Positions 1 to 64,000 of a DNA stretch of 64,000 nucleotides are shown here, one piece after another; positions within the stretch are counted from its first letter, which is position 1; the number at the start of each line of letters is the position of its first letter. The translations under genes and the position numbers were made by a program. The stretch comes from Macrostomum hystrix (lineage: Eukaryota; Animalia; Platyhelminthes). The notes beneath the pieces were generated by a model. The model made no database searches, was not told the DNA's origin, and saw only the letters and a program-made list of their open reading frames with translations. The DNA lies in contig CATNEN010000015.1 of assembly GCA_950097015.1 (NCBI GenBank), positions 744,001-808,000 of the forward strand, written 5' to 3'.

Positions 1-3000
1 TCCGCGCAACTCGCCAGATTTGCCACGCTTGCCGATTTTGCCTTCACCCATCTAGCGAATCGCGTCCATGATGGCCTTCTAGACCTTCTGCGGCTGCTGC
101 GCGATGCCCGCGCCTTCGATGTAGCTGACGTCACTCTTGACGCCCGAACCCTCGATTGCCTCGTACAAGGCCTCAGCCATCTCGTGCAAGTTCAGAGACA
201 TCCCGTCAATCTTAGCATCGGAGCCGGCCTTCGTTTCCCGCTAAGCGGCTTTGTTTTTGCCGACCTGCAAGCAGCTGCGGCCGCTGCCGAAGAAAAATGC
301 GCCGCTGCAGATGGCGGAGCGGACGTGGAGGAAGCTGTGGCAGAGGCGACTCTGGTCGCTCTGAAATTCTGGTTGGATGTTTTTGGTCTGAAAGACGATC
401 AATCCGAAGCGGCTGGCCTACTTGCAGGTGATCTACTCTCTATGGCAACCGAGTCGGCCTGCGGCTACGACTTTTCGAATGAATTCAAAGGTGTTATGAT
501 TGCTCTGCCAGCTCTTTCTGCGGTCGCTGACGTTGGACCAGTGTGGGCGCCGGTTGCTGCTGCTATCGCCCTGGCTGCGTCCCTGACAACAACACTGAAG
601 CTCTGGTCGCTTGTTTCTGTCGCCTGTCCAAGCCTTCGATTCGCTGAGCTCACCGAATTGGAAGATAGTCCGCCTGCGCGCAGCGAGCTGACTGAGCTGC
701 TAGTCGGTGCCCTACTGCCGAGCAAGGAGAACCTGCAGAGGTTTGGCTTGGCTGACTCTGTAGCCAAGTGGGACTGCATAGCAGCCAGAGCTCTACTCAT
801 GCTGGCAGACTCGGAATGCGCTTCTGTCGTAAGGCTGTCGCATTTTACACAGTGTTGAATTATAATACAATACAATACAATAATAACTTAGGCCAGCTGT
901 GCAGTTCCAAAAGATTCTGCAGCTGTGCCGTCCATGGACTGGGAGGCCACCACACCCAGCTATAATTTGTAATCTCATACTGGTAAACGTTTTACAGGTA
1001 GAGGGAAATGAAGCACTAAGGAATTTAGTATCAAAAGCAAATAGTTTCCTTTGAACTGGGATGCAAACTCCCGACCTATCGTGGGAATTCAAATGCTCTA
1101 ATCAATGGGCTACAATCTCCTTTGTGGCTTTGTACTCAGCATGATGCAGATTTGATTCTCCTAGTGCATCAGATTATTCTTTTCCGAAACCCACAGCCGG
1201 TCACTGAGCAGTTGAGCATGTGCCGCCTATTCACTGCGACGGTCCTGCTGCCCTTCAACCTGCCGTCGATCTGCCTGCACAAAGTGCAGAGCTTTCTCTC
1301 TGAGCACACTGGCCAGACTGACTCTCTCTTCAGTGAGTCTGGCGTCTCCAGGATAGAAAATCTGCTGTCAGAGTCTCTTCCAGAGCTACAGGGACTACCA
1401 GTGTCGGAAGAAGACTTGCAGCAGCAGCTGCAATGCCTTTGGAGCCTGTACCTGCATCAGGTTGTCCAGCGCGGAGCTCTGACCGCGGGCCTAGCCAAGG
1501 TCTTTCTTCAAAAGATAGCGGAGAACCAACTGCCGCTTGGCTGCTTTGTGCAGCTGTGGAGCGCTGTCTTTAGCAACGGGGCTGATGAAAGCGATTCAAC
1601 CCGGGCTGCCATTCTAGACTGGGTTGATGAACGATTGAAGATTTCTGCCGGCAAAGAACTGGCGCAGCTTGTGACTGCCCGCATGCCCGGCCATCTGCTG
1701 ACTTCCTGCCCGCCCATCAGCAGCCAATCGCTCCGGGGCGTCGCCTGTACAGCCAGCCCAGGTGTTCCTGAACTTCTTCAACTGCAAGCCTTCAAGGCGA
1801 CCGCTGCTCGTACATTCCATCTCAGTGAAGGTCAACTCACTCTCACTGATGATGGACGGGGTCTTGTTCAGATGATCAGAGATATCGAGCCCCTGCGACA
1901 CGGCCATCCCCTGGTGATCGCTTTCGCACAAGCTGCTCTTCCACTCGCGCCCCTGGCTGATGTCGTGGACTTGCTAGACCGTGAGCTGTCTCTCAGCGTC
2001 CGCGCGAGCCGCCGGCTCCCATTCCTGCCGTTGCCGCAAGTAGAAGATTCCGAAGCCGATCCCGCAGATGCTCACGCGGCTGCGTGCGCTGCTCTGAGCG
2101 ACCTTCTAGAAGCACCACACGATTTGGAGCCTCTCATGCGCCTCATGCCATCGGCTGCCTCAGCGGCTTCGGTTGCCACCGCCTGGGTCGAGCTAGTTTT
2201 TCTCAAACAGTTGGAACGACCGGCCTCCCCTAGCGAAATTGGAGCCGGAGCTGCAATCTGTGACCGTCTGATTCATGAATGGAATGTCAAATTTACTTCT
2301 GGCCCTCACGAAGACATGCTGAACTGGATTCTACGAGGCGGACCTCTTGGCGAAGACCCCAAACTGGTTGTCGCGCAAGAAAATGGCTCAGATTGGCTCG
2401 GCCGGCTATTGACTTGTACAGTGGCGGCGGGAGTAGCTCAGATGATGGGATGCGAGTTTTCCGTGCGTAGTGCCGCCTCTTTGGCTGCTAGCGGCGACTG
2501 CGGCGAACTGGCCAGGCATCTCAGAGATTTGCTGGACGCTAAGCTTCACCTAACAGAGGGGGTCACTTCACTGCGCTGCCCACAATGCCAGGCAGTCACA
2601 GTAATCCCATCGGATTCTCAGTCAATTGAATGCTGCCCCCTATGTGGATGTTATGGCATGCTTAGAACAGAAGTAGTGTCCGTGTCCGAGTTCCCCCGTC
2701 TACCAACTCGGCTGCTCCGTTCGGTCGCCGAAGCCGTGGCCGCACTCCTGTGCCTGTGCGCTGGTGGCCTCCGCGCTGCAACCTCACTGTGCGCAGACCT
2801 CGGACACACCAGCTACGTCTCCGCTTTTATCGAAGAAGCCTGCGCTGAGATGCGTGCTGCGCTCGGCATGGACTGGGATGGCCCGTTCTGGATATTCCAG
2901 CTGCTGCTTGCTGACCTGGCTAGCCAGTTTTCCTCGTCTCCCTGCAAGCTGTTTACGGCATCGCTGCTTCGCTGCGTCGTTTTTGTGTTGACTTGCCGCC

Positions 3001-4761
3001 AGGCACGCATTGCCGAGTTCAAAGCGGCGCGCTTGACCGAGCGGTGCGTCGCTCCAAATGACTGCGCTGCCGCTCAAATTGACGGTGCCCTTTCGCCGGA
3101 CTCTCCCTCTGTGCCTGGAGTTCTCCTGCGTCCTGCCGTGGATGTCAACTGGGCTCTGGCAAGCCACCTCAGGACCCTCTGGTGCGGCCGCCAGATGACC
3201 ATCACTCTTAAGGACCTTGATGTGGATCTGATTCTAGCTGTACTGGCGCACCAGGAGCATCTAGTCCAGATGGGGCACCTCACACAGGTGCTGCATTGGC
3301 ACCGTAGGTGTCAGTCTCTGCTGGACGGGAAGGTGAGCAAGGCAGACTGGGATAAGCTCACCGTTAGCGACATTATTCAGCGCGACTCAGAGGCTAAAGC
3401 CATCTGGCCCTCGGCTGAGCTTGGCCTTCGCAGCCTTGGTGAAACCGACTGTGCCACCACTAGTAGCCGCCTGCACCGCACCCTGCTGACTGACGGCTCC
3501 GCTCTGTCTGCTCTGGCCAGTCGTCTCTGTTCAGCTGCCAACGGTTTTCTTCTGTCCATCTCGGCCATCGCCCTGCAGGGTCGTGGGCTAGGCCACCTGC
3601 TCACGGGCCCACACTCCGTCACCCTGCCAGCCAGGCCCATCACAGTTGTGCAGTGTGCATTCGCATCAGTAAACCAGCCCGACCTGGACCGCCTCGCTGC
3701 CCAGTTCCACAGCCCGAGGGATCCCCGCCTTTCTAGCGCTACCGAGCACATGGACTGGGCTCTGCTCGAGGTGGCCCTTGGTCACCTGGTCACGGTGGGC
3801 AGGTACTGGGCTCTTCCTGCTGTCTGGCGGCCTCAGTTCAGCGACCAAAAGCAGCGGGACCTGGTGGACCTCATGACTCAATTCCGAAGCATGGCAGACG
3901 GTAAAACTGTCGCCTTGAGCGCCGCAGAAGCTGCGAGACTGAAGGAGCTGCAGGAGCAGGACCACACATACGCCAGGTATTCACAGCTTGTTGTGTTAAG
4001 CCCAATTAATTGCTAATTGAAATCTATTTTTTACCATTGTGCTGTAACTTTCTGCCCAATCCATCACACAATGTGCAGGCAGATAACGGAATGTTCAACC
4101 AGCATTCTCCGATACCTCTGCGACCAGGAATGGGCTGAAGGCTTACTGGATCTGCAGCTGCGTGACTTCTCTGCCGACTACGGCTGCCGCTTACTGAGTT
4201 CTTGGCGGCTGCCAGAACCGTTGCCCGACCTCGAGGCGGGCGGCCTAACCCTCGCCAAGCTGCTCAGCCTCACGCAGCTGTCGCTGTGCCAGCAGTTCCA
4301 GCTTGTGCAGCACGAGCTTGCCAGACGGCCCTATCACAGCGCAATCAATGCGGACATCATAGATGAGCTGGTCGAGCTTCTAGCTTCTCCCGCTGCTCTG
4401 CGGCCCGCTCTCGCTGCCTGCAAAGTGGCCTGCGTGCTCCATCTGCTGGAGGAGGGTCACGACACCAGGACCAGCCTGCGCCAGCTGCTTCAGCCTGCGG
4501 GAATTTGGCCAGAAAGCGGCCTTGACGTCAGGGACGAGTTTTTGCAGTCCCTGCCCACAGAGACGACTGTCATGTACCTGTTTCCCCTGTGCGAGGCCCT
4601 GCTAAAACTCGTGAGTTGTGGTCTCCTAAAGTTTCCAAGCTTTCAACTTCCGTTGATAGTTCAATTATCGACCTAGCTTGAAACAATAATTTTAGGACGA
4701 AGAAAGGATTGACTCATCGGAGAAGCTGCAGCGAATGCTGCGAGGCGCGGATGCTGAATGA
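1..4761 (+). CDS. 3' part of a very large multi-exon gene, probable divergent RNF213/mysterin-like E3 ligase (C-terminal E3/CTD region); 5'-incomplete
   Basis: Frame 1 is open from base 1. Manual exons: <1-~851, ~892-~997, 1139-3976, 4079-4610, 4696-4761 (TGA), with GT-AG introns and compatible phases (the first two junctions are less certain). Motifs resemble the RNF213 C-terminus: CPQC..CCPLCG followed by LPTRLLR..AALL; GHLTQVLHWHRRC..KLTVSDIIQ; LLEVALGHLVTVG; RPYHSAINAD..TSLRQLL..SLPTE. Coding status is strong; the family assignment is remote similarity judged by eye. Confidence 0.6.
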
Positions 4762-5099
4762 GCTGGCGACTCCATCCATTTTGCCCCACATTTACCGGAC
4801 TATTGAGAAGCAGAACCACTTACATTTATAAATATTTAACAGCAACTACATATTCAGAAGCTTTGTCATTTATTTGGCGTTTTTACTTGAAACCTATTTG
4901 GATTTTTCACTCGACTGGCATTGTTGCACACCACGAAACCTAAAGTTGAAAAAATTGAATTCGTTTTGTAAAGAGAAAGAAACATAGCAGTTATTTGCAT
5001 AAAATTTGTCCGAGAAATAAGTAAGCAGCACTTACTTGCCTATTCAGATGTGTACAACAAAATCAGCTCGATTTGATCTCAAATCGGTTCCACGTTCTT

Positions 5100-5480
5100 T
5101 AAAAACTCCTTAACAGTAGGACTACCAAGCCATTTTGTCGCCCGTTTTTATATCAGGGGGGGGCGAATGTTTTTGCCAGCGCCTGATGCTTTGGGGGTGA
5201 CTGATTGGTTGACAGACTAGTCCAGGGTGTCCTGTGGTTGAGCTGCGGCTAATAGTTAGGCTTGAACAGTGAAATTGGAGAAATTCGCGTCAGGGTGTCC
5301 ATAGTGGCCTAGTTCCACCTGTTGTAGCTCTTGAAGGTCTAGATAGATGAGAGAGAGATAGATCTAGATAAAGGTCGGTGACCGCCGAAGTCGGAGATGA
5401 TGCAGGCACATTCGGGTGACATGCTGATAAAGTTTGAAGGTCTGGAAAGGCCGCACTGAGGCGCAGTGCAAATTCGTGTA
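5100..5480 (-). promoter_or_regulatory. Promoter-like / LTR-U3-like segment (CCAAT + TATA) facing the 3' end of the upstream gene
   Basis: On the minus strand, AACCAATCAG (plus ATTGG 5204-5208) lies ~50 bp upstream of GATATAAAAA (plus ~5146-5153), inside a GC-richer non-coding block. No LTR termini or TSD found. Confidence 0.3.
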
Positions 5481-6218
5481 TAGGGGTGTGTGAAATACAC
5501 TAGCTCTAATGGGAAAAATCGGACCTTCGGCCAGAAACATTGAATATCTCGACGGTCTTAAGAGCTGGCGACTTGTTTCTTGTTTCAGAAGATGCGCAAC
5601 AAAAATTTGGCCCGTGTTCTTGAGTTTCGTGTGCTTGCATTGTTCCGTTTGGGTGCAGCAAAAGAATTGTCTGGGGGGAATCCCCCTTGGTAGTTCTACG
5701 GTCACACAAAATATTTTTCGCTATCAACATTGTGTGTTCGGTTTTTCCCTCTCTACTTATTCAGCTATTCCTTTTTCCCAGTATGAATAATGTACTACTT
5801 CTGATGCACGATTAGCCTTACAAATACTTGTTACCTACAATTTTTATAGCCTCCACCAGTACGTTATAGTGGAGTCTTCCTCTGCTTTTCAAACCACATA
5901 CCTACATACATGAAAAACGAAATAAAAATAAACTCTGGTAGTCTTCAGTTATTTCTGTTGTGATTCAGTACACAAAATCTTGTTTAGCAGACCAGTCTCT
6001 AGGAGAATCACATTTGACAAGATTATAACATTACTACCTTAAAGACATGGCATGCTGTCAAAGACTCACACATTTACCGGCTTTAATCGAAGTGCATTTG
6101 TCACCCACTGAAAGGTGACTACAGGTCTCACCAATACCAAAAGCAATACACCATGGCTCCCCTGTGTCTAATCATCATTTCTTTTTAATTGCTTAGGTTT
6201 TTTTAGTTTTTTATTATA

Positions 6219-9200
6219 ACTGCTAACCATTGATCCATCAGTGCATCGACCACTGCTAATCCCTGATCCATCAGTGCATCGACCACTGCTAATCCCTGAT
6301 CTATCAGTGCATCGACCACTGCTAACCCCTGATCCATCAGTGCATCGACCACTGCTAATCCCTGATCCATCAGTGCATCGACCACTGCTAACCCCTGATC
6401 CATCAGTGCATCGACCACTGCTAATCCCTGATCCATCAGTGCATCGACCACTGCTAATCCCTGATCCATCAGTGCATCGACCAATGCTAACCCCTGATCT
6501 ATCAGTGCATCGACCACTGCTAACCCATGATCCATCAGTGCATCGACCACTGCTAACCCATGATCCATCAGTGCATCGACCAATGAACCCCTGATCCATC
6601 AGTGCATCGACCAATGCTAACCCCTGATCTATCAGTGCATCGACCACTGCTAACCCATGATCCATCAGTGCATCGACCACTGCTAACCCATGATCCATCA
6701 GTGCATCGACCAATGAACCCCTGATCCATCAGTGCATCGACCAATGCTAACCCCTGATCTATCAGTGCATCGACCACTGCTAATCCCTGATCTATCAGTG
6801 CATCGACCACTGCTAACCCCTGATCCATCAGTGCATCGACCACTGCTAATCCCTGATCCATCAGTGCATCGACCACTGCTAATCCCTGATCCATCAGTGC
6901 ATCGACCACTGCTAACCCCTGATCCATCAGTGCATCGACCACTGCTAATCCCTGATCCATCAGTGCATCGACCACTGCTAACCCCTGATCCATCAGTGCA
7001 TCGACCACTGCTAATCCCTGATCCATCAGTGCATCGACCACTGCTAATCCCTGATCCATCAGTGCATCGACCAATGCTAACCCCTGATCTATCAGTGCAT
7101 CGACCACTGCTAACCCATGATCCATCAGTGCATCGACCACTGCTAACCCATGATCCATCAGTGCATCGACCAATGAACCCCTGATCCATCAGTGCATCGA
7201 CCAATGCTAACCCCTGATCTATCAGTGCATCGACCACTGCTAATCCCTGATCCATCAGTGCATCGACCACTGCTAATCCCTGATCCATCAGTGCATCGAC
7301 CACTGCTAATCCCTGATCCATCATTGCATCGACCAATGCTAACCCCTGATCTATCAGTGCATCGACCACTGCTAACCCCTGATCCATCAGTGCATCGACC
7401 ACTGCTAATCCCTGATCTATCAGTGCATCGACCAATGAACCCCTGATCTATCAGTGCATCGACCAATGCTAAACCCTGATCCATCAGTGCATCGACCAAT
7501 GAACCCCTGATCCATCAGTGCATCGACCAATGCTAACCCCTGATCTATCAGTGCATCGACCACTGCTAATCCCTGATCTATCAGTGCATCGACCACTGCT
7601 AACCCCTGATCCATCAGTGCATCGACCACTGCTAATCCCTGATCCATCAGTGCATCGACCACTGCTAATCCCTGATCCATCATTGCATCGACCAATGCTA
7701 ACCCCTGATCTATCAGTGCATCGACCACTGCTAACCCATGATCCATCAGTGCATCGACCACTGCTAACCCATGATCCATCAGTGCATCGACCAATGAACC
7801 CCTGATCCATCAGTGCATCGACCAATGCTAACCCCTGATCTATCAGTGCATCGACCACTGCTAATCCCTGATCCATCAGTGCATCGACCAATGCTAACCC
7901 CTGATCTATCAGTGCATCGACCACTGCTAATCCCTGATCCATCAGTGCATCGACCAATGCTAAACCCTGATCCATCAGTGCATCGACCAATGAACCCCTG
8001 ATCCATCAGTGCATCGACCAATGCTAACCCCTGATCCATCAGTGCATCGACCAATGCTAAGCCCTGATCCATCAGTGCATCGACCACTGCTAATCCCTGA
8101 TCCATCAGTGCATCGAACACTGCTGACTCCTGATCCATCAGTGCATCGACCACTGCTAATCCCTGATCCATCAGTGCATCGACCACTGCTAACCCCTGAT
8201 CTATCAGTGCATCGACCACTGCTAATCCCTGATCCATCAGTGCATCGACCACTGCTAACCCCTGATCTATCAGTGCATCGACCACTGCTAACCCATGATC
8301 TATCAGTGCATCGACCACTGCTTAACCCCTGATCCATCAGTGCATCGAACACTAGCTGCTAATCCCTGATCTATCAGTGCATCGACCACTGCTAACCCCT
8401 GATCCATCAGTGCATCGACCACTGCTAATCCCTGATCCATCAGTGCATCGACCACTGCTAATCCCTGATCCATCATTGCATCGACCAATGCTAACCCCTG
8501 ATCTATCAGTGCATCGACCACTGCTAACCCATGATCCATCAGTGCATCGACCACTGCTAACCCATGATCCATCAGTGCATCGACCAATGCTAAGCCCTGA
8601 TCCATCAGTGCATCGACCACTGCTAATCCCTGATCCATCAGTGCATCGAACACTGCTGACTCCTGATCCATCAGTGCATCGACCACTGCTAATCCCTGAT
8701 CTATCAGTGCATCGACCACTGCTAACCCCTGATCTATCAGTGCATCGACCACTGCTAATCCCTGATCCATCAGTGCATCGACCACTGCTTAACCCCTGAT
8801 CCATCAGTGCATCGACCACTGCTAATCCCTGATCCATCAGTGCATCGACCAATGCTAACCCCTGATCTATCAGTGCATCGAACACTGCTGACTCCTGATC
8901 CATCAGTGCATCGACCAATTCTGACCCCTGATCTATCAGTGCATCGACCACTGCTAATCCCTGGTCCATCAGTGCATCGACCAATGCTAAACCCTGATCC
9001 ATAAGTGCATCGACCAATGCTAACCCCTGATCCATCAGTGCATCGACCACTGCTTAACCCCTGATCTATCAGTGCATCGACCAATGCTAACCCCTGATCT
9101 ATCAGTGCATCGACCAATGCTAACCCCTGATCTATCAGTGCATCGAACACTGCTGACTCCTGATCCATCAGTGCATCGACCAATTCTGACCCCTGATCTA

Positions 9201-9684
9201 TCAGTGCATCGACCAATGCTAACCCCTGATCTATCAGTGCATCGACCAATGCTAACCCATGATCCATCAGTGCATCGACCAATGCTAACCCCTGATCCAT
9301 CAGTGCATCGACCAATGCTAACCCCTGATCCATCAGTGCATCGACCACTGCTAACCCCTGATCCATCAGTGCATCGACCACTGCTTAACCCCTGATCCAT
9401 CAGTGCATCGAACACTAGCTGCTAACCCCTGATCCATCAGTGCATCGACCAATGCTAACCCCTGATCCATCAGTGCATCGACCAATGCTAACCCCTGATC
9501 CATCAGTGCATCGACCACTGCTAACCCCTGATCCATCAGTGCATCGACCACTGCTTAACCCCTGATCCATCAGTGCATCGAACACTAGCTGCTAACCCCT
9601 GATCCATCAGTGCATCGACCACTGCTTAACCCCTGATCCATCAGTGCATCGAACACTAGCTGCTAACCCCTGATCCATCAGTGC
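6219..9684. repeat. 33-bp minisatellite, ~105 units, consensus GATCCATCAGTGCATCGACCACTGCTAA(T/C)CCCT
   Basis: Directly visible tandem array. The 11-aa periodicity of the ORF-track products (HRPLLIPDPSV / VVDALMDQGLA) confirms a 33-bp period. Length variants also occur, e.g. 31 bp ..CCAATGAACCCCT and 34 bp ..GCTTAACCCCT. Confidence 0.97.
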
Positions 9685-10905
9685 TTTATTATCGATCGCT
9701 CTCACCCCCTCCATTTTGACCCAGCTGCGCTAACCCCCGTTGCTGTCCTTTCATCCCCCATGTCTTATCTTGTTCTGCGGTCTCGCTCGCCTGATAGCCA
9801 ATATAACAAACTGGTAATGGGCTTTGGGCCCAAACTGGCGTGGTCGTCAACTTTCCGCAAATCAGAACCGTTTTCCTTACAGTACGCATCAATATACGAA
9901 TGTACTAATGCAAAAACCGTTTGTAGATAGCTCGTGCATATCTGCGAAACTGGGAGCGGGTGAACACGAGTGGATACACTCGTGGCGCCATTGGACGAAA
10001 GGGGTGTCACGTGACAGCTATGAGTGAATAGCGATATTACCTGCAAAGGTAAACAAATGGTAATGACCGGCTAATGCTCAAGTTTGTTCTTATAGATGAA
10101 GATATTGAATCAATTTTAATCCCGGTTTTTTTCAGAGACCATGGAATTTAAAGTTTTGATTAAACTTTGTTTGTGACGCCATAATTCACTATTCTATTTC
10201 AAAGCTTTCGTTTTCAAAGCTCGCTCCTAAAAGATAGTGAAGAAAATATTATTTGACCATGGCAAGTTATGAGGCGGCAGCAAATAGATTTTCCTGAGAG
10301 TGATGGTGCGTTGCACATGGGTGCACCAATGTTCGAGGACCAATTGTTTTCAGGTGTTCATCTCTATCGAAGCACTGCTTACAGCCCAAAATTGTGCTAT
10401 TTCACCGGCTTATCTAACTCACTTTGACTCTATACTCATTATGGTGATTGGGAAATAAAAAAACTTGGATTTCGTACAGTTTTTTCCGCAAGAATGTATT
10501 CATTTTCTAATTTTCTTTGCTGCAATTAAACTTGATTCTGCAAACGAGCTAATTATCTAAAAGCGGAAAAACCGCGAACGCGAAACTTATCTTGATCGCG
10601 CTAAACTTAATTGGTACACAGTCATCGATAACTACGAGCTAGTAGATCAATCCCGAAACCCACGTCGAAAATCTAATTAACTCCAAAACACTCGCTTGGG
10701 TATTAATTTCGTTTGACTGAAGCACCCACGTAGAACAAGACCGGTTGATTAAATCAGTTGTTGAATTAAAACTGTAAGAGTGTAAATTCGCACTGATAGA
10801 CACAGTTGTCTTTCAAGACTCAACGAAATAGTACTAGTTTACTCTCCATCTCATCAGTACCTCATCGTCCAACGCGTTGGAGTGTCACATCCGTGACCAA
10901 TTTTG

Positions 10906-12798
10906 TCAGTCTGAAGTGCTGCAATATTCCTCCAGCAGTTTAAAATCCTCAAGCCCCAAGATTTTCGAACTCATTCCGAAGCAGTAAATCGTGCCGTTTA
11001 AGCTATAATTGGCAGAATTGGAGTAGCCAATCCACAGTTTCTGAAAGCCGATTGAGTCCGTGTATTCTCCAGGACCGAAAGGGGAAGCGACCTGAAAACG
11101 TTCGTAGATGCTCCCGTTAAAGTAATAGTGCTGGTAGACGGTTCTGTTGAAGGCACAGCCAACAGACACTGTGATGGGCACATTAGTTGTAGGTATAAAG
11201 GTACCGGACCTAGCCAGGTACCTGCCGTAGCCACCTTGGGTCCAAAACGAGTAGGCGTACATATAGTTCAACCTCTTGGCCAGCAAGTGTCCGTTGTAAT
11301 ATGGCGGCACATCGCTCCCGATTATGTGGTAAAACTGGAGGCTGAATTCGGTTGGAATTCTTGATAAGTTCTGGTGGCCTTGAAGTCGGGTATGAGACCA
11401 GATTTAAGTGTACTTACTCATAGTCCATTCTTTGGCGAATCAAGTAGTAAAATGAGAAGGTCTTTCCATAATCCAAGTATTGCTCAAATCCTGGAGTATC
11501 TACGCTCAGATAGGACTTCGGTTTGCCGTAGAACTCAGCTCCTTCACTGCCAACTGTCGGGCCATGAGCAGTGAGCTGATACATTCGCGGATTGACCTCA
11601 TTGGTTAAGCCAGATTTTCGAAACCTGTAGAGCAGCTTCATTTCCAGGTTATGGAGTACGGCAGCAGCACCTGCAACGGTTTTTACTCGTAATATTTACT
11701 CGTAATAGTAAGAAAGAACATAGAAATACGAGCATATACGAGCTAGTATCGTAATAAGCATCAGATATTGGTTTCCTGGATTTTCTGATAGACGGTCTAG
11801 TCTACAGGCGCACTCTGCTGATCGACTGCGACTCTCAGCTCAACGTGCTAGAGCAGTCCAACTCGGTGGTGCTCAGTGGAGACGCTCACTTCTTACAAAT
11901 GGAGATCAGGCGCACCATCTCGCGAGACATCCTCCGTCACCTGCGTTAAACCCTTACAAAGCTCTATATGGGCAGAAGAATAGACAGCATGTACTTTTCA
12001 TGGCAGATCAGCACCACATCATCAGAGGTCATCTGGTTGCTAGGGCATGTGAACTGACCGCCTCCACGCTGCATCCAAACAGCACCTAAGTCAATGAACT
12101 CGTAAGTAAAGCCAAACTTCCTATATTCCATACCCTTTTGGGCTCGGTAGCAGAGCGGTTAACGCGTTTGCCTCTCGCAATAATGTCCCTAAGTTCGACT
12201 CCGCGGCGAGGCCACATTCATTTGGGGCGCAGCCGCGGAGAGAAGGCTTGGGGGGGCTTGTCGTGCAATTTACGCCCTTGAGGGCCAACCTTCAAGGCGC
12301 AGTTAAATGTACACCGTGCCTGACGATGAGAAAGTCAGGGCAGATGTACACACCTGTGTGAGCGTGTGCCTGTGTTCAGAATCTGTGTGTGTGTGTGATC
12401 AGGAGTCAGCGAAATGGGCAGAATTGCCTCCTCGCTGGCTACGGGTCTAGTGTCACCAAATGATTTGCCATTGCCAACAGTCCTCCTTAAATTATAATTA
12501 ATATGATTATACCCTTTGGGGGCAGAACGGATTCCTGCGGGCTGTAGATGAACGCGGCACAAGTTCCGGTTGTCGCCTCGCCCATGTGGCAGGATCCGGT
12601 GGCTGAGTCAATGTGAAAAGTGTTGCAGTTTGCTTTGACACTGCAGACCATTGAGCACTGCAGCTCGCTGCTCACTCGTGTTTGATGGAGCTGTGTGCTA
12701 CTAGGGCATTGCTGCAACTTGCGGAACTGCAGAATTTCTGTGGCCGATGCAGACACCACCACGGTGGCTGCAAGCACCAGACCGAGTGAGAGGTGCAT
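10906..12798 (-). CDS. Secreted PAN/apple domain + LamG/concanavalin-A-like domain protein, paralog 1 (3 exons)
   Basis: Exons 12798-12513, 11670-11418, 11341-10906, GT-AG and phase-compatible. Signal peptide MHLSLGLVLAATVVVSASA. PAN Cys pattern CP..CSMVCSVKANCNTFHIDSATGSC. ConA-like LLYRF..GAEFYG..SYLSV..FSFYY..HYYFNG..LWIG..NGTIYCFGM. Confidence 0.85.
11806..12134. pseudogene. Two short convergent coding-like fragments resembling a ParA/MinD-type (AAA_31) ATPase, inside intron 1 of PAN-LamG paralog 1
   Basis: Plus 11806-11949 translates RRTLLIDCDSQLNVLEQSNSVVLSGDAHFLQMEIRR... Minus 12134-11964 translates GMEYRKFGFTYEFIDLGAVW..NQMTSDDVVLIC..SILLPI*. Similarity to the ParA LLIDxDxQxN and YDFILIDLG..SD motifs was judged by eye only. 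Confidence 0.3.
12140..12502 (+). mobile_element. tRNA-derived SINE, most complete copy
   Basis: Pol III A box TAGCAGAGCGG (12148-12158) and B box GTTCGACTCC (12193-12202). The tRNA-like head ends ..GCGAGGCCA. The body and 3' end (..CTCGCTGGCT.CGGGTCTAGTGTCACCAAATGAT.TGCCATTG) are shared with other copies in the window. The AT-rich tail ends ~10 bp from the intron donor at 12512. Confidence 0.8.
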
Positions 12799-14350
12799 TT
12801 TTATGCAGCTTTAGCCGTCAGTTGTAACTTAGCTTACTGCTGAAACAAGACTTGAGTTGGAACTCAAATCTAAATAGAATATGCAACTTAAAAACGAGCG
12901 TAGATTCGAAAAAACTTATTCACTTTTTTCCGGAAGCATCTAGAACTCCTGATTTTAAATACTCCCTGCTATTGTCAGTAACAGCAAGTCAAACTTTGCT
13001 GTGACAGCCAATAAAAGCAATCATTTCTCCAATTGTTTCATGTTCTATTGCTTAATTTTAGTAGTATGAAGAAATTTTATTGTATCGGGCAAAATTAAGG
13101 TAAGCCATATTAATTCAAGTGCATATCCTTTCTCGCTTGAACGAACCGCTGCGGAAAAAAGGATTTAATTAATTGGATTTTTCAGACAGCACTTGCCCCC
13201 TAAACTATAAACTTGCTGGGTATTTCGACCATTGTCTGGTTTTTATGTAGATGCCGACAATTTGTCTTTACATTTCCAGTTAGGGATCTGAGTAACAGAG
13301 ATCAAAGCCTCTGGTTTTAACAGAATATAGATGAGTTTAAGCATTTTGTGAACCAGAAGCTAGCGTTGATGAAACAAAGCACAAGACTGGGTCGTCTGCA
13401 ATAATTGACAGCGCACTAGTCTTCATGACAGAACACATTCAATATTAATTATTGCAGCACGCATTTAGTACAATAAAACTCGCGATTCTCAAAGCGCTTG
13501 TGCTCATCCCGAAACGCTGCATTGATCTGTAGTTGAGACGCAAGCACTTGAAAACTGCCCTTGTACTCGTATCAACTACTGACGAGAGCGTCAGACCAGG
13601 TAGATAGAAAAGGAATGAGGATATTAGTACGTCTGAGACCTGCAACCAGAACGTTTTTTGAGAAATTATCGATGATAAAGATGCGCGCATGGCCCTAGCT
13701 AATAGCATGCAGGGCTTGGAAAAAGGAGAAGGTTTAACTTGCTCGATCGTGGCACTGCTCAAACCCAGGTGTCTCAACGGAGCCTGGGTTGTCACGCGAG
13801 CTCGAACAGCGCTGCCTCGATCAACGCCGATGATCAGCCAGCTTGAATCGGTAGAACAGCTTCAGCAAAGTAAAGTGATGCAAGCCCAAACACGTCTCCG
13901 GAAAAAATTGTATGGACATGACTACATAATATCGAGCCTTAGTTGAACCCAGCTACTAATTGTAATCTCTAGAGGCAAACGTTTTGGATACATTGTGTGG
14001 AAGGGCTACAATAAAAATTTTTAAGGCTCATAAAATTGTACTCGTATCTTCATAGAAAGAAATGAATCCTGAAAAACTTTGGTTAAATTGGTGAGAATCC
14101 AATAGAGAGAAGTAAATAATGAAGTGAAAACTGATACGGCTGTGGTGTCATTTGCTTAGAATGATCCAGAAGGCCAAGGGAAATGAGCCAGAAGGCCTAT
14201 CACTCGTATAATAGGTGTCACATGAGCCAGCCGACCACATCGGCACTGATAAGCGAGTGTCACCAAGGTAGCATAGGCGGCTGACTGCGCTGAAGTGGGA
14301 TACTTTCAGATAAAGATGGGAAGAATCAGATAAAGAGAACTTCTCTTTCA

Positions 14351-14566
14351 GTTCAAAACGTCCTTCTGCTCACCCTGCAGGGCCCGTTCAGGCGCGGCCA
14401 GGCTCGGACCCGACGCTACGTCGACTGCCTGCTGAGCGACGCCAGGGCGCCCGACACTGCCTCCGGCGCGGACCATGTTCGCGCGCTGGCTCTGCGGCGC
14501 ATCATTTGACGCCGCCCCCCTGACGTTTGGGGCTTGCGTATTTTGTTGTTGTTGTTTGTTGTTGTT
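14351..14566 (+). mobile_element. 5'-truncated 3' end of an RTE-like non-LTR retrotransposon with a (TTG)n tail
   Basis: Plus frame VQNVLLLTLQGPFRRGQARTRRYVDCLLSDARAPD..ALRRII* resembles the GxRxRGRPxxRYxD C-terminus of RTE-type ORF2. It is followed by a short 3' UTR and a TTG microsatellite tail (14541-14566). Confidence 0.7.
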
Positions 14567-14884
14567 CAAAACGGAGCAAGCTAAATTACTCAAATAGAAG
14601 TTCTAGAATTTTGAATTAATAGGATCAGCTTTAGACATTCTTAGACGCTGTTGTGTAGAAATGGAATTCTTATCAAAAATGTCTTACTCTAAGCAAGACT
14701 TTTTGTATCACTTATATTCTTCATGCGAATTCTATTTACTAATAACTAAAAAAATCTTGCTTAGTCGATTGCTCATTGAAGTCTTATTCAAATGGTTCAG
14801 CTTAGGACTCCTAGTCGAGGGGTCACAAGCTCGAATCTCTACTTGACAAGAGAATCGTGAGCATCGTGTTAAATAATTTGCACC

Positions 14885-15952
14885 ATGCACTTACCGCCGC
14901 TGGAGCCTCCAGTGCTTGCCTCGTCCAACACGCAGAGCTGCGCCCAGGTACTGCGGCTGCCAAGTGCGGCAGGATGTCAGGACCTCTTCATGCTGCAAGA
15001 TGTGTCAATCGCTGCCGAGGCTGGATTACACCGTATAGATCTGGCGGCCGGCTGGGCACTGCACTACACGTCAGCGGACAGCAGAGGCTGCGGCAAGTCG
15101 GTGCTCGCCAGACCATGGCTGCGCGAGAGCGTCTGCTTCGTTAGCCTGTTAGCCCGACTGCTCCGTCTGGATGTCAGTCTGCGTCGCCACATTGCGCGGC
15201 TGTTCTGTGCGCTTTCACTCCTGCCCATCAGCAGGAGGCACACACATTCTTCGAGTTCATGTCAGAGCAGCTCCAGATGGTGGCTGACCGCGATACTGTG
15301 GTTGTGCTTGGTGATCTTAATGTCGTCTGTTTGTTTCGCCACGCCAGAACACCGCTGCCCTAGCGACCTGATGTCGGCCCACACGCGCATCCGCAAACCA
15401 CGGCGACCGCGGCAACCGACTGGCGACTGACGGTTGACGAGGCTGCAAGTGGAGCAGGCCGCCTGGCGCAGCTCGACAACGTGCTGGTTCGCTATCCTGT
15501 CGGCAGTCGGCAGAAGAACTGCGACACCGTGGAACCCCTGGCCGTCCGGTCCGATCACCGCCTGCTCTACTGCGGTTCTCCGATCGTGCGGGCCGCCAAA
15601 ATACCCCAGAGCAATATATATTCGTGCCCTTCAAGACCCAGGCACCCGCAGCAGGTTTGTGTGTACTTTTGCGACTGCCCTGGGATCGCAGGCCAGCATC
15701 ATCGGCATCCTGAAGAAGCCGGGCACAACATGGATAGAGGAGCACCGCGGAATTTTGATTATGCCCTGTGCTGCAAAGCTGTTCAACCGGGTGCTGTAAG
15801 CACGGTTACAGCCTGTGCTGAACCCGTACATGCGGTACGACGAGCAGAACAGCTTCCGGCCTCGTCGTGGCACAGTGACGCAAACCCTAGCCTTCCAAGC
15901 CACGGTTGAGGAGCTCAACGAGTTGCATTCAAGAGCTTTTCTAGACACGGCA
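14885..15952 (+). mobile_element. Degenerate, internally deleted non-LTR retrotransposon (APE endonuclease + start of RT)
   Basis: Frameshifted APE motifs: DLAAGWALHYTSADSRG, RDTVVVLGDLNVV, QLDNVLVR, VRSDHRLL. These join directly to RT N-terminal motifs GILKKPG..HRGILIMPCAAKLFNRVL, EQNSFRPRRGT..QTLA and ..AFLD. Confidence 0.9.
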
Positions 15953-16436
15953 TGAGATATGAAAGGAATGGAAAGGGAATGGTATGGGATTTCAAGGGGG
16001 AGAGAGAGAATCCCAGGGGCTAGCTTGAGACGTCAACGGCAATCGTCGGGCTGATATAAGACGCCAATAAAGCCGCGCGACTACCTGAAAAGACGCTAAA
16101 CTTAAGAATGTCAAAATGAAGTGGCTCGGATGTTCATCCAGCTCTGTGAAACGAAAATGACTCCTAAACTGGAAAAATTTTCGAAATAAGACCTGGAAAT
16201 TCGTATTCAGAACACAAGCGTCGCTTAGAAATGTATTTTAGAGTTTATGTGTCCAAAAGGAGCTCGCATATCTCAAAAATGTTGATTTCTACATAGAGAT
16301 GGTAGCCTCTGGTTCTGGTTTTCACGTTTGAAAATAGTTCACTCTCGTTACTGCAGGTGTGATCCGTAACAGGCCAAAAGAACAATAAGAACAAGCTTCA
16401 AAATTTAACCGACTTTCTCGAAGAGAACTCTCGCTT

Positions 16437-17885
16437 CTAGATTGTGCCGCAGTAGTCCTCCAGACGAATAAATTCTTCCAGACTCAAGGCTTTGGTGCTC
16501 ATTCCGAAGCATTCCATGTCACCCAGGAGAGCATTACTGTCGCCAATTCCGATATAGAGGCACTGGAACTTCCTGATGTCGGTGAATACTCCAGGCACAG
16601 ATAAATCCGGATTGGGTCTCGAGCCCTGCAGGGTTCGGTTGAAATAGAAGTGCTGGTATCCAGTCATGTTGTACGCGAATCCAGTAGACACTAGCGCTGG
16701 GGTTCCGATTGCCACCAGAAAGTCTTCCGACATTGAAAACACCTTGTCATATCCTCCGTGAGTCCAGAAGGCGTAGCCGTACACGCGAACATCGTCTTTG
16801 GTGAACAGATTGCCAACATTATAGACGTTATCACATTGCGAAAACTTAAAGTACCTCTGCTGTCTGGAATATTTATTTGAAATACAAAAGCTTCCTAATT
16901 TTTTCTAAATCTCATAACTAACATATTTTCAGCATCTTACCTGGTGCTTGCGTGCAACACTTTTACAAAGAAAGAGAACGTATTTCCCTTGTCCAAGAAT
17001 TTATCAAATCCAGGAGTACTAGTGCTCAGGTATGAGCTTGAACTCCCATTAAACTGAGCACCGGTGCTTCCAACTGTCACACCCACAGCATTCAGGAGGA
17101 ATTGCGTCGGGTCCACCTCGTTCACAAGACCGTTCTTCCTGAACCTGTAGAACAACTTCATCTGCAGCTGGCTGAACAGATCGCAGCCGATGTCTAAAAT
17201 GCGGAATCCGTTGTGCCGGATAAAACGAAACTCTCGTAAGGTTTTTCATGTTGCGAGAAAATGCTCAACTGCTTTTAGTGCTCTTCTAGCACGCTTGTCC
17301 CCTTTGTGGATCTCAAACAATAATTGATAATTCTTCCATTGTCAGTTCTTAGTACATCTAACCATTTGTCAAATAAGCTCCCGGTCTGGCAAAATATACA
17401 TTAAACACCGAAATCCCTAATTAGTGAGCTGAGTCTCTACTCAAAAAAGCTAAAACGCCACAGCTGCAAATATTACTCGCTTCAGTAGATTGAAAAAGTT
17501 TCTAGCAGCCTTCAAGTAGTCTTTGTAATCAGCTTGTGCATCCCCAGCTTCCTCACTCACATCTCGCATCGAAAGCCGAATTTCTCTTGATGATGTACGA
17601 GTCGCATGGTCCGTCACTCCACTGCGTGAGCATAGGTGAGCACGCGTCTCCAAGGTAGCACAATTGGTTGCTCAGGTCGAAGTGAAAGGCGTCACACAGA
17701 AACTGCGCCGTGCTGCAGGCTGAGGCGCACTGAACTCTCCTGAGCAGCTTCAACAGGTGGAGTTTTGCAGCCACCGGGCACTTCCTGGCCAGGACAAACA
17801 GGCTTTGCTCCTGTGAGACTTCGCATTGGCAACCCACAATTAGCGAGAGTATCAAAGTTGACAAGACTAGCGCAAATATTTTCAT
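16437..17885 (-). CDS. Secreted PAN/apple + LamG/ConA-like protein, paralog 2 (3 exons)
   Basis: Exons 17885-17561, 17193-16941, 16863-16437, GT-AG, with the same intron phases (1, then 2) as paralog 1. Signal peptide MKIFALVLSTLILSLIVGCQC. PAN CASACSTAQFLCDAFHFD..CYLG. Clear similarity to paralog 1 (KLFYRFRKNGLVNEV vs KLLYRFRKSGLTNEV; YAFWTHGGY vs YSFWTQGGY). Confidence 0.85.
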
Positions 17886-18614
17886 TGCTTGTTTTGAGAA
17901 TTAAATTAGGTAAAAATGATTCGCGTAGTCCGATCTCCAGAAGCGATTGTTGTCAAATTGCTTTTTATGATGGCAAAGCAATCATTTTCATCCTCCTTTT
18001 TTTCTCTCAGGAACTCTTTCCACTTTTTTGTAGCCGGATGGAGATGTGACGGCAACAATAAAGCTGATCTCTCAGAGACTCACAAAAATCTGTTTAATCC
18101 CACAGCCCATGCAATACCTGCAATGTCCCCTGATGCCTTGCAAAAAGCTTCTGTCAGGCGCGTGTCGCATCCGCTGGGTTTCGCCTGAATCGAAAATGCT
18201 TCGTTGGTAGGCTGCGATCTTATTTTGAGAACAAAAAACTTTTTTTCAGTGAGCAGCAGCTGCCCTAACATGGGTGAAAACGGATTTTATGTTTTTGCAA
18301 AGCAGAAAATAAAAAAGTCAACTGAGTCGATTGAGAAAAAATCTCAGTATTCATCAGGGTGAGTTATCTTGCAAAGAATTCTTTATAATCTCTCGATCGT
18401 AATCGCTTTAAGAGAAGTCAGTAGACACATCCTGCCGAGGCTGCTGGCTCTTAAATTAATTTAGAATTTAGTATAGAAATATATATTTGAATGCTTTGAA
18501 TGCTATCCAGCTAGTCTTTCTGGTAGAAGTGCGGCTTGCTGAGTGGCAATACAATCCACGCCTCCCTGCAGTTTACTTAATTTTATGTCAGGAGAAAAGT
18601 CTTCAGATTCACCT

Positions 18615-20693
18615 TCAGATTGCTGAGTCGAGAGCTCGACGTGCATTTGGATCCGCCTCGTTCACAAGGCCACTTTTCTTGAACTTGTAGACAAACTTGA
18701 TCTGCAGCTTACTGAACAGACCGCATGTGACATCTAAAATTAGAGTTTTGCTGTGAACTGATTCGAATTGGCACTGAAAAACGAAGCGCACAGGGAGGAC
18801 TCATCGAACACGCGCAGGATTTGTGGTGAAGGTCGCAGCCTTCATAGTAGCTCCTGGAATATGCCCAGCAACCAAACATTTCTATTCTCTCACTGAGTCC
18901 TCCTTGCGTAAAGTATAGCTGTTTTAAAATACACTGCAAGCTGGGATATATCCTCACAGCAGTTTGAGAATGACTCCAGAGTTCACACTGAAAGACGGCT
19001 GAAAGGCCAAGAAGTTTTTGTCCTGCCTTCTAAGCTGCAGGCTGAAGGAAACGGAAAGGCAGAAGAACGCTTCATTTCCGCTTCAGATGCATGCGGCAGC
19101 AGGGGCTTGTAAAAAAGCTAGCTAACCTTTCATTAGTCCTTAATTTGTCCTGCTAATCACTTCAGTCTACCGAGCTGTATTGACAGATGTAAGCTTCACT
19201 GGAAGAATGCTAGTAGCCTGTTGTTTGAGCAGTCCATACAAAATCGAGTGTCGTGCGCTTGATGTGCCGCTTATAAATCGATGAGTCACAACTATTGTGT
19301 TTCCCCAATTTTTATCATTTATAAATTAATCATAAATCAGCAAATGAATCAGCAAGTCTAGGCTTTTAGCTTGCGCAAGGAAAAAATTATGAATCTTAAA
19401 TTTGAACCAACAAGGTTTTGTGTTAATTTCTATCCTCTACAAAGTATTTACAAGTACATGTAGCTCTCGTTTCACGCGTTACAACAGGGCTCCGGGATAT
19501 AATATTGTAAAGAACTTCAGCAAGCTCCTAGACAGCGTTTCTGTTTCTGTTCCTGTGAAATATACTCCACCTCCTATCTTCTTGTCATTCATTTGAGCAC
19601 GATTCATTTTCCGGGGCTCAGCCGCGGGGAGAAGGCTTAGAAGCTTGTCGTGCAATTTGCGACCATGAGAGCCGACCCGCAAGGCAAGGCGTACAGTATC
19701 TGTGTGCGTGTGTGCTCAGGAGTCAGCGAAATGGGCCGAATTGCCTTCTCGCTGGCTGCGGGTCTAGTGTCACCAAATGATGTGCCATTGGCCGCAGCCC
19801 TAGAGCAAAAATAGTAATAATATTCGTGCCTGCAAGAGTTCAAGAGCCAAATTGGACTCATGAAATTTTGTTTCTAACTCATTAATTTGTTTTTCTGGAC
19901 GGCGCATTTATTGGCGACTGCGAACTTTCAAAGAAATAGTTTTTTTTCCAAGGCTTATAACGAGTACTGCTTCACGCATTTTGTGATAGTCATTGAAAAT
20001 GCAGCAAAAAGCACATCTTTTCATGGTCTTCGCGGAGACGATGTTTTAAGCAACCTGCATTCTGATTTTCTTGGCTTCAATTTGCTAATATTCATTTATG
20101 TGAGTGCACGTACGCATATTCAGACTCGTCATATATACATTCTGCATGGCTCTCTAAAACCATGAAATCTAACTCCTTAACTCCTTCTGTTCTTTCAGGA
20201 GTCAGAAGCAGCACGCAATTTTTCAGTCTCCTTAGTTATTACGCAACACACCTAGCTGGACCCTCCTAGTCTGCACTCCTAGAACCAACCCCGTACTTCT
20301 AAATGTTGAGTCTTAGAATTTATAGGAAGCAAATTTCATCCACTCTTTGTTAAGAGCACTCTTACTTCTGAGCTGCTAGGTCTTTATTTTATAGCACGGG
20401 CCCCAGCTCTCCGTAACCTGGCTTTCCCACTCAGTCCACCGAGCTAGCGTCGGGCAGGCGTCGCCAAGGTAGCAAAGTAGCTGCTCTGGTCAAAGTGAAA
20501 GGCGTCACACGGAAACTGCACCCTGCTGCAAGTTTCATTGAACTCTGCTGCTCTACCTCACCTGCCGCAGATTAGCAGGAACTGGGCATTGCTTGACCTT
20601 GCGAAAGACAATCGCATTATCAGGACTTCTACATTCCCGTTCTCCTACTAGGAGAAGCAAAAATGGGGGCACTGAAACGTAGGCGCCATTCAT
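18615..20693 (-). pseudogene. Third PAN-LamG paralog, disrupted
   Basis: Exon 1 starts at 20693 (MNGAYVSVPPFLLLLVG..FRKVKQCPVPANLRQVR*) and has in-frame TAG (20555-20553), TGA (20537-20535) and a 1-nt frameshift before CYLGDAC. Exon 2 (18733-18615, DVTCGLFSKLQIKFVYKFKKSGLVNEADP..*) is truncated. No exon 3 was found. Confidence 0.75.
19586..19820 (+). mobile_element. SINE copy, 5'-truncated
   Basis: Matches the body and 3' end of the 12140 copy (GGGGCTCAGCCGCGG.GAGAAGGCTT..CTTGTCGTGCAATTT..CAGGAGTCAGCGAAATGGGC.GAATTGCC..GTCACCAAATGATGTGCCATTG), followed by an A-rich tail. Confidence 0.8.
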
Positions 20694-21791
20694 GATTCAC
20701 CGTGTTGATTTGATGCTAAGCAAGCTCGCAACTGCTAATGCGGCCCAACAAAACACGTGTTCTTATGCTCATCAAGGTGTCAGCCACCAACTTTTTATAC
20801 ATTTTAAAATGTTCTATTTTTTCAGAAGATTGTCGCGGTTTAAAACTTCTAAAAACTCTGTACAAGGGAAACTGGCACAATGGATTTTTACATCAAACGG
20901 GTCGCAGTCACGTCGGTTTTTCACGACAAAGACGCCAAGATCTGTTAACCTGCAGTGCAGAGGGACGCAACACTGCCTTTTCTGCATACCACAAGCGACC
21001 CCAAGCTTTCGTTCGTCACAGTCGGACAATGTTGGAATCAACTTTTTTGTTTTAATTTCCTACGGGGACACCTAATTCAATGCCGGAAATTACTAAAGTC
21101 TGTTTTGAATCGCTTTTTGGGCCTAGACAGATTTCCTAAAAAAGGCGTTTCCAACCATTAAAAAATGGCTACAACCGAGTAAACAATCCGTTAAAATTAA
21201 ACAAAAACAGGAAACTTCAGTTCTGACGAGTCCAATTAAAATATTGGCAAAAACTTGCTATCAAAATTCATTGCACTAATGTTACATTTTGAAGACTGCA
21301 TGCAAGTTAAGATATACCGAGAATTTCAGTCTGTAAAAATCAAGAGAAAAGTCGATTGACTGAAAGCGTCCGTCTAGAAAAAGCTGGAAGGGCCACTCGG
21401 TTATCGCAGAAAAGTTTAGAAATCGTTATGAAAACGCAAATTGTTTACGCAGGTAAAAACAAAACAAAACATATTGATGCATGCAGTAGGAACCAATTTG
21501 AAAATCATGGAGCAGCCTGACAGAATTTAGAAAACTGATCTGTCGCGAATATAGATAAAATTCAGCAAAGCACCTTTTAAGTGACAAGAAAAAATGGGCA
21601 TCTAATGCTTGACTTACATAATTAATTTATAACAAGTTTGAGCAATCTATTGGCACTTAATAAAAGCTGTCGAAATACAGAGAGAGATTGGTTATCATTG
21701 CTTTAGAAGGTACATTGTGTTCTTAGAAGTCACAGGACAAGAAATACTAGATAAAAAACGGTTTAGTATTGCGAACAAGGCCGTCATGTTA

Positions 21792-21819
21792 GTGTAATGT
21801 GTAATGTGTAATGTGTAAT
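21792..21819. repeat. (GTGTAAT)x4 microsatellite in the probable MOB3 3' UTR
   Basis: Directly visible. Confidence 0.9.
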
Positions 21820-21866
21820 GCTTTACGAGAATATTCTTATTTCCGAAGTGAATACGGCTGAAAAAC

Positions 21867-24800
21867 TTAATCCGACAAAAACTCGACGTTAAAACTGTCA
21901 GCAAGGAAAAAAGAAATGGCTTTAATTAGGCCGGCCGTCTTGATTAAACTTCCAATTACCTGCACATCCGCATGGTCATGTCCTTCTGTAAGGCCGAGAA
22001 ATTATTAGGTGTTAGGGAATGAAAAAGGTAAAAAACTACACTGAGAACGCCGACGGTTGCTCAATACACAAGTGAAAACTCACCAATGGCTCCAATTCTT
22101 TCTTGTCAACCAGAGCGAACTCGTTGATGAAGTAGAAAAAGTGCTTGTAGCAGGTGTTCACATGAGCCTCCTGCAACATATTTTAAACAACAAGATAATT
22201 CACCGGCTCCATATGGCCAGTTGCGGATTTAAACTGTGTTCTCCTGTAGTGACTAGGCGGAGAGTGGCAGAGCGGCTTTTCATGTGTTGAGCTCAAATCT
22301 GTGGCGCGGCCACTTTATCTTGGGGCCCAGCTGAAGGAGATGGCTTGAGGACTTGTCGCGCAATTTACACCAACGAGGGCGAACCCCCCCAGGCACAGTG
22401 AGAGTGTACCACCTTCGCTTGGCAACGAAGAAGTCTGGGTAAATGTCCTTCTCGCTGGCTGCGGGTCTACTGTCACCAAATGATGTGCCATTGCCCACAA
22501 CCCTTCTGCAAATATAATAATAATATTATAACAAAGCGTCAGGGTTATGTACTACGCAGTTTTGAATGCGATGTAACACCAATTACATTCTCCACAGACA
22601 CAAACAAGCTGACACCTCACCCGCCTATTCTCTCTCAACTGACCTAACACCAATTACATTCATCACGACGGAAACAAAGACAAGCACTCACAGCTCCAAC
22701 AGAGACCAGATGTTCAAAGTGATGTATATAGACGTGAACAAAGACTCGGAAGAGGCGCGTGAAGATCTTCTTGACGCTGGCCAGGTAGTTCTTAGGAAAC
22801 GGCCGGCTGGAGTCAGTGGGGAACAGATCCTCATCGCTAATCTGAGTCTCCACCCAGTCCATGAGCAGGTGGATATATTCCCTGGCTGGCAGGGAGGTGG
22901 GTTTCTTGTACTGCGCCTTGTCGGCCCACTGGTACTCGTACTTGGAGCCGCCGCTCATCTTCGGACAACTGGCTTCGGTGCACTCTTCGGCCACCGTGCC
23001 GTAGATGAGATTCACCCGGTTGTAGAAATCAACAGCGTGCACGGCCAGCCAGTCGTTGAGGTCCTCGCCCTGAGGCAGTTGAACAGCCGTCTTCAAGTCG
23101 ATGCCGGCGCTAAGCGAAGCCATGGCATTCTTGTGCAGCTGATGCCGCAAGGTGCCCTCCTTGTACTTCTTCTGCGGCTTGAAGGTCTGTTGATTATATG
23201 ATTTTAGTCCTCATGTTCAACATGTGATTAAACTGCAGGATCAGCAACACTAGAATGTGAATACCCGAATCCAGATGCCAACTATTCTTAGCTTTTGAAT
23301 GAAAATGATGCAACCCAGACTGTATCTGAGGCGCTCAAATGTGTACTTTTGCCCAACATACCAAAAACAGGAAAGTACTGAAAAAAAAGAACAAAAAAAC
23401 CTGTAAAAGTGCAAGCAAAATAATAATATGAATTGAGCCATACTGCAGAATAAACGAAACAAACGATAGCTTTGTACTCATTTTTGTCTTAGGTGATATA
23501 CAAACTGTTCACTACAATGTACCTCAAGGATTTTAATGGAGAGGCCAAAACATGTGAAAAATTCCCAGAATTCGCACACTTATACTAAGCAACTACTCTA
23601 CTAGAAACTTCCATATGCACATCTAAATGTAGCTCATTGGCTTGGGTTAAGTTTGCCTGCTTTCCTTTTCAATTATTCTTATTTTATAATGTTATTAGCA
23701 GCTAATTTGTTAAACAATGAGCATTTTAGTATAATTGTTCTATGAAAGCTCATTAGAGCACATATTAAATGTGCCAAATGGTTGAGAATAACAAAATACT
23801 ATGATCAGTTCAATATAGGCCTAGTCTTGCTTCCTTGCATTTGTTAGATGCTTGCAATAATGACATTAATTTTTTATATTATTTTTTACAAATAATTAAG
23901 CTCAATTGTTGTATATAAAATCAAAAGTACTAGGCCTAACAATGTAATGCAATAAAAAACAAAGACAAATTGTTATAACATAGGCCTACTAAGATAAATC
24001 ATACTTAATGCTTAATGGTTACAACAGTGTCATAGAATCTAAAATTAAAAAACGTAGGGGGCCTAAATGTAGTGTCGGCATGTTTTTATAATGCGTATAT
24101 TTCTACTTGTAGTAACTTATTCGCGCACGTCAATATTATGAATTATTTTAATGTATCTTATAGGTTAGTTGTTTGTACATGCGCACCCCAGCCAGGCCTA
24201 ACACGCGACCGGCCGGTCACCCCTGCTCTACAGCCAAGGCATCAGACTAGCCCTGGTCTGGTGGGCCCAACCAATGGGAGGACGGCTAGCCGATTGAAGT
24301 GAACCGACTTAAGTGCCGGGTGAACCGACACCCCGAGCCGGGCCAATCAGCAGCCGATTCGTTAACCGGCAGGGTCGACCTGGCAGAAGAACAAGCGGCG
24401 CGGCCGGCACCCAGGCTTTGATGAGGGCTGGGGCGGGCGCTTGACTATAAAACTGACTATTGCGCTGAAATATTGTTCTCATGTGATTCTGGTCTCGCGT
24501 TCGACCTTGCTCTTGCTCTTGATCTTGATATTGTTCTCATTCGTGTTACGCATCCTAGTAAATAGATACCGGGACAGGTAAACCGGTCCAACTAGTTAGT
24601 CAAAGAAAACCCCCACACTCAACCCCACGTCAGTAAGTAGCTTGCGCTGAGCTCGGTACGTCTGGCCAACTGCTGACGGAGTGTTAGATAGGGATTGGCA
24701 AGCACGGAAGCACTCTCCATATCGCCGACAATCATCGGTGGGACGCCGTCGAACAGACATTAGGTGTGGCACGATAGAACTATCGTTGTGCCATAGTGCA

Positions 24801-26242
24801 GAAGTGCTTGCTGGTCGCCTCGGTTTTATGTTAGGGATTTTGGTTAGGTTTCGCGTTATTTGTCTTGTTTGTTATAGGGACTATCTGTTTGTCTAGGATT
24901 TATTTGTGTTGTTTATCGTGTCGTATTATCGAGTAGAGTTCGTGTTTTGTGTTGCGGTTATCGAGATTTTGTTAGTGCGAATTGTGAATTGGATTGAATT
25001 AAGTACAGTACCTGGCAGGGGACGAAAAGAGCGCTGCCAGGGGAATTGATCAGTGATCATAGCTTTCTCTTATTTACTGATTAACACTTAAATATCAGCT
25101 GTTTAGCTTGGATTTTGAATCGTCTTGTCTTCGTTATTTTCGAGTTGCGAAAAGGGAATCTCTCACAAAGAGTAGGACACCCGACCTCATTTAGGAATCT
25201 CAACGTAAAGAGAGACCTAAGTCAAAATATCACATAAACGTAAGGGGACATAAAAATAATTTGTAACTAGGCCTACAGTAATTAGGATTAATAACTGTAC
25301 AAATATATTACACAATTAGATATTAAGATTTGTCTATTCAAATTAATAGGACAAAAATACTTGAGCCATTATGTGGCAATCTTTCTGATGACAATCTCAA
25401 AGTAATGTCACTGTCAGATGTATTTTATTAATAAATAACAAAGTTTACAAATATTTTAAAAGCTTAAGAGTTGTGAAATTTCAAGCAAAAATCAATGAAT
25501 TGATTCCAGCCCATCATTTGTAAAAAATATCAGTACAAACTGCAGTATATTGGTAAGTATACCTTGTAGTACTCAAGATAAAATCTTATTTGTTTTGAAT
25601 TAGATCATTCTTTCTAAAAGTTAGATAAGAAGGATCACATTCTAAAACTAAGAATATAATGCTTAACTGTTTTAAGCAATGTTTACAACTAGATTCTTGT
25701 TTTCAATTCAAGAACAAAGTTTTAATTTGGGTTGAAATTGGGTGTCAGTAACAACTTTTTTAATAAACAGAGACAACTTTTCATGGTAATTCAATAACCA
25801 AACTGATAGGCCTACTTGAAGGAATATTTGTCAAACAAAAGGTTTATGTAATTTTGACTTGTAAGCCTATTGTATAATACATTGCACAAAAGATTATATA
25901 CAAAATTTCATACATTAAACTCCAGTAGAAATAAAACTCGACTTATCAAAGTAAATACCTTCTCCCCTAAGCCCTAACATGTCCTAGGCTAATAGTAATA
26001 TGTCATAAGTTAAACAAACAGCAAAAATATCCCTTGATTGACAACTGCTTTCTATATATCACTGAATCACTACCCAAGTGTATTAACAAAAACTATATAA
26101 ATGAGTATGTTTTAACGTACACATTACAGGCAGTTTCTTTATTATTAGCTAACAAAGAAGTTAATAATTTCTTTACAAATGATAAATTCATAATAATTAC
26201 CTTCTCTCTATTGAAGAACTCTTTGAATCCTCCGAAGGACAT
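21867..26242 (-). CDS. MOB3: MOB kinase activator 3 (MOB3-type), complete coding region, 5 exons
   Basis: Exons 26242-26201 ([14 protein letters not shown]), 23186-22692 ([56 protein letters not shown]), 22170-22084 ([29 protein letters not shown]), 21985-21960 and 21894-21867 (last exon less certain). All junctions GT-AG and in phase. The N-terminus and [14 protein letters not shown] fit the MOB3 subfamily. Confidence 0.93.
22258..22530 (+). mobile_element. SINE copy in MOB3 intron 2
   Basis: A box TGGCAGAGCGG (22265-22275), degenerate B box GAGCTCAAATCT, shared body and shared 3' end TTCTCGCTGGCTGCGGGTCTACTGTCACCAAATGATGTGCCATTGCC, then a (TAA)-rich tail. Confidence 0.8.
24170..25250 (+). 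mobile_element. LTR-like CpG-rich insertion (possible solo LTR or LTR + leader) in MOB3 intron 1
   Basis: Abrupt GC/CpG-rich block in an AT-rich intron. It has two CCAAT boxes (24272, 24343), a direct repeat GTGAACCGAC (24299, 24320), a GC box (24430), TATAAAA (24446-24452) and a T/G-rich downstream part. No TSD or clear TG..CA termini were identified. Confidence 0.45.
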
Positions 26243-27812
26243 TCTTCCTGGATTTAGTTTAGAGTGTACAAAAATATGCCTAACTTAAGCTATCGCGAAA
26301 TAGAAATTTCTGTGTTTTTGTGGATAAATAATGATTTTGTACCTCAATTGTCAACTAATCTGTTTTTTGCCGTGTTTCTATGAAAACGAAAAATTTAAAA
26401 GCATTGGGCTTAACGAAATAGTGCGAAGCACGTATTATTGCCTCTAGTATATTTTCATCCAACATATCTTGAAAAAAGAGGAAAATATGAGACTTGCGAT
26501 TATCAAAGCAAAAAGCTTAAAGTAAGAATGCATTGCATTTAGTTCGTTTGCGTTAATGATTTACTAAGAGCGTGAATGGTCAATCGCCCGCCCATTACTA
26601 CATGTGACAAGTGTCAAAGTCTCGAGCTGGTTGGGTGCACTCGCAACCAAAAGACTGGATGTGCTTAAGTTCAGTTGAGTTTCAGGCAAAAGCTGCGGCA
26701 CACTGCCACTGATATGAGCCATCATGATCGATGTCGCCCCTTTTAATACAGTCTCTTAGCTTAATAAGGCGCTATACCGCGGCTCCCGATGGATAGCAAT
26801 GGGAGAACCGGGCCTCAACCCTCCGTTACTACCCACCTCTGACGTGCACTTAGTAGCTTTGGGTGTGACTGAGTGGCCAAGATCCAAGCGACCAAGGGGG
26901 AAAAGACCAGGTTGTGAAAAGGTAGAACCCTGACCCCTGTATAGGCAGGGCTGCCAAGCACCAGCCACCATGGCAGCACAACACCCTGACCCTGATGAAA
27001 AGAGCTTCCTCTATAAAATAGTATGTACTTTAGGCTCATTCCAAAATGTCCACGACTGAAGATTAGGGACTCCATTCAAGGTATTCTCAGGAGTGGGAGA
27101 AATTGGTCAAGATAGAGACAATTTCCTGCACATGCGCGTTCTCTCGAAGTTATATTTACTCCTATATACCATGAAGGCCCTAACGATTCAATGACAGGTT
27201 ATTAAGGTTCGGCTCTTCCATGTAGTCTCGAATGCAATGCCTAACTAAACCTATGAGAACACTAGAATTATACATTAGACTTACTTTAGCATTACACATA
27301 CATTAGAGGCATACTGTATTAAGTTAATTGTGCATTTCTATTGATGTTTTGCATGCATTCGCCCTGTCTACTATTGATGGAATTTTCGGTTCTGTGTTGC
27401 GGAATCATCCACTCTATAAGCACCCATGCATGGCCTCATTCTTTGGCCCTGCAGCAACGCACTGGCTTACGCACTGTGCCATTCAAAATTTGTGAAGTAA
27501 ATATGTGACAAAGAGTTACTTATTTTAGTCGTAAAAGTACCTTGTTGCCACTTTGATTGTTAAAATACTTTTAGCCATTATGTCCTTTTAACTTGGAATA
27601 TAAAATAAAAACAAAAATTAAAATGAACATATTAGGGACAAGAGAGAGGGAGAGTGAGGCTATCGGATAAATCGGCACAACAATAAGAAGTTGAACCCAT
27701 CGAATAAGAGTAAGAGCTACAGTACAAAGTAAGAGGCGCTCACCGATCCGGCGGTGAGGCACTGGCTTTGGGCAGGTCGGGCGGCGCGGCGACGAACTCT
27801 GGGCGAGAGTTG

Positions 27813-27916
27813 TGCGGCTGACGAGTGGTGCGACTGACGAGTGGTGCGACTGACGAGTGGTGCGGCTGACGAGTGGTGCGACTGACGAGTGGTGCGGCTA
27901 ACGAGTGGTCCAGCGG
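27813..27916. repeat. 16-bp tandem repeat x6 (TGACGAGTGGTGCG(A/G)C)
   Basis: Directly visible; it lies in a non-coding GC-rich block. Confidence 0.9.
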
Positions 27917-28372
27917 GCTATGGATGCTGTGAGAGATATACAATTCAGACTACTTGACAACAGTAGAAAAGCAAAGACAAAGGCTGCAAAACTCTCACAT
28001 AACACTAAAAAATATCGCCATAATGATGGTAAGCTTAAAAGAGACTTCTGTGCACACTAAGAGTGGTGGGAGAGGACTGCGTGTGGCTATGGCTGACTGA
28101 CGAAGGCAAACAAGCCAGAAACCGATCTCGGTCTGCCAGTGCGTCGTTCGATCGTTCCCCACTTTTAGTGTGTTACAGATGCTGAGTGTGCCGGAGCAGT
28201 TAATTATACGCGCTATAGTCGCAACCTTGGCCTATGCGTTTCGACATGCGTTAACTCTACAATCACAATCTGATCGCATCTGCAGGTTGTTTCAATAGTT
28301 TTAGGTTTAAGCCTGTGCTATATAATCTATTATTAGAAATAGCTAAACGTAATGCGATCTTTTAAAAGCTTT

Positions 28373-28853
28373 CTTATCTTAGTAGAAATGTGCGAATGTA
28401 CATGATTGTGCAAGGTTTCTAGAGCATTACTTGAGCTCCGGGTCTGTATTTCAAAAGCAAAATCTACTTTTTTAAACATGTTTTGCATGTATCCAGATAA
28501 GTCTATATCAGCTCAGATTAGTTATGAAAGTGTCGGCGAGGATTCTAGCTCGTACATAATTCCCGCGCAGCGATAAGAATATTTTTTGGCACACGCGTGC
28601 ACTGTCCTTTATCTGCATGGTTCACGCGGTGACAGTGAAATTAAAGAAAATGATTAATTTAGCAGGTAGTGCAAAATTGAGCTTATCTAGCTGCTGCCCA
28701 CTAGCAATAGTTTAAAGCTTTGAGCACGCCAACAAAAACCTTCAGAAGCAAAAGCGAGATCAAGAGTAGTCGAGTATCTCAAAACACAATTATATTTGCA
28801 TACTAAGTTACACTTGTTTTGTTTTCATAAAACTTTTTCACTAAAGTTTATCT
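28373..28853. promoter_or_regulatory. Cluster of GATA-type sites upstream of the giant gene
   Basis: AGATAA/TTATCT at 28374, 28495, 28609, 28683 and 28848, plus CGATAAG at 28571, all within ~510 bp of the ATG at 28887. Confidence 0.4.
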
Positions 28854-28886
28854 AGTATCTTATATCGCTAGACACAAAGCATCAAT

Positions 28887-31800
28887 ATGCCATCCAGCAG
28901 TGGTGGCACCCAGAGACTGGTCTGCCCGCTGCTGCTGCTGGCAGCGGTGGCATTCGTACCGGCAGGGTGTGTCTTCTCCTTCAAGGATGGCAAGCAGTAC
29001 GTCTACGACATTGAGACACACACCAAAACCAAAGACGTCGGCGAGCTCATTATCACTGGACAGGTACATATAGCTGCTTTGTATCAATGAGGCTGGTCTA
29101 GGGAATGACAGTAAATAAGACACTCGTAAGCAGCAGAAGCTGATGACTTGCGACTGTTACTTGGTCAAGTTGGTGCACGTGCACTGTTTAAGGACAGCAT
29201 GGGTGCAGAGAGTTAAAAGTGCATGATGCCAAATACGCCTTGAATGGTTATATGTAGCAGTAGCTAAACTCCTCCTTCTCAGCTCCCCCTTTGAATAAAA
29301 TTTCAGTTCTCCATCCAGATGCAGAGCAGGGAGCCCGATGGGTCTCAGAACATGCTGCTCACTTTGAGCAAGCTGCACGTCCGGAACGGACGCGGCCAAA
29401 CAGCCGACCAGGGCAGCGACGTGCAGCTCGACCGTTGGTTCACCTTCCACCTGGACCGGGCCGGTCGGGTCAACCACTTTCGGTACCCGCCAGAAGAGAC
29501 TGCCTTCTTGGCAACGATTAAGAGAGGCCTGGTCACTGCGCTGCTAGGACATGACGAGGTTAGTGCAAGTTTGCTATCATTTTGTCACTCGAAGCTCAGT
29601 TAGGAGATGAAATAGATACCTATACCCATTCATTAATTCTTTCCACCGCAGGATTACAAATTCCAACTGACTCACGAGTGGAGCAGCCAGAACCGAACCA
29701 TTGGACGGCACCACACGGAGATCTCGAGGACCAGGCGTGGCATTCAGGGCAGCAATGTGCACCGAAACGTCACCCACGTATGTCATGCGCCCACAAGTAC
29801 ACAATATATTAGTCACTACATGAAATATAAATTGTAATTTTGATTTGATTGGATCATGATACTTGCAGACCATGCATTACAATCACGTGACGCGGCTACC
29901 CGATAAGACAATGATCCACGATGAGCTTCACGTCTTTAACAGTCCGCCGCCAGGGTGAGTGCAGTGCTGGAGCCGATTGGTTTCATAAAAAAATCCGGAA
30001 AGCAAATAATTTAACTTTTTAACTATAAACTTCTAGATTTGAATCGGGAATCAAAGCCAGGCAAGGCCGTATAGTCATGGACAGGGAGCACGAGGACCCG
30101 ACAACCGTCAGCAGGGTGACGACAACCGCCAAGACCGATTTCATCCTGACCGAAGTTCGCGACGCTGCGGCTGTTCAAAGGCCCGGAAAACTGGTGTCGG
30201 AGTTTATGAACCAGTCGAGAGTGAGCAGGGGGAGACTCAAAATGACTTTAAAGATAATTCCGCTTGCTGGGGCTGTGGTGAATGGGGATGCATCTGGGAG
30301 GCAATTTCGCATGCCGACTCCTCTGACCCTGAGCACTCGAACTGTTCATTGTCGGTTTCGATCTTATTGTCTATTTTTGAAGTTGACTTTCCGCATAGAT
30401 GTTTAGCAAAATTAGTAGCTCGTGGTATCATAACACTTGATCCCATTCTACAGTTGCATGAAGTCTTCAAATCCGACTACCAACTGGTTGAAATGCGCCG
30501 TAAGATCGACTCCAATCTTACTTGCATCGCCACGGATACGGCGGATCGTAAGCTAGCTCACTATCAGCCACTTGGCTAACTTAGGAAACAATAAACTTTA
30601 CGCTAACATTGAACTTTAATGACTTTTATAGCCACGTCAGACTCGATTGACTGCTACCAAAACCTGCTTGAAATCCTGACTGGCCTTTCAAAAGAAGATT
30701 TAAATTCGATTTCGAGTTCATACCTCAATCGACCGTACCAAAATATGTAAGCGGAAGCGATTTTGAGCTCTTCTCACATTGAATCGTTGCGGTAGTCCAC
30801 GTCAAGCTTCTTGTGTTTATTTTTGATAGCAGCTTTTTTTATTGAAGACAACAAACTGAATTTTGCTGAAATTTTCAGTACGGACATAATCGACAAGAAA
30901 AAATACCTGTCAATGATGGACGCGATCTGCAGCGTTGGTACCGTTACGTCAGATCTGATAATCAACAGGCTGATACTGAGGTCCACAAACCGACAGCCCG
31001 AGCTCGTTCAGCGGGTGCTGGTCTTTCTGCCCACGAGGAAAAATGCGCCCGCCAATGTGAGTCACACCTGAATTTCGACACCGAGTCACACCTCAGTGTC
31101 CTACCTGGAGCAATATTAAAAAATATTCAAACCTGTAAGTCAGTCGATCACACCTTGAAAAACTAACCCTGACTGCAGGCACTGGTGAACACATTGAGAA
31201 GCTTCGTGTTCAACCCGGAAAACCAACCGGATATCAACGACCCGGAGACCTACCACCGCTGCGTGCTGGCATTGGGTACAGTCTGCCACCTGATGCAAAA
31301 CTACGGCAACGAGCAGCAGAAGGCGATGGCCCAGAGCATCGTCAGCCAGCTCGAGAGACTGACAGGCGTGTTTGGTGAGCAACCTTCAGGCTGGTGTCTC
31401 GACTTTACAATTCTAATAAACGAAAACGAGGGCGTTAGTTTATTATATGCAATTTTGTGGGTTTTTCTATTACCAACCATTAAAAGCAAATAATCCGTTC
31501 CCGGACCGGAGTCACATTGATTTTCGAAGCTGCATTCTAAATGCCGAATTGAATTGCATCCAACAGATCCGTACCACCACCGAGCAAAGCGATCTGTGAT
31601 GGACGACGCAACATTCGAGCGGTACAACTTCCTGAAGTCTTCGCTTATTGATGCCCTTGGCAACGCTGCTTTTGAAAGCTCATTTCCAGTGATCCAGTCC
31701 TACTCCAATGAGTCTTCCGCGCCCTCATTGTGGAAGCGATCTGGACTGCACTCGATGCGAAAATACCCGACTGTAGAGGTTCGAGTCTTTCTAAAACCGA

Positions 31801-34800
31801 TAAACATCTCTAAATCTTCAATAAGAAGAAACTCACGATTTTATGCAGTATAAGAGCGTAGAGTTTCATTGGAGTTGACAATGTTATTAACTACTCAATC
31901 TGCAGGCTGCGTCGACTATTCTAACAGCGGCGCTGATGGACGATGAGGAGCACGTCAGGTACGAGGCCAGCCTCATGTACGAGGCGCATCCAGCAAAGAC
32001 CAAGGATATTGTGACGATGCATCGGGAGTTCGTCGAAGGGTATGATATAATAGCTAAACCCTGCGGTTTCTTAAACAGTGGACTTTGAATGAAGAAACTA
32101 ACCACTTGCGTAACTTTCCAACCTGCGTGTACAGAGTCCAGAACGGCAGTTTGCTGATGTCTCACGCCATCTCCAAGCGAAGCGCACTAGGTGAACCTGA
32201 TAAAATGTGGAAGGGAATCAATGCCAAGCTGGCCGCTCCGGCGATCAATTGGCAAAAAATGGTCGGCAGCGCGACCATCGGCGCATCCTTTGGCATGACG
32301 GCCGTTAATGAGCTGATTGTGAAGCTGGGTAAGACTCTTTTATAGTAATTAAGGCTTACTAAAAGAAGCCTAGCAGCCCACCACACAGAATTCCGTGCAG
32401 AAATTTGTAATACATTTAAAGCTTGTGAAACTTTGTCGGCGGTTAACATAGAATATATATACCCCTAAGTATGCCTCTCAGCTAAACGTTATTTCTTAAT
32501 CGATTTGATACTTTCAATCTGCGTTTATTGAGGGTGAAGATCCGCAGAGCTATTTGGCGTTTTGCGCACCATTAATTAATCAAAAAATGATTAAACTGCA
32601 TCCCTCAGCTCTGAGTGAAGGCCAGCTCAACGTGAACGTTCATGACGAAGTGTTCGCAAAAGGACACCTGGGCGTCATCGGGCGTCATATCGACTTCTTT
32701 ATCGCCCGCGTCTGCTTCCGCGGCAAAGTGGAGTACAAGATCAGCATTCTGAAAGAATTTGGAGTAAACAGTATCAAAGACTTGGTGAAAATTTACGATC
32801 GCACAATCGGAGCATTGTACAAAGGCATCAAGGGAGCCATCAATGGGTTCCGACGGCTCTTCGCGCCCAGCAACCCGACTCAGATTTTCACCGTAGTGAA
32901 GAACCTCCGCCAAGAGTTCCAGAGGCTACCCTATGTGATTTCTGACCTGGCTAAGTCTATAGTGCAAGGGGTGGACATTCTAGCTGAGGTTGATCCACTC
33001 GAGCTGCCGTCCCATGTCCGTCCTCTGTTCACTGTACTCAAGAAGATGGCCAGCCTAGCTAACGATATCAAAGCTGATGTCACTGGCTTCTACTATGTGA
33101 GTTGACAGCTACAGTCACTAAAAGTAAAAATATTTATATCTAGATATAATTTTACGCCTTTCTTTGTACTCACAGTAAAACTAGCTCATCTTCTGTATCC
33201 AACTGAATCTGTTTGCCATCCTCAGACCATGCACGACACCATACAGAACCAAATTCCCATGTCGGCCAAACAAACCAAGGAGGGTCTGGATCTCATTGTG
33301 CGCATTTTTCCAAAGATTTTCCGCGCTCCGAAGGAGGCTATCATGAACGCATTCAAGTCGTTCTTCCAAATCGGCATGGGAGTCAGCGGGCTGCTCGATG
33401 CGAAAAACCGGACACTGGAGGCATGCTTCTTCTTAAAAGGTGAGCTGAGCTAATGCCATCGAGCTAGTTCAAAGTCTCCTCAGATATATTTATTGAGAAT
33501 CAAGGACACGGCCAAATACGCTCGAATAGATAGCTCGATATGATATACGCGTAATAAATTAAAATTAGCGTTTAACTTCCCTACCTAACTCATTCCAACA
33601 TCAGATGAGAAGCCCTACTGGTGGAACCTGACTGATCATTACCGCAGTCTGAAGGCGGAGTTCATCGAGGCCCTGCGCCACGTCAACCGCGGCCGCGAAG
33701 CTGCCCTCGCACTCGAAGGAGCGCAGATGAATGCCACCAGGCCCTTCAATGTCATGTCGGACTCGGTAAGGATATTTACCCCTTCTTTCGCTTCCCTTGC
33801 GAGGCTCATCGTTTAGTTAAGCTCGCATTTGATACTGAGTATATTGACACACGCGTAAGACCTGAGAAAGGATTGCCAAGCCTTCCACATTTTCCAGGAA
33901 ACTTGGGCCACAATCATTTTTTTAGTTTTTCTATTCTACGAAAACAGTGCGTCTGGATATTTTTCCAAGGGTAGCAAACTCTCTGTACCACTCTTAATTC
34001 AATAACATCAAACTTTGAACCTTGATATCTGCAGAAAATTTCTATAATTATAAGCTAAGGCGTCTTATCACGTCCATATCGTCAGCTTATCGCTCAAGAA
34101 TATGCTTGCAATTTTTTGCGCCAGAAAATTTTTACTGACCAATTTTTTTGCAACCAAATCTTTAATCGTACCAGTAACTTTCGCACCTAAATTTGTAACT
34201 AAACGCAAGTGACAAGAATCAGTATGCCTGGAAAATGGATAATATTTTTAAGATGTTGCATTTTAGATTTGAAAAATAAAAAAGAGGTTTCATTTCGCAA
34301 ATATTTGAGCTTTAGCTGCAGCACTTATAAAAAATCAAGATGCAACAAATGGTAGTTACGCTGAAAAGTTGACACTGTAAATTTACTGATAATTTAGTAT
34401 ACATTTTCTATACTTTTCAGGAAACTATGCAGCTTGTGGGACTCCTCAAGGATGTTCAGGACCTACTGATGGAACCGCTGAGCGGCTTCCGCACCGCATT
34501 CAACCCCCTGGAGCAGCAGATTGGGGCAATTCTCCAAATCATCCGCAGTTTCAAAGAGGCTTATCACGGGGCCAAGGAGGCCTGGAAGACAATCAGGAGC
34601 ATCGTGGACGCGATCATGGGACCGAGAGCGCACTCCGAGTTCCAACGGACGTACCGGTTAGCCGGGTCGGGCTGCAAATCGGACGGCTTCTATCCAGCGA
34701 CCGCCGACGACCTGTGGAAACATCCAGGTGTTGACCTGGCCATTAAAGCCGGCGAGAAGGTGGTTGTGCCTTTCAAAGGCGAATACTACAAGGGCCCGGA

Positions 34801-37800
34801 AGGAACCAATCAGCTCATAATTGTTCCGAAAGGCTTCAGCATGGAACGATTTCATTTCATCTTGGAAAATGTGCACTTCAAAATGGACGATGACCGCTTT
34901 CAGGCGCAGGACTTGCCCGTGTTTGACATGCAGAGCGGAAACGACCAGCCCACCGAAGGACTGGAGCTAAGCGCCGGAGCTCAACTGGGTTTTGCTGGCA
35001 CAGCCGGTAAATGTGAAAATCACATTCATCTCTCCGCAAGGGCCGGTCCAAACAGCTACCTGGACGCCAGCAAGTACTTGGAGCCGCGAGTGATGAAGAT
35101 GCCGAAGTGGGAGCAGATTTGTGACGACTACAAGGTTGTCCTACTCAATAAAGTGATTGCTGAAAAACCAACCGTTGGGGCTGATGGAAGAAAGGATGAG
35201 GACACGAGTCCAGAAAGAGAGGCCACTGAGGAATCAGTGGAGCCGTTGGAGACAGATGAGAAAAACCTTTTCACGGAGATCTACGCAGAATCAGGCCGTC
35301 TGCCGCGCAATTTTCTTCTGGGAAACGTAAGCCAAGTGTTTACTGACATCCTCGACTTCCCGAAGAAGCTTGGCGTGGATAAAATTTTCGAGCGCTTCAG
35401 CCTGCGCCGCCTGCGCCTCGCCTATGTGGTGGCGTTCCTGGAGACTGAGATGATCCGCGAGAGCTTTGTGAAGACACGCGAGAAAATGGACCAGCTGCTA
35501 CTCACGGTGAAGGACGTCTTGGAGGACCAGCCGTGCCAGAGTCCCTACCTCATGTCCGACGAGGAGCTGCGCAATGAGCTCATTAAGAAGGGCTTTGCAA
35601 AGTCTGAGGTGGAGGCCATGCCGAAAGCCAGTCTCATTGACCGGATGAAACAGAGTGACTCTCGTGAGCATCTTACAGACTTTGTTTGCTTGAATCGGGG
35701 CAGCATCTAGGAGGAGCAGGAGTGGTTGGGCATAATTAACAATAGGCCTCGAGAACAGTCTAAATAGTCGCATCTGTACGATGTCTACCTGGGAACTACC
35801 GGCAATATTTACTTCCAGGCTGTCCGCTTCTGCAGTTGTCATTACCGAGACCAATCTACTGCCAGTTCGACAAGAGCTGCCTTTCTGTGGAATGCTGCGT
35901 CGACCTCAAGGTGAAGGTGTTCCGCAAAGCTGCCAAACTGTGGGCCCGCCTGGATCCGTGCGGCAGCAGCAAGAAGCTGGAGTTCGGACTCAAGATGAAG
36001 CACGTCAAGGCAATTGTGTACACTATCGATTTCGATAAGTTTTTACCTGAAGGTGATGGCGCTTATGATCGTTACTTATATTTTTACATTTACATTTATA
36101 TGTTTTATATGTTTTTGCAATCAGCTTGGTTATTCAAGCTTGTGGCTCTGGGCTCTATGATACTCACATAAACTCAACCTTTCAGACTTTGAGGAGAAGG
36201 AGATCTGGTTGCCCGATGCTCTGCAGTTTCTAAAGCTGTTGAATATGAAACTAAAGCTGAATTACCAGTTCGTAAAGTCTCAGGAGGCCCTGATGTTTAG
36301 CCTTCGTCTGTCTGTGTGCTCATCCAGCAGCAAGTGTGAGTTCGATGTCCAGGTACTACAGGAGCTCGTGTTGCCGCTTCCCATCTGCAAAGACGGAATC
36401 ATCACCTGGCCCAAGCTGAACTGGCAGCAAGTGTTGAACAAGAACCACCTAAAGTCGGTGCTGCAAAAGACATCAACCTCGGTCATCAACGCCCTGATGC
36501 AAAAGTGGTGGGAGGATCTCCTGCAGCTGATGGGTCTTGGAGACTTTGCTGATGTCTTCAATGCCAAGACCTGCTCATTGCCAAACAAGGTTTCGAACGA
36601 GGTACTGCTAGACGGCCTGCGGGAGCGTGGAGTTCAGGTAGTGGACTCCGGCAACAAGACGCTGCTAGTTCAGTTGGCCGAGCTGCATTTTCGCCGATGT
36701 CGCAACGGGCCAGTGAAACTTGAGCTGCCGCAGCTGCCGCCGGCGCTAAGGAGTCGCGTCTTCTGCCAGGCGTCGCCGAACTGCACCAAGTTCGAGTGCT
36801 GCATGGGACTCGAGGCTTCGATCCGGGGATTCGAAATTGCCAAGTACTTGCAAGGTGCCATTCTATGGAATTTGTCGAAACTTAAATACGAGCTAGAAAA
36901 ATTATTCTTAGTTAAGACAAGAGTGTTGTCGGTAAAAACTAATATGTATTATTGAAATGCAGTTTGCAGTTTGATGCAGACAGTTGTACAGAAGGCGCGA
37001 TAAATCACTAAATATCAATGCATCACTATATCAACATATCATACTTCGTATTTAACTGTTGACTTACTTACTATAAAGCGAAACTGTTCGATAACATTTC
37101 AGGCTGGGCAAAAATGGACCCCTGTACTCTGACCTTCAGCTTCGGCTTCAACTCGCTGACTTTCAACAAGGTTCTGTTCGCCATTCCTTATGGTAGAGAA
37201 TTCGTGCAGAATGTTGGGGCTTTGAAGCTCAAGTAAGTTACTCCATTCCGTTCCACTATCATTGACGTTGGCGAAAATGATAGAGCATGATTGAAACAAT
37301 AAGATTTCAAAATTAAAACAAAAACATCAGGTATCGATTCGACCAGAACCCGGTCAACACGGAGACGCCGCTGTTCAGCCTCCAGCTGGCCATCTGCCCG
37401 GGCTCCTCGTCCTGCCTCCTGGACTACATCAGCGTGCTCAACCGGCTGCCGGTGCCCGTGCCCTTCTGTGGTAACGACTGGCAACGAGTCTTGCCTGGCA
37501 ACACCGACAAGCTGGAGGACTTCCTCAAGGAAGTCGGCGCGTCCGCCAGCCAGGCCGCGCTGGACAAGGCCGCGGAGATCCTGCTCGCAAGGACAGGTCT
37601 CACCAACGTCCTTTCTAAGGGCAGCTGCGCACGGATGAGCAACTTCACGGCCTGCCCGCACGTGCGGCTGCCGCAGCTGCCGTCCAACCTGCAGTGCCGA
37701 GTGATGGACAACTGCCTCGGCGTCGAGTGCTGCCTGGACTTTGCACTCAAGACCAGCAAAGTGGACCTCAGCTTCCTTAACTACCACGCCAAGGCCTGGA

Positions 37801-40800
37801 TTCTGCTGGACACCTGCGACTACATCAGCTCCATCGGCATCGGGAGGCTGCACTTCAACACCTCCCTGCTGGGAGCTCACTGGGGACAGAAGAAGTCGCA
37901 GTGGATCGGCAGTAAGGCAGTTCGGCTGGAGTGAGTCCCATTCTGCTTGCTGCTTTTAGGAGGAACTCTTTATTTACTCTCAAAGTTATGTTTTCTTGAC
38001 TTTAGCTACTCGGTGGACAGAGATGGCAAAGACTACTTGAGGCTGGACTTCGGCATGACAGTCTGCTTTACTGACAGCTGCGAGTTATCTGTTCAGCTGC
38101 TAAAGGACGCGCTGGTGCCCCAGCCCTTCTGCCACGGCAACTTCACCGGCGCTCTGCCCGGTGGCTCATTGGGCGACTTTGCTAAATTGCTCGGCGACAA
38201 GGCTTCTGAAGCGGCGTTGCAGACAGCCTGGGAGGCGGTGGTGCGCCGACTAGGCCTTCAGAAGGCATTCCTGAGCCCACCCCAATGCGTGTTGCCGTCA
38301 AACACTTTTAATAATGGCTGGGATAGCCGTGAGTTCAAGATTTTGGTTCTCTTGCATGCCAGCCTGAGTTCGCTGACGTAGCAAAACTATTTAGCAAGGC
38401 TCGAAGCTAACCTTGTATATGTCATTGGTCTCACAAAAAGAATCGAAAATGCGTTACTACAAGCGAAAATTTGTAACTGAACTGAATTAAATGCAAAAAG
38501 TTTTCGCCTTCAAGAAAAATTGCATTGGAAGTAGGTCTTATGCAAACCCTTGACAGATTTATCGCAAACCTTTCTGCAGGTTGCCCCAAGGTGTTCCATC
38601 TACCAAGACTGCCCAACCAGGTGCGCTGCCACCTGAATGAGTTCTGCATGGGAGTTACCTGCTGTACTGAGTTGGATTTCAAAGTGTTCAAACCCACTGC
38701 GCTGATGTCATTGGTCCTGGATCCCTGCGAGTACAAGTTCTCCATCGGCTTCAACAACATGTACTACAACCAGACTCTCTACTACTACCAGTGGGGCCAG
38801 GTCGAGACGTTCAACCTGGGGTCACCTCTGCAGATCATGTGAGCAGAACACCAGCGAGTATAATGTCTAACTGCAGCATTCTTCAATTGCTTGGCTTGAA
38901 ATAGATTTTCAATCGGAGCTAAAAAATGATGGTCTCGATTTCGCGCTTTCCAGCTACACGATCCGCAAGGACAGCGACCGGCGCCTGTTCATTGTGGACC
39001 TGAAGCTCAGCCTCACGGTGGACTCGGTTCGCACAGACTTCGTGCTGCTCGAACACTCCATGGTGCCGCAGGTGGGCTGCAACATGAACGCCTCGATCAG
39101 CTTGCCTGGTGGCGGCCAGGTCAAGGACTTCATCAGGCACCTGACTGAGACTGGCGTGCAGAAGATCACTGACGAGGCCGTCCAGGCCGTGCTCAGGCAC
39201 CTGGGCATCGGCGACCTTATCGACTTCGAGGGCCACTGCGACAACAGGACCGGCTTTTTCAACCGTAAGTCCTCATCCATATGAACTCTCAAGTAGATTT
39301 GAGTAGTTTTGTGATCTCTACATGTAAATGCACCTACAGAGAGAAGCTGAAGCTCCCCAGGTCCCCAGTCAAGCGCTGCCCGTCCGATGCCCTGAAGGAA
39401 TAGCAGAGAGGCAATTTTATGATACTCACAACTCAGAAATGTCAAAATCACGACACTCAGGCGAACTTTAGCAGGGTTTCAGCGTGGAGCAAGGGGTGTG
39501 GGCAGCCTTGATCGTGAACTCATATTTACAGCTCAAAAGGGCCGAAAGAAGGCGCACGGGTGCAGTTGAGATGTACATGCCGTGATGAGGGGGGTTTATC
39601 GATAAATTCGAATCCGGGTGGGGCTAGCCGACTGGGGCGAGGCAGAGAGCAAAAGAATGTCCGCAGAAAACGTCCATAAGAACACGGGTAAGGGCTGCAG
39701 CACAAAAAGAGATTACGAGTATGTCCACATGTTTGATGGTGTAGCCTAAGTACTTACACATATTGGCAAGTTGTTTAATTGCTTCGACTTCATTCAAAAT
39801 GTTCTGTTCCTGCCGAATCAAACACCGAATCGCTCTCCAGACTGTCCGCTGTTCAAGAGCTCGGCGAACGCCCCGGCGGGTTTCTTGCCGGGCACCTACT
39901 GTGACCTGTCAGCTGACTGTCGGATGCTGAGCTGCTGCGCCGAGCTCAACATCCTCATCGCCCGCAAGGCATTCGCGCTCGCCGTGTCCGTCGACCCCTG
40001 CGACTACAAGCTGCTGATTCGGTTCGAGAAGATGGCGCTGAGCAAGTCTCTTTTCCGCTACGACTGGGGTCGCAGGGAGTCGTTCGACCTCGGCAAGGTC
40101 ATCTTCGTGAGGTCTGACAGCACGCCATGTTGACCGATGCGAATTGCTTGTTTGATTTGAACTCAAATCTAAAAATCTTTGATTCCGCTTCCAGCTTCAA
40201 GATCGACAAAGACCCCATGAAGAAGCTGTTCTTCGTAGACCTGGATCTGCAGGTGAAGATCGAAGGAGACACCTTGACTCCGGTGGCCTTCCTCAACAAC
40301 TTCGCCATTCCGATTCCGATCTGCAACCCGAACGCGTCCATCAGTCTGCCTGGCGGCTCCATCGGCGACTTCGTGAAGGAGCTCGGCGGCAGCATCACCG
40401 AGAGCGCCATCGAGGCCGTCCTGCGGCACCTGCGGCTGGAGGGCGTCATCGCCACGCACTCGAACTGCCAGCCCGAGAGTCCCAAAGGTTCGCAGTTGTT
40501 TTCGCTGCTCATTGCCGCTCGGCTTTTTAGCAATGCGAAACGGTGATGGCAGTCTGATGAAGTGTCCCGAAATCTCACACATTCCAGTCTGCCCCGGCCT
40601 GTCGCTGCCTCAGCACATCCCGGACCCGCTGAAGTGCCACCTCAACCAGCACTGCATGGGCATCGAGTGCTGCATGAGCATGGATTTCAAGATCAAGCAG
40701 CTGTCAGTCAAGGCCTGGGCCTTCGTAGATCCGTGCGACTACAAGTTCTCAGTGGGACTGGAGAACTGGAAGTTTGAGAGGCCATTGTTCACGTTTGACT

Positions 40801-43800
40801 GGGGCCAGTGGAAGACCGAGAGGCTGGGAAACGCGCTCGTCATGCGGTAGGTCAAAGAGGGACATTTTCTGCAATAACTGTTAAGACTCTATCAATTACC
40901 TGACGGCGCATCGTTTTCTAATCGGCACAGGTACCGGATTTCCAAGGACAACAACAGGCGAGTGTTCACGTTTGACCTGACCATCTCGCTGAAGGTGGAG
41001 GACATCAGCCAGGAGTTTGTTGTGCTGCAGGGATACGAGATCCCTCAGCTAGTGTGCAATCGCGAGGCATCCATCGGAATTTCAGGTTTGATTCGAGTAC
41101 TTTTTTCAGGGATAATTAGAATTTAAGTAAACAGTAAAATTTCATTTGAACTCCACAGACCTCATTAACCTTGGAAGCGACATTGGTGAGAGTATCAAGG
41201 ACACGGCCATGGGGATCACACTGCAGCGCATCGGGCTGGACAAGAAGTTCTTCCGCCTGCAGAACTGCTCCGTAGACGGATCCACCTGGAGGAGCTCGTC
41301 GCGACAGCAGTCGAGTGAGTAGGCTAGATATTTAGTTTGCTCGCGATTCGAATATGCCTGCCCCCTTAAAGCAATGGGTCCTGGCCAAGAGTTTTGAAGG
41401 GCCTTTTCATGGGATCAGGCCTGCATGCAGTTCCAAATAACCAGATTATCATTTGTCTGAGCTCCAGAGGTGCGGTGTCTCGGAGATAGCATGTGGGATC
41501 TCCGGTCACAGGCGTCAGAAACGGTTGCATTTTGCACCTCACGAATGCCAAACCAAAAAATCCTCAGACTGTCCGCTGTTCAAACTCTCTGATCGGCTCC
41601 ATGGCGAAAAGCATCTGAAGTGCCGCATCAAGGACACCTGTCTGGAGGTGGATTGCTGCCTCAGCCTGCAGCTGGGCAACTTCCGCTACAGCTACAACGC
41701 CTGGGCCAAGTTCGACCCGTGTCAGCTGTCCGTGGGCGTGGGCATCGAGAACTGGAACTGGAGCCGGTCGCTGTTCGACAAGTGGGGCCTCATGCACACA
41801 GAGACGATCGGCAAGGCCATCGACTTCAGGTAAGGTTCGACTTCTCGGTGCCTCGGACTCTTTTGCATTAAGAAGTCCGTTGCATTTTCGAAAGTCAGAC
41901 GCAACCATTCGTTAAGCGCAGTCACAAGGTATGACACATCAACTTTCAGCTTCAAATTCGACCGCACCAATCGTAACGAGCTGGACGTGAGCTTCGGCGT
42001 GGGCACGCAGCTGGATGGCCTGTCCTTGATGCCCACCGCGTGGCTCATCGACGCCGCGCCTCTCCCGGTTCCCTATTGCCGCTCCGACAACACCCTGTCC
42101 TGGCCCAAGTGTGAGTCGCTCTGCCTTGAAGCTCTGTTCTCAGAAACTCACATCGTTACACCCTAACTTCTCTCATTTCCAACGCTTTCATCGCCTTTCA
42201 GTCGATCCTCAGGACATGGTAAAGTCAATTTACGACGCGGGCACAAAGATCATCCTGAACAGAGTTGGGGTCACGGCCGACATCCTGAGAGGCACCGCCT
42301 GCTCGCCCGTGGAAATGAACATCTGGCCGCCCAAGAACGGTGAGTTGTAGATCTTCATCCAAGGTCATACGTGTCAAGATTGTGCCGCCAATGAGCACAC
42401 AGTTTCAAAACCCCTGCCCGCACCTCTCCAGACTGCCCGCACACGATCACACTGCCGAGCCTGCCGCCCTCGATGAACTGCAGCCTCACCGCCGGCTGCA
42501 TGGGCATCGAGTGCTGCGCGCTGGCCGACTTCAAGCTGCTTCAGCGGGCCTTCCACCTCTGGCTGAAGATCGATCCGTGCAGCTACGACTTCAGTGTTGG
42601 CTTCGAGAAGGTGCACTTCAACACCTCGCTGCTTTCCTTCAAATGGGGTGTGAAGCACGTCGAGAGGATCGGCAGCGCTCTGCAGCTTGAGTGAGTAGCG
42701 CTGGGTGCGCCAAGTAGCCAATGATCAGGTGCAATTGCTTGATGCTCTGAAATTGCAGGTTCACGTTGAATAAGCTGAGCGACCTCAGCAACTTTGTACT
42801 CTCGATGAAAGTTTCCATTTGCTCCGGCTCTGACTGCGACATCAGCGTTCAGCTGTTTGAAAACTACCAGCTGCCAGTTCCATTCTGCAACACCAATGGC
42901 TCGCTGTCCTGGCCTCAAGGTGAGTTGAGGGCACAATGTGCCAATTTCGCAGTGGGGCTGTGGTCGCCGGCAGTCAACCCCCAGCATCCCCTGAATTGCA
43001 GTCGACTGGCAGGGCGGCCTGAGCGGTCTCCTGGCCACGCGCCTGTCGGTGCCGCCGAACTTCCTGCGCGCCTCCGAGTGCCCGGTGGCGGAGATGGTGC
43101 CGAGCAGCCGATGCCCGTACTTCCGCGCGCCGGAGCTGCCGGACGGGAGCATCGCCTGCAGCCAGACCGCCGAGTGCGCCGGCTTTCGCTGCTGCGCCAC
43201 CCTCGACCTCCGGATCGTGAAGCGAGCGTTTGAGTTCTGGTTCCGCGTAGATCCGTGCACCTTCACCATCGACTTCGGCTTCGAGAACTGGCACAGGAAC
43301 ACCACCTTCACGGTCTTCCCGTGGGGAACTGAGCAACTGGCGCAGCTTGAGAAGGCCATTCGGCTCAAGTAAGAGAAAGCACTACTAAACAGATGTGAAG
43401 TCAACTAAGCTTCTTAAACCTGAGCACTGTTCTCAAATACTCTGCCACTATCGCACAGGTACACCGTGTCCAAGACGCCAGATCTCATGAACTTCCTGAT
43501 CTCGGGCTCTGTTCAGTTCCGGCTTGACGACCATTGGCTGCCGGAGATGCGGCTGCTCAGTGCGGCGGAGGTGCCCATTCCAGGCTGTGCTGCCAACGGC
43601 ACTCTCTTCTGGCCTAGCAAAGGTGTGTACTTTGAATCCTGAAATCAAACATCATTGAACTGCCAGCGAATAAGTGCCATTCTTCAACCTACTCCCGTCT
43701 CAGATCTCGAAGGCAAGCAGATCAGCGGGCTGCTCGTGAACCGTCTCGGCGTCTCTCCGCAGTTCCTTCGCCAGTTCCAGTGCAACCGCAACTCCCTCGC

Positions 43801-46800
43801 GCCTATAGACAGCTGCCCATACTTTGACAAGCCGCAGCTGCCACCGCAGGCGAACTGCCAGCTGCACCACCTCTGCATGGGGCTCGTGTGCTGCCTAGAT
43901 CTGGACCTCGGATTCGTGAGCCGCTCCTTCTCGGCCTGGGCCTTCGTGGACCCTTGTCAGCACCAGGTGAGTTTCGGCTTCGAGAACTGGGCGCTCAACC
44001 GCTCAATCCTGAACTATCCCTGGGGTGAGAGCAGAGTTGAGCACATCGGCGACCACTTGCTGGTGAAGTACAAGCTGGACCACAAGCCTGATGACAGCGC
44101 GCTGTTCCTGGACGCTGCATTCGATCTGTGCCTCGACGGCAGTTGCCTGCCGAGCCCCATCGCCCTGCTGACCGATGCGAGGCTGCCCGTGCCACTCTGC
44201 TCCGGTGCGGGCAACCTCAGCTGGCCAGATTTCAACGCCAGCGACATTCGCGACCACATGATGGACAAGGCCAGAGAGATGCTCATGCAGAAGCTCGGTC
44301 TGGAGAAGGACTTCCTCAAGCGGGACGACTGCGCCCTCATGACAGGCGGCTCTGGACTGGCGAATCCTCGGTGCCCGCACTTCCGAATGACACACGACTT
44401 GCCCGACTCCGTCCAGTGCCAGCTGACTGACGACTGCTTGGAGCTGCGCTGCTGCGCAAAGCTCAAGCTGCTGACACTGGAGAAGAGCTTCAGCACCTCC
44501 CTGCGCCTGGACCCGTGCTCCATGGCGTTCAGCGTCCAGTTCGAAAACTGGGCAGTCACTCGGCCAGTCTTCTCAAACTTTGGACAGTGGCTGAAGATCC
44601 CGATTGGCAAGGCTCTGTCCATCGACCTGCAGTTCAACAGGCACCACGACAGCCAGTTGGAGCTCGCCTGGCACATTGCCAACTGCGCCGGACACGCCAC
44701 GTGCAGTGAAGAAGTTTTGCCTTTGCTGAGCGACGCCCGGCTCCCGATCCCCTTCTGCCTGTCGAACGGGAGCCTTCAATGGCCGAAGCTGAACCCAGAG
44801 GGCGCCATCGAAAACCCCGTTGACGCAGCCACTGGGGTGCTGCTGAACCGACTCGAGCTGGAGCGTCAGTTGCTCAAGCAGCCGCAGTGTCGCCCTGAGC
44901 TCTACGCCAAGAAGTGGCCGCCGCACTGCACCTTCGCCGACGTCACCCTGCGTCTGAACCGAGAGCCTTACAACTGCAAGATTCACGACCAGTGCCTGGG
45001 CATCGAGTGCTGCACGGAACTGGACTTTAAGGTGCACCGGAGGCATTTCTTCTACACCCAACTGGTGGATCCGTGCACATACTCCTTCTACCTGGGTTTC
45101 GAGAACTTTTTCTACAACCAATCGCTCTTCCACTTCGACTGGGGTCAGGAGAAGCTGCTGAGAATCGCTGGCTCAACCGTTGAGCTCAGGTGCGCGGTTA
45201 CCTGGTGATGAAATCTTTGTAGAACTTCGAGAAAGGACTTAAGGCAATGTATATGAATTAGAGCTTTATACTAAATTAATACGATTGGTTAACTGAGAAA
45301 TCTATGGAAGGCTTTTTTAACAATGCACGAAACTCTTTTATGTCTCGCTTTTCAGATACAATTTGACGCGGTCGGTGGATCTGCTGAACCTGATTGTGAC
45401 TGCCAAGCTGGCCATCTGCAAGGAGGGCTACTGCGAGTTGCCTAACACGAACTTCTTGAACCACTACCTGATGCCGATCCCTCGGTGCTACAGTAACGGC
45501 TCGTTGTCTTGGACTGTTGGTAAGAGAAAATTCATATATTATATTTTTTTACCTCGAAAATATAAACCAGCATGTTATTTGAATCATTCACAGAGCGCGA
45601 TCAAGTATCGCATAATATCAAAGGCGTTGCTGGCCTAGTGCTGACCCGGCTGAACCTGGAGCAAGGCATCCTCAGAGAGCAGGCTTGCAGCCTGAGTGAC
45701 GATGAGATTCAGCAGAGCCTGACAGCGTGTCCGCACACGATCATCCCCAGCCTGCCTGAGGGAATGCGCTGCCGGCTGACCGCTCAGTGCACCGGCATCC
45801 AATGCTGCATGGACATCAACCTGGGTGTGGCCAGGCGCGACTTCCTCTTCTGGGTCTCCGTTGACCCCTGCAAGTTTGTCTACACCTTTGGATTCGAGCG
45901 CTGGACCGTCACCCAGAGCCTCATCGGAAACGGCGGGTTGTTCGGCAGACCGGCGGAGCACCAGCTCGGACACGTGAAGATTCGCAGCATACTCGACCGC
46001 AGCGCCGACTTCAACAACTTCATCTTCACATTCGGCGTGACCATCTGTCAGGACGGCGGCTGCAGCAGCGAGCGCGTCTTCCTGGAGAACACCGCGCTGC
46101 CCATTCCGGGCTGCAGCTCCGGAGGCGGCCTCAGCTGGCCGAGCATCGGAGAGCGCAGCGTGAGCGGCCTGCTGGTGAATCGGCTGGGCATCGCGGCCAG
46201 ATACCTGAAACCGAACCAGTGCACTCTGGCGCCAGAGCAGCCAGACAAGTGTCCCCACATGCCCCCCATCCAGAGCAGCTCAGGGGGCCTGGAAAGCCTT
46301 CGCTGCGTGCACTCCGATGGCTGCATGGGTGTTCACTGCTGCGCCAGTCTGGACCTCGGCATCGTGAGCCGCTCCTTCATGGTTCGGGCCTTCGTTGACC
46401 CCTGCGTGATGGTGCTGTCCATCTCCTTCGATAACTGGCTGCTGAACCGGACACTGCTGAGCTTTGTCTGGGGCGTTGAGCAGAGGGAGCAGATCGCCAA
46501 GGCTGTGCGTCTGATCTACACTCTGGACAAGTCAGCCGACGACAAGAACTTTGTTCTGTCTGCGAGAATCGAGCTGTGCTTGGGCGACTCTGGGCAGTCC
46601 TGTACTGTGGTCAGCCTTCTCAACAACCAGTTTCTGCAGGTGCCTCTGTGCCACGCTAACGGAACCATCGACTGTAAGCAGCAGAGACTTTTCTGGTTAC
46701 ATAACTGCATTCAGGATATTACATAATGCACTTGGTTTTTTTCCAGGGGACTTCGACAAGGTCGACGGCAGCAAGATCTGGGACAACGCTGCTGAAATAG

Positions 46801-49800
46801 CTCTCAAGAGGCTAAACATACCTCCTGGAGTTTTCCGACCCGAGAACTGCACGGTAGTGACGTCATCACCAGTGTCAAGGAGGAACTGCCCCCACTTCAC
46901 AGTGCCGCCCCAGCTGCCAGAGGGTGCAAAGTGCAGAATCAGCGACGACTGTCTCGAGATGGACTGCTGTGTTGACCTGCAGCTGCTGTCCTTCAAGAAG
47001 CAGTTCCACGTCTGGCTTGCCATCGACCCGTGCAGTCTGAGGTTCGAGACGGGATTCGAAAACTGGAGGTTCAACATCAGTCTGCTCAATCACATTGGTG
47101 CGCTGTGCTTGTTTTCTCTTGTGTCAGTCCTCTTAGCAAAAAGTACAAAGTGCGAATCCCGTGCATTTCAGGTCGCAGGTACGTTGAGAAGATCGGCAAC
47201 TCGCTGTCAGTGAATTTTGAGTACGGTCGAGCATCAGACGGCCAACTGCTGGCTACACTGTCCGTAGAGTTCTGCTATGACTTCCAATGCACATTCGACA
47301 TCAAACTGCTGGACGGGGCGGTCATTCCCATACCAGCCTGCGGGGGCTCCGGACTCGTGTGGCCTGAATGTGAGTTGCCTGCGCATTGTGAATGAGAGAA
47401 ACTGAGAAGTTTAAGAGCCATTGAACTCAAATTTCAGTGGACTCGGCAGGACACGCAAAGTCGGTTGAAGAGGCCACGAAAGGCCTCATTGCGAATCGGC
47501 TGAAGGTGTCTCCGAACTTCCTGGCGGATCGGCAGTGCAGCGTGGACGAGATTCGACGCCGGAACGTCACGTGCTCGCACGCGAATGTGCCCGCTCTGCC
47601 CGACTTCACCACGTGCGGCCTGGCTCCCGGCTGTCTCGGTGTTGAATGCTGCCAGCTGGTAGACTACAAGCTGGTCAACAGAAGCTTCTCCACGTGGATT
47701 CAGTTCGATCCGTGCACCTACACCTACTCAGTAGGCTTTGAGAAGTGGTACCTCAACGGCACTTTGATGGACTTCACTGGCTGGAATGAAGAGCAGGAGC
47801 AAAAGATTGGCGACCGCCTGATCCTTCGCTTCAAGGTGGCCAGGGGACCGCACCTGCAAAGCTTCATCGTCAGCATGTCTCTGGAGTACTGCGACGGAAG
47901 CGAGTGCAGTAGAGTGGCGAACATCCTCGATGACCAGACCTTCCCAGTGCCGGTGTGCTTAGATGGCTCTCGACTCGACTGGACGAATGTCGATCGCGGA
48001 CTGAGCGGAATCCTGGCTACTCAGCTGGGCATGGACATCCGGCTGCTGAGAGAGAGGGAGTGTCAGAGGTCCGATCTTGGCCAGGCCTCGGTCCAGTGCC
48101 CGCACGTCACTGTGCCAGACACCCGGGAGGTCTACTGCTCAGCTGTGGGCATTTGCACGGGACTGGATTGCTGCTCGCTCGTCAACCTGAAAGTGGCTGA
48201 GGCGGCCTTCAAGACGTCAATCGACGTTAATCCGTGCACCTACGAGCTTGGACTCACCTTTGAGAAGTGGTCGTTCAATCGATCTCTGCTTGGATTTGTG
48301 TGGGGCAGAAAGACTGAGCACCCGATTGGCGAAAATGTAAAGCTGGCCTACACTCTGACTCTGGCGAATGAGATGAAGGACATTGTTTTCAACCTTGAGC
48401 TTTTGGTGTGCCCGCTCAAGACCGCCTGCTACAGTGTGCCGGTTTTGGCAGATCTACACCTGTCAATTACGGCCTGCTTTAACGGAACATTGATTTGGCC
48501 TGGAGGTATTTTGGACTTGATTGCTTGCCAATTCTTTGCCTTTTGAAGCACTCAGCTGCATCCCTACCGACGCATTTCAGTGCCCTCCCCGAACCAAATC
48601 GACACGGTGAGCGGCCTGATTGTTACCCGGCTGAAGCTGGAACCTGCGACTCTCAGGGACAGCCAGTGCTACAACTCCTCCCTCACGATCCCAGACAAGA
48701 CCCAGTGTCCGTTCCAAGACAAGGTGGACGTGCAGGCCGCGGATCCCAGGTCCGTGTGCGTCTTGCACTCAAGCTGCGTCGGAGTTGTCTGCTGCCAGAA
48801 CACGGATCTCATGGTGGTGTCGCGAGCATTCCATGTCAGCGTCTTCGTAGATGTCTGTCAGTTTGAGTTCTCCATCACATTCGAGAAATGGCATGTCACC
48901 GCTTCGTTCTTAACGCTCGAGTTCGGTAAGAGCTTGGCAAGATGACTGGCTAAAAAGGCCTGTATGTATTTTAGGTCACTGTTTGAGAACTTTTCCCACA
49001 TCATGCGAGTCTCTTCCACCCGCCATCCCTCTCAGACACTCGGCACGAGGTGGCAGTATCCCCGTCTCTGAAGCTGTTCTACGAGGTGAATAGCCACTTC
49101 TCAGGCAGCGGTGCCCTGATCTCAGCCGGCTACATCCTGTGTCTGGAGGAAGGCGAAGCGTGCCAAGCGCCGATAGACATCCTGCGACCCACCTTCTTCT
49201 ACCTGCCCATCTGTGACGGCGGCCGACTACTCTGGCCACCGGTGGACAAGCCCGAGGACCTGAAAAATGTTCCGAGCACTCTGATTCTGAACCGGCTCGG
49301 GCTGCAGTTCGAAAACATGTACGCGCAGCAGTGCGAAGTTGATTACATGCAAAAGTCCATCTGGGAGTCCTGGTGCAGAGAACACAACCGCAATGAAACG
49401 GACACAGATCAGCTGCGATGCACGCCAACCAAGTCCTGCACCGGCATGGAATGCTGCTACACGATCGATCTCAAAGTTACCCAGCACAGCTTCAAGCTGT
49501 GGCTGTTCGTTGAGCCTTGCACCTTACAGCTGTCAGTGGGCTTCGAGAGATGGTCCATGAACAAGACACTGCTGGGCCACAACTTTGAAACCAAACACAT
49601 TGAGCGAATTGGCAGGGCAGTTCAGTTGGAGTACCAGTTGCAGCTTGCCCCCGACTATAAAGAGTTCGTGCTGTCCATGGACCTGCTTCTCGGTGTTGGA
49701 GACAACATCATCAGGTACACCATACTTGACACCTTTTGGATGAAGATTCCGCTGTGTGCCGCCTCAAGCGACATTGGCTTCATGTGGCCTGATGAGGAAA

Positions 49801-52800
49801 TCTACGTGAGCAACGGGACCTACTCCCGAGCAAACAGCCTGCTGCTGAACCGCATGGGCCTGACTGAGGCTGAGAACGCCACGGTGCTCACCATGCTGTA
49901 CAGCTACCCCTGCGACTTCAGCCTCATCCCGCAGCACAGCTGCCCGCACCTCACGATGCCTCTAATGTCCCCGGGAGTCCAGTGCCAGTTCACAGAAGGC
50001 TGCGTTGGCGTGAGCTGCTGCATGCCTGTCAACCTGACTGTGGGAACCTGGTCATTTCGCTCCGAGCTGGCTATTGAGCCATGCTCGATGACCTTCAACT
50101 ATCAATTCGAGCGGCAAGTCATTTCCAAGGAACTGGTTGAGAGGGATCTCTGGTACGAGCAAAGGACTTTCCGATTCGGCCCGTGGATGTCAGCATCCTA
50201 CAGGATGACCCGGACTGCGGACAACAAGCACGTGGTGCTGAACCTCACAGCCACATTGTGCACGGACCAGTCCACTGTGCTGGGTGGCTGCGAGATGGAA
50301 GCCGACATTCTCAAGGACATGAGCTTCGAGTTTCCCGTGTGCCTGTCCAACGGAACCTACCTGTACCCGTCGCAGGCAGATGTGGAGAGCGGCTTGATCA
50401 TCAACCGATTGAAGGTGTCCCCGGACCTCCTGCGCTCCACAAAGTGCGCCATTGATGAGTACCCACTCAGAGAGTACTATAACGAAACTGTAATAGTTGA
50501 GGTGGAGGTTCCGTGCAACAACTCGCTGATCAACTCAACTTTGACGACCGTCAGTCCGAATGTAACTTGCTACGAGAATCAAACAAGTATTGTTGAGCGA
50601 GTAATTCTGATCCCGGCTCCTTACTGCCCGCACTTTAACGACAGCGTCCTGTGGAGAAGCCGAGGTGCCAGCTGCTCCTTTAATCTAGACTGCCTAGGGC
50701 TCAAATGCTGTATTGAGATAGACCTCGATGTAGCCATGCGAGATTTTTACTTCACCTTCGACTTGGATCCATGCAATGATACGCTACAAGTTGGATTTGA
50801 AAACTTTTTACTGAACACTTCGCTATCAACCTTTCATTTTGGCACAACATTAAATATTCATGTTACGGAAAGAATTTCTGTGGATCTGTACATGAGCGCC
50901 ATAACCGCCACGTCACCAACCATCGTGCCAGGCTTGTGGGAGCCAATCATTGGCGATCGTATCGTGGCCTATCAGGTGGATCTCAACTTTTATTTCACGC
51001 TGCCAGGGTCAGAGAACGCAAATCAGCTGGAGTATCCCATAGTGAACATGACCCTGGTTCCTGTTCCAGCCGCATGCCAGAAGGAGTTTAGGGGCAACTG
51101 GACAAGTCCTGACCTGGATGACTCAAGCATCAAGGTCGAGAGCTTGAACTATGATCAGCAATACCCGTATGTATCTGAGCTTCACAGCAGGTCTAAGAGA
51201 AGTCAACACATGGAATCGCTTCAGGCACAGAGCTTCAACACTGGTGTAAACGACCAAATGGATCCACTTACCGAAATGCTGAGGGACGTGAGCAGTCAGT
51301 CCGATCTCCTTCAGCAGTGGTCAGGACAGGACTTTGAGGCCGTAAATCAGCAGATGCAGAAAGCTTTAAAGCGCAAGGCAGAAGGCATGGGCATCAGCAT
51401 GCCTTCCCTTGAAGATGATACACGAGTTCAGCAAGACCAGAGCGGCAAAAATGATGGGTCGATTCGAAATGCCCCCATTTTGCGCATGAACCCACACCGA
51501 TTCTCTGTGCAACTCCGAAGGCTAGACTTTGAGGAGCACTTTAAGAAAGGGGTCGAGCACATCCGAGCTGTGCTTCTTAAGGCGTCTTCAAATGCTGGAA
51601 ATGCTCTGCAAGGAGGCATGTACGTACCAGGTCAAGGATTTTCAAAGCAAGGACTAGCTGATGTAGCTTACATCATTGGAAACATGTCTGTATTCGACCT
51701 CGCAGCTCTCATAAACACAAAGAATGTCGATCCTCTTGAAGTTTACTTGTTAGTGAAAGACTTCTCTCAGGTTGTCACAAATATGGTAAGGCCAGTGTTG
51801 CTTTTCGTGTGCTAATCCCCTGCTATTGTTAAATGCGACGTACTTAAGTTAAAGAAATCCACGGAAAATGCTCGCATTTTAGATCGAAGAGCTCTTTGAT
51901 AACGTAGTGTCCGGCGGATTTAACAGCGAACTGTTCAAGTCTTTTGACATCACGCTACGGGGCACCTTTACTTTATACGATATACATCTGACGTTTTTCG
52001 ATCATACCTGGCACTTCCTAGTAGGTGGTTTTGTGCCTATAGCCTTTCGGTTCAGCGCTGGCGGCTACTTTTCACTTAAAATTCAATTGGAACTGAAGAT
52101 CCTGTCTATGAAAGCGGCAGCAACTGCAATTCCAAAGATTGGAATGAAGGTACGAGTGTATGGCTTGCTTGTAAACAGGGTGGCAGATCGGGTTGACGCG
52201 TTCACCTTCATGCACCAACGAGCTCGATTCCGTGGCGAGGCCACATTTATTTGGGGCGCAGCTGAGATGAGAATGGCGATGAGAAAGTCAGGGCAGATGC
52301 ACACATCTGTGTGAATTTAAGCCTGCTTAGAGTATTTGTATGCGTGCGCTCAGAAGTCAGCAGTAACCAAATGTTGTGGCGTTGCTCGAGGCCCTCATGC
52401 TGTCGACAAAACTGAGAGTGAGACTCAATTGTCTCGCTGGCCTGCAGGTAGCCTATGGAGAGTAGCGAAGTCAAGTGAAATGTGAGAGGGCGTTGTACCC
52501 TTGGCTATATATTTTAACATAGTTAAGTTTGACAGGCTGCAGGGGGTTGACGGTACGATAACAAAAGAGTGCGCAACTGAGGGTAGGAGAGGAGTCTAGA
52601 ATGTGAGTGGCGGACCAATCAGAAAGGAGGAAAGAAGAGATAACGAGAGATTAAACTGAACGATGTAAACAAGAAAAGTGCAGAGAATGAAAGAGTGAAT
52701 AGAGGACAGAAGGTAGAGACCAAAGTCGCGACACATGCAAAATATATGACTTAACCAAACGATCTGATATCCATTACTTATTTCCCTAAATGTTCTGAAC

Positions 52801-55800
52801 TTTTCTTCAGGCGGTTGGAGGGGTCTACGTGTGCTTTTTTCTGTGCGGTGGAGCGCAGCTGACTGGGTACATCATGGACACGCGCTTTCCAACGCGGGCC
52901 GAGATCGGGTTCAGCAAGTTTCCGCTAGATGTGGGCCTCATTCTCGATGTCGAACTGGTGCCACTCAGACTGCAGCTTGATGCTATCGTGAAGCTGGATC
53001 TAGACTTTAAATTTTTCAGAATCCGGTATGCAATTATAGCGATTTCTTAACATCTGTCACATCTTAATGTAATCTAATTTATCATCACTATCTTAAAGCG
53101 ATGCGGAAAAAAATATAACAGAGGTAATTATTTTCAGAAAAACACTTTTTAAAGCCGCCATCTGGAAGTACGCCGCGCCGAAGATTTCGCAGAACGTACT
53201 GAACGTTCGCAGCGGTAAAAGGGATGACACGCCGCCTCGGATCACGGAGATGGAGTCATCGCCGGACAACGCCTTCGCAGTTGCCAAGGAAACAAGGCAC
53301 TGCCGAGTGGCGCAGCTCAGAGGCAGGGACGTCATGGATCCAGCCTTCTTGCTGGAGATTCAGGCGGAAGACGATGTCAGCCTGCTTTCTATGACCTACA
53401 GTATTGGAACAGCTAAGGGCCTTGCCGATGTGGTTAGTGGCGAGGAGTTTAAAGGACCATCTGCCATAATTTCCAGGGTAAGATCTCTTCTGACGGATAG
53501 CTTTGCTTTAAACGGATATTCACCCAAATATCGCCGCCTTCAAAATCGCTGCTGTTCACTGCAGGTACTTCCTCACAGCATTCCACTGTACTTCACGGTG
53601 AAAGTCTCTAACAACCAAGGAGATGCGGTTCACGCGACGTGCGACCTGCCAACGTACGACGTTACACTACCTAGAGGTCGGGTTCAGGAAGACTTCCAGA
53701 GCAGCAGCAATCCGAGGATTCTTTCTGCTTTCGTTGTAGCCAGTGATGATTCGCCCATCATTGAGACCAGCATTGCAGTTGGTCTTGGTGTTGACGTTGG
53801 TGGTGAAAGCCACTCGCTGTGGAAAAGGCTTGACTTAAGCAAGGATGACCATATTAATGGTAAGTAGCGATTCAGTAAATATTGTCCGAATTATCGTTTC
53901 TTTGCGAGCCAAATATGTCGCCACTAACAAAATGAAATGTTCCGAAATTTCAGATGGCTATCACCTGAACCATTTCTCCGCTCCAAAACACGGCCGCCTA
54001 GCTAGCGGAGTTTTCGTAACGAAAACAAACATCCTCGTTGCTTTCCTTTGCGCCGAAGATTGTCTAAAGCTAGGAGACAAATGCAGAGCATTTAACTATC
54101 ATTGTAAGCATTGCGATGTTTCCTTTAATTTTCCTTGAGTCCGTGTTTTGGTGTGGGTATGTGTTTCAAATAGGTAATGCTTAGCAAAAAAATTATAACA
54201 TCAATTTTAGCGGTAAGCAAGGTCTGCGAAATGACGCATGACATTCTCGGCCATCGTCTCAGCCTGTCTGACAGCAACAGCTTTGCCTACTACGAGCGAA
54301 AGTCGGTGGGCCACTCGGTCAATTTCTTCCAAGACAGTTTTAGTCTGCGGCATAATAATATTCACTTTGTGAATCTTTTCGTCAGAAATGCACTGGGCTA
54401 CACTTCCATTTTATCATCACAGCCAATATTAACAGACTTTGACCCACCACACCCCGGCTACGTTTCTAACACATCAGTTATTGAAACAGTTTACACTACT
54501 TGTCGAGAAAAAATCATAAGAAAATGGTGGGACAGGTGTGGGCCTGTGAAGCCGCAAGATGCCAACAATGTGGTTCGAACAGAGTTTGAAACTGAGCTGA
54601 GAAATCACCGCAAAATTATCGACGGCCGAGGCTCGCGAACTTTGTTCAACGGACACGACCGCATGGTCGATGTCAGGTGGACTCGCGCCAATGAGTTCAT
54701 GTCCGCCAACTGGGACGGCCTGCACGACAATGAGACTTCAATTTTCGGCATCACCTGGGCAGCGGGCACGGCCATCTGCGCAACCGACGTCAGCCTCGGC
54801 TTCGGAGATCCGCACGCCCACCTCGGCCACGAGTCCCAGTGGACTCACGTCGGCAGCATCCATCCTATTCCCAATCCGATTTACAAGGAGAGCGGCCTAC
54901 CGGATGGCAAGTACTACTCAACAGTGCGGGCTACTAACAAAGTGGAATTCGGCGGACCCATGACGCTGACTCTGTGCCACTGGAGGCCCATTGTAGTTGA
55001 CAATTCGCCACCACTGGTGCACCATCTGACGGAAATCAAGTTTGAAGACGAGACTCTAAAACTAACCGGCTTGTACAACTTTTCGTAAGCACTCGTATTA
55101 TTTTATAAACTTAAATTTTTAGTATTCTATCAGAATACAAAGACAAGTCACTCAAAGCTGTAAATAAAATATAAAGGGCTCGTACTGCGAGAGTTCAGCA
55201 TCTTAGTTCTTACAATTGATGCAAAAATTTTTCTATTATTTTACTCGTAGAGATACTACGGGGTTTTAAGTTTACTACGATGTAAAGTACGAGCTTATCG
55301 TGCAAAAATTCTAAACCTCGCTTTTAGCGATCCACAGTCCGGAATCAAGGAGTTCGACATCGGCCTGGGACGCACGAAGTTCGACACGATGGTCTTAGCC
55401 TTCCGGCGGATGCCTTTCATAGGAACGCCAGATTTTGAGGAGGACGTGCTCGAGTTTTCAAGCTCCTTTGCAATGACACACAGGCTACCTGACGGTGTTC
55501 CAGTCTGGGTTATCCTAAGGGCCGAGAACAGCGTGAACCTCAGCTCGGTGCAGCACGCGGACCGGCCGATCCTGATCGATCTGACACCGCCGATCGCAGG
55601 TTATGTCCTGGATGGAAGCGAATTCAAACACGACGCGGAGTTCGTTGGAAAGCCGGATCGCATGTGCGTTAACTGGTTCGACTTCAGAGACGATGAGTCG
55701 GGCATCGCATTCTATCACTGGCAGCTCTTCAAGGAGGCAGAGGAGATTTACCGTATCGAGTTCGTCGACAGCCACAAGCAGGTCCTTTGCATGGAGTCCA

Positions 55801-58800
55801 GCCTGGCCGGCGGTCAGGAGCTGCAGCACAATGTGCGCTATCACAGCGTCATCACTGCCGTGCACTACGGCCACAGGGAGCTGGCAGTGAATGCTTCCAG
55901 CAGCGGCATTCTCTGCGATCTCACCTTCCCTGTTGTGGGTGACATTGTGGACGGTCTGGCTGCGGACTTCACTGATCTTGTGTACTCATCGAATGCTGCG
56001 TCAGTGAGCGCTCAGTGGCGAGGCTTTTCAGACCCAGAATCGGACATTCAAGATTTTGCAGTGATTGTTCAAAAGTTTATTCCTGGTCTTGGTGAGTGGA
56101 CTGCGGCAAGGACAGGAAAACAACTTTCAAGAAATGCGAGCAGCATTCAGTGGAACCACTTCCATTTTATGCACAAGGACTTCATCAGAGTTCAGATTAA
56201 GGTGACTAATAAAGCAGGCAACTCAAACATAACTGCAACATCTGGAGTCCTTATCGATTTAACTAAGCCAGTTGTAAACAGACTTTATGACGGGCTGGAC
56301 ATTACGAAAGACATTGACTTTCAATCATCCATGGATACTATTTCGGCAAACTGGGACTACAGCGATCCGGAGTCTGATGTCACGCACTACCGCTATCAAA
56401 TATTTGAGCTATCGCAAGGCACGAAGCACCAAATCTACCCAGGTAAGTTATGAATTACGTATATAGAGATATAAAATAGTCGGAATTCTGATCACTATAA
56501 ACTTTCTAATTCACTCTCGACATCTCTACTTCAGTCAAGGAACACGACTGGAGCGAGAAACTTCCACCCAACACCACGCATATCGAGCATCGCAATCTAA
56601 AGCTAAAGTTAGGAGGTCGCTACTTTGTAAAAGTTCTTGGGCAGAACGGAGCATTGCTGAGGCAGGCGCAAGAAACCAGCGGACTAGTCGTTGATAACAC
56701 TCCACCGGCAATGTACTTTGTGAAGGTTGACGTCTCGCCTGGAGAGATGGAACAAGCACAGGGCGGGTACGTGCGACAAGCTGACAGAACTGGAATCAAG
56801 GGCTGGTGGCATGCTGAGGATCCAGAGTCCAACATTTACGAGTATTTCGTGGCCGTTGGAGACCAACCTGGTAGGCTAATTTCAATAAATAAACATCTAT
56901 AAAATGTTGTTTTAAATAATTGTATTCTATTGCATCTGATAATCCAAAAATACTCCAGGCTCATCAAACTTGCTGAACTGGACGTCAGTATCTCGACTGA
57001 ACTCCAAAAGACTGTCTCTTGATGAAGAACTGAATGTGACTGACCCAAAAACTAAACTGCCAGTCTATTATGTCAGTGTATTTGCCATCAACGGAGCCGG
57101 TTTGATCAGCGCAACTGCAACATCAACACCTATCATGATAGTTGGCCAGGACGCTCCTGGGTATCTTATGGACGGTGACCAGCCCAGAGTGAACGGCCGC
57201 TATCAGTCTAGCTCTCGCTCGCTAACCTGTCAGTTCGATGGTTTCCACAGTCCACTGTACGGAATCAACCACTATGAGTGGGCGATCGGGTCCAGGCCAA
57301 TGTCCGAGAATGTGCAGCGCTACACTCGCGTTGGCATTGTACTGCATGATGACGTAGACGACTTTGTCAACTCTGACGATGCGGAGCATGAGGGACTTCC
57401 GTCTTCAGGCCATGCCCAGATGCCCATCCGCCTGGAACATGGCAAGGCGTACTTTTGCACGGTTCGTGGCGTGACCAACGCTGGCTACATTCTCGAGGCC
57501 TCTTCTGACGGCATCATCGTGGATCGGACTCCACCGTTCGTTCGAATCACGGACCTGGGTCTTCCTGATGGGTCCATGCCGCTGACACAGTCATCGATCT
57601 ACTCAGAGACGGTGGACTCGCTCACTGCTCAGTTCGAGTTCAGTGATCTCGAGAGTGAAGTGACCTTCGCCTCCGTGATGTACGGCGAGCATCCGCTTGG
57701 AGACTCGCTGTTCAGACGCGACGGAATCGATCTAGGAGCCAAGGACAGGTCAGGTGTGACTGCGGATGATCGGGTTCATCCACAGTCGGATGGACTGCCC
57801 AACATTTTTACTGCCATCGTTGTCAATGCGCTTGGTCAGAAGAACATCACCTCCTCAGCGCCTGTGGTCTTCGACTCAACCCCGCCAACTGAAGGTACTC
57901 TGAGGTGCCCAAAGTTCACCAAGGTACACACTGGATGGTTTCAATCTGCTTGTCACTGGTTTGATTTAAGAAGTTTATAATTATTGATGACTTTCCCTCG
58001 CATTCTAGTCGTTTAGTCCACTCTCCTGCCATTGGGAGGGCGTCCAAGACCCGCAAAGCGAAATCGACTACTACTCAGTGATGATTGGCGAGGCTGAAGG
58101 ACGGGCCGAGATCCTTCTTGGCAAGAATGTCAGCGGAGATGCGACTTCATTCACTGTTCACCGTGAGTGGAGGATATTAATAAGAAGGCTATTGAAACTT
58201 GTCTCACATACTACTCTTACAGTCAGAGCTCAGATCAAGCAAAATGTAAACACAAATTTCTCCCTGCAGCGAGTGACTTTTCGGCCGCAATGGTGCACAA
58301 CAAGGACTATTACGTGACCTTGACAGCGTTCAACAAAGTGAAGTACTCCACAAAGATCTACTCTAGCGCCATCATTATTGACGACACACCGCCTGAGCAC
58401 TCGGTTATAGTTGAGCTGTCCGACAGAGTCCAGCTGCTCAACGGTTCCATCCAGGCTGACAACCAAAAATGCGTCGATGCGGAAAGTTGTCTCAAACTCG
58501 ACGTCACTTGCCATCTTGGTCTCGACACATTGGCAGTCAGTTGGGTACCGTTCCGGGATCCAGAGAGTGGAATCTCACGGTTCGATTTTTGATGAAGCTA
58601 TGATATTTTTATCAGTAAATTTTATGTTCTTTTCTCATATACACATATGGTTGTCAATATAAAACTCCTGCAGATACGAAATTGGACTTGGAACCACACC
58701 TGGCGCGACGCAAGTGATGGATTTCGCAACAACACCCGCTGATTCATATACTTATGTTTTTACTGGAATTCCATTGGCAAACTATCGCAGACTCTTTGTA

Positions 58801-61800
58801 GTGCTCAAAGGGTTCAACGGTGCAGAGCACTTCTCTACTGTTATCTCCAGTGGTGTGTACATCTCCCGAGTCGGGTCTGACTTAGGCTTCCACAGCCCCA
58901 TAACGGTTAGCGATGGCGATCACGTTGGCAAGGACATGTAAGAGACGTATGTGCTATTTTTCACTTTTCTGGATGCCTTAACACCATCCTATTTGCCAAA
59001 ACTTCAGCGACTTCCAAACGAATGTGGAACAGCTCACTGCCTGGTGGGACTTCAGCGGCGAACCTTGCCCTGTTGTTGATTACAGACTCTACTTTGAGCG
59101 TCTTGATGGTCTAGTTGTCCAGAACTTTACTAGTGTTGGAGGTAAGAGTTCTTAGAGATATGCAAGCCTTATTCCGTTGTGAGACGCTGACTCACCTTAC
59201 GTTGCTTCTGACGCCTCGATTTCAGAGCGCACAAGCGGAAGTCACATCGGACTTAACCTGCAGAACGGAGAGACCTACTTCGCAATTGTCAGTGGCACTA
59301 CAGCACTCGGGCACGTCATCACTGTTCGATCATCAGGAGTGGTGATTCGCCTTGAGCCAATCATCCCTGGCCACGTCTTCGACGGCTCGGTCACGGGCAT
59401 TGACCTGCACAAGCAAAAGTCCCACACGCAGCTGTCTTCCAACTGGATGGGCTTCGGAAACGACACGGTCCTCATCAAACCCAACGGAGGCGGCTCGAGC
59501 TCGGTGGACAAGCTGGGCGAACGACAGGTGATTGACTACTACGAAGTGGCCTTTGGAACTGACCGACGCTACCCCAAGACCAGAGACAACGTGCTGCCGT
59601 TTGTGAATGTGGGTCGGAACAAAACGTTCACGGCGTACAACCTCGATCTCGTCCCAATCAAGGGGATCTACTATGCCACGGTTCGCGCCTATTCAAAAGG
59701 ATTCGCCTCAACGGAGGTCACGTCTTCGGGCATCCGAGTGGGCTATGACTCGACAGTTTTCAGTAAGCAACGTAGGAAAGTATATTTTTAGATTTTGGTT
59801 TACCAATTGAAATCCGGCAACTGTTTCAGGAGCGGATATCAACGTGCCGCGCTTCGTGAGCACCGAAAACGCAGCCGAGCACTCAGAGACCAGCTCAGGC
59901 TTGTTCCACCTGAGATATTCTTGGGGCAGGTTCAAGTCAGCATTGAATGAGAAGCAGGAGCTGGAGATAGTGTCCTATTTCACAGGAATATCCAGCATGC
60001 CGATTCCGGGAGACACCGACTGCCACAAAATAGTAAGAAGAGAGAATAAAGTTCTGCATTCCAAATCACCCTGGGCAGGACAAAACTAATCAATGGCTGC
60101 ACTTTTCAGCTAACACATCGGGATAAGATCGGCTATGTGTTCAACTTCACATTCGACGTTCAGTCGCTGATCTCAGTGAGCACTGACACCATGGTGAGGC
60201 TGACTGACCTCGAGCTCAAGCAGGCCGAAACTTTGTACATAATCGTCATCGGACTTGACGAAGCGGGCGAGTGCAACGCCTCGGTTTCCAGCTTCTTCTT
60301 TGACAACAACCCTCCCACAAAGGGTGAAATCACAGCGGGGCCGTTCTACAACATGGTGAGCCCTTGCCTTTGTAATTCTTCATTAAACGAGTTTTGAATG
60401 CAGTTAGACTTTTCATAACCAAAACACGCCAACGCGTCTTAGAAACTGACGTTCTCTGTGGAGGCTGGTGCCCTGCACGTGAAGTGGCGAGGCTACGAGG
60501 ATGCGGACTCCGGACTGTCGCACGTCAAGCTTCAGTTGTGGCGCGCTGCAGGCTGCGCTGCCGCCGATTTGGTGAACCTGACAGCGGTGCTAGACATCAC
60601 GGGCCTGGAGGCCTCGGTCAAAATTAACGATACCGTGGCAATTACCGAGCTGACATTCAGAGACCTGGATCTCGAGCCGGGAGTGCCCTACATTGTGACA
60701 ATTGAAGCCGAAAACCGAGCCGAACTGAAAACCAGAGACCAGACAAGCCCGATACTTCTGGACACGTCCCTACCCAAATCGGGCTCCGTGGTTGATGGAT
60801 CCAACTTCACAGAAGACGCAAGCTACTCGGGCAGGTCAGACTCCCTGACGGCCACGCTGCTCCATTTCCCAAAAGCTTCAGCTGATCCCTGTCCGCTGAG
60901 GAGTCCCAACCGCATCGAGTGGCAGACACTGAACACAGCCGGTCTGTGGAACATGGACGAGTGGTGGAGCTTGCGGTTCCGCCACGATCTGGCGTCTCCC
61001 ATCGGACAAGGCGGCGCTGACTGGGACCTGCACCTGGAGCGAGACCTGACATCGGCCAGGGTGCTTTCCAGCGCGATTCAGGCGGATTCTCATCTGGGCA
61101 TTGGTGCTTCGTACAGCTTCAGAGCGCGTGTAGCGAACTCAAGTCACGTGGTCACCAGTCTAGTGCTTTGGGACGGTCCCGCCGGGGTGGTGGGCGACAT
61201 CGATTATGTTCCAGAGGAGGACTGGTCCCAGTACACATGCAGCTGCTGCGTCTTCCCGGATCCCGTGGCGTATCCCAACTGCAGCGACATGTGCGAGGGT
61301 TGCACACCTGAGTTTCTGGACTACCTGAGAGTCAACATGAGTCGAGACCTCAGCCGACCGCCCCCAACTCCTAGACCAACGCGAATTCCTGGGTCGAAAG
61401 TGATTGAGAACGTTCTGCCTCTACCAGACGATACACTCCGCGGTGATTTTGACAACATCAACCAAGTGCACTCAGCGTGTGGGCTGCAGATCCTATACGA
61501 GCCAGCTGACCAGCCAGCCATTGTGTTGTGGTGCACACACGCCAACAAATCGTTTCCTAGCGTTAGTGATCTAGTATCCCTGAACTTCGATCCGAGTGAG
61601 GATCTGCACAACTACACGCTGCATATGTTCAGCGTGGCTCAAGACTCCGGGCACAGAGAATGGAGCGCTCGAGTAGAGGTTGATGGTGCCGTGGTGAGCG
61701 TTGTTTCGGGCCTTCCGAGCATGCCTCGAGCCCGACTCAGCCTGTTCGCTCACACCAAGGCCAACTTTGTTCCACCTCTAGACACAGAAAATGTGCTCGA

Positions 61801-63956
61801 TCGCTGGCAGGCAGTGGTGCAGCTGCGAGACGTTCGGCTGCCACAGCCAACGACGGAGAAGTGCCGCTACGGTAAAGCCTTCATCGCTGGCACCAACCCT
61901 ATTGTCGCCTACAGCGCCGCAGCGTTCTGGAACGAAACCCAGGTGTCCGAATGGCAGCTTTTGCACCAGCCCTGCATTCCGTGTCTGCATCCGTGCGACC
62001 ATCTGCACTGCGATCCTAGTTGCCGAGACAGCGGATTCACTGAGGTGCGCTTGACTCTGCCGCAGCTGAAGTTAGTAGATGGCGAAACCTATCAGGTTGG
62101 AGGTGAGTGCAAATCATTGCTTCATCTGTCTGCTTCCTTCTGCTTCCTTCCTTCCTGTCTGAATATTAAAAGAAGCAGAGTGTTTCTTCCGCTGCAAGAC
62201 ATTGCATTAATCGTAAGCTTTAGCTTTTGAATACAAACAATTTTTTTCAGTCAAAGCTACCCAAGCGAACGGTGAGTCGTCAGTTTCTTTCAGCTCAGGG
62301 CAGCTTGTAGACACGACGCCTCCAGAGGTGGACAAAGAGGCCCCTCTGTTCTACAATGATCCCAGTTCGCCATATCCGTTTGCACCCACGAATTACACGG
62401 CTTCACTGACCTCAATCGGAGTTGTCTGGCTCATTACCGACAATGAGTCACTCATTAATGTAAGTTGCAAACAAATGTTGATATTAAAATCGCTAATTCT
62501 ACGAGTACTTAAGAAAAGACACTTATGAGCAATAATGTGGCATCTTTCTACACGACAGGAACACTTCTGGGCCCTTGGAAGCGCCCCAAAAGGCACTGAC
62601 TTGCAGCCGTGGACGTCAACAGGTGCAATTCCCGGCGGTTTAAACACTGAGCTGGTTTTGATCAACGGCCGAAAGTACTTTGCCAGCGTGCGATCCATCA
62701 ATAATGCAGGGCTTGCCACCACCTACTACGATCATCTAGGACTAACCGTAATGACAGATCCGCCAAACCTGGACAGTGTCAACGCCAGTCTCGTTGGAGT
62801 CTCCGACTTCGACTTTGACGTGTCTCCTTCTGACGCAAAGAAGCAAACGGACCAAAGTGTGCTTGGCGCCCGCTTGACGTTTGATCTCGACAGAAGTGTT
62901 GAGTACTACGGTGAGCACCATTTTGTCGTGATTTTAGCGACTGTTATAAATCTCTAGAACCTATCTTCAAGCCAATACTTAGCATTGGAAATAGTTTAAG
63001 TCTGCTCCCATTCTAGAGTTCTGCATCAGCAGCGCAGAAGGCCAGCTCGACGATGTTCTGCCGTGCGTCCCGGCGCCGAAAATGAACGATTCTGATGCCG
63101 GTGTAACCGTACAGATCAGGAACAACACCATCCAGTGGAATGACTTTGACGGTGCGGAGCAGAACTTCACCTTATCTAGTCTGAACAGAAACACGTCAGC
63201 TGAATCCGTGAGAAATAGATTCTACTTGGAGCCTGGAAAGTAAGTATACTTCAAGCGGCTTTGTTCTATTCAACTTTGGCTATATGTTTTCTTATGAATC
63301 ATTTTTTTAGTTTATTAGGCTAAGGTTTTTGCATCCCTGTCATTTTATGTTCAAAGGAGACTTAAGTTCTTTTTTTCGCATTGCGTTATAAAGCAACCAA
63401 GCTGTCAGTGTTAATGCTCTTCACACACAAAAATCCCTCCCCAGGACAATCTTCATCAACCTTCACGCCTGTACAAAGGCATACGTGTGCGCCAGCCGAA
63501 CGCTCAGCAAGCAGACGATTGTCCCGGATGACTCGTTGGTAATTCAGATTGCCCGGCTGAATTCGCAAGCCCTGCCCATGCAGTACAACTCAGAAAAGCT
63601 GGGCATGCCGGAGGTCAGAGCTATCGGCGCCTATCCAAACGGCACAGCCTTGTACTTTGAGCAGCTGACAGATGAGCGAACAAAGGCGGACTACGACTCA
63701 TCGGCTGCCGCACCGTACAAGCCGTACATTGTACACCCGGAGTGGACCAAGCACCGCACAGGTCGACTTTTGACGCGACGCATTCGGGAGTTTGGCAGCG
63801 TCTTTGCCATCTCGCCGATCGGTAGGGCAAGCGTTAAGCTGCAGGTCAAGAAGAGTCAGCTGCTGGCCCCTCCAGTTGATGACGGCTCAGGTGCACGGAG
63901 CCGACGAAGTGCGGATGAGGACGATGCGGTGGACAGCCTGATATACTGGGACGCGG
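28887..63956 (+). CDS. Giant secreted multidomain protein (vitellogenin/LLT N-domain, helical region, M23/LECT2-like domain, 21 Cys-rich repeats, PAN, >=15 FN3-like modules); ~64 exons, ~8,700 aa, probably 3'-incomplete
   Basis: Manually spliced from ATG 28887 through consecutive GT-AG introns with matching phases and no internal stop. First exons: 28887-29063, 29307-29558, 29652-29777, 29869-29954, 30037-30220, 30454-30547, 30632-30746, 30879-31056, 31179-31374, 31567-31778. Longest exon 49036-51785. The last exon starts at 63445, with a likely donor G|GTGCGT after 63956. Hydrophobic signal peptide (LVCPLLLLAAVAFVPAGC). The plus-strand ORFs in the track are its exons read into introns. Confidence 0.9.
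28960..32330 (+). other. Large lipid transfer (Vitellogenin_N-like) domain within the giant gene
   Basis: FSFKDGKQYVYDIETHT immediately after the signal peptide; beta-barrel segment WFTFHLDRAGRVNHFRYP..ATIKRGLVTAL; alpha-helical segment CVLALGTVCH..LIDALGNAA..HVRYEA. These resemble the Vtg/MTP/apolipophorin N-module. Confidence 0.7.
34640..35090 (+). other. M23-family (LECT2-like) zinc metallopeptidase-fold domain within the giant gene
   Basis: HxxxD motif HPGVD (34721-34735) followed by VVVPFKG; HxH motif HIH (35021-35029); C-terminal DASKYL, like LECT2 DPTAYL. Confidence 0.75.
35820..51070 (+). repeat. 21 tandem ~170-190-aa Cys-rich protein repeats within the giant gene
   Basis: Counted by the recurring core C-x(4-5)-C-x-G-x-x-CC..R-x-F..(D/N/E)PC..GFE-x-W..WG..IG..P-[VI]-P-x-C..W-P at about 35950, 37120, 37810, 38720, 39990, 40730, 41710, 42570, 43250, 43950, 44510, 45070, 45860, 46400, 47025, 47710, 48230, 48850, 49510, 50080 and 50765. 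Confidence 0.9.
39490..39600 (+). mobile_element. Diverged internal fragment of the same SINE family, in an intron of the giant gene
   Basis: CCTTGATCGTG..ATTTAC..AGGGCC..AAGGCGCA..GTTGAGATGTACA..GATGAG aligns by eye to the SINE body at 12260-12330. Confidence 0.4.
52176..52455 (+). mobile_element. SINE copy, diverged, in an intron of the giant gene
   Basis: Degenerate A box GGTGGCAGATCGG and B box GCTCGATTCC, then GGCGAGGCCACATTTATTTGGGGCGCAGC and GATGAGAAAGTCAGGGCAGATG.ACACA.CTGTGTG, near-identical to copy 1. A degraded 3' motif AATTG.TCTCGCTGGC lies at ~52427-52441. Confidence 0.75.
53220..63700 (+). other. String of >=15 fibronectin type III-like modules within the giant gene
   Basis: Recurring boundary motif D-x-T-P-P-x(2)-G-x-V-x-DG (e.g. 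DLTPPIAGYVLDG, DLTKPVVNRLYDG, DTSLPKSGSVVDG) followed by W-x-x-F-x-D-x-ES-x-I-x-x-Y and Y-x-x-V-x-A-x-N-x-AG. Confidence 0.8.
53990..54240 (+). other. PAN/apple domain embedded in the FN3 region of the giant gene
   Basis: Spliced sequence LCAEDCLKLGDKCRAFNYHSVSKVCEM has the PAN C-x3-C-x(5-6)-C-x-x-F-x-Y-x(5)-C pattern. Confidence 0.6.
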
Positions 63957-64000
63957 GTGCGTTGCTTTCGCAATTATAATTCCGTTTTGTGTAATGGACT

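What the first reader, a model, noticed from the sequence alone, without database searches (positions are those of the whole stretch)
28887..63956. Intact >8,700-aa secreted mega-protein joining a lipid-transfer module, an M23 peptidase fold, 21 unassigned Cys-rich repeats and an FN3 string
Seen in sequence: one continuous spliceable reading frame over 35 kb with a signal peptide and no stops. Established: characterised LLTP proteins (Vtg, apolipophorin, apoB, MTP) pair the N-module with DUF1943/vWD regions or nothing, and no vWD domain is visible here. I know of no characterised protein with this architecture. I recall similar 'uncharacterised' giants in marine invertebrate annotations, so the family may exist in databases without a function. 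Inference: a lipid-carrying scaffold for yolk or egg coat, mucus or adhesive, or lipoprotein-based innate defence.
Basis: partly seen in the sequence, partly recalled or inferred. Interest (0 to 1): 0.85.

Follow-up and report, generated by a model that had tools for sequence, protein, structure and literature searches.

The report
Giant membrane-tethered lipid-transfer-family protein gene
This flatworm gene really does encode one protein of about a million daltons, and it belongs to a large, never-studied family found from corals to amphioxus that is almost certainly anchored in the cell membrane, not simply secreted.

Summary
From 28887 to the window's end, the + strand carries one GT-AG spliceable frame. 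My model has 64 exons and 8,646 aa, with a true value of about 8.6-8.9k.

- **Transcript support:** Spliced RNA contigs confirm six modelled splice junctions between 48.5 and 54.5 kb. They also reveal an exon I had missed, and they link the last Cys-rich repeat to the C-terminal module.
- **Named parts:** All four are real: the LLTP head, the M23/LECT2-like domain, 21 Cys-rich repeats and 19 divergent FN3-like units. The repeat has 10 Cys and a confident beta-sandwich model with no PDB match.
A SAP motif, a PAN/apple domain, a conserved unassigned module and furin-type sites.
- **Family:** The architecture is conserved in about 75 "uncharacterized" proteins of cnidarians, molluscs, an annelid, echinoderms, a hemichordate and amphioxus. 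A Macrostomum lignano protein is 80% identical. I found no paper on any of them.
- **Correction:** Every full-length relative ends in a cadherin-like part, EGF, one TM helix and a tail. The gene therefore most likely runs on past the window, and "secreted" and "intact" are unproven.
- **M23 domain:** It lacks a catalytic His in all 47 members aligned at that position.
- **Function:** Unknown. My best guess is a furin-processed cell-surface scaffold that presents a ligand-binding head.

The parts
28887..63979 (+). Whole gene as visible in the window. It has 64 exons, 8,646 aa and about 967 kDa. It probably continues beyond 64000.
   Evidence: Exon chaining. Collinear blastp to P0116, P0108, P0111, P0104 and P0123. 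RNA splice joints.
28887..28967 (+). Signal peptide (MPSSSGGTQRLVCPLLLLAAVAFVPAG).
   Evidence: Hydrophobic segment at aa 10-32. It aligns with the N-termini of homologues, which also start with Met plus a hydrophobic stretch.
28992..32328 (+). LLTP N-terminal module: beta-barrel plus helical (HEAT-like) domain, equivalent to Pfam Vitellogenin_N. It contains a family-conserved RxKR site (RAKR, 31581-31592).
   Evidence: Pfam Vitellogenin_N is found in P0108, P0004, the 80%-identical P0116 and many other members. The AF2 model of P0116:1-1200 matches MTP at E 4e-15, lipovitellin at 5e-13, bee vitellogenin and apoB100. RQKR is the consensus in A3.
32609..34618 (+). Short five-strand sheet followed by about 300 aa of very long helices. 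This replaces the usual lipid-cavity sheets.
   Evidence: AF2 secondary structure of the P0116 proxy: strands 605-686, helices 694-995, pLDDT 50-77. EnvC (coiled coil plus LytM domain) matches at E 7.5e-5.
34619..35134 (+). M23 / LECT2-like domain. HPGVD lies at 34721-34735 and NHIH at 35018-35029.
   Evidence: Pfam Peptidase_M23 matches 23 of 26 aligned homologue segments, but not the window copy itself. The profile search of PDB puts LECT2 first (E 6.5e-4), then LytM (0.019). The fold matches LytM and lysostaphin at TM 0.6-0.66. Residue census.
35294..35308 (+). GRLPR, a minimal RxxR site. Most relatives have RKKR or RRKR at this position.
   Evidence: Alignment A2, columns about 360-370. 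Cleavage is inferred, not shown.
35555..35653 (+). SAP-like helix-extended-helix motif, followed by a conserved Cys.
   Evidence: Pfam SAP matches 13 of 26 homologue segments. The profile hits the MKL1 SAP structure at E 0.011.
35612..51050 (+). 21 copies of a roughly 175-aa repeat with 10 conserved Cys. Each copy has a short helical head and a beta-sandwich of about nine strands.
   Evidence: jackhmmer/hmmsearch. Alignment A1. AF2 mean pLDDT 87. No PDB match by Foldseek. Best VIA Z is 6.5, for FAIM-NTD, which is below the noise level of 7-8. No Pfam match.
51189..51200 (+). RSKR furin-type site just after the last repeat.
   Evidence: Motif scan. Echinoderm (RRxRRD, KRELS) and amphioxus (RRKRS) relatives have basic clusters at the aligned place. 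Cleavage is inferred.
51681..53363 (+). Conserved unassigned module of about 270 aa. Its signature FPTRAEIGFSKFPLDVGL lies at 52886-52939.
   Evidence: Alignment A5 of 23 homologues, mean column identity 43%. No PDB sequence match. Atlas search uninformative.
53954..54103 (+). Exon found only through RNA. Together with the start of the next exon (to about 54311) it encodes a PAN/apple-like domain.
   Evidence: Two joints, 53859|53954 and 54103|54211, in contigs from all four runs. In-phase translation shown. Pfam PAN_1 lies at the aligned position in P0111, P0128 and P0002.
53361..63538 (+). String of 19 divergent FN3-like units of about 110-120 aa (motifs TPP..G.V.DG and W.GF.D.ESGI.Y). A non-FN3, Cys-rich insert of about 317 aa sits at 61165-62310.
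   Evidence: hmmsearch. Profile A4 against PDB hits almost only FN3 domains, with contactin-1 at E 7e-7, then titin and fibronectin. Pfam fn3 matches 13 of 46 units.
63956..63979 (+). Unresolved 3' end. Alternatively the in-frame stop at 63977-63979 is used.
   Evidence: Sequence. Homologues continue for 360-800 aa beyond the aligned point.

Best explanation
**Shown**
This is one very large, expressed gene of a Macrostomum-like flatworm. Its product is a member of an undescribed branch of the large-lipid-transfer-protein (LLTP) superfamily. The domain order is:
- signal peptide;
- LLTP barrel plus helical head;
- long helices;
- a LECT2-like M23 domain;
- a SAP motif;
- 21 Cys-rich beta-sandwich repeats;
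- an unassigned module;
- a PAN/apple domain;
- 19 FN3-like units.

**Inferred from every full-length relative**
The missing C-terminus, beyond the window, carries a cadherin-like domain, EGF, one transmembrane helix and a short cytoplasmic tail. That makes the product a type I membrane protein.

**Inferred mechanism**
The FN3 string and the disulfide-locked repeat array form a stiff stalk. I estimate its length at more than 100 nm. The stalk holds the LLTP/M23 head far above the surface of an epithelial cell. The head binds a hydrophobic or microbial ligand, or a partner protein, rather than cutting peptidoglycan. The reason is that one catalytic His is absent in the whole family. Proprotein-convertase sites lie inside the head, after the M23 domain and after the repeats. 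Cleavage there would let the distal part be released or held non-covalently, as in transmembrane mucins or apolipophorin II/I.
For: - **One gene:** The frame is continuous. A 3,153-nt spliced RNA contig joins 50520, in the last repeat, to 54500 and beyond. P0116 (M. lignano) is collinear with model aa 25-3740 at 80% identity. Acanthaster P0111 and other RefSeq models hold N-module, repeats and C-module in one protein.
- **Domains:**
- **Membrane anchor:** All 20 relatives checked have a C-terminal TM helix. Several have NPxY/F motifs in the tail.
- **Stalk idea:** Repeat number varies from 0 to 25 between lineages, while the head and the 18-20 FN3-like units stay constant in bilaterians (about 30 in cnidarians). 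Repeats within the window are only 27-31% identical to each other, so they are old and individually maintained.
- **Pseudo-peptidase:** The position aligned to LytM His260 is never His in 47 members. The first Zn-ligand His is present in 9 of 48.
- **Convertase sites:** They are conserved at three aligned places.
Against: - No DNA beyond 64000 was available, so the TM helix is not seen for this gene. An in-frame stop sits 7 codons after the candidate donor.
- No expression site, proteomic data or phenotype is known for any member.
- The N-module model is only moderate (pLDDT 67), and it was built on the 80%-identical proxy, not on the window's own sequence.
- Lipid binding is doubtful. The usual cavity sheets (DUF1943-type) are not detected.
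- The window's copy, unlike most relatives, keeps the full H/D/H zinc triad, so some metal-dependent activity cannot be excluded.
- Furin cleavage is motif-based only. The site after M23 is only RLPR here.
Confidence: 0.55

Rival explanations
1. A wholly secreted giant lipoprotein-like scaffold. It would end at the stop at 63977-63979 and be deposited in yolk, egg coat, mucus or adhesive.
For: An in-frame stop lies at 63977-63979. An LLTP head is present. One amphioxus isoform, P0126 X3, ends about 40 aa after the aligned point without a TM helix. Convertase sites could release everything distal to them.
Against: All 20 full-length or near-full-length relatives checked have a TM helix. A good donor (G|GTGCGT) precedes the stop. 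There is no vWD, polyserine or DUF1943 region of the kind found in yolk proteins.
Confidence: 0.15
2. An immune effector or pattern-recognition molecule. In this reading the M23 domain is an active, zinc-dependent peptidoglycan hydrolase, and the LLTP head binds microbial lipids as vitellogenins do.
For: The window's copy and five relatives keep the complete H-x3-D ... H zinc triad. The fold matches LytM and lysostaphin. It is established from the literature on Vtg that vitellogenin N-domains bind LPS, LTA and PGN. A PAN/apple domain is present.
Against: The residue aligned to catalytic His260 of LytM is Glu here and is never His in the family. The first His of HxH is present in only 27 of 47 members, and the Zn-ligand His in 9 of 48. 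The best sequence match is LECT2, which is not a peptidase.
Confidence: 0.15
3. A gene-model artefact. In this reading two or more neighbouring genes, or a decaying repeat array, only look like one frame.
For: Several database relatives are annotated as two adjacent models, for example Potamilus KAK3609658/KAK3609660 and Sinanodonta KAL3862601/KAL3862603. RNA was laid on only 6 kb of the 35 kb.
Against: There is no stop in 8,646 codons across 64 exons, and every intron is GT-AG. RNA contigs bridge the repeat-to-C-module junction. The M. lignano protein bridges the head-to-repeat junction. Single RefSeq models with all parts exist in several phyla.
Confidence: 0.05

Closest known systems
Large lipid transfer proteins (vitellogenin, apolipophorin II/I, apoB, MTP)
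   Same: It has a signal peptide followed by an N-terminal beta-barrel and a helical domain. The best structural matches are MTP, lipovitellin, bee vitellogenin and apoB100. Pfam Vitellogenin_N is found in relatives. A conserved RxKR site lies in the head, as in apoLp-II/I and insect Vtg.
   Different: No DUF1943-type cavity sheets and no vWD domain are detected. The head is followed by long helices, an M23 domain and about 7,500 further residues. Relatives are membrane-anchored, which no characterised LLTP is. Lipid binding is untested.
LECT2 (vertebrate leukocyte cell-derived chemotaxin 2) and degenerate bacterial LytM factors such as EnvC
   Same: The domain has the M23 fold. The family profile's best PDB hit is LECT2, including the 'GC..G.Y' stretch before the GVD motif. 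A catalytic His is lacking, as in non-catalytic M23 proteins. The arrangement of long helices followed by an M23 domain resembles EnvC.
   Different: LECT2 is a free 16-kDa cytokine, whereas here the domain is one module of a protein of about 1 MDa. The Zn-ligand His is kept in only 9 of 48 family members. No receptor or partner is known.
Giant FN3-rich type I membrane proteins of cell surfaces (e.g. usherin) and transmembrane mucins
   Same: There is a long string of FN3-type units. Relatives have a single TM helix and a short tail. There is a possible proteolytic split between the distal and the membrane-proximal parts.
   Different: There is no sequence relationship beyond FN3. There are no laminin domains and no mucin-type Ser/Thr-rich repeats. 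The spacer is a disulfide-rich globular repeat.
FAIM N- and C-terminal domains; Pfam DUF4773 (arthropod)
   Same: The FAIM domains are the only PDB chains that cover a whole repeat sandwich (88 of 90 and 82 of 89 residues). DUF4773 clusters are the nearest named clusters by language-model features, with a score of 0.87 and 188 shared features.
   Different: Z-scores of 6.5 and 4.6 are below the tool's stated noise level. HMMER finds no DUF4773 match in 65 repeat pairs, even at E 1. Both are leads only.

Membership tests
LLTP superfamily | N-terminal beta-barrel plus helical domain (Pfam Vitellogenin_N / lipovitellin-type fold) | tested here: met
   Pfam hit in the 80%-identical P0116, in P0108 (E 1e-11), in P0004 and in many other members. 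The AF2 proxy model matches MTP at 4e-15 and lipovitellin at 5e-13. The window's single exons are too short to score on their own.
LLTP superfamily | Lipid-binding cavity built from the C- and A-sheets (DUF1943 / open beta-sheet) | tested here: inconclusive
   No PF09172 in any member. The model shows only a five-strand sheet and then long helices, at pLDDT 50-77.
Vitellogenin / apolipophorin proper | C-terminal von Willebrand D domain | tested here: not met
   No VWD in the window's exons or in about 75 relatives.
Peptidase M23 (active) | HxxxD and HxH zinc and catalytic motifs, plus the third catalytic His (LytM His260) | tested here: not met
   HPGVD and NHIH are present in the window. The His260-equivalent is Glu here and is never His in 47 members.
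M23 fold / LECT2-like | M23 beta-fold recognisable by profile and by structure | tested here: met
   Pfam M23 in 23 of 26 homologue segments. LECT2 E 6.5e-4 and LytM 0.019. TM 0.60-0.66 to LytM.
Fibronectin type III | FN3 profile match over the unit | tested here: met
   The profile of 46 units hits FN3 domains of contactins, titin and fibronectin (best E 7e-7), and almost nothing else. Pfam fn3 in 13 of 46 units. No structure model was made for these units.
SAP motif | Helix-extended-helix of about 35 aa matching PF02037 | tested here: inconclusive
   13 of 26 aligned homologues match (best E 1.3e-7). The window's copy is below threshold but aligns in register. An extracellular SAP is unusual.
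PAN/apple | PF00024 match with the conserved Cys pattern | tested here: inconclusive
   PAN_1 is found in P0111, P0128 and P0002 at the aligned position. The window's copy spans two exons and could not be submitted as one reference. Its Cys pattern is visible.
Type I membrane protein | C-terminal transmembrane helix | not testable with these tools
   The region lies beyond the window. It is present in 20 of 20 relatives examined.

The most novel reading that the evidence does not exclude
The family would be a new class of animal cell-surface receptor. In this reading it is a membrane-tethered LLTP that holds a lipid- or microbe-binding head more than 100 nm from the membrane, on a stalk built from a previously unseen 10-Cys beta-sandwich fold. 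It would have been present in the cnidarian-bilaterian ancestor. It is not seen among the vertebrate or ecdysozoan hits. Its M23 module would be the stock from which vertebrate LECT2 arose.
Probability: 0.15. Interest if true: 0.85.

Novelty: new variant of a known kind. Interest (0 to 1): 0.6.

Why it matters
LLTPs are textbook soluble lipid carriers (yolk, lipoproteins, MTP). A conserved branch of 7,000-9,000 aa that is membrane-anchored and carries a LECT2-like domain would widen what this superfamily is thought to do.

The family appears in many soft-bodied marine and freshwater phyla, and it has no publication that I could find. The 175-aa repeat gives a confident model with no solved counterpart, so it is a good target for structure determination.

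Macrostomum is amenable to RNAi and in situ hybridisation, so function is directly testable there. The link to LECT2 offers a lead on the origin of that vertebrate cytokine.

Tried and rejected
- **Pfam on single exons:** 20 exons gave nothing useful. Domain calls had to go through homologues and profiles.
- **PDB sequence searches with single exons:** These were blank or spurious.
- **Homology-boosted exon chaining (model3, 8,975 aa):** Rejected, because it merges exons that RNA shows are spliced apart (against 51).
- **Repeat fold:** Foldseek against PDB gave TM of at most 0.15. AFDB clusters returned only family members. Atlas by shape returned only mollusc hypotheticals. The VIA wide search stayed below noise.
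- **Post-repeat module:** The Atlas feature search and the PDB profile search gave nothing.
- **DUF4773 lead:** It could not be confirmed by HMMER. The last profile search returned only two close relatives.
- **Literature:** Eight searches by domain words and by 12 locus names found nothing on the family. Papers opened on the way were irrelevant. Macrostomum adhesive proteins ap1 and ap2 have a different architecture (vWD, C8, TIL, TSP-1).
- **Rfam on the window:** No match.
- **The 3' end:** It could not be reached. Read laying allows one call, and nothing beyond base 64000 was available.
Full report
**Is it there?**

The + strand from 28.8 kb to the window's end is densely coding, with short introns. 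I wrote a small exon-chaining program that uses codon log-odds trained on the long open frames, generic splice-site weights and phase tracking.

- Starting from the ATG at 28887, it returns a single chain of 62 exons and 8,553 aa with no internal stop.
- I corrected it with RNA evidence and with the closest protein. The result is 64 exons and 8,646 aa (about 967 kDa), with 63 GT-AG introns of median 98 nt.
- A run with a homology bonus gave 8,975 aa, but it keeps introns that RNA shows are removed.
- The N-terminus (MPSSSGGTQRLVCPLLLLAAVAFVPAG|C) looks like a signal peptide.

**Transcript evidence**

Four small public runs of one organism hold about 82% of the words of a 2.8-kb exon. I laid their contigs on 48501-54500.

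- The contigs are spliced and match with 0 mismatches over 3.1 kb.
- They confirm the junctions 48925|49036, 51785|51883, 52149|52811, 53025|53138 and 53477|53565. They also confirm the donor at 53859 and the acceptor at 54211.
- They reveal a 150-nt exon (53954-54103) that my model had skipped.
- One contig runs from inside the last Cys-rich repeat (50520) through five further exons to beyond 54500. The repeat array and the C-terminal module are therefore on one mRNA.

**Relatives**

An exhaustive HMMER search with the 942-aa exon found 103 representatives. The best were only about 26% identical. All were 'hypothetical' proteins of bivalves and amphioxus. Two word-index searches with long homologues then opened up the family.

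- It includes sea stars and a brittle star (7,338-7,606 aa), limpets and other gastropods (7,473-7,954 aa) and many bivalves.
- It also includes the annelid Owenia, the hemichordate Ptychodera, several amphioxus paralogues, and corals and a soft coral.
- A separate cluster look-up among the first search's hits added a nemertean (Lineus) protein that carries the repeat.
- A Macrostomum lignano protein (P0116, 3,631 aa, 'Vitellogenin domain-containing') is 80% identical. It is collinear with model residues 25-3740. The window therefore comes from a Macrostomum-like flatworm, either a paralogue or a sister species.
- P0116, P0108 and P0004 join head to repeats in one model. P0104 and P0002 join repeats to the C-module. 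P0111, P0131, P0134, P0146 and others hold everything in one model.
- With the RNA, this leaves little room for a two-gene artefact.

**The parts**

- **LLTP head.** Pfam Vitellogenin_N is present in P0116 and many relatives. I made an AF2 model of P0116:1-1200, using this 80%-identical protein as a proxy because a multi-exon window protein has no reference. It has mean pLDDT 67, and 80-90 in the helical domain. It shows a barrel, a helical domain, a five-strand sheet, about 300 aa of very long helices and then an M23 domain. Its best PDB matches are MTP, lipovitellin, bee vitellogenin and apoB100 (E 4e-15 to 1e-7). LytM-type peptidases and EnvC follow. No DUF1943 or vWD domain is seen anywhere in the family.
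- **M23 domain.** The window's copy is below Pfam threshold, but 23 of 26 aligned homologue segments match Peptidase_M23. The family profile's best PDB hit is LECT2. The window has HPGVD and NHIH, which is a full zinc triad, and only 6 of 48 members do. The residue aligned to catalytic His260 of LytM is never His in the family. I read this as a LECT2-like binding module, not an enzyme.
- **SAP-like motif.** It follows the M23 domain.
- **Cys-rich repeats.** There are 21 repeats of about 175 aa (35612-51050), each with ten conserved Cys. They are only 27-31% identical to one another. AF2 on a two-repeat exon with a 65-row alignment gives mean pLDDT 87. Each repeat shows two short helices and a sandwich of about nine strands. 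Foldseek on PDB finds nothing. AFDB clusters return only family members plus a coral and a sponge protein. The VIA wide search peaks at Z 6.5 (FAIM-NTD), under the stated noise level. A language-model lead to Pfam DUF4773 was not confirmed.
- **Post-repeat module.** A conserved module of about 270 aa has no match.
- **PAN/apple-like domain.** It is encoded partly by the RNA-found exon.
- **FN3-like units.** There are 19 units. Their profile hits almost only FN3 structures.

Every relative examined that reaches a C-terminus has 550-800 aa after the last FN3-like unit. These comprise a cadherin-like/Big_9 domain, EGF, one TM helix and a tail of 35-270 aa. Some tails carry NPxY/F motifs.

The window's protein still aligns to these relatives at its last residues. 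A good donor (G|GTGCGT) lies at 63956|63957, seven codons before the stop. I put about 70% on the gene continuing beyond the window. In that case the product would be a type I membrane protein of about 9,200-9,400 aa.

Repeat number varies between lineages: 0 in cnidarians and Owenia, 1 in short amphioxus forms, 12 in echinoderms and limpets, 14-25 in other molluscs (bivalves and Gigantopelta) and 21 here. The head and the FN3 string stay constant. That pattern suits a spacer.

Basic convertase-type sites recur at three aligned places:
- RAKR in the helical domain, where the family consensus is RQKR;
- RLPR after M23, where the family has RKKR;
- RSKR after the repeats.

**Mechanism**

The architecture, expression and conservation are shown. 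The following points are inferred:
- The protein is a furin-processed, membrane-tethered stalk that presents an LLTP/LECT2-like head.
- It binds rather than cleaves.
- It works at an epithelial surface.

The family's taxa are soft-bodied, mucus-covered animals. I saw no vertebrate or ecdysozoan among the roughly 180 hits. That absence comes from limited searches and is not proof of loss.

**Novelty**

The proteins are in public databases, but only as automatic predictions. Eight full-text searches found no description. I class this as a new variant of a known kind: an undescribed, anchored branch of the LLTP superfamily. No step had to be referred.

Noticed in passing
window 52101-52500 (inside the 661-nt intron 52150-52810), sharpest at about 52220-52264: RNA contig depth jumps to 400-1,000x against about 12-60x on the flanking exons. 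Many unrelated loose ends occur here. The piece (gagctcgattccgtggcgaggcca...) resembles a tRNA T-arm and 3' end, so it is probably a SINE-like fragment present in many transcripts. Rfam found nothing.
   Followed up: partly
window 6000-10000: There is a strong negative GC skew (-0.35 to -0.39), with many overlapping open frames of 130-250 aa on the minus strand. Only weak, low-complexity-type Pfam hits appear (Soyouz_module). This looks like a repetitive, acidic coding or satellite-like block, and it is unexplained.
   Followed up: partly
window 1029-4013 (+): A 995-aa stop-free frame lies upstream of the giant gene. It has no Pfam match and no similarity to the giant-gene family.
   Followed up: partly
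Cys-rich repeat, window 45632-46153: By language-model features, the nearest Atlas cluster (score 0.93, 204 shared features) is a 166-aa 'hypothetical protein' cluster labelled Nucleocytoviricota. Arthropod DUF4773 clusters follow at 0.87. Neither relationship was confirmed by sequence.
   Followed up: partly
L001 (Logan contig SRR24204725_1010053, 2,827 nt), 1357-2406: A genomic contig from another public run encodes a two-repeat exon 95% identical to window 45632-46672. It is an allele, a paralogue or a sister species of the same gene.
   Followed up: no
Amphioxus paralogues P0123, P0126, P0128, P0129, P0139, P0143: These are short forms (4,200-5,200 aa). In them the LLTP-M23-SAP head is joined almost directly to the C-module, with a single Cys-rich repeat. 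Some carry two NPAY motifs in the tail. One is mis-named HEG1 and others FAT1 or JAG1 by automatic annotation.
   Followed up: partly
window 61165-62310: A Cys-rich insert of about 317 aa (CSCCVFPDPVAYPNCSDMCEGC ... CIPCLHPCDHLHCDPSC) interrupts the FN3-like string. It has no Pfam match.
   Followed up: no

Follow-up and report, generated by a model that had tools for sequence, protein, structure and literature searches.

The question raised by this stretch of Macrostomum hystrix DNA (64,000 nucleotides, hereafter the window) is what kind of domain is encoded by a long run of cysteine-rich repeats near its middle, whether that domain belongs to any catalogued family, and what it might do when strung together 21 times in one protein.

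A tandem array of 21 cysteine-rich units

To locate the units, a profile HMM was built from the intron-free copies and searched against all six frames of the window. It returned exactly 21 tandem units, all on the + strand between 35818 and 51134, each as an N-terminal-half match with a C-terminal-half match after it; the sequence-only reading had counted the same number within 35820-51070. The best E-value in the rest of the window and on the opposite strand was only 0.44, which excludes a chance origin. Nine units are uninterrupted (E-values 2e-62 to 6.5e-47) and sit in five open frames, the longest of 921 codons; each of the other 12 is interrupted by one or two short introns, with 68-262 nt between the matched halves. 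The units below were placed by the HMM (unit 10 also by alignment).

35818..36439, + strand, unit 1 (exons 35818-35985, 36248-36439)
36740..37484, + strand, unit 2 (three exon pieces, 36740-36817, 37099-37230, 37326-37484)
37641..38147, + strand, unit 3, split at profile position 95/96
38564..39113, + strand, unit 4, split
39828..40354, + strand, unit 5, split
40569..41075, + strand, unit 6, split; C-half match weak (E 3)
41558..42118, + strand, unit 7, split
42425..42921, + strand, unit 8, split
43094..43621, + strand, unit 9, split
43781..44305, + strand, unit 10, uninterrupted; source of the first AlphaFold model
44357..44863, + strand, unit 11, uninterrupted
44921..45524, + strand, unit 12, split
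45698..46195, + strand, unit 13, uninterrupted
46235..46720, + strand, unit 14, uninterrupted
46878..47371, + strand, unit 15, split at profile position ~80, a second intron position
47536..48036, + strand, unit 16, uninterrupted; source of the second AlphaFold model
48061..48537, + strand, unit 17, uninterrupted
48685..49307, + strand, unit 18, split at profile position ~84
49347..49865, + strand, unit 19, uninterrupted
49911..50420, + strand, unit 20, uninterrupted
50607..51134, + strand, unit 21, uninterrupted; most divergent, 7 Cys

Complete units measure 159-176 aa, which confirms the size of ~180 aa first estimated, and contain 7-11 Cys and 0-5 N-glycosylation sequons. Their pairwise identity is 21-38% (median 27%) and six Cys columns are invariant among 19 aligned copies, as expected from the earlier description of highly diverged copies that keep a Cys/Trp/Gly skeleton. 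The motifs of that skeleton were also right in substance: in the aligned units it starts with C-P, then C-x5-C-x-G-x2-C-C, and continues with R/K-x-F, D-P-C, G-F-E-x-W, W-G, two Cys, L-P-x-P-x-C, W-P and a leucine-rich linker helix. The columns conserved in at least 70% consist almost wholly of Cys, Pro, Gly, Trp, Phe or Leu, and the remaining positions vary freely.

The array is part of a giant gene with a lipid-transfer head

The units belong to one intron-bearing gene, which starts at 28887 and continues beyond the end of the window. Its other features within the window are the following.

28887..29087, + strand, start codon, signal peptide and first exon of a lipid-transfer (vitellogenin-N type) head (translation and alignment)
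29295..33450, + strand, further exons of the lipid-transfer head, beta-barrel and helical part (tblastn collinearity)
34427..35707, + strand, M23-peptidase-like domain, then a SAP-like segment at 35552-35647 (Pfam below cut-off, motifs, collinearity)
51189..51200, + strand, R-S-K-R dibasic motif of proprotein-convertase type, 18 codons past unit 21 (sequence position)
51883..63976, + strand, conserved C-terminal ectodomain exons (collinearity); the gene runs on past the window end

The exon at 28887 translates into Met, a hydrophobic leader and the motif F-K-x-G-x-x-Y-x-Y, and aligns to residues 3-58 of the bivalve protein P0003 and 15-60 of P0154. By tblastn, 29295..33450 is collinear with residues ~43-893 of P0157, P0153 and P0154, and orthologue residues ~3 to ~890 map in order onto 28905-33438. 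Pfam Vitellogenin_N is found in the orthologues (P0153, residues 106-580, E 1.3e-11; P0003, E 1.7e-8); searched exon by exon, the head exons of the window itself gave no Pfam match. On sequence grounds, the whole gene is thus a large lipid transfer protein gene, with Vitellogenin_N behind a signal peptide, by way of its orthologues. The 34427..35707 exon is collinear with the M23 and SAP regions of P0157, P0160 and P0003, and both M23 zinc motifs are present, HxxxD at 34721-34735 and HxH at 35021-35029. Pfam Peptidase_M23 scored 15.1 bits in the window (E 0.026) against a cut-off of 28.7, and up to 26.5 bits, also under the cut-off, in the orthologues.

A dibasic motif after the last unit is common to flatworm, bivalve and amphioxus, the equivalent place holding R-R-R-R in bivalve P0151 and K-R in amphioxus P0002. 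The C-terminal ectodomain exons open on a hydrophobic, Gly-rich segment, behind which ~120-aa modules, each starting D-x-T-P-P, are strung together; these exons are collinear with P0151 3514-6285, P0002 2939-5182 and P0101 409-2063. Pfam fn3 and PAN_1 are carried by P0101 across this region; the window's own exons gave no Pfam match here. Window-equivalent 65158-65823 (locus L015) encodes EGF-like modules, a transmembrane helix and a basic stop-transfer, the hydrophobic helix (mean hydropathy 2.86 over a 19-residue window, then R-S-R-A-R) being placed at window-equivalent ~65.75-65.82 kb.

Because the gene is collinear with its orthologues, we infer that the units share one transcript with the signal peptide and the transmembrane helix. 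The leader at 28887 and the single C-terminal helix with basic residues after it predict a giant type I membrane protein, of ~9,000 residues, in which the units would make up the middle third. The predicted order is signal peptide, vitellogenin-N-type lipid-transfer head, M23-peptidase-like domain, SAP-like segment, 21 units, dibasic site, fn3-like string, EGF-like modules and one transmembrane helix. With a signal peptide upstream, and EGF-like modules and a transmembrane helix downstream, the units are therefore probably extracellular. The sequence-only reading described the units on their own, outside this predicted context of type I topology, lipid-transfer head and M23 domain.

The unit domain is shared by several animal phyla

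Only two loci in the 220-Mb genome bear the domain, this gene and an inverted paralogue, which is old and also open. A full-library profile search returned 771 relatives at E<=1e-3, 247 of them at <=1e-10. The named ones are uncharacterised and come from bivalves, a gastropod, amphioxus, Ptychodera and Macrostomum lignano (UniProt A0A1I8J2Q2); among the named matches looked up, none came from a vertebrate or an ecdysozoan. The gene as a whole is collinear with proteins of bivalves, amphioxus and a hemichordate that bear Pfam Vitellogenin_N, M23, SAP and fn3, the same architecture occurs in four phyla, and bivalve orthologues have 21 to about 25 units. The best match of unit 1 is unit 1 of P0157, P0153 and P0154, and on sequence comparison unit 1 alone is in clear positional orthology across phyla. 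As the domain is shared with molluscs, cephalochordates and a hemichordate, its skeleton is old and under selection, which is what had been claimed.

Two models agree on a nine-strand fold

AlphaFold models of units 10 and 16 reached pLDDT values of 87.2 and 88.6, and both have the same nine-strand up-and-down beta core, with the same strand order, plus a terminal helix. These two concordant models support the proposal of a beta-rich, cysteine-stapled unit. Structural searches gave no clear match: the best Foldseek hits were at E 0.056-0.066 with TM <0.3 against the PDB, and at E 0.014 with TM 0.26 against BFVD. The top VIA match of both models was the FAIM beta-sandwich 3MX7, with Z 4.4 (rmsd 4.1) and 6.9 (rmsd 3.3) over 88 of 90 residues at 6% identity, in a tool whose background reaches 7-8 and which calls a Z of about 8 meaningful; 2KW1, listed as 'CTD', was matched over 82 of 89 residues with Z 5.1. 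We take 2KW1 to be the C-terminal domain of FAIM, 3MX7 being listed as the N-terminal domain. Both share an eight-strand up-and-down antiparallel arrangement with the unit, and the match spans the whole FAIM domain; however, the unit adds a Cys cluster at its N-terminus, a ninth strand and a helix at its C-terminus. FAIM is a cytosolic protein that is not known to contain disulfides or to form repeats, and the Pfam FAIM model gave no match to the unit. At the level of these models, we read the resemblance as one of topology rather than of membership. ML/NPC2, Ig-like and lectin folds had been named as candidates, all of them, like the unit, beta-rich, disulfide-stabilised extracellular modules; this suggestion found no support, as none was among the best 50 matches of any of the four PDB fold searches (Foldseek and VIA, both models) or in Pfam.

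A proposed stalk role for the units

With slightly better than even confidence, we read the 21 units as a tandem extracellular domain outside Pfam, most likely the disulfide-locked stalk module of a giant type I protein. Each unit, of about 165-180 residues, opens with its Cys cluster; its eight- to nine-strand beta core would be pinned by further Cys (that of D-P-C, the two in mid-domain and that of L-P-x-P-x-C), and the short leucine-rich helix at its end would join it to the next. The role of the array would then most likely be mechanical, conjecturally that of a string of beads, locked by disulfides, which makes a long stalk resistant to proteases, by a rough estimate some 80-100 nm, that would keep the lipid-transfer/M23 head far from the cell surface; that the stalk is rigid is likewise conjecture. 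The dibasic site past unit 21, if cut, would let head and stalk be shed together with the units. A structural role is favoured over 21 copies of one binding site because the conserved positions are nearly all Cys, Pro, Gly or aromatic and the rest varies.

The same array could be read as a series of putative ligand-binding modules, for lipid, glycan or a microbial surface pattern, whose 21 copies provide avidity and feed or target the lipid-transfer/M23 head, and the head itself, in which a lipid-transfer module is paired with an M23 domain of peptidoglycan-hydrolase type, its HxxxD and HxH intact, fits such a role. Vitellogenins bind microbial patterns. Flatworm and bivalve have both retained about 21 units, and such retention, across two phyla, of copies so diverged might just as well mean that each binds a ligand of its own. 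Lipocalin and fatty-acid-binding protein folds were among the weak structural matches (Z 4.7-5.2), but these span only about 55-65 residues, and VIA rates a Z near 5 as a common arrangement. The ML/NPC2, lectin and Ig folds were not recovered, and the units show no obvious conserved patch of polar or charged surface residues. We regard a binding role as rather unlikely.

The unit has no Pfam family

Pfam-A (2025 copy) was scanned with 19 window units, 40 multi-unit relatives and 87 single-unit sequences. It gave no credible match, in line with the earlier statement that no family could be named; the best scores were chance-level and involved one or two sequences each (Conotoxin_I2, E 0.038; DUF7866, E 0.0079). 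A profile search of PDB sequences found nothing at E<=1.

The nearest named family by the protein-language-model features of the ESM Atlas, for two different units, was DUF4773 (PF15998; 0.84; 0.83 and 0.81), whose matches share 171-184 of 256 features with the units; the Atlas is calibrated to treat anything scoring below 0.9 as no more than a lead. DUF4773 comprises small Cys-containing proteins, mainly of arthropods, and inspection of the sequences reveals in both a C...C-x-CC cluster ahead of beta strands. The unit could thus be a very divergent, enlarged DUF4773 member, and hence no new family. However, the Pfam DUF4773 model, which picks a separate gene in the same genome (locus C14) at 52.5 bits, misses, at E<=10, all 42 units of both paralogues and every window unit or relative in alignments A2 (40 sequences) and A4 (87), and hhalign gave the unit profile a probability of 0.2% against the flatworm DUF4773 protein. 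DUF4773 has 118 positions and occurs in single copies, whereas the unit has ~170 and forms arrays. Membership is improbable in our judgement; a very distant link is possible.

We know of no paper that describes the unit domain family, and we regard it as undescribed with respect to Pfam and the PDB, the catalogues consulted; an entry for it may still exist in InterPro, CATH or the AlphaFold-DB clusters. Most of the large, conserved ectodomain modules of animals have long been catalogued. As a module conserved in hundreds of copies and at least four phyla, with confident models, no Pfam family and no convincing solved analogue, the unit makes a clean candidate for a domain entry of its own, possibly for a new fold. 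We give a little less than an even chance to the strongest form of this proposal, a truly new extracellular fold and family that is the hallmark of an ancient bilaterian giant, a membrane-anchored lipid-transfer-protein relative with a possibly active M23 domain on a 21-bead stalk. Speculatively, such a protein might serve at a mucociliary surface, in lipid capture or in an attack on bacterial walls.

Comparison with other giant proteins

Cadherin repeats, fn3/Ig strings and the SEA/EGF modules of membrane mucins resemble the array in that many diverged beta-rich modules stand between a head and a single transmembrane helix. The units are likewise extracellular and predicted from their sequons to be glycosylated, and have up to five putative disulfides each; however, none of these modules matches the unit in sequence or fold, and the unit is about twice the size of an Ig or fn3 domain. 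That the units act like cadherin repeats, as adhesion modules through which a giant surface protein makes homophilic or matrix contacts, perhaps on a ciliated epithelium, would suit the type I topology, the membrane-proximal EGF-like modules, the long modular ectodomain and the named carriers, which are all soft-bodied aquatic invertebrates. As the units have no conserved calcium-binding or other interface motif, and the dibasic site after the array may free it from the membrane anchor, we hold this to be distinctly improbable. Nothing was found in favour of a pseudogene in decay, a repeat at the DNA level or an artefact of annotation, with no functional domain; such a reading has practically no chance of being correct, being contradicted by the conservation data (every key Cys kept at such low identity, long open frames, an open old paralogue, one architecture in four phyla).

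At the gene level, the relatives are vitellogenin, apoB and apolipophorin II/I, the large lipid transfer proteins. The lipid-cavity parts DUF1943, DUF1944 and vWD were not detected by Pfam, and to our knowledge M23, SAP, a 21-unit array, an fn3-like string and a transmembrane anchor occur in no described lipid transfer protein. The putative dibasic cleavage site brings to mind the sites at which convertases cut apolipophorin and vitellogenin. The host protein is itself an odd one, a predicted membrane-anchored vitellogenin/apoB relative of ~9,000 residues whose M23-like domain keeps its metal-binding motifs. Defining the module would make giant 'uncharacterised' proteins annotatable, and the homologue of Macrostomum lignano, a species for which RNAi and in situ methods exist, offers a tractable entry point to the function of the host protein.

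Twenty-one copies of a Cys-rich unit

The window was scanned for the Cys motif with a regular expression, and an HMM made from the uninterrupted copies was then run on all six frames. The scan gave 14 strict matches, all 14 on the + strand, and the HMM recovered 21 pairs, an N-terminal half and then a C-terminal half, between 35818 and 51134; in the six frames of the window, the best match outside this interval or on the opposite strand had an E-value of 0.44. Nine units are uninterrupted (E 2e-62 to 6.5e-47) and the other 12 are split, two of them near profile position 80–84 and most at position 95/96, with 68–262 nt between the matched halves. The ORFs of the window are short and broken up, as expected where a gene bears introns. 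Complete units measure 159–176 aa, contain 7–11 Cys and share 21–38% pairwise identity (median 27%). When 19 copies are aligned, six columns hold Cys throughout, and the conserved unit positions are almost exclusively Cys, Pro, Gly, Trp, Phe and Leu. The six-frame search and the alignment confirm the copy number, size, coordinates and residue skeleton proposed by an earlier, sequence-only reading.

The units belong to a giant membrane-anchored protein

All units lie within one long gene on the + strand, the features of which are listed below.

Features of the host gene (window coordinates, strand, description)
28887, +: gene start; Met and hydrophobic leader, followed by the motif F-K-x-G-x-x-Y-x-Y
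Up to 33450, +: lipid-transfer head exons, collinear with residues ~3–890 of bivalve and amphioxus proteins
34427–35707, +: M23-like exon; weak Pfam M23 match, SAP-like segment at its end
34721–34735 (HxxxD) and 35021–35029 (HxH), +: M23 metal/catalytic motifs, both kept, within a lipid-transfer-type chain
51189–51200, +: R-S-K-R dibasic motif, 18 codons past unit 21
51883 to window end, +: C-terminal exons, collinear with the C-terminal 2,000–2,800 residues of Sinanodonta P0151, amphioxus P0002 and Ptychodera P0101
51883–52152, +: Gly-rich hydrophobic segment, first exon past the array; strongly conserved, 33–41% identity over ~85–110 residues in bivalve, amphioxus and Ptychodera
54177–63976, +: string of ~120-aa modules, each opening with D-x-T-P-P and containing W-x-G-F-x-D-x-E-S-x-I
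65158–65823 (window-equivalent; L015, the continuation beyond the window): EGF-like modules and a single transmembrane helix, with the basic stop-transfer sequence R-S-R-A-R after it

Unit 1 comes directly after the M23/SAP-like exon. At the position of this exon, orthologues score up to 26.5 bits for M23 and up to 40.7 bits for SAP in Pfam, the M23 score of the bivalve orthologues being just below the Pfam cut-off. Exon-by-exon Pfam searches of the lipid-transfer head and of the C-terminal modules of the window were blank, and these parts were therefore identified by collinearity with orthologues: (i) the bivalve and amphioxus proteins collinear with the head carry Vitellogenin_N and HEAT_2, (ii) the orthologue regions matching 51883 to the window end carry fn3 and PAN, and (iii) the Ptychodera P0101 regions collinear with the ~120-aa module string score as fn3. 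The Gly-rich segment had no Pfam match. At the point equivalent to R-S-K-R there is R-R-R-R in bivalve P0151 and K-R in amphioxus P0002; the motif is a possible convertase site, at which cleavage would detach head and array from the part anchored in the membrane. The transmembrane helix has a 19-residue hydropathy mean of 2.86 and precedes R-S-R-A-R, and the EGF-like modules, helix and stop-transfer sequence together indicate that the giant protein is membrane-anchored. In this gene context the units make up the central part of a type I membrane protein with an estimated length of roughly 9,000 residues; the exact splice sites are likewise estimates, the searches having been run on single exons.

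The unit matches no catalogued family

The sequence-only reading could name no family for the repeat, and Pfam indeed gave no credible match to the long ORFs, to any of 19 units taken singly, or to sets of 40 multi-unit relatives and 87 single-unit sequences (window units and relatives). A sequence-profile search of the PDB returned 0 matches at E≤1, Rfam gave nothing on the window, and full-text searching of the literature produced nothing relevant on the architecture or on the orthologue accessions. A protein-language-model atlas placed mollusc hypothetical proteins first, the nearest named family being the arthropod DUF4773 (0.81–0.84 with two different units). The DUF4773 model (PF15998) matched neither the units nor the 87 aligned sequences at E≤10, and hhalign of the unit profile with a flatworm DUF4773 protein gave a probability of 0.2%. 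As none of these tests supported the atlas lead, the unit is not filed under DUF4773, and a very remote relationship is kept as a rival reading of low probability. The same DUF4773 model matches another gene of this genome with 52.5 bits (G000:C14:1744895–1745251, + strand; locus L011:496–852), the sole match above the cut-off found in the genome; elsewhere the family is known chiefly from arthropods.

A predicted up-and-down beta-sandwich

AlphaFold2 modelled unit 10 with 19 window copies at a pLDDT of 87.2 and a pTM of 0.77, and unit 16 with the 87 multi-phylum sequences at a pLDDT of 88.6 and a pTM of 0.81 (five models, 87.8–88.6). The two models agree in the succession of elements, with the Cys cluster in a short N-terminal segment, then nine antiparallel strands in a row and a helix at the C-terminus. 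Foldseek searches of the PDB with both models gave a best E-value of 0.056 with TM below 0.3. A viral link, raised by an atlas row from giant viruses, was dropped, BFVD having given nothing (best E 0.014, best TM 0.26). In an exhaustive VIA search the N-terminal domain of FAIM (3MX7) was the top match of both models (Z 4.4 and 6.9; 88/90 residues aligned) and 2KW1, which we take to be the C-terminal domain of FAIM, reached Z 5.1; on the calibration of this method, values of Z<8 may reflect merely a common arrangement. We read the modelled fold as an up-and-down beta-sandwich, FAIM-like in topology, without established homologue. The models and the Pfam and PDB searches thus agree with the sequence-only reading on a beta-rich module without assigned family, which putative disulfides would staple. 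The ML/NPC2, Ig and lectin folds for which that reading had proposed a test are absent among the 50 best rows of each of the PDB fold searches with both models.

Relatives in other animals

A full-library profile search retrieved 771 proteins at E≤1e-3, 247 at E≤1e-10 and 32 at E≤1e-30, many of them with 5–15 copies. Such a search was required because the length window and the high divergence left word-index protein searches with the units blank or near-blank; with a bivalve query these returned bivalves only. The named relatives, all uncharacterised, come from bivalves (Potamilus, Sinanodonta, Mytilus spp., Mya, Pinctada and Saccostrea), the gastropod Babylonia, three amphioxus sources, the hemichordate Ptychodera and M. 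lignano, a UniProt entry of which is among the strongest.

The domain and its architecture are old. Bivalve orthologues contain from 21 units (P0154, truncated) to about 25 (P0155). Of the flatworm's 21 units, 20 have their closest counterpart among its own other units, at only 32–48% identity, and unit-by-unit positional orthology across phyla fails beyond unit 1. Since unit 1 alone pairs one-to-one across phyla, the 21-unit array as such cannot be called ancestral; it may be so, or it may have been expanded or homogenised within lineages.

An inverted paralogue with mosaic identity

In the 220-Mb genome searched, the domain is confined to the window gene and one inverted paralogue ~350 kb away.

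G000:C15:405281–434156 (loci L012–L014), −: inverted paralogue of the whole gene, corresponding to window 34536–62466

The DNA identity between the two is 99.3% over 38577–43433, introns included, and about 94–96% over 43434–51707; it is 79–86% in the C-terminal part and 67–74% in the M23 exon (56% at the protein level). This mosaic points to gene conversion, which would have affected the repeat array alone; the pattern is less likely to stem from an assembly artefact.

Possible function of the array

The array consists of extracellular modules rich in Cys and beta strands, with a lipid-transfer/M23 head on its N-terminal side and an fn3-like/EGF/transmembrane base on its C-terminal side. The units very probably represent a genuine but uncatalogued family of extracellular domains carried by a giant surface protein, and the unit is a new module inside a familiar design principle. 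Up to five disulfides would link the cysteines of each unit, and the array may constitute a stiff, protease-resistant stalk, by rough estimate 80–100 nm long, that would present the lipid-transfer/M23 head far from the membrane; convertase cleavage past unit 21 may release head and stalk. We put this stalk role forward tentatively, at close to an even chance. The sequence-only reading had suggested lipid- or glycan-binding modules repeated for avidity; that the units are multivalent ligand-binding modules is unlikely. A role as adhesion modules is more doubtful still, and improbable.

Other features in and near the window

Upstream of the gene, a separate ORF of 995 codons (1029–4013, + strand) gave in Pfam only a weak zinc-ribbon hint of the FORGETTER1 type. 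A 33-bp minisatellite with strong GC skew occupies 6219–9684 (~105 copies, 92% matches) and translates as P-D-P-S-V-H-R-P-L-L-type repeats in several frames. Downstream of the gene, the stretches L015 and L016 contain long simple satellite arrays (window-equivalent 73.6–84 kb), which translate as W-E-M-R-R or A-M-G-D-E repeats in different frames.
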